Shown here: in pieces, positions 1-64,000 of the stretch | Layout of the letters: every line of letters starts with the position of its first letter | Position numbering within the stretch: position 1 is the stretch's first letter | Assembly (NCBI GenBank): GCA_002269645.1 | Contig: NIVC01000862.1 | Location: 62,001-126,000, forward strand | From: Macrostomum lignano | Lineage: Eukaryota | Length of the DNA: 64,000 nt | Direction: 5' to 3' | The notes under the pieces: generated by a model | The model's database searches: none | Seen by the model: only the letters and a program-made list of their open reading frames with translations | What the model was told of the DNA's origin: nothing | Position numbers and translations under genes: made by a program

Positions 1-9
1 ATCAACGCA

Positions 10-1314
10 GTGGTCAAAAGTGCTGTCCTACGCGGTCTATCTCTAGAAGACTTCAAAACAGCTACCGGAAGTGACATGGACATCCAGGCTGCCATCACCG
101 GCATCAAGACGCAGCATTGGAACCAGCACAGCAGTACACAGCGAACCTTCAAAGGAATCGAGCACGAGCTATCAGAAAGCGACGGAGTTCTACTCCGCGG
201 TGACTTGATCGTCGTGCCTTCATCGCTGCGGCGGCAGGTCTTAGCACTGGCACACACTGGACATCTCAGCGCCGAGCGGACACTCCAGCGGCTGCAGACC
301 AAGGTGTGGTGGCCAGGAGTTCGAGCCGACTGCAAGGCATTCGTTCAAGCTTGTCTGCCATGTCAGGCCACATCCCACGCTACCCACCATGCGCCGCTGA
401 GGCCTACAAAGATCCCGGATGGGGTCTGGCTCCTGCTAGGAATGGACTTCTATGGGCCCATCCAAGGACAGATGCTTCTCGTCACGACGGACCTGTTTTC
501 TAAATATCCTGAAATCAACTACGTCAGCTCAACATCAGCAGCAACAGTTATTCCTCACATACGACAGCTCTTCGCCCGCCACGGGGTCCCGCTGGAGCTA
601 ATCACAGACAACGGGCCGCCTTTCAGCTCGCACGAGTTCCACGCTTTCCTGACCTCGTTCGGCGTCAAACACCGCCTCATCTGCCCGCTGCATCCTGAAG
701 CCAACGGTGCCACCGAACGCGTCAATCGCTCAGTGAACAAAGTTGTCAGAGCCGCTATCGCTGAAGGTCGCTGCTGGAAAGAGGCGCTGGATGAGTGGCT
801 CCTCGCATTCCGGGTGACGCCGCACAGAGCCACAGGCAAAGCGCCGGCTGAACTTCTGATGGGTCGCAGAGTTAACGACGTCATTCCATCGGTCAGAACA
901 TCACGGCGAGCCAGCTGGTCTACCAGTGACATCAAGAACCGGCACAACCGCTACAACGACAACATGAAGGCCGGCTTCGACAAGACCAAGCGGGTTCGAC
1001 AGCACAGCATCCGGCCGGGTGACCGAGTCCTTCGACGGCAGAACAAGTCCAAGCTGCACACCCCGTTCAAACTGGAACCCTGGGTGGTCGAGTCCGTCAA
1101 AGGCGACACATTCACTCTGCAACGGCAAGGACAGTCGTGCATGCGTCACCTGGTGCACATCCGGCCGGTTTCACAGCCGCTGCATCCGCCTGAAGCAGCG
1201 GCCGGCCAGCCGCCAGCCAGCGCGGGTCCCTCAGAAGCAGACGGCGGCGAGTCAATCGCAATGCGCAGACACCCGAGAAGAGCGCGAGACGCAGTGATTA
1301 ACTACAAACTGTGA
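10..1314 (+). CDS. Gypsy pol C-terminus: HHCC zinc finger plus rve integrase core
   Basis: H-x3-H...C-x2-C (AHTGH...CLPCQ); catalytic motifs DFYGP, ITDNGPPF and HPEANGATER; GPY/F-like C-terminal region. Confidence 0.93.
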   Translation: MVKSAVLRGLSLEDFKTATGSDMDIQAAITGIKTQHWNQHSSTQRTFKGIEHELSESDGVLLRGDLIVVPSSLRRQVLALAHTGHLSAERTLQRLQTKVWWPGVRADCKAFVQACLPCQATSHATHHAPLRPTKIPDGVWLLLGMDFYGPIQGQMLLVTTDLFSKYPEINYVSSTSAATVIPHIRQLFARHGVPLELITDNGPPFSSHEFHAFLTSFGVKHRLICPLHPEANGATERVNRSVNKVVRAAIAEGRCWKEALDEWLLAFRVTPHRATGKAPAELLMGRRVNDVIPSVRTSRRASWSTSDIKNRHNRYNDNMKAGFDKTKRVRQHSIRPGDRVLRRQNKSKLHTPFKLEPWVVESVKGDTFTLQRQGQSCMRHLVHIRPVSQPLHPPEAAAGQPPASAGPSEADGGESIAMRRHPRRARDAVINYKL

Positions 1315-1330
1315 TTTAAAAGGAACTGAC

Positions 1331-1829
1331 TGTCTAATATCATTAACTGTCGCCGCTGCCAATCGTTTTTTTGCGAATTCGTAGTCAGTTCAATATTTTT
1401 GTTTTAATGTCCCCATTACAAATATCTCTTTTTGTCTCAACGCGTCCCACGACTAATATTCGCGCATTTTGTAATACTATGCGTTTGCTACATTTTTACT
1501 ATCCACAGATTTTTTTCGCTCGTACTTACTTCGGCATTGCAATTTTTCGAATTTCTCTTTTGTCGTTCAAGCAGAAACTGCGTTTCTTTTCCGTTTGGGG
1601 AGAAATGTGGGGCAGTGTACATCTGCCTCCCTCTCTCTCTCCCTCGCTCACTTGGTCCAGCGCTATCACTGCCCCGTACAAGTACGTACAGCCAACCACT
1701 CACTTCAATAATTGACTTATTACGCAATTACTCATAGCCAAATATAAGTCGGCCCTGCTAAGTGCAAGCGGCCCTTAAGTTATTCTTCATGCCTGCCTAG
1801 CACCATATCGCGGCATTAACTTTTCTACA
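1331..1829 (+). repeat. Putative 3' LTR
   Basis: Starts TGT after the PPT and ends TACA exactly where homology to the paralogous intron resumes. The 5' LTR lies outside the window, so this is unconfirmed. Confidence 0.6.
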
Positions 1830-2027
1830 TTAAGCATTTGGTTCCATCTTTCAGTGACTCAGAAAGACTTTCCTTGATTTTATCGCAATTACAACGCGTA
1901 TTTGGTATATAATATTCAAAACCAACAAAATCTTAAGTTATGTTCAAACAGTGATTTGGTGTGACCTGTGACTATTTTTGTGCGTAATAAACTCCGCTAA
2001 TTTGTCCATAAACTCTAAAAACATCAG

Positions 2028-4548
2028 ACTGTTCTTCAATGCTATGCGGACAGTACGCTTTCTGCACAGTAGCACCGGGGTCCTACAACTGCACCTGCAT
2101 CGATGGATTTCAAGGCAACGGGACAGATAATTGCACCGGTAAATGAGAAATGCGGTTACTTGTAACTTCGCTTATGCTTGTATGAAATCGGTCATACCCT
2201 GTATTTAATTAAAGATGTCAACGAGTGTCTCAGCAGCTCCAAATGCGATGCCAATGCCGACTGCATCAACCTGATCGGCTCATTTGATTGCATTTGCAAG
2301 CCGGGTTACTATGGCAACGGGACTGTCTGTTATCGTGAGTTGACATGATATCTTCGTATTATAACTTGACTGAAGTCGCTCCAAGTTGTCTCAATCCCGG
2401 ATGTATTTTGCAGCTCAGATGCTCCTACCGACAGTAAATGCAACCAATATCTCGGACTATGACATTGTGCACGCATCAGATGGCGTTCCATTTCTGATTG
2501 GAAGTCACGAAAGTTCGTTTTTTCGAGTGGGTCCATCTGAATTTGCGTACAGATTTTAAATGTATCTGCGAATTAACAGTGCTTCTTAGAGCTTGGGAGA
2601 AAGTACTCTTAACTCAAATCAGTCCTTTGTTGCGCTTAAAGACTTATTCATTACCTTGAAATGGAAAAATATCAACAGGTCATTGACTACGGAGCAGTGA
2701 GTTTCTCTGCTTGTCATCTGTGGTATTACCCAGACAGTGACATCGTGGTCAGGGCCAACTGTACTGGAGCCGTCGTGGCGCCTTACTGGTTCGATAATTC
2801 TCGTACCTACGGCAGTTGGACTCCAAAGGTGTACTACGAGCTGCTGAATTCGAGGAACCACAGCTCCTGGTCGAACTGGCGCGCGGTCAAGCAGATCATT
2901 GAGCAGGAAATTCGATCTGAGTTCAACCCTCTGACGGCGCTCATCGTGACTTGGCGCATTCTGACGCCGTCACTGCCGTCACAGAGCTATTGGAATCGAT
3001 TCAACTGCGTCAGAAACTGTAGTTCTAGGCCTTGGAACGAGACGAACGGCTACATCGACCTCTGCCGGGGCCTGTGTTCTCGAGCCGAGGCAAATGCTGT
3101 AAGTGGAGAATCTCTTTGAAGTGACAGTTCTCTTGCCAATGACCATAATCTGCACTTCTTGCTGGCAATGACCTGCAGATGCAAATAAATACGAGTAACC
3201 TACTTACTAAAGCCGACACTGGCCGCATGGGTTAGTAACGCATACTATAGGATTCTAGCAACTTAAATGATAAACCGCGGCATCAAACAATTTCTAAAAT
3301 GATTGTAAGGAAAAAATACTAAAAACTAATTGCACTTTTTATGCACTTTTTAGTTGCTTTGCGAAAGCAATTAGGTATCATATTTAAATTAGATTTATTT
3401 CATTAGGATCTGACGATAGCCGGAAATGCTAAGTCCAACCGAAGCAACTACGAGCTAGTTACGATTTTTTTCGTCTTTAGACATCTGATCGCAAACCAAG
3501 CTTTTCAGCTCTTCCTCCTACAACCGCTCACTACGCGGAATTTCAGAGCATCGAGTTCCAAGCAGTTGTAACGCGCAACGAGACTCACTCATACGCCATT
3601 TTCAACTTCGGCGATTTCCACTCGCCTGTGCCGAGAATCTTCAACTTGAGCTCTCAAAAGTGGGACCTAAAGGCATTCTCAGGATTCACGGATATTATAT
3701 TCGTTCAAAAGCAGCTGCCGTTCAGCCTGCGCCCAGACTGGCCCGAGCTGCCCAACCTGAGTCCTGGAAGTTCGGGAAGACCCGGACGTCACGTGCTGCA
3801 GCTCAGCATCGGGCACGGGGGTGCACCTGAGTGCGGCAGTTGGATCGCAGCCGCCAGAGCCAACCAGAGCAGCTCTGACTTTCCAGGCTGCTCCGACTGT
3901 CCCTTCGATTTTCGCACGGCAGTCCTTGACAGGCGGTTCAGTCCGTACGAGCTTGAGTGCTCTGGTGGCAGCATCCGGATGTGCTTCCGCAAAAGCAGCT
4001 ACCAGTGCGCTCAGAGCTTCACAGGAAGCAGTGCGAGCGGTTGTAAGCCGGAAAATTCCTGGAGATGCATAAGCTACTGCCGTCACCTGGTGTCGACCAG
4101 GTGCTGCTACAGAATGTCATCGGCAGCTGCTGGAAGCGAAATCAGTCAGCTGTGCCGTAATAGTCATGCCGTCGGCTTTGTGGGAGATGTTATGCGACGG
4201 ATTATGTCCAACATGCGATCCAGTGAGTCAGAACATGAGCATTGAAGAGTTGAATAACCTGATAACCTGTTAACCTGATAGCAAAATATAATTGTTTTAA
4301 TCCATGGAATTAAAAAGCAGCATTTTTTGCAGCTGGCCCCCTCATCAGCAGCAGCTCAGATGGTGCCGGACACGCAATGTACTTCTATCGGCGCAGCACG
4401 AATGATAGTCTTTTTTTTGGCTTCTGGTCTCTACAGTATCAAAATGAATTGAACGGTCTAAGAGTCTGCTCATCGGCCGGAATGATCTCCGCTTATTCGG
4501 CAGTAAGACCCATGTGCACCAGCCAGCACTACCAGCCACCAGCCGGAA
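2028..4548 (+). CDS. Module A of MUC4/SUSD2/Mesh-like gene: EGF, cbEGF, NIDO, AMOP exons (no VWD of its own)
   Basis: Inferred GT-AG exons 2028-2138, 2215-2334 (DVNEC...CKPGYYGNGTVC), 2414-2526, 2679-3098 (AVVAPYWFD), 3481-4222 (FQAVVTRNETHSYAIFN; CPFDFRTAVLDRRF; RCCY), 4333-4548 (RPMCTSQHYQPP). Splice phases are consistent throughout. Confidence 0.8.
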
Positions 4549-4750
4549 GTAAGTGCCTTTTCTGCTTGATCTGTTGCTCTTACTATCATGTTTGAGTACT
4601 TTAATAACTTATTTACTCTTGGCTGCTATGTGGCGGCTCAACAGCTTTAGATCATTTAACGTAGCAAACGTTGACATAAAGTTCTTGATACTCTGGTCAC
4701 TTAATTGAATTGTTTTAGCTGCAGTGTTGGTTTTAAATCCTCCTCCTGCC

Positions 4751-6642
4751 TAACCAGAATCCATAATTTGTCTGTTCCCGACTTCTTGGTAAGCAGTGCT
4801 TACCATAGATATTTTCTGGCATAGCATGTCACTTCCATTCCTGCCGGCTAGGCATACTGATCTAGCTTGGCTCAAACTGACGCGCTAGACGGGAAGGAAA
4901 TGAACAGCACTACTGCTTTAGCCAATAAAACAGTTTCACTTGCTGCCTGCTTGGTATGCGCTGCTTACCATAGAAATCTGTGCTCAGACAGCAAGTCCCC
5001 TTTTTAGTAAAACTAGCTTTTTTTACAGTAACACTCTTACCATCTTGTTTGTTAGCCTTTTCTCGCTAAATTTGACACAGTATTTACTCACTGATATCCT
5101 AAAGTACATGGCTTCTGCCTCTGAGATCGACTACATGACCTCTGACAGTGAAGCAAGCCTCGACTCCTACTTAACAATAGACGAGGAGCCTGGCGAGGAG
5201 GTTGGCGAAGAAGCACTGGATGGCAATCCTCCAACCATAGAAGGGCCTGACGGCAAGGAAGAACAGGAGTTTGCAGATGGCGATGCTGCTGAAGTTGAGA
5301 ATGTTTGGCGACTTGTCGAGCCTGGGTCCGATGAAGGGACAGAATGTTTTGAATTTACCGGAACTGCTGGCCTCAATTGACACCTGGTTTACATCATACA
5401 GGTTGTCCCAGTTCCTTATCGACCATTCAACGTTCTTGACGGGCACCGTGAGGCCAGACCGAGGAGTTCCGGCTCAGCTTCGGCAGGCTTTAGTGGTTCC
5501 GAATAATGTAGCTTTTGCGAGGAAGGGACGTGTTTTGATTGTGAAGGCTGTCGAGAGAAAGCAGAGTGGAGTCAGGACCTTGTATTTGCTGGACACGAAG
5601 GACGTTGCGTCAAAGGCAGAGAAAGTCAAGATCAATCGAGCTGGTCAGCATGTGGCAGTGCAGAAGAGCCGCAGTGTGATAACTTACAATCGCTGCATGG
5701 ACACGCTGGACGGCACCCTGCAGCCGGCAGAAAAACAAAAAAATGGTTCCACAAGCTGGGTTTGCATATGTGCCTTCAAATGGTGCGCAACGCTTGGGTT
5801 CTGTACTGCAAGTGTGGTGGCCAGAATACTTTTATCAGATACGAGCGTATCTCGAAGCCAGCATCCGTGATTTGATAGAGCGAACTGGAAATGGCAGGAA
5901 GCGACCGGCTTCCATGCTGCAAACAGTTGCAGTCCCTGAGCAGCATTTTCCGGAGAAAATCCCAGGTCGTCCTACCCAGCCCAGACCTACGAAAAGGTGC
6001 AGAATGTGCTACAGTTCTGCCAGTTCCCGGCGCACAGTTTATTTCTGCAGCCGATGTCCAAGATGCCCGGGACTTTGTTTGTTAGATTGCTTCCAACGCT
6101 GACATTCGCAGCGTTAAAGTACGAGCATCGGCAGAATGGACTCATTTTCCGCTAAAACTAAAGTTTTCATCCTTTCTGTTTACTGTTTTTGGCTCTTGTC
6201 TTTAGCTCATATTAGTTCCCAACTCTTGATAATTTATATTAGTTTCACTAGTTATAGTTTCTGTAGTGCACGAGCCGTACGCTCTGTATGCGCAGTAAGT
6301 TCGATCAGCCAGAATATTATCAGGTTTTCATTCTCGTTTTTGTTGTTTAACACTGTTATTAGTAAATTCGATTTCAAACTTTATTGAAGCCTCTTCGAAC
6401 AAAATGTGTGTTTTTGAACCAAAGCACAAAGGAACGTTACTGAGGAAACGATTAAGAATGTAGAATACAAAGCCTATAATTGTCAGAAAACAAGAAAACC
6501 TAGAATACTCATGGTAAGCAGTGCTTACCATATCCGGCAAGAACGGATACTACCAATTTAGCCATAGAATTTAATTTACTCTGGTCGGCAGAAAGTTGAG
6601 TTGGGCCATGGTAAGCACTGCTTACCATCAGTCTTCTCGTGG
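4751..6642 (+). mobile_element. Internally deleted piggyBac-like DNA transposon
   Basis: Right end ...CTCGTGG followed by TTAA (6643-6646). Sub-terminal palindrome TGGTAAGCA(G/C)TGCTTACCA at both ends. Transposase remnants inside. Left end imperfect (CTAACC rather than TTAACC), so the left boundary is approximate. Confidence 0.8.
5108..6102 (+). pseudogene. piggyBac (PGBD4-like) transposase remnant
   Basis: Acidic N-terminus (MASASEIDYMTSDSE...), DTWFTS...GTVRPDRGVP motif, YNRCMDTLD, and C-terminal Cys-rich domain (RCRMCY...CSRCPRCPGLC). Split over three frames by deletions. Confidence 0.85.
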
Positions 6643-6853
6643 TTAAGGACAAATATTAAGCATTTGGTTCCAACTGTCAGTGACTCAGAAAGACTTTCCT
6701 TGATTTTATCGCAATTACAACGCGTATTTGGTATATAATATTCAAAACCAGCAAAATCTTAAGTTATGTTCATACAGTGATTTGGCGTGACCTGTGACTA
6801 TTTTTGTGCGTAATAAACTCCGCTAATTTGTCCATAAACTCTAAAAACATCAG

Positions 6854-9800
6854 ACTGTTCTTCAATGCTATGCGGACAGTACGCTTTCTGCACAGTAGCA
6901 CCGGGGTCCTACAACTGCACCTGCATCGATGGATTTCAAGGCAACGGGACAGATAATTGCACCGGTAAATGAGAAATGCGGTTACTTGTAACTTCGCTTA
7001 TGCTTGTATGAAATCGGTCATACCCTGTATTTAATTAAAGATGTCAACGAGTGTCTCAGCAGCTCCAAATGCGATGCCAATGCCGACTGCATCAACCTGA
7101 TCGGCTCATTTGATTGCATTTGCAAGCCGGGTTACTATGGCAACGGGACTGTCTGTTATCGTGAGTTGACATGATATCTTCGTATTATAACTTGACTGAA
7201 GTCGCTCCAAGTTGTCTCAATCCCGGATGTATTTTGCAGCTCAGATGCTCCTACCGACAGTAAATGCAACCAATATCTCGGACTATGACATTGTGCACGC
7301 ATCAGATGGCGTTCCATTTCTGATTGGAAGTCACGAAAGTTCGTCTTTTCAAGTGAGTCCAGTTCCGCAACATCTGACATTGTGTACAGAGTTGAACTTT
7401 ACGAGCGTAACTTTGAATTAAAAGTTGCTTCTATGAGCTTAGGCAAAATCAGCTCACATTAACTCCATTATGCTTTGAATTTTTCTGTTCATCTAATGTT
7501 TAAAAAATCTCAACACCCAGGTCAGTAACTTCGGCGCCATCAGTTTCTCTGTGTATCTGAGGTATTTACCATACAACTCCATCACGGCCAAGATCAACTT
7601 TCCTGGAGCTGTCGTGGCGCCTTACTTGTTCGTTAAGCCTACTCCCCACTACTACCGAAGCGACTGGACTCCAAAGGTGTGCTACGAGCTGCTGAATTCA
7701 AGTAACCACAGCTCCAGCTCGAACTGGCGAGCGGTCAAGCAGATCATTGAGCAGGAGATTCGATCCGAGTTCAACCCTCTGACTGCGCTCATCGTCACTT
7801 GGCACATTCTGACGCCATCACTGCCGTGGCAGAGCTATCGGAATCGATTCGACTGCGTTTCGAAATGTTATTCTAACCAAACCTGGAACGAGACGAACGG
7901 CTACATCGACCTCTGCCGGGGCCTGTGTTCCCGAGCCGAGGCAAATGCTGTAAGTGGAAAAGTGTCTGCAAAATAGCAGAGCTCATTTTATCGACCATAA
8001 TTTACACTTTAATTCGCTTGCGATGACCTGCAGATTGAAAAATATCGTAGTTACTAAGGCCGGCCCTATTGGTTTGTAGCGCATCTCCGAGGATTCCTGC
8101 AACTCAAATGTTAAACCGGCATCAATAGACGCAGTTTTTAAGCAACTGGCACACGTGGTTTAGAATTTCAACTTTTAACTGAAGTTGCCATGAAAAAAGA
8201 GGGACACCAGAATATCAAAATGTTCTTTTTCTCGTCAAAAATCAACAGGTTTGCATGAACCTTTTAAATAATGGCTTTGTAACCGGTTCCCAGTGGCTGA
8301 TTAGCTCTTTAGGAGTTTAGGTGCAAGGGCTTATTAGATATTTCATGGCAAAGCCGAGAGTTATCTACTCGTAGCAAAATCAATTACGTCTAACAGTTGA
8401 ATTTTCTTTCTTTCAGGAAGATCTGCCACCCGGGAATGTAAAGACTTAGCAGTATCTGATAATTAAAATGAAAAAGAATGATGCGAGAATGTCAAAACGA
8501 AACAAGAAACTACGAATTTAGCGTTTGTAGATATTTTTATAATCTACGAGCGTAATCCCAAACCAGGCTTTTCAGCTCTTTCTCATACAGCTGCTTTCTG
8601 CATGCAATTTCAGAGCATCGAGTTCCAAGCAGTTGTAACGCGCAACGAGACTCACTCATACGCCATATTTAACTACGGTGACTTCCACCTGCCTGTGCCG
8701 AGAATCTTCAACCCGAGCTCTCAAATATGGGAGCTGAAGGCATTCTCAGGATTCACGGATAATTTATTCGTTCAAGAAGAGCTGTCATTGAGCCTGAGCC
8801 CGGACTGGCCCGAGCTGCCCAACCTGAGCCCCGGAAGTTCGGGAAGACCCGGACGTCACGTGCTCCAGCTCAGCATCGAGCAAAATGGTACATCTGAGTG
8901 CGGCAGTTGGATCGCAGCCGCCAGAGCCAACCAGAGCAGCTCTGTCTTTCCAGGCTGCTCCGACTGCCCTACTGATTTTCGCACGGCAGTCCTTGACAGG
9001 CGGTACAGTCCGTACGAGCTTGAGTGCTCCGGTGACAGCATCCGGATGTGCTTCAGCAACACCAGCTACCAGTGCGTTCAGAGCTTCACAGGCAGCAGTG
9101 CGAGCGGTTGTAAGCCGGAAAATTCCTGGAGATGCGAGCTTGAGAACTGCCGTCACCTGGTGTCGACTAGGTGCTGCTACAGAATGTCATCGACAGATGC
9201 TGGTAGCAAAATCAGTCAGCTGTGCCGTAGAAGTCAGTCCCTCGGGAAGGTGAGAGCTGTCCTGCGATGGATCATGTTCGACATGCCACCCAGTGAGTCA
9301 GAAATCAAGCATTGAAGAGTTGAATAAGTTGAAGCTGATTCAAACGTTATCAAGTTTTAGTTCACTAAATACAAACCAACATCATTTGCAGCTGGCCACC
9401 TCATCAGCAGAAGCTCAGACGGCGCCGGACACGTAAGGTACTTCTATCGGAACAGCACGAATGATAGCATTCAATTTGGTTTCGGGTCTCCACAGTATAA
9501 AAATGAATTGTACGGCCTAAAAGTCTGCTCAGCGGCCGGAATGATGGCCGCTTATTCTACCGTAAGACCCATGTGCACCAGCGAGAACTACCAGCCACCA
9601 CCACCAGGTAACTGCTTTGATTGAACTGAAGGTCTGAGTACACATTTTGAGTAGTTGAATAATTTATTCACTCTTGGCTGCTCCCTCACGGCTCAACTGC
9701 TTTTGGTCATTTTCAAGCATTGTAACCAACACCTTAAGCAATTAAGCATAAAAAACTTAAGCAACTAAGCACCAAACCAAAACCTGAGCAACTAAGCATC

Positions 9801-12800
9801 AAACCAAAACCTGAGCAACTGAGCATCAAACCAAAACCTGAGCAACTAAGCATCAAACCAAAACCTAAGCAACTAAGCATCAAACCAAAACCTGAGCAAC
9901 TAAGCATCAAACCAAAACCTGAGCAACTAAGCATCAAACCAAAACCTGAGCAACTAAGCATCAAACCAAAACCTGAGCAACTAAGCATCAAACCAAAACC
10001 TGAGCAACTAAGCATCAAACCAAAACCTGAGCAACTAAGCATCAAACCAAAACCTAAGCAACTAAGCATCAAACCAAAACCTGAGCAACTAAGCATCAAA
10101 CCAAAACCTGAGCAACTAAGCATCAAACCAAAACCTAAGCAACTAAGCATTAAACCGAAATCTTGAGCAACTAAGCATCAAACCAAAACCTCAGCAACTA
10201 AGCATCAAACCAAAACCTAAGCAACTAAGCATTAAACCGAAATCCTGAGCAACTAAGCATCAAACCAAAACCTGAGCAACTAAGCATCAAACCAAAACCT
10301 GAGCAACTAAGCATCAAACCAAAATCCTGAGCAACTAAGCATCAAACCAAAATCCTGAGCAACTAAGCATCAAACCAAAATCCTGAGCAACTAAGCATCA
10401 AACCAAAATCCTGAGCAACTAAGCATCAAACCAAAACCTAACCAACTAAGCACCAAACCAAAAAACCAACTTCCGATCTCCAGCCTTCAACCGAGGCGAC
10501 CCTCACCTAAGCACGCTCTCGAACCGCACCTACACATTCAACGGTCACTGCGAGTACCACCTGCTCACCAGCGAGCGGTGGCTGGACTCACCGACGCTGC
10601 GGCTGCAAGCGCGCACCGCGCCAGTCAGCGGTGGAGGCGCCACGGCCTTCGTCGGCGTCGCGCTGAAGTCCGGCCTCAACGAGCTGGCCGTGTCGGTGAT
10701 GCGCAACGAAAGCTCCGACGACCTCGACGTCTTCAGCAGCGACGGACGTCGGATCGGCAGCGTCAGGGGCGAGCTGGCGGCGCTGAGCAACGCGACCAGA
10801 CTGGACAGCTACCGGCTGGAGGTCCCCGACAACAGCACCATCGACATTGTCGACGAGTCTACCGGCGTCAGTGTCACCGTTACCATGGAGACGAGCTCGC
10901 TCAGAGTCGGCGTTCAACTGGACTTAGAAGGAAAATACCCGAGCGGACTGGACGGGTTGCTAGGCAACAGCAATGCGAGCGGATTCAGACTGAGAAACGG
11001 CAGCGTCCTGCCAGCTAACAGCTCCGAGAGGCAGCTGTTTGAGTTCGGGAACAGCTGGAGACTCAACAGCTCAGAGCCGAGCTACCTGCACTACCCGGCT
11101 GGCAAGGGCCGAGCTGACTTCTGCGATCCCAGCTTCGAGCCGGCCTTTGCCGAGGACTTCAAGGACAACATGCTGGCGCTGTTCGGCGGGAACGCGGGGC
11201 TCAAGAACGCTTCGGAAGAGGTGAGTAGAGAGGATGGGTAGAAGTTAAGAAGTCCCAATGTGAAACTAGAGTACCTGGAAGGAAGTGACAACAAAATGAC
11301 ATTGAATGTGACCTGGTGTAGATTCATAAGGTCCGCTGACCCTTGAAAGGAAAGGTTCCTGTGAGACGGTCATGATCCCATTCTGCTAACGAACTAAAAA
11401 ATTTTAATTCGGTAAAATAGCGCTGAAATCTCGACCTTCGTGAGATGGCTCTTCGATTTCCTGAACAAATGAATAGGTGACCCAATCGAGAAGCACCCTT
11501 GATACCCTCCTTAATAAGGAAGTTGAAAGTTGTTGCATTTCAGGCTAAACATCGTGCATGGATCCCTCACTGCTGTCGCTCTGCCCTGGCAGGTGTGCCG
11601 CAGCTCCGGCTCCTCCTACCTCACCTGCATGTTCGACGCCGCTCAGCTTCGCTCGGTCGCAGCCGCTCAAGACGCGGCCGTCGCCATTCGAGACGAGACT
11701 CGAACCCGGGTCGTCCTGGCCAACCGACCACCGCAGTTCGTGAGCGCCCCGAGCCAGCTGCGAGTGAACGGCAGCAACAGCGTCGGTGTCACCTTCTCCG
11801 TGACGGATCCCGACGGCGCCTCACCGAATGTCACCGTGCTGGAGGCCGTCGGGGGGACCGCGAAGCTAGAGGCTGGGACCAGCAGCAGCTGGCAGCTCGT
11901 GTGGCAGCCCGTCGACAACTGGCAAGGCGACATCAAACTGCAGCTGGTGGCGGTGGACGAGGTCGGAGCCGTCACGGTGTGGACTCCCAGGATTGTGGTG
12001 TGCGACTGCGGGAGCAGGGGCAGCTGCTGCCCTGACTGCGGCATTGCTGACGACACGGGTGAGTAGCTGACTGACTGACTGACTGACTGACTGACTGACT
12101 GACTGACTGACTGACTGACTGACTGACTGACTGACTGACTGACTGACTGACTGACTGACTGACTGACTGACTGACTGACTGACTGACTGACTGACTGACT
12201 GACTGACTGACTGACTGACTGACTGACTGACTGACTGACTGACTGACTGACTGACTGACTGACTGACTGACTGACTGACTGACTGACTGACTGACTGACT
12301 GACTGACTGACTGACTGACTGACTGACTGACTGACTGACTGACTGACTGACTGACTGACTGACTGACTGACTGACTGACTGACTGACTGACTGACTGACT
12401 GACTGACTGACTGACTGACTGACTGACTGACTGACTGACTGACTGACTGACTGACTGACTGACTGACTGACTGACTGACTGACTGACTGACTGACTGACT
12501 GACTGACTGACTGACTGACTGACTGACTGACTGACTGACTGACTCACTGACTCACTGACTCACCCCCTCACCCGTAACCATTGCAGCTTACTATCACCGT
12601 GAAGAGTGCAAGTGCGATCTGGGATTCACGGGACCCCAGTGCGAGCAGGCAGTGAAAATCTGTCTGACATCTGACTGCCAGGAGCCGCAGGGTGAGCAGC
12701 TGCTCAGTAATTTACCAGATTGCAAGTTGTTCGAGAAACTAAACAAATTATTTTCCTAAACTCTCCGCTTCAGACAAAGGGGATGAAGAGGATGGCAGAG

Positions 12801-12922
12801 TCGATGACAGGTGGTCAGGAGTTTTCAGGGTGGGCAGGTCGGTGCACGGGAGGTCCGCCTTTACCGCCACTGTCGGTGCCGTGACGTCACTGGTGCTTCT
12901 GTCGGCACGGCTAATAAACTGA
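6854..12922 (+). CDS. Copy B of MUC4/SUSD2/Mesh-like gene: EGF-cbEGF-NIDO-AMOP-VWD-cadherin/Ig-like-EGF-hydrophobic C-terminus (probable GPI signal)
   Basis: Inferred exons 6854-6964, 7041-7160, 7240-7352, 7521-7949, ~8551-9292, 9392-9607, 10484-11220 (GDPHLSTLSNRTYTFNGHCEY = VWD start), 11593-12058 (NRPPQF...FSVTDPDG), 12587-12691 (CKCDLGFTGPQC), 12774-12922 (...SAFTATVGAVTSLVLLSARLIN*). Phases match; no in-frame stop seen. Confidence 0.85.
9762..10465. repeat. 27-bp intronic minisatellite (CTAAGCATCAAACCAAAACCTGAGCAA)n
   Basis: Direct tandem units with occasional 28-bp variants, lying between the AMOP and VWD exons. Confidence 0.95.
12067..12560. repeat. (GACT)n microsatellite, intronic
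   Basis: About 490 bp of near-perfect GACT just after the GTGAGT donor at 12059. Confidence 0.98.
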
Positions 12923-13136
12923 GCGACGCTTTGATCTAGAATGAAAAATTGAAAAACTTACGAAAAGAAAATACTGTGTGAAGTTGCTTTAATCACACTC
13001 AGTGTGTTCCATATTTATCCAGATTACTCTGCACATGTTTATTACATTAATTTAATTTTTATTCAGCTCCTACCAGTGTTATCAAAAACGAAAAAAATCC
13101 TTTTTAGTGAAGATTCAGGGACGGTTGAAGTACAAA

Positions 13137-13483
13137 CATAGATCGTATATTCTCCAGATGGGCCTAGAATTCCTATGCAGTTTGCCAGCAATTTTCGGAA
13201 TGTTAAAACGTTTCTTCAAGTTTGCTGCTTGTTTGTTTTCTTTCTTTTTGTTACTGTTTTTTGCTTGCTTTTCAATCGCAGTAGTTTATCCTTCATTTGT
13301 TTGTTTCAACGGTTTTTTAACCCAGGCGACTGCGTCATGGCACAAAAAGGCATGCACTTATCGCTCAAGCTACTGAACTTAAACTATAGGTAGACGTGGT
13401 TGCTAAAGCTTTCACGAAATACATTAGGGTCTCTAGGGGCGCCTAAGTACACGGAGGCCCATCTAGAGAATGTATGATCTATG
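13137..13483. mobile_element. MITE-like remnant with 29-bp imperfect inverted repeats
   Basis: CATAGATCGTATATTCTCCAGATGGGCCT (13137-13165) versus AGGCCCATCTAGAGAATGTATGATCTATG (13455-13483), 3 mismatches. No TSD identified. Confidence 0.45.
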
Positions 13484-13859
13484 AGTATAAAAGTGTTTTT
13501 TAGCAGTCTGGTAGCCATGTACGCTGTAAATAAAACAATCTAATTAACTTTCTCTCCTGTTTTACTTTTTTAATTCCATTAATATAGTACTAAACATTTT
13601 TCCATTTTTTTCTTCATAAATCTGTTTTTTTAGTCGTGGACAAGTAGTGAATTTTTCAGCTGAAGAAATATACAGTGAGACGCCTTAGAGAGGCCTTTAT
13701 AAAGTGCATCATTTACCTTGCTCTAACAACCACTAATTAGCAGAAATTGACACCTGGATCAGTATTCCAATCCAATATTGATTTTTTAAAACGCTGGTCT
13801 CATTTTGGATACCATAGCTATTGCCCCCGACAATATAGTTCCATAAGCGGCGTTCACCT

Positions 13860-14165
13860 TATCTACAGTTTCTATAGCAACGGTGTCAATTAGCTACGGT
13901 TTCTATAGCAACGGTATCTTCAGCAACGGTTTCTAAAGCAACGGTGTCCTTAGCTTAGCTACGGTTTCTATAGCAACGGTGTCAATTAGCTAAGGTTTCT
14001 ATAGCAACGGTGTCAATTAGCTACGGTTTCTATAGCAACGGTGTCAATTAGCTAAGGTTTCTATAGCAACGGTGTCAATTAGCTAAGGTTTCTATAGCAA
14101 CGGTGTCAATTAGCTACGGTTTCTATAGCAACGGTGTCCTTAGCTGCGGTTTCTATAGCGACGGC
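13860..14165. repeat. 30-31-bp minisatellite (CTACGGTTTCTATAGCAACGGTGTCAATTAG)n
   Basis: About 9 degenerate tandem units; shorter paralog at ~49115-49265. Confidence 0.9.
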
Positions 14166-14305
14166 CTTCTAAAAGGGCTATTCTACAGCAAGGGCTACTC
14201 AGTTAAAAATTCTATAACAGCAATGGCCCGCTTAGTTATTAACTACATGGCAACAATTGCCCTATACTCGTCTTACTGTATCATAGAGTACTACAGCTTA
14301 CAAAG

Positions 14306-16136
14306 TGTCAGAGTAGAGTGGTGTAGCGAGCCTGGCCCCGGCGGAGTATCCCAAAGGGAGGGCTGAGCCTCAGGTCAGCGAGCGGTTTTCTGGGGCCTCG
14401 TGCGTGGGATGCACAGGGCGTTGCGCAGGCGGTGGTGATGGCAGGCCTCCAAGCTCGCCTCACGAGTGGCAGTCATGGTAGCAGCCTCCAGTCGGTAGGT
14501 CAGCACTGTCTCAACTGCCGAGCAAAATAGGGCGGTCCTTCAGGCTTTCGGTGGCGAGCCAGCAGTTGAAGATGGAGCGGAGAAGGTGGGAGTCCCGCCA
14601 CGCCAGCTGCTTGCGGTTGTTGACAATGGCATCCGGGTCAGTGACCAGGACACCCAGGTACTTGAACTGGTTGCACGTGGCGATTGTGTTGCCGTCCTGT
14701 AGAAGCAGCGGAGGCCGTAGGTGGCGATGCCAACATGCAGCACCTGTCTTGCCGTAGTTGATGCGGAGTCTCACGCACTTCCCCTCGTCGGCTCACCGCC
14801 CTCTGCACAGCTTCGGGTCTGCAGCAGGTCAGCGCCAGGTCGTCAGTGTAGGCGAGTCAGGTCAGCTTGACACAGGGAAAGATGGAGCTACGGCCAGGCA
14901 CCACTTCATAGCCGTGCAGCAAAGTCAAAAGCTTTGCAGACATCTAAAAATACAATTGAGACTGAATTTTTGGTGAGGCTCGCAGGTGTCAATCATTCAC
15001 CGAATAGCAACGACTTGTTTTGCTGTTGACCGTCCAGGTCGGTCGGAAGCCGCTCAGGATGTTGAGAAGCCTCTGGTGGATGGTGGGCTGAATGCGTTTA
15101 CTAAGAATGATGTTGAGGATTTTGGCCAGAGTGCACTCCACAGCGATGCCACGCAAGTTTTCGAAGCCGCTAGAGTTGCTCTTCAATTGGGAATGGCCAC
15201 GATCCTGGAAGTTCTCCATCGCTCTGGGGCACTAGCAGTTGAGTCCCCGCCCAGGCAGCATGAGCGGTTGAGGATTCCGGTGATGACAAGCACCAGCTCG
15301 GGCATCTTCAGGACACGCGGTGGGATGTCATCGAGTTCCGCTACTGGATCAGCCCGCATGGCTATTATAGGGGCTTGGAAAATTTATCCACGGAGATTGA
15401 AGCGCAATTGAAATCGGATGGGCAGGCAGGTGTGGAGTCAGCGAGCGGGCAGAGAGAAGCGCTGGGAGCTGGGGCATTGAGCACAAGATGGAAGTGGCCC
15501 GCAATCAGCTGTAGGCGGTGCTCGATAGAGTCAGCGTTGATGATAGCAGTGATATTGATGATCGATGTCCAGTGTGGCGGTTGATGGTGCTCCGTCTCCG
15601 TCACAGCTTCTTGGGTGGCTCGTTCTATTTTTAGAACTGACGTCACTTGAGGTCTCCGGCCAGAGTACACGCGGCTGTGACTCAGTTGCTATTTTTAGTA
15701 ACATGAGTCACTCCTCTCCTTAGAGAAGGGAGGGGTCCGAAAGCACGTGATTCTCCCGGTAAACAGGGCCAACGAGTGCAGTAAACATGTTTACTGCACT
15801 TTAGGACTCGAAGAACGCAGAGTCTGTCATGTGACTTGCTCACATGACAGAGGAAAACGGGATGGGAACGAAACAGAGACAGCCCACAGCAGAGAAGCTG
15901 AGGGCTGAGAACAGAGACGCAGAAGGGCAGAACAGGCCAAGGGCAGCAACAGACGGGCCAAGGGGGGGGGCGGGAAGCTGACCAGCGGCAGACAGCAACC
16001 CAGGGCGAGGGCGAGGGCAAGGGCGACTGCTGACAAAGTGCGACGCCTAACACCAACTAGCGGATCACTACAACAGCAGATTTTTTCTAAACTGCTCAAG
16101 ATGTCTGCATAGTCCATAGTGGTCATAAATGTGTCA
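14306..16136 (-). mobile_element. Degenerate, internally deleted RTE-like non-LTR retrotransposon
   Basis: Minus-strand RT fragments: DDIPPRVLKMPEL, LRGIAVECTLAKILN, FLDVCKAFD, LAYTDDL, INYGKT, FKYLG. Candidate TSD TTACAAAG at 14298-14305 and 16137-16144. Confidence 0.8.
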
Positions 16137-17199
16137 TTACAAAGCCACTGCTACAGAGTGGCCTGGAGCAGTATACCGAGTCTCTTTGTATAAAGATCTT
16201 TAGTCTAACAACGATTCTGGGGTATTCGGTTCGGCAGGGCTGCTATAAAGACAACGGCTTCAATGATGCTATACTCCTTAAACGTACAAGGAATCTAGTT
16301 TCATTTTGCTGCTCATTATATAGGTGTATTCAAGTTATTCGAACGCTTTAGAAAATATTTTGTTAAAACTCTTTTTGGGCTATAGTACTCAGCTGAGCCT
16401 TGAGAAATTTGTCTGTCTTTCCGCTGCTTAACTATTTGTCATTGTCTGACTTTCAGGCCTCTACATCTGTTTTGCTCCACTGCCTGTCCTGTCAGGTGCG
16501 CTAGCTGCACATTTTTAAACAAAATTCGTAACACGAACTGTTGGATAGGTGATCCGCCAAAGCAGTCACTTCACACTACAGACTTCCAATTTAATAATCC
16601 CATCCCATATACTAAAAATGAAATGTTTGTAGCTATGCGATTGATTTCAGAAAAATTGGCTCAACCGATTTTCTTCAAACTTGCACCATTCGATCAGAAA
16701 TTTTCCTGGGACAGTACATGCATCTTAGCTAAGAAATTGCTCAATGTTAAAGGGATTAAATATTCGAAAAACATGCTTTTTTGAAAAGGTCAAGCAAACT
16801 TTTCGACTTGAAATGCATTGTAAGAATGCTAGAGAAAAAACTGACTGGCTCAATTCCGATTGTGATAAAGATTGCATCACAACAAGTTGAAAACAGTGCC
16901 GAAAAAATGCACACAAGACTTGATTAAAATTGCGTAACCATATTGCTAACTTGAATTGAGACTGATACTGGCTGACTGAGAAATTGATTATGTCATAACT
17001 TTTTACTCCAATTGACTTGCTGTAAGAATTGAATTATAAGGGCCACAATTCATGTTCTCCAATTGAAAAGAGATAGCCCTGATGCAAACAGACTGGAATG
17101 CTAATGTAGTGACCTGGGTTCGAATCTTAGTAGTGCAAAGATATTTTTTTATTAAAACACCTTAAAAACACAACAAAACTGCTAAACATCAAAGAAGCG

Positions 17200-19430
17200 C
17201 AATTTCAAACATAGAAGAGCCAACATATCGAACATAAGAGTTACCATGTCAAACATAGAAGAGCCACCATGTCAAACATTAAAGAGCCACCATGTCAAAC
17301 ATAAAAGAGCCACCATGTCAAACATTAAAGAGCCACCATGTCGAACATTAAAGAGCCACCATGTCAAACCTAAAAGAGCCACCATGTCGAAAATAAAAGA
17401 GCCACTATTTCGAACATTAAAGAGCCACCATTTCGAACATTAAAGAGCCACCATGTCGACCATAAAAGAGCCACTATTTCGAACATTAAAGAGCCACCAT
17501 GTCAAACATAAAAGAGCCAACATGTCAAACATAAAAGAGCCAACATGTCAAACATAAAGAGCTACCATGTCGAAAATGAAAGAGCCACTATTTCGAACAT
17601 TAAAGAGCCACCATGTCGACCATAAAAGAGCCACTATTTCGAACATTAAAGATCCACCACGTCAAACATTAAAGAGCCACCATTTCGAACAATAAAGAGC
17701 CACCATGTCAAACATGAAAGAGCTATAACATGAAGAATATTAAAGAGCCACCATGTCGAACATTAAAGAGCCACCATGTCGAACATTTAAGAGCCACCAT
17801 GTTAAACCTAAAAGAGCCACCATGTTAAACCTAAAAGAGCCACCATGTTAAACCTAAAAGAGCCACCATGTCGAACACTTAAGAGCCACAATGTAAAATA
17901 TTAAAGAGCCACTATTTCAAACATATAAGTGACTTTATGTCAAACATTAAAGAGCCACCATGTCAAACATTAAAGAGCCACCATGTAAAACAAAAGAGCC
18001 ACCATTTCGAACATTAAAGAGCCACCATGTCAAACATTTAAGAGCCACCATGTTAAACATAAAAGAGCCACCATGTACAATATTAAAGAGCCACTATGTT
18101 GAACATTAAACAGCCATCATGTCAAACCTAAAAGAGCCACCATGTCAAACCTAAAAGAGCCACCATGTCAAACCTAAAAGAGCCACCATGTCGAACATAA
18201 AAGAGCTATACCATGAAAAACATTAAAGAGCCACTTTCTCGAACATTAAGGAGCCACCATGTCAAACATTTAAAAGCCACCTTGTCAAACATTAAATAGC
18301 CACTTTGTCGAACATTAAAGAGCCACTGTGTCAAACATAAAAGAGCCACTGTTTCAAACATAAAAGAGCCACCAGGTTAAACATTAAAGAGCCACCATGT
18401 CAAACAATAAAGAGGCACCATGTCAAACATAAAAGAGCCACCATGTCAAACAATAAAGAGCCACCATGTAAAACAAAAGAGCCACCATTTCGAACATTAA
18501 AGAGCCACCATGTCAAACATTTAAGAGCCACCATGTTAAACATAAAAGAGCCACCATGTAGAATATTAAAGAGCCACTATGTTGAACATTAAACAGCCAT
18601 CATGTCAAACCTAAAAGATCCACAATTTCGAACACTTAAGAGCCACAATGTAGAATATTAAAGAGCTACCATGTCAAACATTTAAGAGCCACCATGTCAA
18701 ACATTTAAGAGCCACCATGTAAAACATTAAAGAGCCACCATTTGAAACATTAAAGAGTCACCATGTCAAACATTTAAGAGCCACCATGTCAAACATAAAA
18801 GAGCCACCATGTAGAATATTAAAGAGCCACTATGTTGAACATTAAACAGCCATCATGTCAAACCTAAAAGATCCACAATTTCGAACACTTAAGAGCCACA
18901 ATGTAGAATATTAAAGAGCTACCATGTCAAACATTTAAGAGCCACCATGTCAAACATTTAAGAGCCACCATGTAAAACATTAAAGAGCCACCATTTGAAA
19001 CATTAAAGAGTCACCATGTCAAACATTTAAGAGCCACCATGTCAAACCTAAAAGAGCCACCATGTCGAACATAAAAGAGCTATACCATGAAAAACATTAA
19101 AGAGCCACTTTCTCGAACATTAAGGAGCCACCATGTCAAACATTTAAAAGCCACCTTGTCAAACATTAAATAGCCACTTTGTCGAACATTAAAGAGCCAC
19201 TGTGTCAAACATAAAAGAGCCACTGTTTCAAACATAAAAGAGCCACCAGGTTAAACATTAAAGAGCCACCATGTCAAACAATAAAGAGGCACCATGTCAA
19301 ACATAAAAGAGCCACCATGTAAAACATAAAAGAGCCACCATGTCTGACATTAAAAAGCCATTGTTTCAAACATAAAACAGTTGCCATGTAGAACTTAAAA
19401 CAGCCACCATGTCAAACATAAAATTTACAC
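17200..19430. repeat. 23-bp minisatellite (GAGCCACCATGTCAAACATTAAA)n inside Helitron 1
   Basis: 23-nt period measured directly (e.g. 17284/17307/17330). Confidence 0.95.
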
Positions 19431-19515
19431 AATTTCAAACATAAAAGTAAGCGAATTTTAAAGGAGCCACTATAATGCTAAGGAAATTATCGCACTAGCT
19501 ACTTATTGTCTGGTG

Positions 19516-19885
19516 GATGCTTGCTATTTGGGGATGCTATCTATGTAGGGGATGCTTGCTATCTGGCGGATGCTTGCTATCTGGGGGATGCTTGCTATCT
19601 GGGGGATGCTTGCTATCTGGGGGCTGCTTGTAATCTGGAAGATGCTTGCTATCTGGGGGATGCTTGCTATCTGGGGGATGCTTGCTATCTGGGGGATGCT
19701 TGCTATCTGGGGGATGCTTGCTATCTGGGGGTTGCTTGTAATCTGGAAGATGCTTGCTATCTGGCGGATGCTTGCTATCTGGGGGATGCTTGCTATCTGG
19801 GGGATGCTTGCTATCTGGGGGATGCTTGCTATCTGGGGGTTGCTTGTAATCTGGAAGATGCTTGCTATCTGGGGGATGCTTGCTG
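19516..19885. repeat. 18-bp minisatellite (GATGCTTGCTATCTGGGG)n inside Helitron 1
   Basis: About 20 tandem units. Confidence 0.95.
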
Positions 19886-19999
19886 TCTTGGGATGATTTC
19901 TTTTTGCATTGCACTTCCTTTGAGTATTTTGTCTGTTTTCTTTGTGAAGGCCTTTTTTGGCTATCTTTTTGTTACTTGTAGAGAACATAGAAGAGCCAA

Positions 20000-21612
20000 C
20001 ATATCGAACATAAAAGAGTTACCATATCAAACATAGAAGAGCCACCATGTCGAACATTAAAGAGCCACCATGTCAAACATAAAAAAGCCACCATGTCAAA
20101 CATAAAAGAGCCACCATGTCAAACATAAAAGAGCCACCATGTCAAACATTAAAGAGCCACCAGGTCAAACATAAAAGAGCCACCATGTCAAACATAAAAG
20201 AGCCACCATTTCGAACATTAAAGAGCCACCATTTCGAACATTAAGGAGCCACCATTTTGAACATTAAAGAGCCACCATGTCAAACAATTAGAAGCCACCA
20301 TGTCAAACATTAAAGAGCCACCATGTCGAACATAAAAGAGCCACCATGTCAAACATTAAAGAGCCACCATTTCGAACATTAAAGAGCCACCATTTCGAAC
20401 ATTAAAGAGCCACCATTTTGAACATTAAAGAGCCACCATGTCAAACAATTAGAAGCCACCATGTCAAACATTAAAGAGCCACCATGTCGAACATAAAAGA
20501 GCCACCATTTCGAACATTAAAGAGCCACCATGTCGAATATTAAAGAGCCACCATGTCAAACATTTAAGAGCCACCATGTCAAACATTAAAGAGCCACTTT
20601 GTCGAACATTAAAGTGCCACCATGTCAAACATAAAAGAGCCAACATGTCAGACATTAAAAAGCGACCGTATCAAATATAAAAGAGTGACCATGTAGAACA
20701 AAAAGAGCCACCATGTCAAACATAAAAGAGCCACCATTTCGAACATTAAAGAGCCACCATGTCGAACATTAAAGAGCCACCATGTCAAACATTTAAGAGC
20801 CACCATGTCAAACATTAAAGAGCCACTTTGTCGAACATTAAAGAGCCACCATGTCAAACATAAAAGAGCCAACATGTCAGACATTAAAAAGCGACCGTAT
20901 CAAATATAAAAGAGCCACCATGTCGAACATAAAAGAGCCACCATGTCAAACATAAAGAGCCACCATGTCAAACATTTAGGAGCCACCATGTCAAACATAT
21001 ATGTGACTTTATGTCAAACATTAAAGAGTTACCATTTCAAACCTTAAAAAGCCACTATGTCGAACATTAAAGAGCCACCATGTCAAACATTAAAGAGCCA
21101 CCATGTCGAACATAAAAGAGCTACCATGTCGAACATTAAAGAGCCACCATGTCAAACATTTAAGAGCCACCATGTCAAACATTCAAAAAAGCCACTTTGT
21201 CGAACATTAAAGAGCCACCATGTCAAACATAAAAGAGCCAACATGTCAGACATTAAAAAGCTACCGTATCAAATATAAAAGAGTGACCATGTAGAACAAA
21301 AAGAGCCACCATGTCAAACATAAAAGAGCCACCATTTCGAACATTAAAGAGCCACCATGTCGAACATTAAAGAGGCACCATGTAAAACATTAAAGAGCCA
21401 CATTGTTAAACATAAAAGAGCCATTATGTCGTACATTAAAGAGCCACCATGTAAAACATTAAAGAGCCGCCATGTCAAAACATAAAAGTGCCATCATGTC
21501 AAACATTAAAGACCCACCATGTCTAACAGAAAAGAGCCACCATGTCTAACATTACAGAGCCACCATGTCTAACATTAAAGAGCCACCATGTCTAACAGTA
21601 AAAAGCCACCAT
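20000..21612. repeat. Second 23-bp array inside Helitron 1
   Basis: Same unit as 17200-19430. Confidence 0.95.
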
Positions 21613-21614
21613 GT

Positions 21615-22155
21615 CGCCTGCTATCTGGGGGTACTTGCTATCTGGGAGAGCCTGCTATCTGGGGGTGCTTGCTATCTGGTGGTGCTTGCTATCTGGGGGT
21701 GCTTGCTATCTGGAGGTGCTTGCTATCTGGGGGTGCCTGCTATCTGGGGGTGCCTGCTATCTGGGGGTGCTAGCTATCTGGTGGTGCTTGCTATCTGGGG
21801 TTGCTTGCTATCTGGGGTGCTTGCTATCTGGGGGTGCCTGCTATCTGGGGTGCTTGCTATCTGGGGGTGCCTGCTATCTGGGGGAGCCTGCTATCTGGGG
21901 TCGCTTGCTCTTTGGGGGTGCTTGCTATCTGGGGTGCTTGCTATCTGGGGGTGCTTGCTATCTGGGGTGCTTGCTATCTGGGGGTGCTTGCTATCTGGGG
22001 TGCTTGCTATCTGGGGGATGCTTGCTATCTGGGGGGTGCCTGCTATCTGGGGGGTGCTTGCTATCTGGGGGGATGCTTGCTATCTGGGGGGTGCCTGCTA
22101 TATGGGGGGATGCTTGCTATCTGGAGGTGCTTGCTATCTGGGGGGATGCTTGCTG
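21615..22155. repeat. Second 17-19-bp array (GTGCTTGCTATCTGGGG)n inside Helitron 1
   Basis: Variant of the 18-bp unit with variable G-run length. Confidence 0.93.
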
Positions 22156-22919
22156 TCTTAGGATGTTTTCTTTTCGCATTGCACTTTATCTGAGCAGTTT
22201 TTCTATTGACTATGTGAAGGCTTTGTTTGGCCATCTTATTGATACTTGTAGAGAACAGAGATTCTATCTAGATGTCCCCCATCGGGGGGCGAAGATTGCT
22301 AGTCCAATATACTAAAAATGAAAATCTTGCTTGCTTGTAATCGATTAGAGAAAAAATGGCTGGACCGATTTTGTTCGAACTTGCACTGTTCGATCAGAAA
22401 TTTTTCCGTGACTGTACATGCATCGTGGCTAAGAAATTGCTCGATGCTAAAGGCATTAAATATTCGAAAAACATGCTTTTTTGCAAAGGTCAAGCAGCTC
22501 TTTCGACTTGAAATGCATTGTAAGAATGCTAGAGAAAAAACTGGCTGGTTGAATTCTGATTCTGAAATAGATTGCATCATCACTGAATTGTAACTCCGAC
22601 TTGAATTGAAAATGCAGTGTGGAAGCGTAGCACCAGACTTGATTTAAATTGCGTAACCATATTGTTAACTGATACTGACTGACTGAGAAACTGATTATGT
22701 CATAACTGCTTCGTGTGATTTACTCTATGCTTGGATTTTAAAGTGTTGAATTATATAGGTGCAAAATTGATGTTATCAAAACGATGAGAGCTAGCCTAGA
22801 GGTGAACAAACTGAACTGCTAAATGCAGAGACGATGGTTTGAATTTTCATAGAGTATAATTTTTTAATTAAAGCTTTTCAACGTCAGGAAAACTAAAAGA
22901 CTTTTTAAAAAGAATCGTC

Positions 22920-25900
22920 TTGTAAAAATCATAGAAGCGTCATTTAAAAAATCAAAAAAGCGTCATGTAAACAATCATAGAAGCGTCATGTAAACAATCA
23001 TAGAAGCGTCATTTAAAAAATCAAAAAAGCGCCATGTAAACAATCATACAAGCGTTATATAAAAATCATAGAAGCGTCATTTTTAAAAAATCATAGAAGC
23101 GTCATGTAAACAATCATAGAAGCGTCGTGTAAACAATCATAGAAGCGTCATTTAAAAAATCATAGAAGCGCCATGTAAAAAATCGTAGAAGCGTTATATA
23201 AAAATCATAGAAGCGTCATTTTTAAAAAATCATAGAAGCGTCATGTAAACAATCATAGAAGCGTCATGTAAACAATCATAGAAGCGTCATGTAAACAATC
23301 ATAGAAGCGTCATTTTTAAAAAATCATAGAAGCGTCATGTAAACAATCATAGAAGCGTCATGTAAACAATCATAGAAGCGTCATGTAAACAATCATAGAA
23401 GCGTCATGTAAACAATCATAGAAGCGTCATGTAAACAATCCTAGAAGCGTCATGTAAACAATCATAGAAGCGTCGTGTAAAAAATCATAGAAGCGTCATG
23501 TAAACAATCATAGAAGCGTCATGTAAACAATCATAGAAGCGTCATGTAAACAATCATAGAAGCGTCATGTAAAAAGCATAGAAGCGTCATGTAAAAAATC
23601 ATAGAAGCGTCATTTAAAAATTCATAGAATCGTCCTGCAAAAATTGTAGAAGCGTCATTTAAAAATCATAGAAGCGTCATGTAAACAATCATAGAAGCGT
23701 CATGTAAAAAATCGTAGAAGCGTCATGTAAAAATCATAGAAGCGTCATGTAAACAATCATGGAAGCGTCATGTAAACAATCATAGAAGCGTCATGTAAAC
23801 AATCATAGAAGCGTCATGAAGCAATCATAGAAGCGTCATGTAAAAATCATAAAAGCGTCATGTAAACAATCATAGAAGCGTCATGTAAAAAATCAAAGAA
23901 GCGTCTTGTAAAAATCATAAAAGCGTCATGTAAAAAATCATAGAAGCGACATGTAAAAAATCGTCGAAGCGTCATATAAAAATCATAGAAGCGTCATGTA
24001 AACAATCATAAAAGCGTCATGTAAACAATCATAGAAGCGTCATGTAAACAATCATAGAAGCGTCATGTAAACAATCATAGAAGCGTCGTGTAAAAATCAT
24101 AAAAGCGTCATGTAAACAATCATAGAAGCGTCATGTAAACAATCATAGAAGCGTCGTGTAAAAAATCATAGAAGCGTCATGTAAACAATCATAGAAGCGT
24201 CATGTAAAAAATCATAGAAGCGTCATGTAAACAATCATAGAAGCGTCATGTAAACAATCATAGAAGCGTCATGTAAAAAATCGTAGAAGCGTCATGAAAA
24301 CATCATAGAAGCGTCATGCAAAAATCATAGAAGCGTCATGTAAACAATCATAGAAGCGTCATGTAAAAAATCAAAGAAGCGTCTTGTAAAAATCATAAAA
24401 GCGTCATGTAAACAATCATAGAAGCGACATGTAAAAAATCGTCGAAGCGTCATATAAAATCATAGAAGCGTCATGTAAACAATCATAAAAGCGTCATGTA
24501 AACAATCATAGAAGCGTCATGTAAAAAAATCGTAGAAGCGTCTTGTAAAAATCATAAAAGCGTCATGTAAACAATCATAGAAGCGTAATGTAAAAAATCG
24601 TAGAAGCGTCATGTAAAAATCATAGAAGCGTCATGTAAAAAATCATAGAAGCGTCATTTAAAAATTCATAGAATCGTCCTGCAAAAATTGTAGAAGCGTC
24701 ATTTAAAAATCATAGAAGCGTCATGTAAACAATCATAGAAGCGTCATGTAAAAAATCGTAGAAGCGTCATGTAAAAATCGTAGAAGCGTCATGTAAACAA
24801 TCATGGAAGCGTCATGTAAACAATCATAGAAGCGTCATGTAAACAATCATAGAAGCGTCATGAAGCAATCATAGAAGCGTCATGTAAAAATCATAAAAGC
24901 GTCATGTAAACAATCATAGAAGCGTCATGTAAAAAATCAAAGAAGCGTCTTGTAAAAATCATAAAAGCGTCATGTAAACAATCATAGAAGCGTAATGTAA
25001 AAAATCGTAGAAGCGTCATGTAAAAATCATAGAAGCGTCATGTAAAAATCATAGAAAGCGTCATGTAAAAATCATAGAAGCGTCATGTAAACAATCATAA
25101 AAGCGTCATGTAAACAATCATAGAAGCGTCATGTAAACAATCATAGAAGCGTCGTGTAAAAAATCATAAAAGCGTCATGTAAACAATCATAGAAGCGTCA
25201 TGTAAACAATCATAGAAGCGTCGTGTAAAAAATCATAGAAGCGTCATGTAAACAATCATAGAAGCGTCGTGTAAAAAATCATAGAAGCGTCATGTAAACA
25301 ATCATAGAAGCGTCATGTAAAAAATCGTAGAAGCGTCATGAAAACATCATAGAAGCGTCATGCAAAAATCATAGAAGCGTCATGTAAACAATCATAGAAG
25401 CGTCATGTAAAAAATCAAAGAAGCGTCTTGTAAAAATCATAAAAGCTTCATGTAAACAATCATAGAAGCGACATGTAAAAAATCGTCGAAGCGTCATATA
25501 AAAATCATAGAAGCGTCATGTAAACAATCATAAAAGCGTCATGTAAACAATCATAGAAGCGTCATGTAAAAAAATCGTAGAAGCGTCATGTAAAAATCAT
25601 AAAAGCGTCATGTAAACAATCATAGAAGCGTCATGTAAACAATCATAAGAGCGTCATGTAAACAATCATAGAAGCGTCATTTAAAAAATGGTAGAAGCGT
25701 CATGTAAACAATCATAGAAGCGTCATGTAAAAAATCATAGAAGCGTCATGTAAACAATCATAGAAGCGTCATGAAAAAATCATAGAAGCGTCATATAAAA
25801 ATCATAGAAGCGTCATGTAAACAATCATAGAAGCGTCATGTAAAAATCATAGAAGCCTCATGTAAAAATCATAGAGGCGTCATGAAACAATCATAGAAGC

Positions 25901-26130
25901 GTCATGTAAACAATCATAGAAGCGTCATGTAAACAATCATAGAAGCGTCATTTAAAAAATTATAGAGGCCTCATGTAAAAATCATAGAGGCGTCATGAAA
26001 CAATCATAGAAGCGTCATGTAAACAATCATAGAAGCGTCATAAGAAATCATAGAAGCGTCATGTAAAAAATCATAGAAGCGTCATGTAAACAATCATAGA
26101 AGCGTCATGAAAAAATCATAGAAGCCTCAT
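22920..26130. repeat. 22-23-bp minisatellite (GAAGCGTCATGTAAACAATCATA)n inside Helitron 2
   Basis: About 3.2 kb of tandem units. Confidence 0.95.
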
Positions 26131-27023
26131 TTAAAAACTAAGGAAAGTGTTATTTAAAAAATTAAGAAGCATCATGGTAGAATAAAAGAAGCGTCATGTC
26201 AGACATGAAGGGTGTCATGTAAAAATTAAATGCAGCTATAATGCTGTGCTGGGAAGAAAAACTGAGACGTAAAGGCTCTCAGAGAATAACTGAGATTACG
26301 GGGGATGGCTTCTGAGATGTCAAAGCAAAGTTCAGAAGCTACTTCAAAGTTCATGCACTTTACTCAATTTTTTTATTGCATTCTTTGTTGGCTCGCCACT
26401 GGGGGGGGCGCTGATAGAAAAAGAGTCATGTAAAAAATAAAAGTAGCACTATGTATACATAAAAGAAAAGTCATGTCGAAGTTAAAAGATTCATTTGGCA
26501 ATTGCTACGATGTCAAAGCTAGGTGGAAATCGTTATAGTGCTGTGATTCTTAAAGAAGGAATCACTAAAATGTCAATGCTTAGGGGAGAAGAATTGCTGA
26601 GATTTCAAGGCTTTAGGGTGGGTTAAAGTTAGGTTTAGGTCAGGTGTGGGTATTTTATCGGGTTTCAAGGTTAACAGGGGATTTTTTAGATTTCAAGGTT
26701 TATGGGGGCTATCGCTGACATGTCAAGGCTTACGAGGGGAATAGCTGAGATGTCAAGGCTCACGGGGGTATAAATGAGATTTCAAGGCTAAAGTCAGAAG
26801 CTACATGTAGTTTATTGAAAACTTTTTATTATATTATTTGATGCCTCCTCAGGGGAGGGATCGCTGATAAAAAAAGCGTAATGTAAAAAATAAAATAAGT
26901 TTCATGTCGAAGTTAAGAGATTCATTTGGGAATCCCTACGATGTCGAGGCTTGCAGGGAATCGCTATAATGCTGTAGCAGTGCTATAATGACTCTTAGAG
27001 AGAATTACTGAAATGTCAATGCT

Positions 27024-27091
27024 TTAGGGTTAGGTTAGGGTTAGGGTTAGGGTTAGGGTTAGGGTTAGGGTTAGGCTAGGGTTAGGGTTAG
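27024..27091 (+). repeat. Interstitial (TTAGGG)n tract
   Basis: About 11 units, two imperfect, inside the Helitron 2 sub-terminal region. Confidence 0.9.
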
Positions 27092-28399
27092 AAGGTTGAC
27101 AGATTTTTTAGATTTCCAAGGCTTATTGGGGGCATTGCTGAGATGTCAAGGGGGGGAGTTGATATGTTAAAGCTTGTGGGGGGGAACTACTGACATGTCA
27201 AGGCTTACAAGGTTTGACAGGAGATTTTTTAAGATTTCAAGGATACATGTAGCTTATTAAAAAAACGTGTATTGCATTTCTTTGGCTCCCCAACGGGGGG
27301 CGTAGATTGCTAGTTTATTGCTAATTTCATAAAGTTGGGAATTGAATCTAATGCACGTCCGTTAGTTCAGTTGCTCGATTGAATCAGATTAACTTATCAA
27401 TCAATGTTACGAGCGACAATAATGCAACGGCTTGTTTATACACACCAGTTCTATTAGGAAGTGTTAATTTAATTGTCTTGCAGGTGTTTAAAGTTAAACA
27501 TATTGTAAAATTGCAGACTGTTTCAGTTTAAAAATGACTGCTTAGTTGAAGGCCTGGAAGTCAATAAAAGTTATACATTAGGTAGACTGCTTAAGTAGGC
27601 TCTCTGAGCACGGCTTTGATTTTGAGTTTTGAAGCTTCTTCTGAATCAACAAGTCTAAGAATAGAAACAAGCTAGTTATCACCAAAAAGAAACTGGTTAA
27701 ATAGAAGGCTTCGAAAGTGCAAGTCTGGAGAGCTGGAAACTCGAAAATTCAGATGAAAGGCAAGATTTCAAAGTGAGCAGGACAAAAATTTCTATGGGAC
27801 AAAACGTAGCAATCGTGAATGACATGTCAAAATTTACAAGATATAGAGCTCAGAAAACAATGGCATCGGCTTATTTGATTAACTCTATTGTCCTGTTCAA
27901 CCACGGCACTCATGACAGCGTTCGGAAACAATCGACTACTTTTTTCAAAGCCTTCTTGGCCATTTATTTGCAAATCTGGATTTATAATTCGAATTTTATT
28001 AGCTACAGAAAGAAAGCTTGTTTGGGAATGCAAAGTCTGCTCAGAGGTTTACAGCAAAGTGGAACCTGCGCATCTGTTGCTAAAAAATAGAAACAGTCTC
28101 TTGAAACGGCAGTAATAAAAACAGTTGCCACCTTGATGCTAAAAATAGAAACAGTCTCCGTAAGCATATGAAAGAAGTGCTTACATCGCAGTGGAAAAAC
28201 GACAGTCTCCTCTCGTCTCAACCGTGGCTATCCGGCCAGACCAGCTCTACACTAAAGTACAGATAACAAAGCTGAGGTTTGGGGGCCAAAGCCAGCAGCC
28301 TGCGAGCGCGTGACTCGCAGCAAATGCTTTAGAGGGTGATATGGTTGCTTAAAATTGGCACAGAGAGGGACTGCTTGAGCGATTACCTTGCCAAGCTCA

Positions 28400-29105
28400 A
28401 ACTATGCATTGCTCTGCATTTTTTCAGCCAACCTGCTTGCTATAAAATACACTGCTTTAAATACGCTCGTGATTTGCGGTACAGAGAATTCTGAGATGCG
28501 AGCCTCACACTCGGTAATAAGGACTGTTATAGTCTCATAGGGAATATTGCTATGGTTTCAAGGCTCGTGGGAGAATTGCTGAGATATCAAGGCTTACTCT
28601 GAGTTTCTCAGATGTAAAATTGGGGAGGTGCTGAGATTTTAAGGTCCATTGGGGAAATTTCTGTGATGTGATGAGTGAATTGCGTAGATGTCAAAGCTCA
28701 CGGGAGATCCCTAAAATGCTCATGGGGAAATTGTTGAGTGCTGAGACCTCAGAATTCTGTGGCTAACACTCATGGGGGAATTGTTGAAGCACCCAGATGC
28801 TGAGATGCATGCCAGGGTTCAATTTGAAGTTGTTGGTGGGCCAAGAAAAGGGAATATCAAAGAGAATTAGGGTTAGGTCATGGCTTAAAAGAAGTCTTGA
28901 TGCCAAAGCTCACAGGGGACGCTGCTTTAGGCCAGATAGCTTGCTTTTGGAGCTGTTGCTTTTTGCTTTTAGCATCATTTTCCTTAGGATTCTGACCATG
29001 GCAACTATGCAAGGTCAAAACTACATGCAGTTTATTAAAAAAATATTGTAACACTTTATTCCTTTTTTGTTGCCTTTGCATAACGGGATCGGCGCAGATT
29101 TCTAG
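28400..29105 (+). mobile_element. Older Helitron 3' fragment
   Basis: Shares GCTGAGAT(G/A)TCAAGGCT sub-repeats with 26230-27313 and ends GGCGCAGATTTCTAG|T. Hairpin degenerate; 5' boundary approximate. Confidence 0.55.
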
Positions 29106-29350
29106 TTTGTTGCTTGAAATAGAAACAGTCTCTTGAATCGGCTACAATAGAAACAAACCACCTTGATGCTAAAAATAAAAAAATGGAATTGCCGCGGATT
29201 TTCTCAGACAAAGTTCCCTTAAAATTTCTTTATTTAAACCCCCGAATGCCGCTTCAGAAAGTCACAGAATGAAAGCCTTTTCTGTTGTATCAGACTTTCA
29301 TTGAGAATATATTTTTTCTTTGAAACTTGCAGCTTCTATTTTAAAGCAAC

Positions 29351-29435
29351 ATGAAACCAAACATTGCTTCAGTCGCTGGAGACTTCGGCTGGCAACTACT
29401 GTGTCTGTTTCTGCTTGTCGATGCGGGAAGCTGCG
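29351..29435 (+). CDS. Candidate first coding exon (signal peptide) of copy C
   Basis: AGCAAC-ATG; MKPNIASVAGDFGWQLLCLFLLVDAGSC, then G|GTGAG donor (phase 1). Upstream acceptor-like TTTTTTCTTTGAAACTTGCAG at 29332. Conserved at 53695. Confidence 0.55.
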
Positions 29436-29522
29436 GTGAGCTGACATTATACTTCTTGATACGAAGTACTCTGGCCGCTTCATTGAGTTGTTTTAGCCAC
29501 CCGTTGGTTTTATTGACAAGCA

Positions 29523-31794
29523 CTAGAAATCTAGTGTCCCTCTTTTGGGCGCCTAAAAAGAAAAGAGCAAAACAGTATTCATGCGAACCCATTAAAAAGC
29601 ACATTTTCTTAAAAACCAATTCCTTCTTCAGTTTAATAAATCACCTCATTCGAGTCAAATTGTCACGGACAAAGATGTTTGCTAAGAATTTCTTTTTTCC
29701 CAAAGTAGCAAAAATACAAGAAAATAAGGCCTTCACAAGGATAACAGGCATGGCCCCAAAATAGAAAACATCCCCAAGACAACAAGCATCCCCAGATAGA
29801 AAGCATCCCCAGATAGAAAGCATCCCCCAGATAGAAATCATTCCCAGATAGAAAGCATCCCCAGATAGCAAGCAAGCAACACCAGATAGCAATATAGCAT
29901 GGCATAGACAGCATACCAACAAGCAAGGAGCAAAATGATTCATGCAAATCCGTTAGAAAGCATATTTTCTAAGAACCAATTCTTCTTCAGTTCTATAAAC
30001 CACCTTATTTGAGTAAAATACTTTTCTCATCTAGTGCAATGATCCTTTTCTCATCTAGTACAATAATCCTTTTCTCTACCTCTTCTAGTGCAATAATCCT
30101 TTTCTCATCTAGTACAATAATCCTTTTCTCATCTGATGCAATGATCCTTATCTCATCTAGTACAATAATCCTTTTCTCTACCTCTTCTAGTGCAATAATC
30201 CTTTTCTCATCTAGTACAATAATCCTTTTCTCATCTAGTGCAATAATCCTTTTCTCATCTAGTGCAATAATCCTTTTCTCATCTAGTGCAATAATCCTTT
30301 TCTCATCTGATGCAATAATCCTTTTCTCATCTAGTACAATAATCCTTTTCTCTACCTCTTCTAGTGCAATAATCCTTTTTCTCTACCTCTTCTAGTGCAA
30401 TAATCCTTTTCTCTACCTCTTCTAGTGCAATAATCCTTTTCTCTACCTCTTCTAGTGCAATAATCCTTTTCTCTACCTCTTCTAGTGCAATAATCCTTTT
30501 CTCTACCTCTTCTAGTGCAATAATCCTTTTCTCATCTAGTGCAATAATCCTTTTCTCTACCTCTTCTAGTGCAATAATCCTTTTCTCATCTAGTGCAATA
30601 ATCCTTTTCTCATCTGATGCAATGATCCTTATCTCATCTAGTACAATAATCCTTTTCTCTACCTCTTCTAGTGCAATAATCCTTTTCTCATCTAGTACAA
30701 TAATCCTTTTCTCATCTAGTGCAATAATCCTTTTCTCATCTAGTGCAATAATCCTTTTCTCATCTAGTGCAATAATCCTTTTCTCATCTAGTGCAATAAT
30801 CCTTTTCTCATCTAGTGCAATAATCCTTTTCTCATCTAGTGCAATAATCCTTTTCTCATCTAGTGCAATAATCCTTTTCTCATCTAGTGCAATAATCCTT
30901 TTCTCATCTAGTGCAATAATCCTTTTCTCATCTGATGCAATAATCCTTTTCTCATCTAGTACAATAATCCTTTTCTCTACCTCTTCTAGTGCAATAATCC
31001 TTTTCTCATCTAGTTCAATAATCCTTTTCTCTACCTCTTCTAGTGCAATAATCCTTTTCTCATCTAGTACAATAATCCTTTTCTCTACCTCTTCTAGTGC
31101 AATAATCCTTTTTCTCTACCTCTTCTAGTGCAATAATCCTTTTCTCTACCTCTTCTAGTGCAATAATCCTTTTCTCTACCTCTTCTAGTGCAATAATCCT
31201 TTTCTCTACCTCTTCTAGTGCAATAATCCTTTTCTCTACCTCTTCTAGTGCAATAATCCTTTTCTCATCTAGTTCAATAATCATTTTCTCTACCTCTTCT
31301 AGTGCAATAATCCTTTTCTCATCTAGTGCAATAATCCTTTTCTCATCTAGTGCAATAATCCTTTTCTCATCTAGTGCAATAATCCTTTTCTCATCTAGTG
31401 CAATAATCCTTTTCTCATCTAGTGCAATAATCCTTTTCTCATCTAGCACAATAATCCTTTTCTCTACCTCTTCTAGTGCAATAATCCTTGTATTTAATAA
31501 ATCCTTTAATAAAAGATTTCAAAACAAATATACATATATATTTTATACTACCAAGCTTCGAAACCAGGTCGCTGCATTAGCATTTCAGTCTGTTCACATC
31601 TAGGCTAGCTCTCATCGAATTGTACAATGAGTTGTAGCACTTATAATTCAACACTCACACCAAGTCAGTTAGATTAAAAGTCACACGAAGCAGTTATACC
31701 TCGTAAAACAATTAATTTCTGAGGCAAGTCAGTATCGGTCTTGATTGAAGTTAGCAATATGGTTATGCAATATAAAACAAGTCTTGTGTTATGA
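29523..31794 (-). mobile_element. Non-autonomous Helitron 3 (minus strand)
   Basis: Minus strand ends GGGACACTAGATTTCTAG|T at 29523. Carries the 18-bp module (29640-29930). 31500-31792 is the reverse complement homolog of 16910-17150. 5' end uncertain. Confidence 0.7.
30020..31490. repeat. 24/33-bp minisatellite (TGCAATAATCCTTTTCTC[TACCTCTTC/ATC]TAG)n inside Helitron 3
   Basis: Two interspersed unit lengths. Sits at the position occupied by the 23-bp arrays in Helitrons 1 and 2. Confidence 0.93.
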
Positions 31795-31809
31795 TTTGTA
31801 CTGTGCTAG

Positions 31810-31915
31810 CACTACTCCCCTACATTAGCCCCACTCCCCTACATTAGCCCCACTCCCCTATATTAGCCCCACTCCCGTATATTAGCCCCACTCCCCTATA
31901 TTAGCCCCACTCTCT
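31810..31915. repeat. 19-bp repeat (CACTCCCCTATATTAGCCC)n preceding the 21-bp array
   Basis: 19-nt period (31825/31844/31863/31882/31901); paralog at ~56070-56170. Confidence 0.9.
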
Positions 31916-31996
31916 CACATTAGTTTAACTTCCCCGATATTAGCACTCCGCCCAGATTAACACTACCCCCCATATTAGCTCCTCTCTCCATATTAG

Positions 31997-34900
31997 CCCC
32001 ACATCCCCCAGATTTGCTTCACTCCCTCCCAGATAAGCATCACTCCCACCCAGATAAGCACTACTCCCATCCAGCTAAGCACTACTCCCACCCAGATAAG
32101 CAACACTTCCACCCTGATAAGCACTACTCCCACCCAGATAAGCAACACTTCCACCCTGATAAGCACTACTCCCACCCAGATAAGCAACACTTCCACCCAG
32201 ATAAGCACTACTCCCATCCAGATAAGCAACACTTCCACCCAGATAAGCACTAGTCCCACCCAGATAAGCATCACTCCCACCCAGATAAGCATCACTCCCA
32301 CCCAGATAAGCATCACTCCCACCCAGATAAGCACCACTCCCACCCAGATAAGCATCACCTCCACCCAGATAAGCAACACTCCCACCCAAATAAGCATCAC
32401 TCCCACCCAGATAAGCAACACTCCCACCCAGATAAGCATAACTCCCACCCAGATAAGCATCACTCCCACCCAGATAAGCAACACTCCCACCCAGATAAGC
32501 AACACCTCCACCCTGATAAGCACTACTCCAACCCAGATAAGCATCACCTCCACCCAGATAAGCATCTGCACTCCCACCCAGATAAGCATCACTCCCACCC
32601 AGATAAGCATCACTTCCACCCAGATAAGCACTAGTCCCACCCAGATAAGCATCACTCCCACCCAGATAAGCAACACTCCCACCCAAATAAGCATCACTCC
32701 CACCCAGATAAGCAACACTCCCACCCAGATAAGCATCACTCCCACCCAGATAAGCATCACTCCCACCCAGATAAGCAACACTCCCACCCAGATAAGCAAC
32801 ACCTCCACCCTGATAAGCACTACTCCCACCCAGATAAGCATCACCTCCACCCAGATAAGCATCACCTCCACCCAGATAAGCATCTGCACTCCCACCCAGA
32901 TAAGCATCACTCCCACCCAGATAAGCATCACTCCCACCCAGATAAGCAACACTTCCACCCTGATAAGCACTACTCCCACCCAGATAAGCAACACTTCCAC
33001 CCTGATAAGCACTACTCCCACCCAGATAAGCATCACTCCCACCCAGATAAGCACCACTCCCACCCAGATAAGCATCACTCCCACCCAGATAAGCACTACT
33101 CTCATCCAGATAAGCATCACTCCCACCCAGATAAGCACTAGTCCCACCCAGATAAGCATCACTCCCACCCAGATAAGCATCACTCCCACCCAGATAAGCA
33201 TCACTCCCACCCAGATAAGCACCACTCCCACCCAGATAAGCATCACTCCCACCCAGATAAGCAACACTCCCACCCAAATAAGCATCACTCCCACCCAGAT
33301 AAGCAACACTCCCACCCAGATAAGCATCACTCCCACCCAGATAAGCAACACTCCCACCCAGATAAGCAACACCTCCACCCTGATAAGCACTACTCCCACC
33401 CAGATAAGCATCACCTCCACCCAGATAAGCATCTGCACTCCCACCCAGATAAGCATCACTCCCACCCAGATAAGCATCACTCCCACCCAGATAAGCATCT
33501 GCACTCCCACCCTGATAAGCACTACTCCCACCCAGATAAGCATCACTCCCACCCAGATAAGCACCACTCCCACCCAGATAAGCATCACTCCCACCCAGAT
33601 AAGCAACACTCCCACCCAAATAAGCATCACTCCCACCCAGATAAGCAACACTCCCACCCAGATAAGCATCACTCCCACCCAGATAAGCATCACTCCCACC
33701 CAGATAAGCAACACTTCCACCCAGATAAGCACTACTCCCACCCAGATAGGCAACACTTCCACCCAGATAAGCACTACTCCCATCCAGATAAGCAACACTT
33801 CCACCCAGATAAGCACTAGTCCCACCCAGATAAGCATCACTCCCACCCAGATAAGCATCACTCCCACCCAGATAAGCATCACTCCCACCCAGATAAGCAA
33901 CACTCCCACCCAGATAAGCAACACCTCCACCCTGATAAGCAACACTCCCACCCAAATAAGCATCACTCCCACCCAGATAAGCAACACTCCCACCCAGATA
34001 AGCATCACTCCCACCCAGATAAGCATCACTCCCACCCAGATAAGCAACACTCCCACCCAGATAAGCAACACCTCCACCCTGATAAGCACTACTCCCACCC
34101 AGATAAGCATCACCTCCACCCAGATAAGCATCTGCACTCCCACCCAGATAAGCATCACTCCCACCCAGATAAGCATCACTCACACCCAGATAAGCAACAC
34201 TTCCACCCTGATAAGCACTACTCCCACCCAGATAAGCAACACTTCCACCCTGATAAGCACTACTCCCACCCAGATAAGCAACACTTCCACCCAGATAAGC
34301 ACTACTCCCATCCAGATAAGCAACACTTCCACCCAGATAAGCACTACTCCCATCCAGATAAGCATCACTCCCACCCAGATAAGCAACACTCCCACCCAAA
34401 TAAGCATCACTCCCACTCAGATAAGCAACACTCCCACCCAGATAAGCATCACTCCCACCCAGATAAGCATCACTCCCACCCAGATAAGCAACACCTCCAC
34501 CCTGATAAGCACTACTCCCACCCAGATAAGCATCACCTCCACCCAGATAAGCATCTGCACTCCCACCCAGATAAGCATCACTCCCACCCAGATAAGCAAC
34601 ACCTCCACCCTGATAAGCACTACTCCCACCCAGATAAGCAACACTCCCACCCAGATAAGCAACACTCCCACCCAAATAAGCATCACTCCCACCCAGATAA
34701 GCAACACTCCCACCCAGATAAGCATAACTCCCACCCAGATAAGCATCACTCCCACCCAGATAAGCAACACTCCCACCCAGATAAGCAACACCTCCACCCT
34801 GATAAGCACTACTCCCACCCAGATAAGCATCACCTCCACCCAGATAAGCATCTGCACTCCCACCCAGATAAGCATCACTCCCACCCAGATAAGCATCACT

Positions 34901-37132
34901 TCCACCCAGATAAGCACTAGTCCCACCCAGATAAGCATCACTCCCACCCAGATAAGCAACACTCCCACCCAAATAAGCATCACTCCCACCCAGATAAGCA
35001 ACACTCCCACCCAGATAAGCATCACTCCCACCCAGATAAGCATCACTCCCACCCAGATAAGCAACACTCCCACCCAGATAAGCAACACCTCCACCCTGAT
35101 AAGCACTACTCCCACCCAGATAAGCAACACCTCCACCCAGATAAGCATCACCTCCACCCAGATAAGCATCTGCACTCCCACCCAGATAAGCATCACTCCC
35201 ACCCAGATAAGCATCACTCCCACCCAGATAAGCAACACTTCCACCCTGATAAGCACTACTCCCACCCAGATAAGCAACACTTCCACCCTGATAAGCACTA
35301 CTCCCACCCAGATAAGCAACACTTCCACCCAGATAAGCACTACTCCCACCCAGATAAGCAACACTTCCACCCAGATAAGCACTACTCTCATCCAGATAAG
35401 CAACACTTCCACCCAGATAAGCACTAGTCCCACCCAGATAAGCATCACTCCCACCCAGATAAGCATCACTCCCACCCAGATAAGCATCACTCCCACCCAG
35501 ATAAGCACCACTCCCACCCAGATAAGCATCACTCCCACCCAGATAAGCAACACTCCCACCCAAATAAGCATCACTCCCACCCAGATAAGCAACACTCCCA
35601 CCCAGATAAGCATCACTCCCACCCAGATAAGCAACACTCCCACCCAGATAAGCAACACCTCCACCCTGATAAGCACTACTCCCACCCAGATAAGCATCAC
35701 CTCCACCCAGATAAGCATCTGCACTCCCACCCAGATAAGCATCACTCCCACCCAGATAAGCATCACTCCCACCCAGATAAGCATCTGCACTCCCACCCAG
35801 ATAAGCACTACTCCCACCCAGATAAGCATCACTCCCACCCAGATAAGCACCACTCCCACCCAGATAAGCATCACTCCCACCCAGATAAGCAACACTCCCA
35901 CCCAAATAAGCATCACTCCCACCCAGATAAGCAACACTCCCACCCAGATAAGCATCACTCCCACCCAGATAAGCATCACTCCCACCCAGATAAGCAACAC
36001 TTCCACCCAGATAAGCACTACTCCCACCCAGATAGGCAACACTTCCACCCAGATAAGCACTACTCTCATCCAGATAAGCAACACTTCCACCCAGATAAGC
36101 ACTAGTCCCACCCAGATAAGCATCACTCCCACCCAGATAAGCATCACTCCCACCCAGATAAGCATCACTCCCACCCAGATAAGCAACACTCCCACCCAGA
36201 TAAGCAACACCTCCACCCTGATAAGCAACACTCCCACCCAAATAAGCATCACTCCCACCCAGATAAGCAACACTCCCACCCAGATAAGCATCACTCCCAC
36301 CCAGATAAGCATCACTCCCACCCAGATAAGCAACACTCCCACCCAGATAAGCAACACCTCCACCCTGATAAGCACTACTCCCACCCAGATAAGCATCACC
36401 TCCACCCAGATAAGCATCTGCACTCCCACCCAGATAAGCATCACTCCCACCCAGATAAGCATCACTCACACCCAGATAAGCAACACTTCCACCCTGATAA
36501 GCACTACTCCCACCCAGATAAGCAACACTTCCACCCTGATAAGCACTACTCCCACCCAGATAAGCAACACTTCCACCCTGATAAGCACTACTCCCACCCA
36601 GATAAGCAACACTTCCACCCAGATAAGCACTACTCCCATCCAGATAAGCAACACTTCCACCCAGATAAGCACTAGTCCCACCCAGATAAGCATCACTCCC
36701 ACCCAGATAAGCAACACTCCCACCCAAATAAGCATCACTCCCACTCAGATAAGCAACACTCCCACCCAGATAAGCATCACTCCCACCCAGATAAGCATCA
36801 CTCCCACCCAGATAAGCAACACCTCCACCCTGATAAGCACTACTCCCACCCAGATAAGCATCACCTCCACCCAGATAAGCATCTGCACTCCCACCCAGAT
36901 AAGCATCACTCCCACCCAGATAAGCAACACCTCCACCCTGACAAGCACTACTCCCACCCAGATAAGCAACACTCCCACCCAGATAAGCACTACTCCCACC
37001 CAGATAAGCATCACTTCCACCCAGATAAGCACTACTTCCACCCAGATAAGCAACACCTCCACCCTGATAAGCACTACTCCCACCCAGATAAGCAACACTT
37101 CCACCCAGATAAGCATCTGCACTGCCAAACTG
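31997..37132 (+). repeat. 21/24-bp frame-preserving array (CCCACCCAGATAAGCATCACT)n; candidate giant repeat exon of copy C
   Basis: All units are 21 or 24 nt, with no frameshift over 5.1 kb (the in-register antisense ORF spans it). Preceded by pyrimidine tract + TAG acceptor at 31996. The repeat is certain; exon status is inference. Confidence 0.9.
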
Positions 37133-37337
37133 GCATAAACGCGAAAACGCGATTAAAAATGGTTGAGGCATTCAACCTGTAAAGCAAAATTTCATAGACA
37201 GACAAACTTTAAATAGAGATTTCTAAGTATATTTGTGATAGTAATGAAAATTCGAGCAATTTGACGAGGAACTCATTGTGTTAAAAAACACATAAAGCAT
37301 GGCCATAATAACGCATCTCAGTCAATGTCGCTTGCAG

Positions 37338-37577
37338 CGAACTGCTCAGCAGTCACCTGCTTCAACGGCGGCAACTGCAACGAGTACACTGCCAGCCCGC
37401 CCTGTCTCTGCCCACTGCCCTACATCGCACCATACTGCGAATCAGCTGCAGACTACTGCTTCACCCTGCAACCTGACAAGGGCATCACTGAGCTGCCTGT
37501 GTGCCTGAATGGCGGCAACTGCACACTGACTTACACAGATCCGTACTTTAATTGCAGCTGTCCCGATGGCTATGCAG
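37338..37577 (+). CDS. Exon encoding two EGF-like domains (upstream part of copy C)
   Basis: CSAVTCFNGGNC...CLCPLPYIAPYC and CLNGGNCT...CSCPDGYAG; TTGCAG acceptor and GTGGGT donor, phase 1-1. Confidence 0.85.
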
Positions 37578-38584
37578 GTGGGTATCTGATATTTCAAAGC
37601 ATTTCCTGTAGCTAACTTTTACGGCATATGATATAGCAAGCAAGCTCTTAAGGATTCAGTCTGAAAGCATATTTAATACTCGCATTTACTGCCAGGAATC
37701 AGGTGCAACAAATTACCGGCAGTCATTCATGTTGGTATGTGTGACACAAATGTTCTTTCTTGACTGACTAACCTGTAATATACTCGTACGACATTAACTG
37801 TTGTTTTGTGCAGTGTAAGAACTCATGGGAAGACTGCTTTACTGAGTGAGTATTGTTTAGCATATATCTATTCATACAAGCTGTTGAAACCCAAAGATAT
37901 TGAAAGCACTTAATTCCAATCACTCAACTTTTTCTCTGTTTAAATACTGTTAAAATATTCTAGAGAAACTAAACAGAATTAAATATGCAGGCCATTAGTT
38001 CTTGCTTGAAGGAAAAGGCAGGTCCGATGCAATTCTATTGCCTTTGCCGGATCCTGTCACGATTGTCTGCCTCAATCACATTCGAGAAGTGTTGCTTGAA
38101 GATTAACCGTAAGATAGATCTGGTGCATTGTAACAAAAATTGGGGGACCAAATTTCGATAAAAAACTTTTTTACGAGCGTACCTTAAGGGCCAGATAAAG
38201 AATACAGCTTATGGCTGTGGGTTTCATGAGAGTGGAAAGGAGGGGTAATGGAAGATTAGAGAAGAGATATGAAATCAGAACAATACGAGCTAGAAGAAGA
38301 GAGAAGAGCGGAGAGAGGAGAAGGGAAGGAGAGACGGAAGAGGGGAGAAAGGAGGAGAAAGGGAGAAAAGTGGAGAGAGGAGAGGAGAGAGGAATCTGGC
38401 GACACTGGAGGGCCTCACTGGCCGGCACCAACCCTTCGTCCATAGCGACGCGTCGGTCGTTCAGGGCCAAGTCGGAGCCTCGAGGGTCAGCGCTTCCACC
38501 CAACTCGGCCCCCTCAGTTGCACGCACAAGCCAAGACAAACAAGGAGACACGTCGGCCACCTCTTTAAGACAAGATTCGGGGCG

Positions 38585-39660
38585 CCACCTTCAATTCCAG
38601 CACTCTCAGTCAGAAATAGAGACTACAGGAGCTGACAAGGCTGGCGGCTGACTTCAACACATTCATCCTGGTAGTTCAAGAACATCGGCGGCAGAACTCT
38701 GGCGAGACTGTGGATCTGGGCCTGAGCCGGCAATTCAGGGCTGCCCCAGCCCCTCCGCAGGGAACTGGAGGCATTGGCTTCCTGGTCTCGCCTGCCGCAT
38801 ACACAGAGCTGCTGGACATCAAGTTCCCATCCGAGCGCCTGGGACACGCCTCCGCTCTGTGTTTACCTCAGAAACAGCTGACTGGCAGGAAGCCCAGGCC
38901 CAACGCTCCAAATGTGCCTCTCCTGCCAACCAGACTTTGACCCAGCCCAGCCAGGCGCCTTCAACACCGGCTCCATCGCTGCAGGCCAGGGTGGTAGAGC
39001 ACCGAGTACCATGCGAGCTGATGCTGCCGCTGGGGGTGGACGCCATCCCTCCCAGAGTCCTAAAGCTGTCTGAGCTCACCCGATCATCACCAGCCTGCTG
39101 AACTAGCACAGCAGTCTTGGAGGCAACGAGGCTGCCTCAGCTCCTCAGCAATAATTGCACTTCCAAGATTGTCTCCATCCCGAAGAAAGGCCTGGACAAC
39201 CAGTCTGGACAACCAGTCTGGACAACCAGTCTGGACAACCAGTCTGGACAACCAGTCTGGACAACCAGTCTGGACAACCAGTCTGGACAACCAGTCTGGA
39301 CAACCAGTCTGGACAACCAGTCTGGACAACCAGTCTGGACAACCAGTAGGGCATCAAGCTAGAATGCCCAAGTTGCTGAATTCTGCGCAACCGCCTCCTG
39401 CCCGGCCTCAACCCGCTGCTGCTGAGCCTTCAAAGCGGCTTCCGCCCGGGTAGGTCCACCACCGAGCAGGTTGCCACTATCCGCTCTGTCATCGAGGCCT
39501 GCAAGACCCGCCAGCGCTCCGTGTCAATCATCTTCGTCGACTTCCGCAAGGCGTTTGACTTGGTGCCCAGGCCTGCAATCGCGTGGCTCCTATCTCACTA
39601 TGGCGTACCTGCTGCGCTAGTGAGCGCGGTGATGAACCTCGATCGCGACTCCAGGGCCAA
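38585..39660 (+). mobile_element. Degenerate RTE-like non-LTR retrotransposon in an intron of copy C
   Basis: APE start (ATFNSSTL...ELTRLA...VVQEHR; GGIGFLVS) and RT (DAIPPRVLK, TSKIVSIPKKG, IIFVDFRKAFD), with stops and deletions. The 5' UTR may extend to ~38200. Confidence 0.82.
39192..39347. repeat. 13-bp tandem repeat (CTGGACAACCAGT)x12 within RT coding sequence
   Basis: 156 bp = 12 perfect units, between PKKG and RGI motifs. Confidence 0.97.
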
Positions 39661-42644
39661 GAGCGAAGAGCCTTAGCATTTGAGCAACTCCCTCATACGA
39701 TTTAAAATCTAAATTTTCCATGAAAGCTATAACCATAGTCCATAACCTGCAGCTAGCCGAGGAGCAGCATTTCATCAACTCCCTCTCAGCCCAAGAATTT
39801 CAAAACTTAGCAACTAACAGTTTGATATCTTGGAAATTAGTCTTATGGTTCCAAATGTAAATAACTCAGAAAGGTTTTTTTCTTATTTTTAACGCAGATA
39901 CTTGGCGTATAATATTCAAGACCTAAACGAATGTTGCTGTTTATACAGTAAATTAACTTCACCTGCGACTATTTTCGTGCTTTATAAATTCCGCTTAGTT
40001 GTATAAAAACTCAAAAACATAAACGACTGTTTTACAGAGCTATGCGGTCTGTACGCTACCTGCACAGACACGTCGGGGTCCTACAATTGCACCTGCATCG
40101 ATGGAGTTCAAAGCAAAGGAAAGGATAATTGCACCGGTAAATAAAAATTTTCGACTTATATAACTTGTTAAAATGCAGCTACTTGCACATGTAACTTCAC
40201 TTATGCTCGTATGAGATCGGCCATGAACTGAATCCAATTAAATGTCAACAAGTGTCTCAGCAGCTCCAAATGCGATGCCAATGCCGACTCCATTAACCTG
40301 ATCGGCTCATTTGATTGCATTTGCAAGCCAGGTTTCTATGGCAACGGGACTGTCTGCTATCGTGAGTTGACATGACATATCATATATAATTTGACTGAAA
40401 TCGCTCCAGTTGTCTCAATCCCGGATGCATTTTGCAGCTGAGATGCTCCTACCGACAGTAAATGAAACCAATATCACGGACCATGACATTGTCCACGCAC
40501 CACGTGGCGTTCCGTTTCTGATTGGCAGTCAGGAAAGTTCGTCTTTTCAAGTAAGTACCGCTTTGAAACAACTTACTTTTCGTACAGAGTTGAACTGTAA
40601 CTTCGAATTGACAGTTTTTCTGAGAGCTGAAAAAATATTGTTAGAAAAGCCGTAATTAATAAGAATCAACTCCACGATTATCCTTTGAATTTCACTGTTC
40701 ATTTAACATTTAAAAAATCTCAACACCAAGGTCAGTAACTATGGCGCCATCAGTTTCTCTGGGTATCTGTGGTATTTACCATACAACTCCACCACGGCAA
40801 AGGTCAACTTTCCTGGAGTCGTCGTGGCGCCTTACTGGTTTGTTAATCCTCGTACCTACTGGAGAGAACGTTGGACTCCAAAGCTTTCCTACGAGCTGCT
40901 GAATTCGAGAAACCACAGCTCCAGCTCGAACTGGCGCGCGGTCAAGCAGATCATTGAGCAGGAGATTCGATCCAAGTTCAACCCTCTGACGACTCTCATC
41001 GTGACTTGGCGCATTCTGACGCCGTCACTGCCGTGGAAGAGCTATTGGAATGGATTCAACTGCGTCAGAAAATGTTATTCTAGGCCATGGAACCAGACGA
41101 ACGGCTACATCAGCCTTTGTCTGGGCCTGTGTTCTCAAGCCAAGGCGAATGCGGTAAGTGGAGGAATGTCTCTGAAGTGACAGAGTTCTTCCCAATGACC
41201 ATAATATGCGCTTCTTGCTGGCGATGACCCACAGATGCAAATGTATAACGTACTTACTAACAAGCAGCTGTAGTTTAAAGTTTTCACTTTATAACAGAAG
41301 GTTTTTCATAAAAGAAAGAATACCAAAACATCAGAATGTTATTTTATTCTGTAAAAGGTCAACCGTTGTGCATGCACATTTTCATACTTGAGTTAGATTT
41401 ATTCCATGAAGATCTGACGATCCGGGTACATGTATATTAAGTCTTACCGCTGCACCAAATGAAGAAGTCACAGTTTTTTCATAATTAGAAATATGACGTC
41501 AAGTCAAGCTTCTCGGCTCTTTCTCACTCAGCTGATCACTACGTGCAATTCCAGAGCATCGAGTTCCAAGCAGTTGTAACGCGCAACGAGACTCACTCAT
41601 ACGCCATTTTTAACTACGGCGACTTCCACTCGCCTGTGCCGAGAATCTTCAACCCGAGCTCTCAAAAGTGGGACCTGACAGCGTTCTCAGGATTCACGGA
41701 TAATTTTTTCGTTCGAAAAGAGCTCTCATTCAGCCTGCGCACAGACTGGCCCGAGCTGCCCAATCTGAGCCCCGGAAGGTCGGGAAGACCCGGACGTCAC
41801 GTGCTGCAGCTCAGCATCGAGCAAAATGGTACATCTGAGTGCGGCAGTTGGATCGCCAATCAGAGCAGCTCTGACTCTCCAGGCTGCTCCGACTGTCCTT
41901 TCGATTTTCGGACGGCAGTCCTTGACAGGCGGTACAGTCCGTACGAGCTTGAGTGCTCCAGTGACAGCATCCGGATGTGCTTCAGCAACACCAGCTACCA
42001 GTGCGTTCAGAGCTTCACAGGCAGCAGTGCGAGCGGTTGTGAGCCGGAAAATTCCTGGAGATGCGAGCTTGAGAACTGCCGTTACCTGGTGTCGACCAGG
42101 TGCTGCTACAGAATGTCATCGGCAGCTGCTGGCAGCGAGATCAGTCAGCTGTGCCGTAGAAGTCAGTCACTCTGGTATGTGAAAGCTGTCCTGCGATGAA
42201 TCCTGTTCAGCATGTCAACCAGTGAGTCAGAACCTGAGCATTGAATAGTAGAATAAGTTGAAGCTGATTATAAAAATTATCAAGTTCTAATTTACTGAAT
42301 AAAAAATCATCATTTGCAGCTGGCCATCTCATCAGCAGAAGCTCAGACGGCGCCGGACACGTAAGGTACTTCTATCGGAACAGCACGAATGATAGCATTC
42401 AATTTGGTTTCGGGTCTCCACAGTATAAAAATGAATTGTACGGCCTAAAAGTCTGCTCAGCGGCCGGAATGATGGCCGCTTATTCTTCCGTAAGACCCAT
42501 GTGCACCAGCGAGAACTACCTGCCACCAGCGGGAGGTAACTGCTTTGTTGTAACTTTAGCTCTGAGTACCATATTTTGAATAGTTTCAATAATGAATTCA
42601 CTCTTGGCGGCTACTGGTGGCTCAACTGCTGTAGATCACTTACA

Positions 42645-43200
42645 AGCATCAAACCAAAACCTGAGCAACTAAGCATCAAACCAAAACCTAACCAACTAAG
42701 CATCAAACCAAAACCTGAGCAACTAAGCATCAAACCGAAACCTGAGCAACTAAGCATCAAACCAAAACCTGAGCAACTAAGCATCAAACCAAAACCTAAC
42801 CAACTAAGCACCAAACCAAAACCTGAGCAACTAAGCATCAAACCGAAACCTGAGCAACTAAGCATCAAACCAAAACCTGAGCAGCTGAGCATCAAACCAA
42901 AACCTAACCAACTGAGCATCAAACCAAAACCTGAGCAACTGAGCATCAAACCAAAACCTAACCAACTAAGCATCACACCAAAACCTGAGCAACTAAGCGT
43001 CAAACCAAAACCTGAGCAACTAAGCATCAAATCAAAACCTAACCAACTGAGCATCAAACCAAAACCTGAGCAACTGAGCATCAAACCAAAACCTAACCAA
43101 CTAAGCATCACACCAAAACCTGAGCAACTAAGCGTCAAACCAAAACCTGAGCAACTAAGCATAAAATCAAAACCTTAAGCAACTAAGCACCAACCAAACA
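42645..43200. repeat. 27-bp intronic minisatellite (paralog of 9762-10465)
   Basis: Same unit and same intron position. Confidence 0.95.
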
Positions 43201-44810
43201 ACCAACCTCCGATCTCCAGGCTTCAACCGAGGCGACCCCCACCTGAGCACGCTGTCGAACCGCAGCTACACATTCAACGGTCACTGCGAGTACCACCTGC
43301 TCACCAGCGAGCGGTGGCCGAACTCACCAACGCTGCGGCTGCAAGCGCGCACCGCGCCAGTCAGCGGTGGAGGCGCCACGGCCTTCGTCGGCGTCGCGCT
43401 GAAGTCCGGCCTCAACGAGCTGGCCGTGTCGGTGATCCGCAACGAAAGATCCGACGACCTCGACGTCTTCAGCAGCGACGGACGTCGGATCGGCAGCGTC
43501 AGGGGCGAGCTGGCGGCGCTGAGCAACGCGACCAGACTGGACAGCTACCGGCTGGAGGTCCCCGACAACAGCACCATCGACATTGTCGACGAGTCTACCG
43601 GCGTCAGCGTCACCGTTACCATGGAGACGAGCTCGCTCAGAGTCGGCGTTCAACTGGACTTGGCAGGAAAATACCCGAGCGGACTGGACGGTTTGCTAGG
43701 CAACAGCGACGCGAGCGGATTCAGACTGAGAAACGGCAGCGTCCTGCCAGCTGGCAGCTCCGAGAGGCAGCTGTTTGAGTTCGGGAACAGCTGGAGACTC
43801 AACAGCTCAGAGCCGAGCTACCTGCACTACCCGGCTGGCAAGGGCCGAGCTGACTTCTGCGATCTCAGCTTCGTACCGGCCTTTGCCGAGGACTTCAAGG
43901 AAGACCTGCTGGCGCTGTTCGGCGGGAACGCGGAGCTCAAGAACGCTTCGGAAGAGGTGAGTAGAGAGGATGGGTAGAAGTTAAGAAGTCCCAATGTGAA
44001 TCTAGAGTACTTGGAAGGAAGTGACAATAAAATGACATTGAATGTGACCTGGTGTAGATCCATAGGGTCCGCTGACCCTTGAAAGGAAAGGTTCCTGTGA
44101 GACGGTCATTATCCCATTTTGTTAACGAACTTAAAGAACTAAAAATCTCTATTCGATAAGATAGCGCTGAAATCTCGCCCTTCGTGAGATGGCTCTTCGA
44201 TTTCCTGAACAAATGAATAGGTGACCCAATCGAGAAGCACCCTTGATACCCTCCTTAATAAGGAAGTTGAAAGTTGTTGCATTTCAGGCTAAACATCGTG
44301 CATGGATCCCTCACTGCTGTCGCTCTGCCCTGGCAGGTGTGCGGCAGCTCCGGCTCCTCCTACCTCACCTGCATGTTCGACGCCGCTCAGCTTCGCTCGG
44401 TCGCAGCCGCTCAAGACGCGGCCGTCGCCATTCGAGACGAGACTCGAACCCGGGTCGTCCTGGCCAACCGACCACCGCAGTTCGTGAGCGCCCCGAGCCA
44501 GCTGCGAGTGAACGGCAGCAACAGCGTCGGTGTCACCTTCTCCGTGACGGATCCCGACGGCGCCTCACCGAATGTCACCGTGCTGGAGGCCGTCGGGGGG
44601 ACCGCGAAGCTGGAGGCTGGGACCAGCAGCAGCTGGCAGCTCGTGTGGCAGCCCGTCGACAACTGGCAAGGCGACATCAAACTGCAGCTGGTGGCGGTGG
44701 ACGAGGTCGGAGCCGTCACGGTGTGGACTCCCAGGATTGTGGTGTGCGACTGCGGGAGCAGGGGCAGCTGCTGCCCTGACTGCGGCATTGCTGACGACAC
44801 GGGTGAGTAG

Positions 44811-45056
44811 CTAACTGACTGACTGACTGACTGACTGACTGACTGACTGACTGACTGACTGACTGACTGACTGACTGACTGACTGACTGACTGAATGACT
44901 GACTGACTGACTGACTGACTGACTGACTGACTGACTGACTGACTGACTGACTGACTGACTGACTGACTGACTGACTGACTGACTGACTGACTGACTGACT
45001 GACTGCATGACTGACTGACTGACTGACTGACTGACTGACTGACTGACTGACTAACT

Positions 45057-45151
<95 letters not shown>

Positions 45152-45200
45152 TGACTGACTGACTGACTGACTGACTGACTCACTGACTCACTCACTCACC
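44811..45200. repeat. (GACT)n microsatellite (paralog of 12067-12560)
   Basis: Same intron; shorter and with several interruptions. Confidence 0.97.
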
Positions 45201-45746
45201 CCCTCACCCGTAACCATTGAAGCTTACTATAACCGTGAAGAGTGCAAGTGCGATCTGGGATTCACGGGACCCCAGTGCAAGCAGGCAGTGAAAATCTGTC
45301 TGACATCTGACTGCCAGGAGCCGCAGGGTGAGCAGCTGCTCAGTAAATTACCAGATTGCAAGATGTTCGAGAAACTGAACAAATTATTTTCCCAAACTCT
45401 CCGCTTCAGACAAAGGGGATGAAGAGGATGGCAGAGTCGATGACAGGTGGTCAGGAGTTTTCAAGGTGGGCAGGTCGGTGCACGGGAGGTCCGCCTTCAC
45501 CGCCACTGTCGGTGCTGTTTCGTTACTGGTGCTTCTGTCGGCACGGCTAATAAACTGAGCGACGCTTTGATCTAGAATGAAAAAATTGAAAAACTTACGA
45601 GAAAATACTGTGTGAAGTTTCTTTAATTACACTCAGTGTGTTCCATATTTATCCAGATTACACTGCACCTGTTTATTACATTAATTTTATTTTTATTTAC
45701 CTTCCTTCAGTGTTATCAAAAACTAAAAAATCCTTTTGAGTGAAGA

Positions 45747-46320
45747 CTAGCAATCTTCGCCCCCCGTTGGGGGACATCTGTATAGAATCTCTGTTCTCTA
45801 CAAGTAACAAAAAGATAGCGAAATAAAGCCTTCACAAAGTACAACAGACAAAACACTCAAATGAAGTGCAATGCAAAAAGAAATCATCCCAAGACAGCAA
45901 GCATCCCCCAGATAGCAAGCATCCCCCAGATAGCAAGCATCCCCCAGATAGCAAGCATCCACCCAGATAGCAAGCATCCCCCAGATAGCAAGCATCCCCC
46001 AGATAGCAAGCATCCACCCAGATAGCAAGCATCCCCCAGATAGCAAGCATCCCCCAGATAACAAGCATCCCCCAGATAACAAGCATCCCCCAGATAGCAA
46101 GCATCCCCCAGATAGCAAGCATCCCCCAGATAGCAAGCATCCACCCAGATAGCAAGCATCCCCCAGATAGCAAGCATCCCCCAGATAACAAGCATCCCCC
46201 AGATAACAAGCATCCCCCAGATAGCAAGCATCCCCCAGATAACAAGCATCCCCCAGATAACAAGCATCCACCAGACAATAAGTAGCTAGTGCGACAATTT
46301 CCTTAGCATTATAGCGGCTC
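45747..46320 (-). mobile_element. 5'-truncated Helitron (18-bp module plus intact 3' end)
   Basis: CTAGCAATCTTCGCCCCCCGTTGGGGGACATCT is the reverse complement of the Helitron 1 terminus and follows host A (45746). 46270-46320 matches 19465-19515. Absent in copy B at ~13113. Confidence 0.85.
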
Positions 46321-46938
46321 CAGTTTGCCAGCCATTTTTGGAATGTTGAAACGTTTCTTCAAGTTTGCTGCTTGTTTGTTTTCTTTCTTTTTGTTACTGT
46401 TTTCTTGCTTGCTTTTCAATCGCAGTAGTTTATCCTTCATTTGTTTGTTTCAACGGTTTTTTAACCCAGGCGACTGCGTCATGGCACAAAAAGGCATGCA
46501 CTTATCGCTCAAGCTACTGAACTTAAACTATAGGTAGACGTGGTTGCTAAAGCTTTCACGAAATACATTAGGGTCTCTAGGGGCGCCTAAGTACACGGAG
46601 GCCCATCTAGAGAATGTGTGATCTATGAGTATAAAAGTGTTTTTTAGCAGTCTGGTAGCCATGTACGCTGTAAATAAAACAATCTAATTAACTTTCTCTC
46701 CTGTTTTAGTTTTTCTAATTCCAATAATACAGTACTAAACGTTTTTTCATTTTTTTCTTCATAAATCTGTTTTTTTAGCCGTAGACAAGTAGTGAATTTT
46801 TTCAGCTGACAAAATATAAAGTGAGACGCCTTAGAGAGGCCTTTATAAAGTGCATCATTTACCTTGCTCTAACAACCACTAATTAGCAGAAATTGACACC
46901 TGGATCAGTATCTCAATATTGATTTTTTGAAACGCTGG

Positions 46939-49115
46939 TGTCGTGTACGCCCAATCTATGCCTTTACTCTTCTGTGATGACTAACTATGGCCCTCTCGAT
47001 CAACGTTCACTGCCACTTGTCCCTCAACTATTGCGTAACATTGTAGCCGCACGTCGGCAGTGATACTATATAGTAGCTCAAATATACGGTCCATGAGACC
47101 ATGATTTTCTCAGCACACAAGCGCACTACAGTGACGTCGCAAGCAAGCCTACCCACACCGCCCACATTGAACTTGCGCGAAGAGCCCCATGCGGCACATA
47201 CGAAGTGGAGCAAGTGGCCGGCTCAGTTCCAGCTGTTCACCGCGGCTGCTGACATCTCTGACAAGAAGCGACTTCGCCAACTCCTTCTACGAGCTATACA
47301 CAGCGGGCGAGGACCTGCAGGCCATTGCAGCCGGACTCGCCGACACCGGTGATGACGTCGACAAGCTCATCAAGGCTCTCAATTAGCACTTCACCAGCCA
47401 GCTCAATCTGCCCTTCACCCGCTACCAGTTCCGGCTGTGCACCCTGCAGACCGGAGATTCCCTGGACGACTGGCTGCGGCGGCTCAACAACACCGCTGAC
47501 TGCTGCAAATTCGAAGGCCTCCGAGACTCTCTAATCCGCGACCAGCTAGCTGATCGCCGGCTGCAGCTCCGAGCAGCTCCGCAGGAAGCTGCTGGCCATG
47601 GACAACGTGTACCTGGGCCAGGCGGTCCGGGTGGCCAGGGCCATGGAGGCAGCTGAGGCGCAAGCCAGCCTCATGAAGACCAGCGCAGCGACCGTGCAGC
47701 GGTTGCGGAAGCGCGAGTCCAGCCCGCCAGGGCAGCCGCAGGAATCAGCCACGCAGGCAGCCGATCGCACGCAGCCAAAGTGCATCCGCTGCGGCAACTT
47801 CGGCCACCGCAGCTGCAGCGCTGCGGTAGGCAAGACCTGCAACCGATGCGGCAAGCCGAATCACCTCGCCAAGGCCTGCCTGTCCCGGCCGGAGGACGTG
47901 CGAGCTCTGCGGGTCGGCAGCGACAGTTCGGGCGAAGAGGACGACGTCTTCTGCCTGACCGTGATGGCCTCAGACACGAACGCAACAGCGGCTCTTGCCA
48001 CGGTGCTGGTAGAAGCGACTCCAGTGCAGGTGCTGGTGGACAGCGGAGCCGACTGTAACATTCTCACCGAGGCAGCCTGGCGAGAGCTCCCGGGACCCCC
48101 AGGCCTGCAGCCGACGACAAAGAAGATTTTCTCATTTCGATCAGCTAAACCTCTGCGCACTGTGGGAGCCTGCAGCCTGCAGGTTTCGGTTGGCTCAATG
48201 GTCCGGCGCGCTAGCTTCATCATCGTCCCAGGGACCGGCACCAGCGTGCTCGGCCGTGCAACCTCGACATCCCTGCAGCTGCTGAGTCTGGGGACGCAGG
48301 CCCGGGCACCGGCCAGAGAGGCAACAAGTCTGAGCGATTCTCTAAACGCGCAACCAGTCCAGGACAATGTACCGCTGCAGCAGCTCAACTCCGTCAAGTC
48401 CGCACCGGAAGGCCCGACCATCAAGAGCGTCCGCGATGCCACAGCAGGGGACCCGGCTCTGACCTTCGTCATGCAGGCGTTGGCAACTGGCAACTGGCGC
48501 TCCGGTGCTACAGCCAAGGCCGGCAGCTTCCACTCGCTCAAGGATGAGCTCCAGGTGCGTGACGGCGTGCTGCTCAGGGGCAACAGAATCGTTGTACCCG
48601 CAGCGCTTCAGCAGGAAACCATCAGTTGGACCCACCAGGGTCAATTCGGCAGGAGGAAGGCCATCGACCGGCTGCGGGGGAACTTCTGGTGGCCTGGCAT
48701 GGCACGGCAGGCGCAGGCGGCTGTGTCAAGGAGACGCCAGCGCCAGGACATCGGAGGCGTTGGCGCGAGCAAGACGCTCTCAGCCGGCCGGCCGGCAGAC
48801 ACAGCAGACGTTCAGCAGCCGTCAAAGCCCGGCTGGAAGCTGGTGACCAGACGGCGCACGCCGCTAATTTCGATCGGCGCTCCGCCAGGTGACCGAAAAG
48901 TGCGACGGCATTTGGGAGGTCCACTGGCCGCACGACAGCACGTCAGCAAACCACAAGGCCAGCGAAACAGAGCCTCATCCTACTAACTACAGACTGCAGA
49001 CTACTAATTATCACATTTACATGCATACGTAAATTTCACTCAACAGCTGACTAACACAACTGTTCCGAAATCTCGTTCCGTTAATCTCCGTTAAATCGAA
49101 TTACAGACTTATCTA
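46939..49115 (+). mobile_element. Internally deleted Gypsy element (gag, CCHC, protease, integrase N-part; RT/RNase H missing)
   Basis: gag-like WSKW...FQLF, IRDQL, RRKLL; two CX2CX4HX4C-like knuckles; LVDSGAD protease; DGVLLRGNRIVVP...WWPGM. Present only in the second duplicated block. Confidence 0.85.
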
Positions 49116-49265
49116 CTTATCTACAGTTTCTATAACAACGGTGTCCTTATCTACAGATTCTATAGCAGCGGTGTCCTTAGCTACGGTTTCTATAGCAACG
49201 GTCTCTTTAGCTACGGTTTCTATAGCAACGGTGTCCTTAGCTGCGGTTGCTATAGCGACGGCCTT
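49115..49265. repeat. 30-bp minisatellite (paralog of 13860-14165)
   Basis: About 5 units of CTACGGTTTCTATAGCAACGGTGTCCTTAG. Confidence 0.85.
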
Positions 49266-49402
49266 CTTAAAGTGCTATTCTACAGCAAGGGCTACTCAGT
49301 TAAAAATTCTATAACAGCAATGGCCCGCTTAGTTATTAACTACATGGCAACAATTGCCCTATACTCGTCTTACTGTATCATAGAGCACTACAGCTTACAA
49401 AG

Positions 49403-51213
49403 TGTCAGTCAGAGTGGTGTAGCGAGCCTGGCCCCGGCGGAGTATCCCAAAGGGAGGGCTGAGCAGCAGGTCAGCGAGCGGTTTGATGGAGCCTCGTGCG
49501 TGGGATGCACAGGGCGTTGCGCAGGCGGTGGTGATGGCAGGCCTCCAAGCTCGCCTCCCGAGTGGCAGTCATGGTACCAGCCTCCAGCCCGTAGGTCAGC
49601 ACTGTTTCAACTGCCGAGCGAAATAGGGCGGTCCTTCAGGCTTTCGGTGGCGAGCCAGCAGTTGAAGATGGAGCGGAGAAGGTGGGAGTCCCGCCACGCC
49701 AGCTGCTTGCGGTTGTTGACAATGGCATCCAGGTCAGTGACCAGGACACCCAGATACTTGAACTGGTTGCACGTGGCGATTGTGTTGCCGTCCGGTAGAA
49801 GCAGCGGAGGCCGTAGGTGGCGATGCCAACATGCAGCACCTGTCTTGCCGTAGTTGATGCGGAGTCTCACGCGCTTCCCCTCGTCGGCCAGCCGGCTCAC
49901 CGCCCTCTGCGCAGCTTCGGGACTGCAGCAGGTCAGCGCCAGGTCGTCAGTGTAGGCGAGTCAGGTCAGCTTGACACAGGGAAAGAGGGAGCTACGGTCA
50001 GGCACCACTTCATAGCCGTGCAGCAAAGTCAAAAGCTTTGCAGACATCTAAAAATACAATTGAGACTGAATCATTCACCAAATAGCAACGACTTGTTTTG
50101 CTGTTGACCGTCCAGGTCGGTCGGAAGCCGCTCAGGATGTTGAGAAGCCTCTGGTGGATTGTGGGCTGAATGCGTTTACTAAGAATGATGTTGAGGATTT
50201 TGGCCAGAGTGCACTCTACAGCGATGCCGCGCAAGTTTTCGAAGCCGCTAGAGTTGCTCTTCAATTGGGAATGGCCACGATCCTGGAAGTTCTCCATCGC
50301 TCTGGGGCACTAGCAGTTGAGTCCCCGCCCAGGCAGCATGAGCGGTTGAGGATTCCGGTGATGACAAGCACCAGCTCGGGCATCTTCAGGACACGCGGTG
50401 GGATGTCATCGAGTTCCGCTACTGGATCAGCCCGCATGGCTATTATAGGGGCTTGGAAAATTTATCCACGGAGATTGAAGCGCAATTGAAATCGGATGGG
50501 CAGGCAGGTGTGGAGTCAGCGAGCGGGCAGAGAGAAGCGCTGGGAGCTGGGGCATTGAGCACAAGATGGAAGTGGCCCGCAATCAGCTGTAGGCGGTGCT
50601 CGATAGAGTCAGCGTTGATGATAGCAGTGATATTGATGATCGATGTCCAGTGTGGCGGTTGATGGTGCTCCGTCTCCGTCACAGCTTCTTGGGTGGCTCG
50701 TTCTATTTTTAGAACTGACGTCACTTGAGGTCTCCGGCCAGAGTACACGCGGCTGTGACTCAGTTGCTATTTTTAGTAACATGAGTCACTCCTCTCCTTA
50801 GAGAAGGGAGGGGTCCGAAAGCACGTGATTCTCCCGGTAAACAGGGCCAACGAGTGCAGTAAACATGTTTACTGCACTTTAGGACTCGAAGAACGCAGAG
50901 TCTGTCATGTGACTTGCTCACATGACAGAGGAAAACGGGATGGGAACGAAACAGAGACAGCCCACAGCAGAGAAGCTGAGGGCTGAGAACAGAGACGCAG
51001 AAGGGCAGAACAGGCCAAGGGCAGCAACAGACGGGCAAGGGGGGGGGCGGGAAGCTGACCAGCGGCAGACAGCAACCCAGGGCGAGGGCGAGGGCAAGGG
51101 CGACTGCTGACAAAGTGCGACGCCTAACACCAACTAGCGGATCACTACAACAGCAGATTTTTTCTAAACTGCTCAAGATGTCTGCATAGTCCATAGTGGT
51201 CATAAATGTGTCA
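49403..51213 (-). mobile_element. RTE-like remnant (paralog of 14306-16136)
   Basis: Same RT fragments; TTACAAAG at 49395-49402 and 51214-51221; TGAC-type tail on the minus strand. Confidence 0.8.
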
Positions 51214-52759
51214 TTACAAAGCCACTGCTACAGAGTGGCCTGGAGCAGTATACCGAGTCTCTTTGTATAAAGATCTTTAGTCTAACAACGATTCTGGGGT
51301 ATTCGGTTCGGCAGGGCTGCTATAAAGACAACGGCTTCAATGATGCTATACTCCTTAAACGTACAAGGAATCTAGTTTCATTTTGCTGCTCATTATATAG
51401 GTGTATTCAAGTTATTCGAACGCTTTAGAAAATATTTTGTTAAAACTCTTTTTGGGCTATAGTACTCAGCTGAGCCTTGAGAAATTTGTCTGTCTTTCCG
51501 CTGCTTAACTATTTGTCATTGTCTGACTTTCAGGCCTCTACATCTGTTTTGCTCCACTGCCTGTCCTGTCAGGTGCGCTAGCTGCACATTTTTAAACAAA
51601 ATTCGTAACACGAACTGTTGGATAGGTGATCCGCCAAAGCAGTCACTTCACACTACAGACTTCCAATTTAATAATCCCATTTATTGCTAATTTCATAAAG
51701 TTGGGAATTGAATCTAATGCACGTCCGTTAGTTCAGTTGCTCGATTGAATCAGATTAACTTATCAATCAATGTTACGAGCGACAATAATGCAACGGCTTG
51801 TTTATACACACCAGTTCTATTAGGAAGTGTTAATTTAATTGTCTTGCAGGTGTTTAAAGTTAAACATATTGTAAAATTGCAGACTGTTTCAGTTTAAAAA
51901 TGACTGCTTAGTTGAAGGCCTGGAAGTCAATAAAAGTTATACATTAGGTAGACTGCTTAAGTAGGCTCTCTGAGCACGGCTTTGATTTTGAGTTTTGAAG
52001 CTTCTTCTGAATCAACAAGTCTAAAAATAGAAACAAGCTAGTTATCACCAAAAAGAAACTGGTTAAATAGAAGGCTTCGAAAGTGCAAGTCTGGAGAGCT
52101 GGAAACTCGAAAATTCAGATGAATGGCAAAGATTCAAAAATGAGCAGGCCAAACATTTTTTATCGGACAAAACGTAGCAATAGTGAATAACATGTCAAAA
52201 TTTACAAGATATAGAGCTCAGAAAACAATGGCATCAGTTTATTTGAGTAACTGTGTTTTCCTGTTCAACCACGGTACTCACGACAGCGTTCAGGAACAAT
52301 TGACTATTATTTCAAAGCCATCTTGGGTCATTTATTTGCAAACCTGGATTTATAATTCAAAGTTTATATTTATAATTCAAAGTTTATAATTCTAAGGAAA
52401 CTTGCTTGGGAATGCAAAGTCTGCTCACAGGTTTACAGCAGTGGCACCTGCATCTGCTGCTAAAAATAGAAACAGTCTCTTCAAGCAGCGACAATAGGAA
52501 CAGACCACCTTGCTTCTAAAAATAGAAACAGTCTCCGTAAGCACTGGAAAAGTGCTTACATCGCAGCGAAAAATCAGCAGCCTCCTCTCGTCTCGAATGG
52601 GGCTATGCGGTCAGACCAGCTCTACGCTAAAGTACAGATAACAAAGCTGAGGTTTGCTGGCCAAGCCAGCAGCGTGACGCAGTTGACTCGCATTCTCTTA
52701 GTGGCACAGAGAGGGACTGCTTGAGCGATAACCCTGAACCGTTCAAACTATGCATTGCT

Positions 52760-53449
52760 CTGCATTTTGTCAGCTAACCTGCTTGCTATAAAATACACTG
52801 CTTTAAATACGCTCGTGATTTGCGGTACAGAGAATTCTGAGCTGCGAGCCTCACACTCGGTAATAAGGACTGTTATAGTCTCATAGGGAATATTGCTATG
52901 GTTTCCAGGCTCGTGGGAGAATTGCTGAGATATCAAGGCTTACTCTGAGTTTCTCAGATGTAAAATGGGGAGTTGCTGAGATATTAAGACCCATGGGGAA
53001 ATTGTTGTGATGGGATGAGTGAATTGCGTTGATGTCAAAGCTCACGGGAGATCCCTAAAATGCTCTTGGGGGAATTGTTGAGTGCTGAGACCTCAGAATT
53101 CTGTGGCTAACACTCATGGGGGAATTGTTGAAGCACCCAGATGCTGAGATGCATGCCAGGGTTCAATTTGAAGTTGTTGGTGGGCCAAGAAAAAGGAATA
53201 TCACAGAGAATGAGGGTTAGGTCATGGCTTAAAAGAAGTCTGGATGCCAAAGCTCACAGGGGACGCTGCTTTAGGCCAGATAGCTGGCTTTTGGAGCTGT
53301 TGCTTTTTGCTTTTAGCATCATTTTCCTTAGGATTCTGACCATGGCAACTATGCAAGGTCAAAACTACATGCAGTTTATTAAAAAAATATTGTAACACTT
53401 TATTCCTTTTTTGTTGCCTTTGCATAACGGGATCGGCGCAGATTTATAG
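52760..53449 (+). mobile_element. Older Helitron 3' fragment (paralog of 28400-29105)
   Basis: Near-identical to the first copy, but terminal CTAG reads ATAG. Confidence 0.5.
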
Positions 53450-53694
53450 TTTGTTGCTTAAAATAGAAACAGTCTCTTGAATCGGCTACAATAGAAACAA
53501 ACCACCTTGATGCTAAAAATAAAAAAATGGAATTGCCGCGGATTTTCTCAGACAAAGTTCCCTTAAAATTTCTTTATTTAAACCCCCGAATGCCGCTTCA
53601 GAAAGTCACAGAATGAAAGCCTTTTCTGTTGTATCAGACTTTCATTGAGAATATATTTTTTCTTTGAAACTTGCAGCTTCTATTTTAAAGCAAC

Positions 53695-53779
53695 ATGAAA
53701 CCAAACATTGCTTCAGTCGCTGGAGACTTCGGCTGGCAACTACTGTGTCTGTTTCTGCTTGTCGATGCGGGAAGCTGCG
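53695..53779 (+). CDS. Candidate signal-peptide exon of copy D
   Basis: Identical peptide to 29351-29435, with G|GTGAG phase-1 donor. Confidence 0.55.
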
Positions 53780-53866
53780 GTGAGCTGACTTTATACTTCT
53801 TGATACGAAGTACTCTGGCCGCTTCATTGAGTTGTTTTAGCCACCCGTTGGTTTTATTGACAAGCA

Positions 53867-56053
53867 CTAGAAATCTAGTGTCCCTCTTTTGGGCGCCTAA
53901 AAAGAAAAGAGCAAAACAGTATTCATGCGAACCCATTAAAAAGCACATTTTCTTAAAAACCAATTCCTTCTTCAGTTTAATAAATCACCTCATTCGAGTC
54001 AAATTGTCACGGACAAAGATGTTTGCTAAGAATTTCTTTTTTCCCAAAGTAGCAAAAATACAAGAAAATAAGGCCTTCACAAGGATAACAGGCATGGCCC
54101 CAAAATAGAAAACATCCCCAAGACAACAAGCATCCCCAGATAGAAAGCATCCCCAGATAGAAAGCATCCCCCAGATAGAAATCATTCCCAGATAGAAAGC
54201 ATCCCCAGATAGCAAGCAAGCAACACCAGATAGCAATATAGCATGGCATAGACAGCATACCAACAAGCAAGGAGCAAAATGATTCATGCAAATCCGTTAG
54301 AAAGCATATTTTCTAAGAACCAATTCTTCTTCAGTTCTATAAACCACCTTATTTGAGTAAAATACTTTTCTCATCTAGTGCAATGATCCTTTTCTCATCT
54401 AGTACAATAATCCTTTTCTCTACCTCTTCTAGTGCAATAATCCTTTTCTCATCTAGTACAATAATCCTTTTCTCATCTGATGCAATGATCCTTATCTCAT
54501 CTAGTACAATAATCCTTTTCTCTACCTCTTCTAGTGCAATAATCCTTTTCTCATCTAGTACAATAATCCTTTTCTCATCTAGTGCAATAATCCTTTTCTC
54601 ATCTAGTGCAATAATCCTTTTCTCATCTAGTGCAATAATCCTTTTCTCATCTGATGCAATAATCCTTATCTCATCTAGTACAATAATCCTTTTCTCTACC
54701 TCTTCTAGTGCAATAATCCTTTTCTCATCTAGTGCAATAATCCTTTTCTCATCTAGTACAATAATCCTTTTCTCATCTGATGCAATGATCCTTATCTCAT
54801 CTAGTACAATAATCCTTTTCTCTACCTCTTCTAGTGCAATAATCCTTTTCTCATCTAGTACAATAATCCTTTTCTCATCTAGTGCAATAATCCTTTTCTC
54901 ATCTAGTGCAATAATCCTTTTCTCATCTAGTGCAATAATCCTTTTCTCATCTGATGCAATAATCCTTTTCTCATCTAGTACAATAATCCTTTTCTCTACC
55001 TCTTCTAGTGCAATAATCCTTTTCTCATCTAGTGCAATAATCCTTTTCTCTACCTCTTCTAGTGCAATAATCCTTTTCTCATCTAGTACAATAATCCTTT
55101 TCTCTACCTCTTCTAGTGCAATAATCCTTTTTCTCTACCTCTTCTAGTGCAATAATCCTTTTCTCTACCTCTTCTAGTGCAATAATCCTTTTCTCTACCT
55201 CTTCTAGTGCAATAATCCTTTTCTCATCTAGTGCAATAATCCTTTTCTCATCTAGTGCAATAATCCTTTTCTCATCTGATGCAATAATCCTTTTCTCATC
55301 TAGTACAATAATCCTTTTCTCTTCTAGTGCAATAATCCTTTTCTCATCTAGTGCAATAATCCTTTTCTCATCTGATGCAATGATCCTTTTCTCATCTAGT
55401 ACAATAATCCTTTTCTCTACCTCTTCTAGTGCAATAATCCTTTTCTCATCTAGTTCAATAATCCTTTTCTCTACCTCTTCTAGTGCAATAATCCTTTTCT
55501 CATCTAGTTCAATAATCATTTTCTCTACCTCTTCTAGTGCAATAATCCTTTTCTCATCTAGTGCAATAATCCTTTTCTCATCTAGTGCAATAATCCTTTT
55601 CTCATCTAGTGCAATAATCCTTTTCTCATCTAGTGCAATAATCCTTTTCTCATCTAGTGCAATAATCCTTTTCTCATCTAGTGCAATAATCCTTTTCTCA
55701 TCTAGTACAATAATCCTTTTCTCTACCTCTTCTAGTGCAATAATCCTTGTCTTTAATAAATCCTTTAATAAAAGATTTCAAAACAAATATACATATATAT
55801 TTTATACTACTAAGCTTCGAACCCAGGTCGCTGCATTAGCATTTCAGTCTGTTCACATCTAGGCTAGCTCTCATCGAATTGTACAATGAGTTGTAGCACT
55901 TATAATTCAACACTCACACCAAGTCAGTTAGATTAAAAGTCACACGAAGCAGTTATACCTCGTAATACAATTAATTTCTGAGGCAAGTCAGTATCAGTCT
56001 TGATTGAAGTTAGCAATATGGTTATGCAATATAAAACAAGTATTGTGTTATGA
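53867..56053 (-). mobile_element. Helitron 3 paralog
   Basis: Same termini and modules as 29523-31794. Confidence 0.7.
54365..55750. repeat. 24/33-bp minisatellite (paralog of 30020-31490)
   Basis: Same units with different order and number. Confidence 0.93.
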
Positions 56054-56255
56054 TTTGTACTGTGCTAGCACTACTCCCCTATATTAGCCCCACTCCCCTA
56101 TATTAGCCCCACTCTCCTATATTAGCCCCACTCCCCTATATTAGCCCCACTCCCCTATATTAGCCCCACTCTCTCAGATTAGTTTCACTTCCCCGATATT
56201 AGCACTCCGCCCAGATTAACACTACCCCCCATATTAGCTCCTCTCTCCATATTAG

Positions 56256-59200
56256 CCCCACATCCCCCAGATTTGCTTCACTCCCTCCCTGATAAGCACT
56301 ACTCCCACCCAGATAAGCAACACTTTCACCCTGATAAGCACTACTCCCACCCAGATAAGCAACACTTCCACCCTGATAAGCATCACTCCCACCCAGATAA
56401 GCAACACTTCCACCCTGATAAGCACTACTCCCACCCAGATAAGCATCACTCCCACCCAGATAAGCAACACTTCCACCCTGATAAGCACTACTCCCACCCA
56501 GATAAGCAACACTTCCACCCTGATAAGCACTACTCCCACCCAGATAAGCAACACTTCCACCCTGATAAGCATCACTCCCACCCAGATAAGCAACACTTCC
56601 ACCCTGATAAGCATCACTCCCACCCAGATAAGCAACACTTCCACCCTGATAAGCATCACTCCCACCCAGATAAGCAACACTTCCACCCTGATAAGCATCA
56701 CTCCCACCCAGATAAGCAACACTTCCACCCTGATAAGCATCACTCCCACCCAGATAAGCAACACTTCCACCCTGATAAGCACTACTCCCACCCAGATAAG
56801 CAACACTTCCACCCTGATAAGCACTACTCCCACCCAGATAAGCAACACTTCCACCCTGATAAGCAACACTTCCACCCAGATAAGCATCACTTCCACCCTG
56901 ATAAGCATCACTCCCACCCTGATAAGCAACACTTCCACCCTGATAAGCACTACTCCCACCCAGATAAGCAACACTTCCACCCTGATAAGCACTACTCCCA
57001 CCCAGATAAGCAACACTTCCACCCTGATAAACATCACTCCCACCCAGATAAGCAACACTTCCACCCTGATAAGCACTACTCCCACCCAGATAAGCAACAC
57101 TTCCACCCTGATAAGCACTACTCCCACCCAGATAAGCAACACTTCCACCCTGATAAGCACTACTCCCACCCAGATAAGCAACACTTCCACCCTGATAAGC
57201 ACTACTCCCACCCAGATAAGCAACACTTCCACCCTGATAAGCACTACTCCCACCCAGATAAGCAACACTTCCACTCTGATAAGCACTACTCCCACCCAGA
57301 TAAGCAACACTTCCACCCTGATAAGCACTACTCCCACCCAGATAAGCAACACTTCCACCCTGATAAGCATCACTCCCACCCAGATAAGCAACACTTCCAC
57401 CCTGATAAGCACTACTCCCACCCAGATAAGCAACACTTCCACCCAGATAAGCACCACTCCCACCCAGATAAGCATCACTCCCACCCAGATAAGCACTACT
57501 CCCACCCAGATAAGCATCACTCCCACCCAGATAAGCACCACTCCCACCCTGATAAGCACCACTCCCACCCAGATAAGCAACACTTTCACACTGATAAGCA
57601 ACACTCCCACCCAGCTAAGCACTACTCCCACCCAGATAAGCAACACTTCCACCCAGCTAAGCACTACTCCCACCCAGATAAGCATCACTCCCACCCAGAT
57701 AAGCACCACTCCCACCCTGATAAGCACCACTCCCACCCAGATAAGCAACACTTCCACCCTGATAAGCAACACTCCCACCCAGCTAAGCACTACTCCCACC
57801 CAGATAAGCAACACTTCCACCCAGCTAAGCACTACTCCCACCCAGATAAGCAACACTTCCACCCTGATAAGCATCACTCCCACCCAGATAAGCAACACTT
57901 CCACCCTGATAAGCACTACTCCCACCCAGATAAGCAACACTTCCACCCTGATAAGCATCACTCCCACCCAGATAAGCAACACTTCCACCCTGATAAGCAC
58001 TACTCCCACCCAGATAAGCATCACTTCCACCCTGATAAGCACTACTCCCACCCAGATAAGCAACACTTCCACCCTGATAAGCATCACTCCCACCCAGATA
58101 AGCAACACTTCCACCCTGATAAGCATCACTCCCACCCAGATAAGCAACACTTCCACCCTGATAAGCATCACTCCCACCCAGATAAGCAACACTTCCACCC
58201 TGATAAGCATCACTCCCACCCAGATAAGCAACACTTCCACCCTGATAAGCATCACTCCCACCCAGATAAGCAACACTTCCACCCTGATAAGCATCACTCC
58301 CACCCAGATAAGCAACACTTCCACCCTGATAAGCATCACTCCCACCCAGATAAGCAACACTTCCACCCTGATAAGCATCACTCCCACCCAGATAAGCAAC
58401 ACTTCCACCCTGATAAGCACTACTCCCACCCAGATAAGCAACACTTCCACCCTGATAAGCACTACTCCCACCCAGATAAGCAACACTTCCACCCTGATAA
58501 GCATCACTCCCACCCAGATAAGCAACACTTCCACCCTGATAAGCACTACTCCCACCCAGATAAGCATCACTCCCACCCAGATAAGCAACACTTCCACCCT
58601 GATAAGCACTACTCCCACCCAGATAAGCAACACTTCCACCCTGATAAGCACTACTCCCACCCAGATAAGCAACACTTCCACCCTGATAAGCATCACTCCC
58701 ACCCAGATAAGCAACACTTCCACCCTGATAAGCATCACTCCCACCCAGATAAGCAACACTTCCACCCTGATAAGCACTACTCCCACCCAGATAAGCATCA
58801 CTTCCACCCTGATAAGCACTACTCCCACCCAGATAAGCAACACTTCCACCCTGATAAGCATCACTCCCACCCAGATAAGCAACACTTCCACCCTGATAAG
58901 CATCACTCCCACCCAGATAAGCAACACTTCCACCCTGATAAGCACTACTCCCACCCAGATAAGCAACACTTCCACCCTGATAAGCACTACTCCCACCCAG
59001 ATAAGCATCACTTCCACCCTGATAAGCACTACTCCCACCCAGATAAGCAACACTTCCACCCTGATAAGCATCACTCCCACCCAGATAAGCAACACTTCCA
59101 CCCTGATAAGCATCACTCCCACCCAGATAAGCAACACTTCCACCCTGATAAGCATCACTCCCACCCAGATAAGCAACACTTCCACCCTGATAAGCATCAC

Positions 59201-62200
59201 TCCCACCCAGATAAGCAACACTTCCACCCTGATAAGCATCACTCCCACCCAGATAAGCAACACTTCCACCCTGATAAGCACTACTCCCACCCAGATAAGC
59301 AACACTTCACCCTGATAAGCACTACTCCCACCCAGATAAGCAACACTTCCACCCTGATAAGCATCACTCCCACCCAGATAAGCAACACTTCCACCCTGAT
59401 AAGCACTACTCCCACCCAGATAAGCATCACTCCCACCCAGATAAGCAACACTTCCACCCTGATAAGCACTACTCCCACCCAGATAAGCAACACTTCCACC
59501 CTGATAAGCACTACTCCCACCCAGATAAGCAACACTTCCACCCTGATAAGCATCACTCCCACCCAGATAAGCAACACTTCCACCCTGATAAGCATCACTC
59601 CCACCCAGATAAGCAACACTTCCACCCTGATAAGCACTACTCCCACCCAGATAAGCAACACTTCCACCCTGATAAGCACTACTCCCACCCAGATAAGCAA
59701 CACTTCCACCCTGATAAGCACTACTCCCACCCAGATAAGCAACACTTCCACCCTGATAAGCATCACTCCCACCCAGATAAGCAACACTTCCACCCTGATA
59801 AGCATCACTCCCACCCAGATAAGCAACACTTCCACCCTGATAAGCATCACTCCCACCCAGATAAGCAACACTTCCACCCTGATAAGCATCACTCCCACCC
59901 AGATAAGCAACACTTCCACCCTGATAAGCATCACTCCCACCCAGATAAGCAACACTTCCACCCTGATAAGCATCACTCCCACCCAGATAAGCAACACTTC
60001 CACCCTGATAAGCATCACTCCCACCCAGATAAGCAACACTTCCACCCTGATAAGCATCACTCCCACCCAGATAAGCAACACTTCCACCCTGATAAGCACT
60101 ACTCCCACCCAGATAAGCAACACTTCCACCCTGATAAGCACTACTCCCACCCAGATAAGCAACACTTCCACCCAGATAAGCATCACTCCCACCCAGATAA
60201 GCAACACTTCCACCCTGATAAGCACTACTCCCACCCAGATAAGCATCACTCCCACCCAGATAAGCAACACTTCCACCCTGATAAGCATCACTCCCACCCA
60301 GATAAGCAACACTTCCACCCTGATAAGCATCACTCCCACCCAGATAAGCAACACTTCCACCCTGATAAGCACTACTCCCACCCAGATAAGCAACACTTCC
60401 ACCCTGATAAGCATCACTCCCACCCAGATAAGCAACACTTCCACCCTGATAAGCATCACTCCCACCCAGATAAGCAACACTTCCACCCTGATAAGCATCA
60501 CTCCCACCCAGATAAGCAACACTTCCACCCTGATAAGCACTACTCCCACCCAGATAAGCAACACTTCCACCCTGATAAGCACTACTCCCACCCAGATAAG
60601 CAACACTTCCACCCTGATAAGCACTACTCCCACCCAGATAAGCAACACTTCCACCCTGATAAGCATCACTCCCACCCAGATAAGCAACACTTCCACCCTG
60701 ATAAGCATCACTCCCACCCAGATAAGCAACACTTCCACCCTGATAAGCATCACTCCCACCCAGATAAGCAACACTTCCACCCTGATAAGCATCACTCCCA
60801 CCCAGATAAGCAACACTTCCACCCTGATAAGCATCACTCCCACCCAGATAAGCAACACTTCCACCCTGATAAGCACTACTCCACCCAGATAAGCATCACT
60901 CCCACCCAGATAAGCAACACTTCCACCCTGATAAGCACTACTCCCACCCAGATAAGCAACACTTCCACCCTGATAAGCACTACTCCCACCCAGATAAGCA
61001 ACACTTCCACCCTGATAAGCATCACTCCCACCCAGATAAGCAACACTTCCACCCTGATAAGCATCACTCCCACCCAGATAAGCAACACTTCCACCCTGAT
61101 AAGCATCACTCCCACCCAGATAAGCAACACTTCCACCCTGATAAGCATCACTTCCACCCAGATAAGCAACACTTCCACCCTGATAAGCATCACTCCCACC
61201 CAGATAAGCAACACTTCCACCCTGATAAGCACTACTCCCACCCAGATAAGCAACACTTCCACCCTGATAAGCACTACTCCCACCCAGATAAGCAACACTT
61301 CCACCCTGATAAGCACACTTCCACCCAGATAAGCAACACTTCCACCCTGATAAGCATCACTCCCACCCAGATAAGCAACACTTCCACCCTGATAAGCACT
61401 ACTCCCACCCAGATAAGCAACACTTCCACCCTGATAAGCACTACTCCCACCCAGATAAGCAACACTTCCACCCTGATAAGCATCACTCCCACCCAGATAA
61501 GCAACACTTCCACCCTGATAAGCACTACTCCCACCCAGATAAGCAACACTTCCACCCTGATAAGCACTACTCCCACCCAGATAAGCAACACTTCCACCCT
61601 GATAAGCACTACTCCCACCCAGATAAGCAACACTTCCACCCTGATAAGCACTACTCCCACCCAGATAAGCAACACTTCCACCCTGATAAGCATCACTCCC
61701 ACCCAGATAAGCAACACTTCCACCCTGATAAGCACTACTCCCACCCAGATAAGCAACACTTCCACCCTGATAAGCATCACTCCCACCCAGATAAGCAACA
61801 CTTCCACCCTGATAAGCACTACTCCCACCCAGATAAGCAACACTTCCACCCTGATAAGCACTACTCCCACCCAGATAAGCAACACTTCCACCCTGATAAG
61901 CATCACTCCCACCCAGATAAGCAACACTTCCACCCTGATAAGCACTACTCCCACCCAGATAAGCAACACTTCCACCCTGATAAGCACTACTCCCACCCAG
62001 ATAAGCAACACTTCCACCCTGATAAGCACTACTCCCACCCAGATAAGCAACACTTCCACCCTGATAAGCACTACTCCCACCCAGATAAGCAACACTTCCA
62101 CCCTGATAAGCATCACTCCCACCCAGATAAGCAACACTTCCACCCTGATAAGCACTACTCCCACCCAGATAAGCAACACTTCCACCCTGATAAGCACTAC

Positions 62201-64000
62201 TCCCACCCAGATAAGCAACACTTCCACCCTGATAAGCATCACTCCCACCCAGATAAGCAACACTTCCACCCTGATAAGCATCACTCCCACCCAGATAAGC
62301 AACACTTCCACCCTGATAAGCATCACTCCCACCCAGATAAGCAACACTTCCACCCTGATAAGCACTACTCCCACCCAGATAAGCAACACTTCCACCCTGA
62401 TAAGCACTACTCCCACCCAGATAAGCAACACTTCCACCCTGATAAGCACTACTCCCACCCAGATAAGCAACACTTCCACCCTGATAAGCATCACTCCCAC
62501 CCAGATAAGCAACACTTCCACCCTGATAAGCATCACTCCCACCCAGATAAGCAACACTTCCACCCTGATAAGCATCACTCCCACCCAGATAAGCAACACT
62601 TCCACCCTGATAAGCATCACTCCCACCCAGATAAGCAACACTTCCACCCTGATAAGCATCACTCCCACCCAGATAAGCAACACTTCCACCCTGATAAGCA
62701 CTACTCCCACCCAGATAAGCATCACTCCCACCCAGATAAGCAACACTTCCACCCTGATAAGCACTACTCCCACCCAGATAAGCAACACTTCCACCCTGAT
62801 AAGCACTACTCCCACCCAGATAAGCAACACTTCCACCCTGATAAGCATCACTCCCACCCAGATAAGCAACACTTCCACCCTGATAAGCATCACTCCCACC
62901 CAGATAAGCAACACTTCCACCCTGATAAGCATCACTCCCACCCAGATAAGCAACACTTCCACCCTGATAAGCATCACTCCACCCAGATAAGCAACACTTC
63001 CACCCTGATAAGCATCACTCCCACCCAGATAAGCAACACTTCCACCCTGATAAGCACTACTCCCACCCAGATAAGCAACACTTCCACCCTGATAAGCACT
63101 ACTCCCACCCAGATAAGCAACACTTCCACCCTGATAAGCACACTCCACCCAGATAAGCAACACTTCCACCCTGATAAGCATCACTCCCACCCAGATAAGC
63201 AACACTTCCACCCTGATAAGCACTACTCCCACCCAGATAAGCAACACTTCCACCCTGATAAGCACTACTCCCACCCAGATAAGCAACACTTCCACCCTGA
63301 TAAGCATCACTCCCACCAGATAAGCAACACTTCCACCCTGATAAGCACTACTCCCACCCAGATAAGCAACACTTCCACCCTGATAAGCACTACTCCCACC
63401 CAGATAAGCAACACTTCCACCCTGATAAGCACTACTCCCACCCAGATAAGCAACACTTCCACCCTGATAAGCACTACTCCCACCCAGATAAGCAACACTT
63501 CCACCCTGATAAGCATCACTCCCACCCAGATAAGCAACACTTCCACCCTGATAAGCACTACTCCCACCCAGATAAGCAACACTTCCACCCTGATAAGCAT
63601 CACTCCCACCCAGATAAGCAACACTTCCACCCTGATAAGCACTACTCCCACCCAGATAAGCAACACTTCCACCCTGATAAGCACTACTCCCACCCAGATA
63701 AGCAACACTTCCACCCTGATAAGCATCACTCCCACCCAGATAAGCAACACTTCCACCCTGATAAGCACTACTCCCACCCAGATAAGCAACACTTCCACCC
63801 TGATAAGCACTACTCCCACCCAGATAAGCAACACTTCCACCCTGATAAGCACTACTCCCACCCAGATAAGCAACACTTCCACCCTGATAAGCACTACTCC
63901 CACCCAGATAAGCAACACTTCCACCCTGATAAGCATCACTCCCACCCAGATAAGCAACACTTCCACCCTGATAAGCACTACTCCCACCCAGATAAGCAAC
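56256..64000 (+). repeat. 21-bp array (mostly a 42-bp dimer), candidate giant repeat exon of copy D; runs off the window
   Basis: Same entry sequence as 31997. Alternating TCCCACCCAG / TTCCACCCTG units; isolated 1-nt deletions from ~59305 onward. Confidence 0.9.

Follow-up and report, generated by a model that had tools for sequence, protein, structure and literature searches.

The stretch of DNA analyzed here (the window; 64,000 nucleotides, Macrostomum lignano contig NIVC01000862.1, positions 62001-126000) includes three genes arranged head-to-tail on the same strand, the third of which is represented by its signal-peptide exon only. Gene 1 (2028-12922) has its 5′ end outside the window, gene 2 occupies positions 29351-45558, and gene 3 begins at 53695, with its remainder (P0001/PAA75777.1) located beyond the window end. 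Together they constitute a tandem array of genes coding for cysteine-rich, mucin-4-like surface glycoproteins, which probably carry a GPI (lipid) anchor. The shared layout consists of a signal peptide, EGF repeats, one to three modules, one VWD, a helix with an Ig-like sandwich, EGF-like repeats and a short hydrophobic tail. Each module is formed by an EGF, a calcium-binding EGF (cbEGF), a NIDO and a cysteine-rich linker of about 200 residues. In the encoded product, 46 N-glycosylation sequons and 77 cysteines were counted. It has no Ser/Thr/Pro mucin region, S+T+P making up at most 34% of any 50 residues. GenBank already holds genes 1 and 3 as hypothetical proteins.

Exons and domains of the array

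Table 1. Coding features identified in the window (positions counted from its first nucleotide; all on the + strand)
Gene	Feature	Position	Evidence or remark
1	EGF (module A)	2028..2138	AG acceptor, GT donor; 97% identity to P0001 residues 671-707
1	cbEGF (module A)	2215..2334	Pfam EGF_CA 38 bits; canonical splice sites
1	NIDO start (module A)	2414..2526	Splice sites; public model PAA75776.1 begins at Met 2419
1	NIDO middle (module A)	2679..3098	Pfam NIDO 42.9 bits; splice sites
1	NIDO end, cysteine-rich AMOP-position linker part 1 (module A)	3547..4222	99% identity to P0002; splice sites
1	Linker part 2 (module A)	4333..4548	Splice sites
1	EGF (module B)	6854..6964	Splice sites
1	cbEGF (module B)	7041..7160	Splice sites
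1	NIDO start (module B)	7240..7352	Splice sites
1	NIDO middle (module B)	7521..7949	Splice sites
1	NIDO end, linker part 1 (module B)	8614..9292	Splice sites
1	Linker part 2 (module B)	9392..9607	Splice sites
1	VWD	10484..11220	98.8% identity to P0002, P0055; Pfam VWD above cut-off, scored on the gene 2 (C) copy
1	Helix, Ig-like beta-sandwich, EGF start	11593..12058	AF2 sandwich; PDB I-set matches; fish collinearity
1	EGF-like	12587..12691	Weak EGF_Teneurin match; 100% identity to P0001, P0002, P0055
1	Last exon: acidic stretch, candidate omega site (G-R-S), hydrophobic tail, TGA	12774..12922	
2	Exon 1: start codon, signal peptide (MKPNIASVAGDFGWQLLCLFLLVDAGSC)	29351..29435	
2	Exon 2: two EGF-like repeats	37338..37577	Pfam EGF; splice sites
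2	Exon 3: short linker	37696..37734	Splice sites
2	Exon 4: EGF	40038..40136	Splice sites
2	Exon 5: cbEGF with lesion	40243..40361	
2	Exon 6: NIDO start (module C)	40438..40550	Splice sites
2	Exon 7: NIDO middle (module C)	40731..41153	Pfam NIDO; splice sites
2	Exon 8: NIDO end, linker part 1	41555..42221	In-frame TGA at 42197-42199
2	Exon 9: linker part 2	42320..42535	Splice sites
2	Exon 10: VWD	43220..43956	Pfam VWD 34.7 bits
2	Exon 11: Ig-like unit	44337..44802	Splice sites; fish collinearity
2	Exon 12: EGF-like	45223..45327	Splice sites
2	Last exon: hydrophobic tail, stop	45410..45558	Splice sites; near-identical to gene 1 tail
3	Exon 1: signal peptide	53695..53779	Identical to 29351-29435

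The 16 exons of gene 1 are open over 1592 codons, every splice site is canonical, and they code for two EGF-cbEGF-NIDO-linker modules (A and B) followed by the VWD, the Ig-like unit, an EGF and the hydrophobic tail. The exons are real, the model being 99-100% identical to the deposited proteins P0002 and P0055, which is far beyond chance. Gene 2 has one module (C), and the public model of gene 3 has taken over its first exon.

An earlier note on this DNA, made from the sequence alone, was partly supported. Its exon coordinates were accurate (2028 is the first base past an AG acceptor and 45558 the final base of a TGA stop), as was the domain order EGF-NIDO-(AMOP-position linker)-VWD-Ig-like-EGF-hydrophobic tail. 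Its count of at least four starts or modules had to be revised to three NIDO-linker modules, two complete 3′ ends and two signal-peptide exons, at 29351 and at 53695, the latter outside the range that it covered. There are not four genes but two and the first exon of a third, and modules A and B both sit in gene 1 and do not represent separate family members.

Pfam recognized the EGF and EGF_CA (38-46 bits), NIDO (37-43 bits, cut-off 25 bits) and VWD (34.7 bits, cut-off 22.9 bits) domains. Neither Sushi nor ZP domains were found in the window proteins. The unit described as cadherin-like (NRPPQF...VTDPDG) was found as single exons at 11593-12058 and 44337-44802. That name holds only in a loose Ig-like/E-set sense; the fold is an Ig-like sandwich, modeled by AF2 with pLDDT 81-90 and matching I-set, titin-type Ig domains in PDB (E 1e-5, TM 0.67). 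The unit is collinear with the Big_9/He_PIG unit of the fish 'mucin-like protein', in which Pfam finds the order NIDO-AMOP-VWD-(weak C8-3_MUC4)-Big_9-EGF. The placement of EGFs before NIDO and of the Ig-like unit after VWD had been considered novel. Both are known from the fish 'mucin-like protein' and bird MUC4, and because these proteins have an Ig-like unit of their own, that of the flatworm is not new.

The linker between NIDO and VWD

The assignment of an AMOP domain to the linker was not confirmed by direct domain searches, and its support is indirect. Pfam was silent even at E<=10, profile-profile comparison with hhalign gave a probability of 0.1%, and with an HMM built from fish AMOPs the linker scored no better than shuffles. 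An insertion-tolerant alignment of the linker with AMOP reached z values of only 0.2-3.5, and the AF2 model of the linker was of low confidence (pLDDT 56). The linker has 14 cysteines versus eight in a fish AMOP sequence that served as positive control, and an exhaustive search with the linker profile matched four proteins, none of them (0/4) with a Pfam-recognizable AMOP. Several of these results favor the alternative that an unrelated, lineage-specific cysteine-rich domain replaced AMOP between NIDO and VWD, an explanation that we consider improbable. The silence of Pfam is weak evidence because its AMOP model fails on genuine bird MUC4 as well. Furthermore, the linker profile retrieved P0016 (E 2.6e-29), a flatworm relative that aligns collinearly with bird MUC4 over 812 columns in one alignment (E 1e-30) spanning NIDO, linker, VWD, the C8-3 region, the Ig-like unit and EGF. 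The proposed kinship with MUC4 is thus real. Fourteen columns of the linker are invariant among the flatworm, bird and fish sequences, including the fish AMOP (C16, W19, C38-P39, A45, D48, R106-C107, Y109, L150, C192, R205-P206 and Y213), and the location between NIDO and VWD is identical. Since the linker occupies the AMOP position and has a residue skeleton common to fish AMOP and bird MUC4, we read it as a divergent AMOP domain, which would carry two insertions.

Anchoring and history of the array

The C-terminal tail, ...SAFTATVGAVTSLVLLSARLIN*, ends at 12922 in gene 1, and a near-identical copy ends at 45558 in gene 2. As the earlier note had pointed out, its layout is that of a GPI signal, with zero cytoplasmic residues. 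The last 20 residues are the only hydrophobic window besides the signal peptide, one residue lies beyond it, and every full-length paralog has small-residue omega candidates at a distance of 23-28 residues from its C-terminus. The hydropathy of the tail is modest (1.7-2.2 over 19 residues), with one Arg within. Downstream of the stops of genes 1 and 2 there is no homolog of the helix and tail found in the transmembrane (TM) paralogs. The tail is consistent with a GPI signal, and the TM paralogs coexist with it in M. lignano. If there were no GPI anchor, the tail would stay as a minimal TM anchor devoid of a cytoplasmic part, or the protein would end up in the matrix as a secreted product. Although the hydropathy attains the value usually required of a membrane helix, and the models of fish relatives such as P0010 have no membrane anchor, we regard this alternative as unlikely. 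Just one residue lies past the hydrophobic window, a basic stop-transfer cluster is absent, the omega candidates keep the expected distance in every paralog despite the varying tail sequence, and the TM-type paralogs (P0016, P0057 and P0058) look quite different, with stronger helices and cytoplasmic tails of 15-20 residues. With a GPI anchor replacing the tail after secretion, the protein would be located on the outer membrane face of an epithelial cell, in the manner of MUC4, Mesh or alpha-tectorin. There it could bind surface matrix or organize it, and could be shed through cleavage of the anchor.

Two lesions were found in gene 2. A 2-nt deletion at exon 5 eliminated the AG acceptor together with one coding base (ttaaag/ATGTCA in modules A and B, ttaaa/TGTCAA in C), and exon 8 has an in-frame TGA at a codon that reads CGG (Arg) in copy A and TGG (Trp) in copy B and that specifies one or the other of these residues in the database paralogs. 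Because of the lost acceptor and the stop, gene 2 is probably a young pseudogene. The lesions were read from a single assembly, and the deletion lies within an A/T-rich run, a plausible context for indel errors in long-read assemblies. Nonetheless, it seems doubtful that they are assembly errors and that genes 1 to 3 are all intact: the stop is due to a substitution rather than an indel, two independent lesions fall in the same copy, its dN/dS is raised, and no protein model of it is found in the databases.

In Macrostomum the subfamily has expanded, as proposed, to at least five genes at three loci. The nearest relative of module B is gene-3 module 2 (dS 0.04), and that of module C is gene-3 module 1 (dS 0.06). 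These relationships suggest that the array grew by unequal recombination, between modules as well as between whole genes, and that the middle gene would have been disabled recently. The dN/dS values (about 0.5-0.66) show only moderate constraint on the copies. A much less probable explanation is that the array is mostly decaying DNA, i.e., pseudogenes that segmental duplication left behind in a genome rich in repeats and recently duplicated, and that lack current function. The state of gene 2, the dN/dS of 0.85 between C and its nearest relative, introns packed with satellites and transposon remnants, and a literature search that found no reports of expression of the array genes would all agree with it. 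However, the open frame and canonical splicing of gene 1, the match of all mappable gene 3 coding segments to P0001 at 98.8-100%, the dN/dS of 0.38-0.66 between intact copies and the deposited models for both intact genes argue against it.

Comparison with known systems

A paralogous array of the MUC4/'mucin-like protein' family, with a divergent-AMOP linker and a GPI-anchored product, is the best explanation and one that we hold with good, if not full, confidence. The proteins are a lineage-specific version of a known family rather than a new kind of protein; the repeated modules and a likely switch from TM to GPI anchoring are its variant features. The order of parts is the same as in the 'mucin-like protein' or MUC4-like proteins (the zebrafish si:ch73-105b23.6 family, fish P0010 and P0019, and chiton P0059): EGF repeats, NIDO, the AMOP-position domain, VWD, helix and Ig-like unit (Big_9/He_PIG), and EGFs. 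The Ig-like exon is 21-26% identical to theirs and collinear. In contrast to these proteins, the flatworm genes have the EGF-cbEGF-NIDO-linker module two or three times per protein, their linker has diverged beyond the Pfam AMOP model, and they finish in a tail-less hydrophobic stretch. MUC4 (bird P0060 and P0062; human, PMC9080433, PMC5354666) has the NIDO-AMOP-VWD core followed by the C8-3 region, an Ig-like unit and EGFs. Compared to MUC4, the window proteins lack the Ser/Thr/Pro mucin repeat, the transmembrane helix and the cytoplasmic tail, and have EGFs ahead of NIDO.

The M. lignano TM paralogs (P0057, which is BOX15_Mlig018549g2, and P0058) and P0016 belong to the same family, with the same type of linker and the NIDO-linker-VWD-Ig-like order. 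Unlike the window genes, to whose subfamily they are about 35% identical, the TM paralogs have additional cbEGFs past the Ig-like unit and a strong helix of 23-24 residues before the cytoplasmic tail. Insect Mesh, of the smooth septate junction, is likewise an epithelial surface protein whose extracellular part includes Ig, NIDO, AMOP and VWD domains (bioRxiv 10.1101/2021.05.07.443077), but it has Sushi/CCP repeats, a transmembrane anchor and another domain set and order. Alpha-tectorin (TECTA) differs from the window proteins in its several VWD domains and its ZP domain, and in having neither an AMOP-position domain nor an Ig-like unit. It is, however, a protein of the apical matrix that has NIDO and VWD domains and a GPI anchor, and its release from the surface serves to organize the matrix (PMC6881170). 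A GPI-anchored protein combining these two domains is thus already known, and alpha-tectorin is a precedent for the anchoring and mode of action proposed here.

Gene models and repeats of the array

The exons identified in the window were translated and compared with the protein databases. They matched Macrostomum lignano predicted proteins at up to 100%, and the next best match was a fish 'mucin-4' at 26%. The loci of two of the matching M. lignano proteins overlap the window base for base, which places it on GenBank contig NIVC01000862.1 (assembly GCA_002269645.1) at positions 62001-126000. The intact members of the array are already deposited as hypothetical proteins. Self-comparison of the sequence showed a segmental duplication (6655-16603 compared to 40187-51680, 84-97% identity) and a partial copy of the duplicated region at 1829-4658. 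Gene models were built using the database proteins as guides; GT/AG splice sites were required and ambiguous junctions were checked on nucleotide alignments. An earlier note had described a tandem family of probably GPI-anchored EGF-NIDO-AMOP-VWD-cadherin-like-EGF proteins in this region. That observation was largely real, while its interpretation was supported only in part.

Genes, transposon remnants, and repeats in the window
Feature	Positions	Strand	Description
Gene 1	2028-12922	+	16 exons, all splice sites canonical; open frame of 1592 codons
Gene 2	29351-45558		signal-peptide exon to stop; one module (C)
Gene 3	53695		only the signal-peptide exon, identical to that of gene 2, is in the window; other exons past its end
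LTR-retrotransposon integrase ORF	10-1314		Integrase_H2C2 plus rve; intron upstream of module A
piggyBac-type transposase fragment	4940-6100		DDE_Tnp_1_7; A-B intron
Reverse-transcriptase fragment, probably non-LTR (LINE-type)	38200-39700		RVT_1; gene 2 intron 3
gag-protease-integrase remnant	47598-48986		downstream of gene 2
C-rich satellites	32007-37117; 56279-64000		very large; repeat units of 21 and 42 bp, GC skew near -0.6; located in the first intron of gene 2 and of gene 3
24-bp satellite	30017-31464; 54361-55723		precedes each C-rich satellite
27-bp minisatellite	9752-10463; 42644-43198		intron before the VWD exon
(CTGA)n microsatellite	12067-12560; 44814-45196		96-124 copies; intron after the Ig-like exon, kept in both gene copies
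Two different 23-bp satellites	17184-21615 (4.4 kb); 22911-26199 (3.3 kb)		fill the space between genes 1 and 2

Gene 1 includes two modules, A and B, each consisting of EGF, cbEGF, NIDO, and a linker that is rich in cysteines and about 200 residues long. The modules are followed by the VWD exon, a 'cadherin-like' exon, an EGF-like exon, and a last exon that encodes a hydrophobic tail. The first exon of gene 1 found in the window is an internal exon and, therefore, the 5' end of the gene lies upstream. A third similar EGF/NIDO/linker module, with a satellite before it, is located about 2-7 kb upstream of the window (L002 302-5635, equivalent to window positions -7280 to -1947), so gene 1 may have three modules. 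The deposited model of this gene, PAA75776.1, starts at an internal Met (2419) and omits two well-spliced upstream EGF exons (2028-2334); the true gene behind it may include the three modules and a further 5' end upstream. The first intron of gene 2 is 8 kb long and full of satellite. The exons of gene 3 located beyond the window match the protein P0001 (PAA75777.1) at 98.8-100%. The PAA75777.1 model joins exon 29351-29435 to coding exons that are all beyond the end of the window, and its first intron spans all of gene 2. A copy of this exon at 53695-53779 is identical, and the identity extends from -235 to +95 around the 53695 copy, which looks like the natural first exon of gene 3; PAA75777.1 (L001 10001-62162) appears to be mis-joined. 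Two public gene models are flagged here as needing correction. Another model, P0056 (UniParc UPI0007A2A68F, 2880 aa), was rejected as a guide: this older automated model from the same 90% cluster as P0001 is a chimera with LINE-derived sequence. Part of its sequence matches a transposon-like open frame in gene 2 intron 3 (38620-38937), and it does not end with the tail exon but is spliced from there to sequence downstream.

Some of the repeats resemble coding sequence. The C-rich satellites give rise to spurious ORFs on both strands, the longest with 1698 codons. The 27-bp minisatellite is open in one frame, where it reads as KPKPEQLSI repeats, and might be misread as a mucin-like repeat of the protein, but every gene model splices it out. 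The 23-bp satellite at 22911-26199 is also found upstream in the L001-equivalent sequence.

Domain composition and the nature of the linker

Pfam scans detected EGF/EGF_CA, NIDO, and VWD, all above the curated cut-offs. NIDO scored 37.2 bits in module C and 42.9 bits in module A (cut-off 25), and 69.9 bits over two stretches in P0001, while VWD scored 34.7 bits (cut-off 22.9). The Pfam AMOP model found nothing in the linker even at E<=10. The C8-3_MUC4 model did not match the flatworm sequence either. The product has 46 N-glycosylation sequons and 77 cysteines. A Ser/Thr/Pro-rich (PTS) region is absent, with a maximum S+T+P content of 34% in any 50-residue window, and there is no coding tandem repeat. 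Lacking such a region, the product is, strictly speaking, not a mucin.

The unit that follows VWD had been taken as cadherin-like. Its Pfam matches were all below threshold (Big_9, 17.9-18.9 bits with a cut-off of 23.6; Cadherin_5, E 0.09; Cadherin_4, E 0.82), and the likeness between its D-P-D-G loop and the cadherin D-x-D-x-G motif is only visual. In an AlphaFold model based on a flatworm-plus-fish alignment, a helix precedes a beta-sandwich that is predicted with confidence (pLDDT 81-90). The PDB entries that match the model best are I-set Ig domains, for example titin M10 (E 1e-5, TM 0.67). Among the best 50 of 87 PDB matches with E<=0.001, most were I-set and other Ig-like domains and none was a classical cadherin. 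The modeled fold indicates that the unit is Ig-like, and the cadherin label would be valid only in the loose E-set sense. The unit is collinear with the Big_9/He_PIG unit of fish proteins, including two N-terminal cysteines and the C-x-C...G-x-C start of the EGF.

The linker occupies the position of AMOP, between NIDO and VWD. The same Pfam AMOP model detected AMOP in a fish relative that served as a positive control. When the linker profile was compared with 1.84 billion representative proteins, only four proteins were found, none of them with a Pfam-recognizable AMOP. Comparison of the linker to fish AMOPs by hhalign gave a probability of 0.1%, a fish-AMOP HMM (hmmsearch --max) scored no better on the linker than on shuffled sequences, and insertion-tolerant Smith-Waterman alignments of linker and AMOP reached z values of 0.2-3.5. 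A PDB sequence search did not find a solved AMOP structure, and AlphaFold modeled the linker with low confidence (pLDDT 56), too low for a fold search. One of the four proteins found with the profile, P0016 (E 2.6e-29), is a diverged relative with the same linker, and it aligns with bird MUC4 in a single alignment of 812 columns (E 1e-30) that spans NIDO, the linker, VWD, the C8-3 region, and the Ig-like unit, and continues into the EGFs. Those bird MUC4 proteins were likewise missed by the Pfam AMOP model. In a joint alignment, the flatworm linker, bird MUC4, and fish AMOP share an invariant skeleton (C..W, CP, A..D, RC.Y, L, C, RP, Y), which is broken up by two flatworm-specific insertions. 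Because these results point both ways, we conclude only tentatively that a diverged AMOP carrying insertions is the likeliest identity of the linker. The Pfam AMOP model thus misses diverged members of the family, bird MUC4 included.

Lesions in gene 2 and relationships among modules

Two lesions were found in copy C that are absent from copies A and B and from all database paralogs. One is a 2-nt deletion near 40243, which costs the cbEGF exon its AG acceptor and a single coding base, and the other is an in-frame TGA (42197-42199) where the other copies have Arg or Trp codons. The dN/dS value for copy C and its nearest relative was 0.85, compared to 0.38-0.66 in other comparisons, and the best database protein match to gene 2 reached only 89-94%. 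The 2-nt deletion sits in an A/T-rich run of the single assembly examined and could be an assembly error; the TGA is a separate lesion. We read gene 2, as known from this assembly, as a young pseudogene. In-frame 'rescues' of gene 2 through cryptic sites at 40105/40253 and 42165/42339 were rejected; they cut the EGF and linker exons at non-homologous points. The cbEGF of C-type modules (40243-40361; P0001 residues 155-197) has a Ser in place of a conserved Cys (CDANADSINL compared to CDANADCINL in A and B). This substitution is also present in the intact gene 3 and, therefore, one disulfide is lost from that EGF in C-type modules.

Module B has its closest relative in module 2 of gene 3 (dS 0.04) and module C in module 1 of gene 3 (dS 0.06); module A is older (dS 0.17-0.24). 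Over a stretch of 707 bases (1829-2535 and 6655-7361), which covers an intron and the three initial exons of each module, A and B are 98.9% identical, compared to about 84% in the rest of these modules. Such a difference suggests that gene conversion took place recently or that part of the module was duplicated very recently. The dS pattern and this stretch point to unequal recombination, between modules as well as between genes. The subfamily also includes single-module genes outside the array: P0004, located on contig NIVC01000695.1, and the P0007 locus, located on contig NIVC01002355.1. Neither has a tandem neighbor within 10 kb.

Probable carboxyl-terminal anchoring and comparison with known proteins

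Exon 1 of genes 2 and 3 encodes the signal peptide MKPNIASVAGDFGWQLLCLFLLVDAGSC, which has a hydrophobic core. Apart from the signal peptide, the products of genes 1 and 2 and all full-length paralogs have a single hydrophobic window, formed by the last 20 residues, with one residue between it and the stop. By a rule-based check, the products of genes 1 and 2 as well as P0001, P0003, P0004, and P0007 carry G-R-S or A-S-S at a distance of 23-28 residues from their ends. The tail-less hydrophobic end and the small-residue tripeptides correspond to the layout of a GPI-attachment signal. A transmembrane helix with a short cytoplasmic tail is absent from the genes in the window. P0016 and the M. 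lignano proteins P0057 and P0058 end in a strong helix of 23-24 residues and a cytoplasmic tail of 15-20 residues; the existence of these relatives, two of them in M. lignano itself, argues that the tail-less ending is the derived state. No sequence homologous to the helix and tail of the transmembrane-type paralogs was found downstream of either stop; the search matched only the cbEGF exons. F/L-rich open frames about 290 bp past each stop were rejected as exons; they are T-rich, of low complexity, and without homology. We infer that the window proteins are probably GPI-anchored.

Searches of the literature by gene identifiers or for Macrostomum with NIDO/AMOP turned up no data on expression or function. 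Judging from MUC4, Mesh, and alpha-tectorin, the proteins would most likely serve as apical epithelial surface glycoproteins that bind or organize extracellular matrix and that would be sheddable if GPI-anchored. A more ambitious proposal, which we consider rather unlikely, is that these genes represent a Macrostomum-specific MUC4 branch in which a transmembrane anchor was swapped for GPI while the NIDO-AMOP module multiplied within single proteins and in a fast-evolving tandem array. The products would be sheddable, multivalent surface proteins for apical matrix organization or recognition (epidermal glycocalyx, gut surface, or mating/partner recognition). If the anchoring and the multi-module transcripts are true, the array would be a clear natural case of transmembrane-to-GPI anchor switching in the MUC4 family and would provide an example of the poorly understood NIDO-AMOP pair multiplying within a protein; work in M. 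lignano, a transgenic and RNAi-tractable animal, could help find what NIDO and AMOP bind. Otherwise, it would be an ordinary lineage-specific expansion of an extracellular protein family.

Fish 'mucin-like' and 'mucin-4-like' proteins have EGFs, NIDO, AMOP, VWD, a weak C8-3_MUC4, a Big_9/He_PIG Ig-like unit, and EGFs in the same order, and bird MUC4 aligns through the same units. The EGFs before NIDO and the Ig-like unit after VWD, which had been considered unusual, are therefore old family features, and the latter is an under-annotated part of the MUC4 family. Alpha-tectorin is a known GPI-anchored protein with NIDO and VWD domains (PMC6881170). It has a ZP domain and multiple VWDs, whereas the window genes have a single VWD and no Pfam match to ZP. 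Mesh is similar in its Ig, NIDO, AMOP, and VWD domains but differs in having Sushi/CCP repeats after VWD and a transmembrane anchor; no Sushi domain was matched in any Pfam scan of the flatworm sequences, and the transmembrane segment plus tail is also missing. The flatworm genes differ from these known relatives in the repetition of the EGF-cbEGF-NIDO-linker module inside one protein, the strong divergence of the linker, and a tail with the putative layout of the GPI type. They are a lineage-specific variant of a known family, and their novelty is modest.
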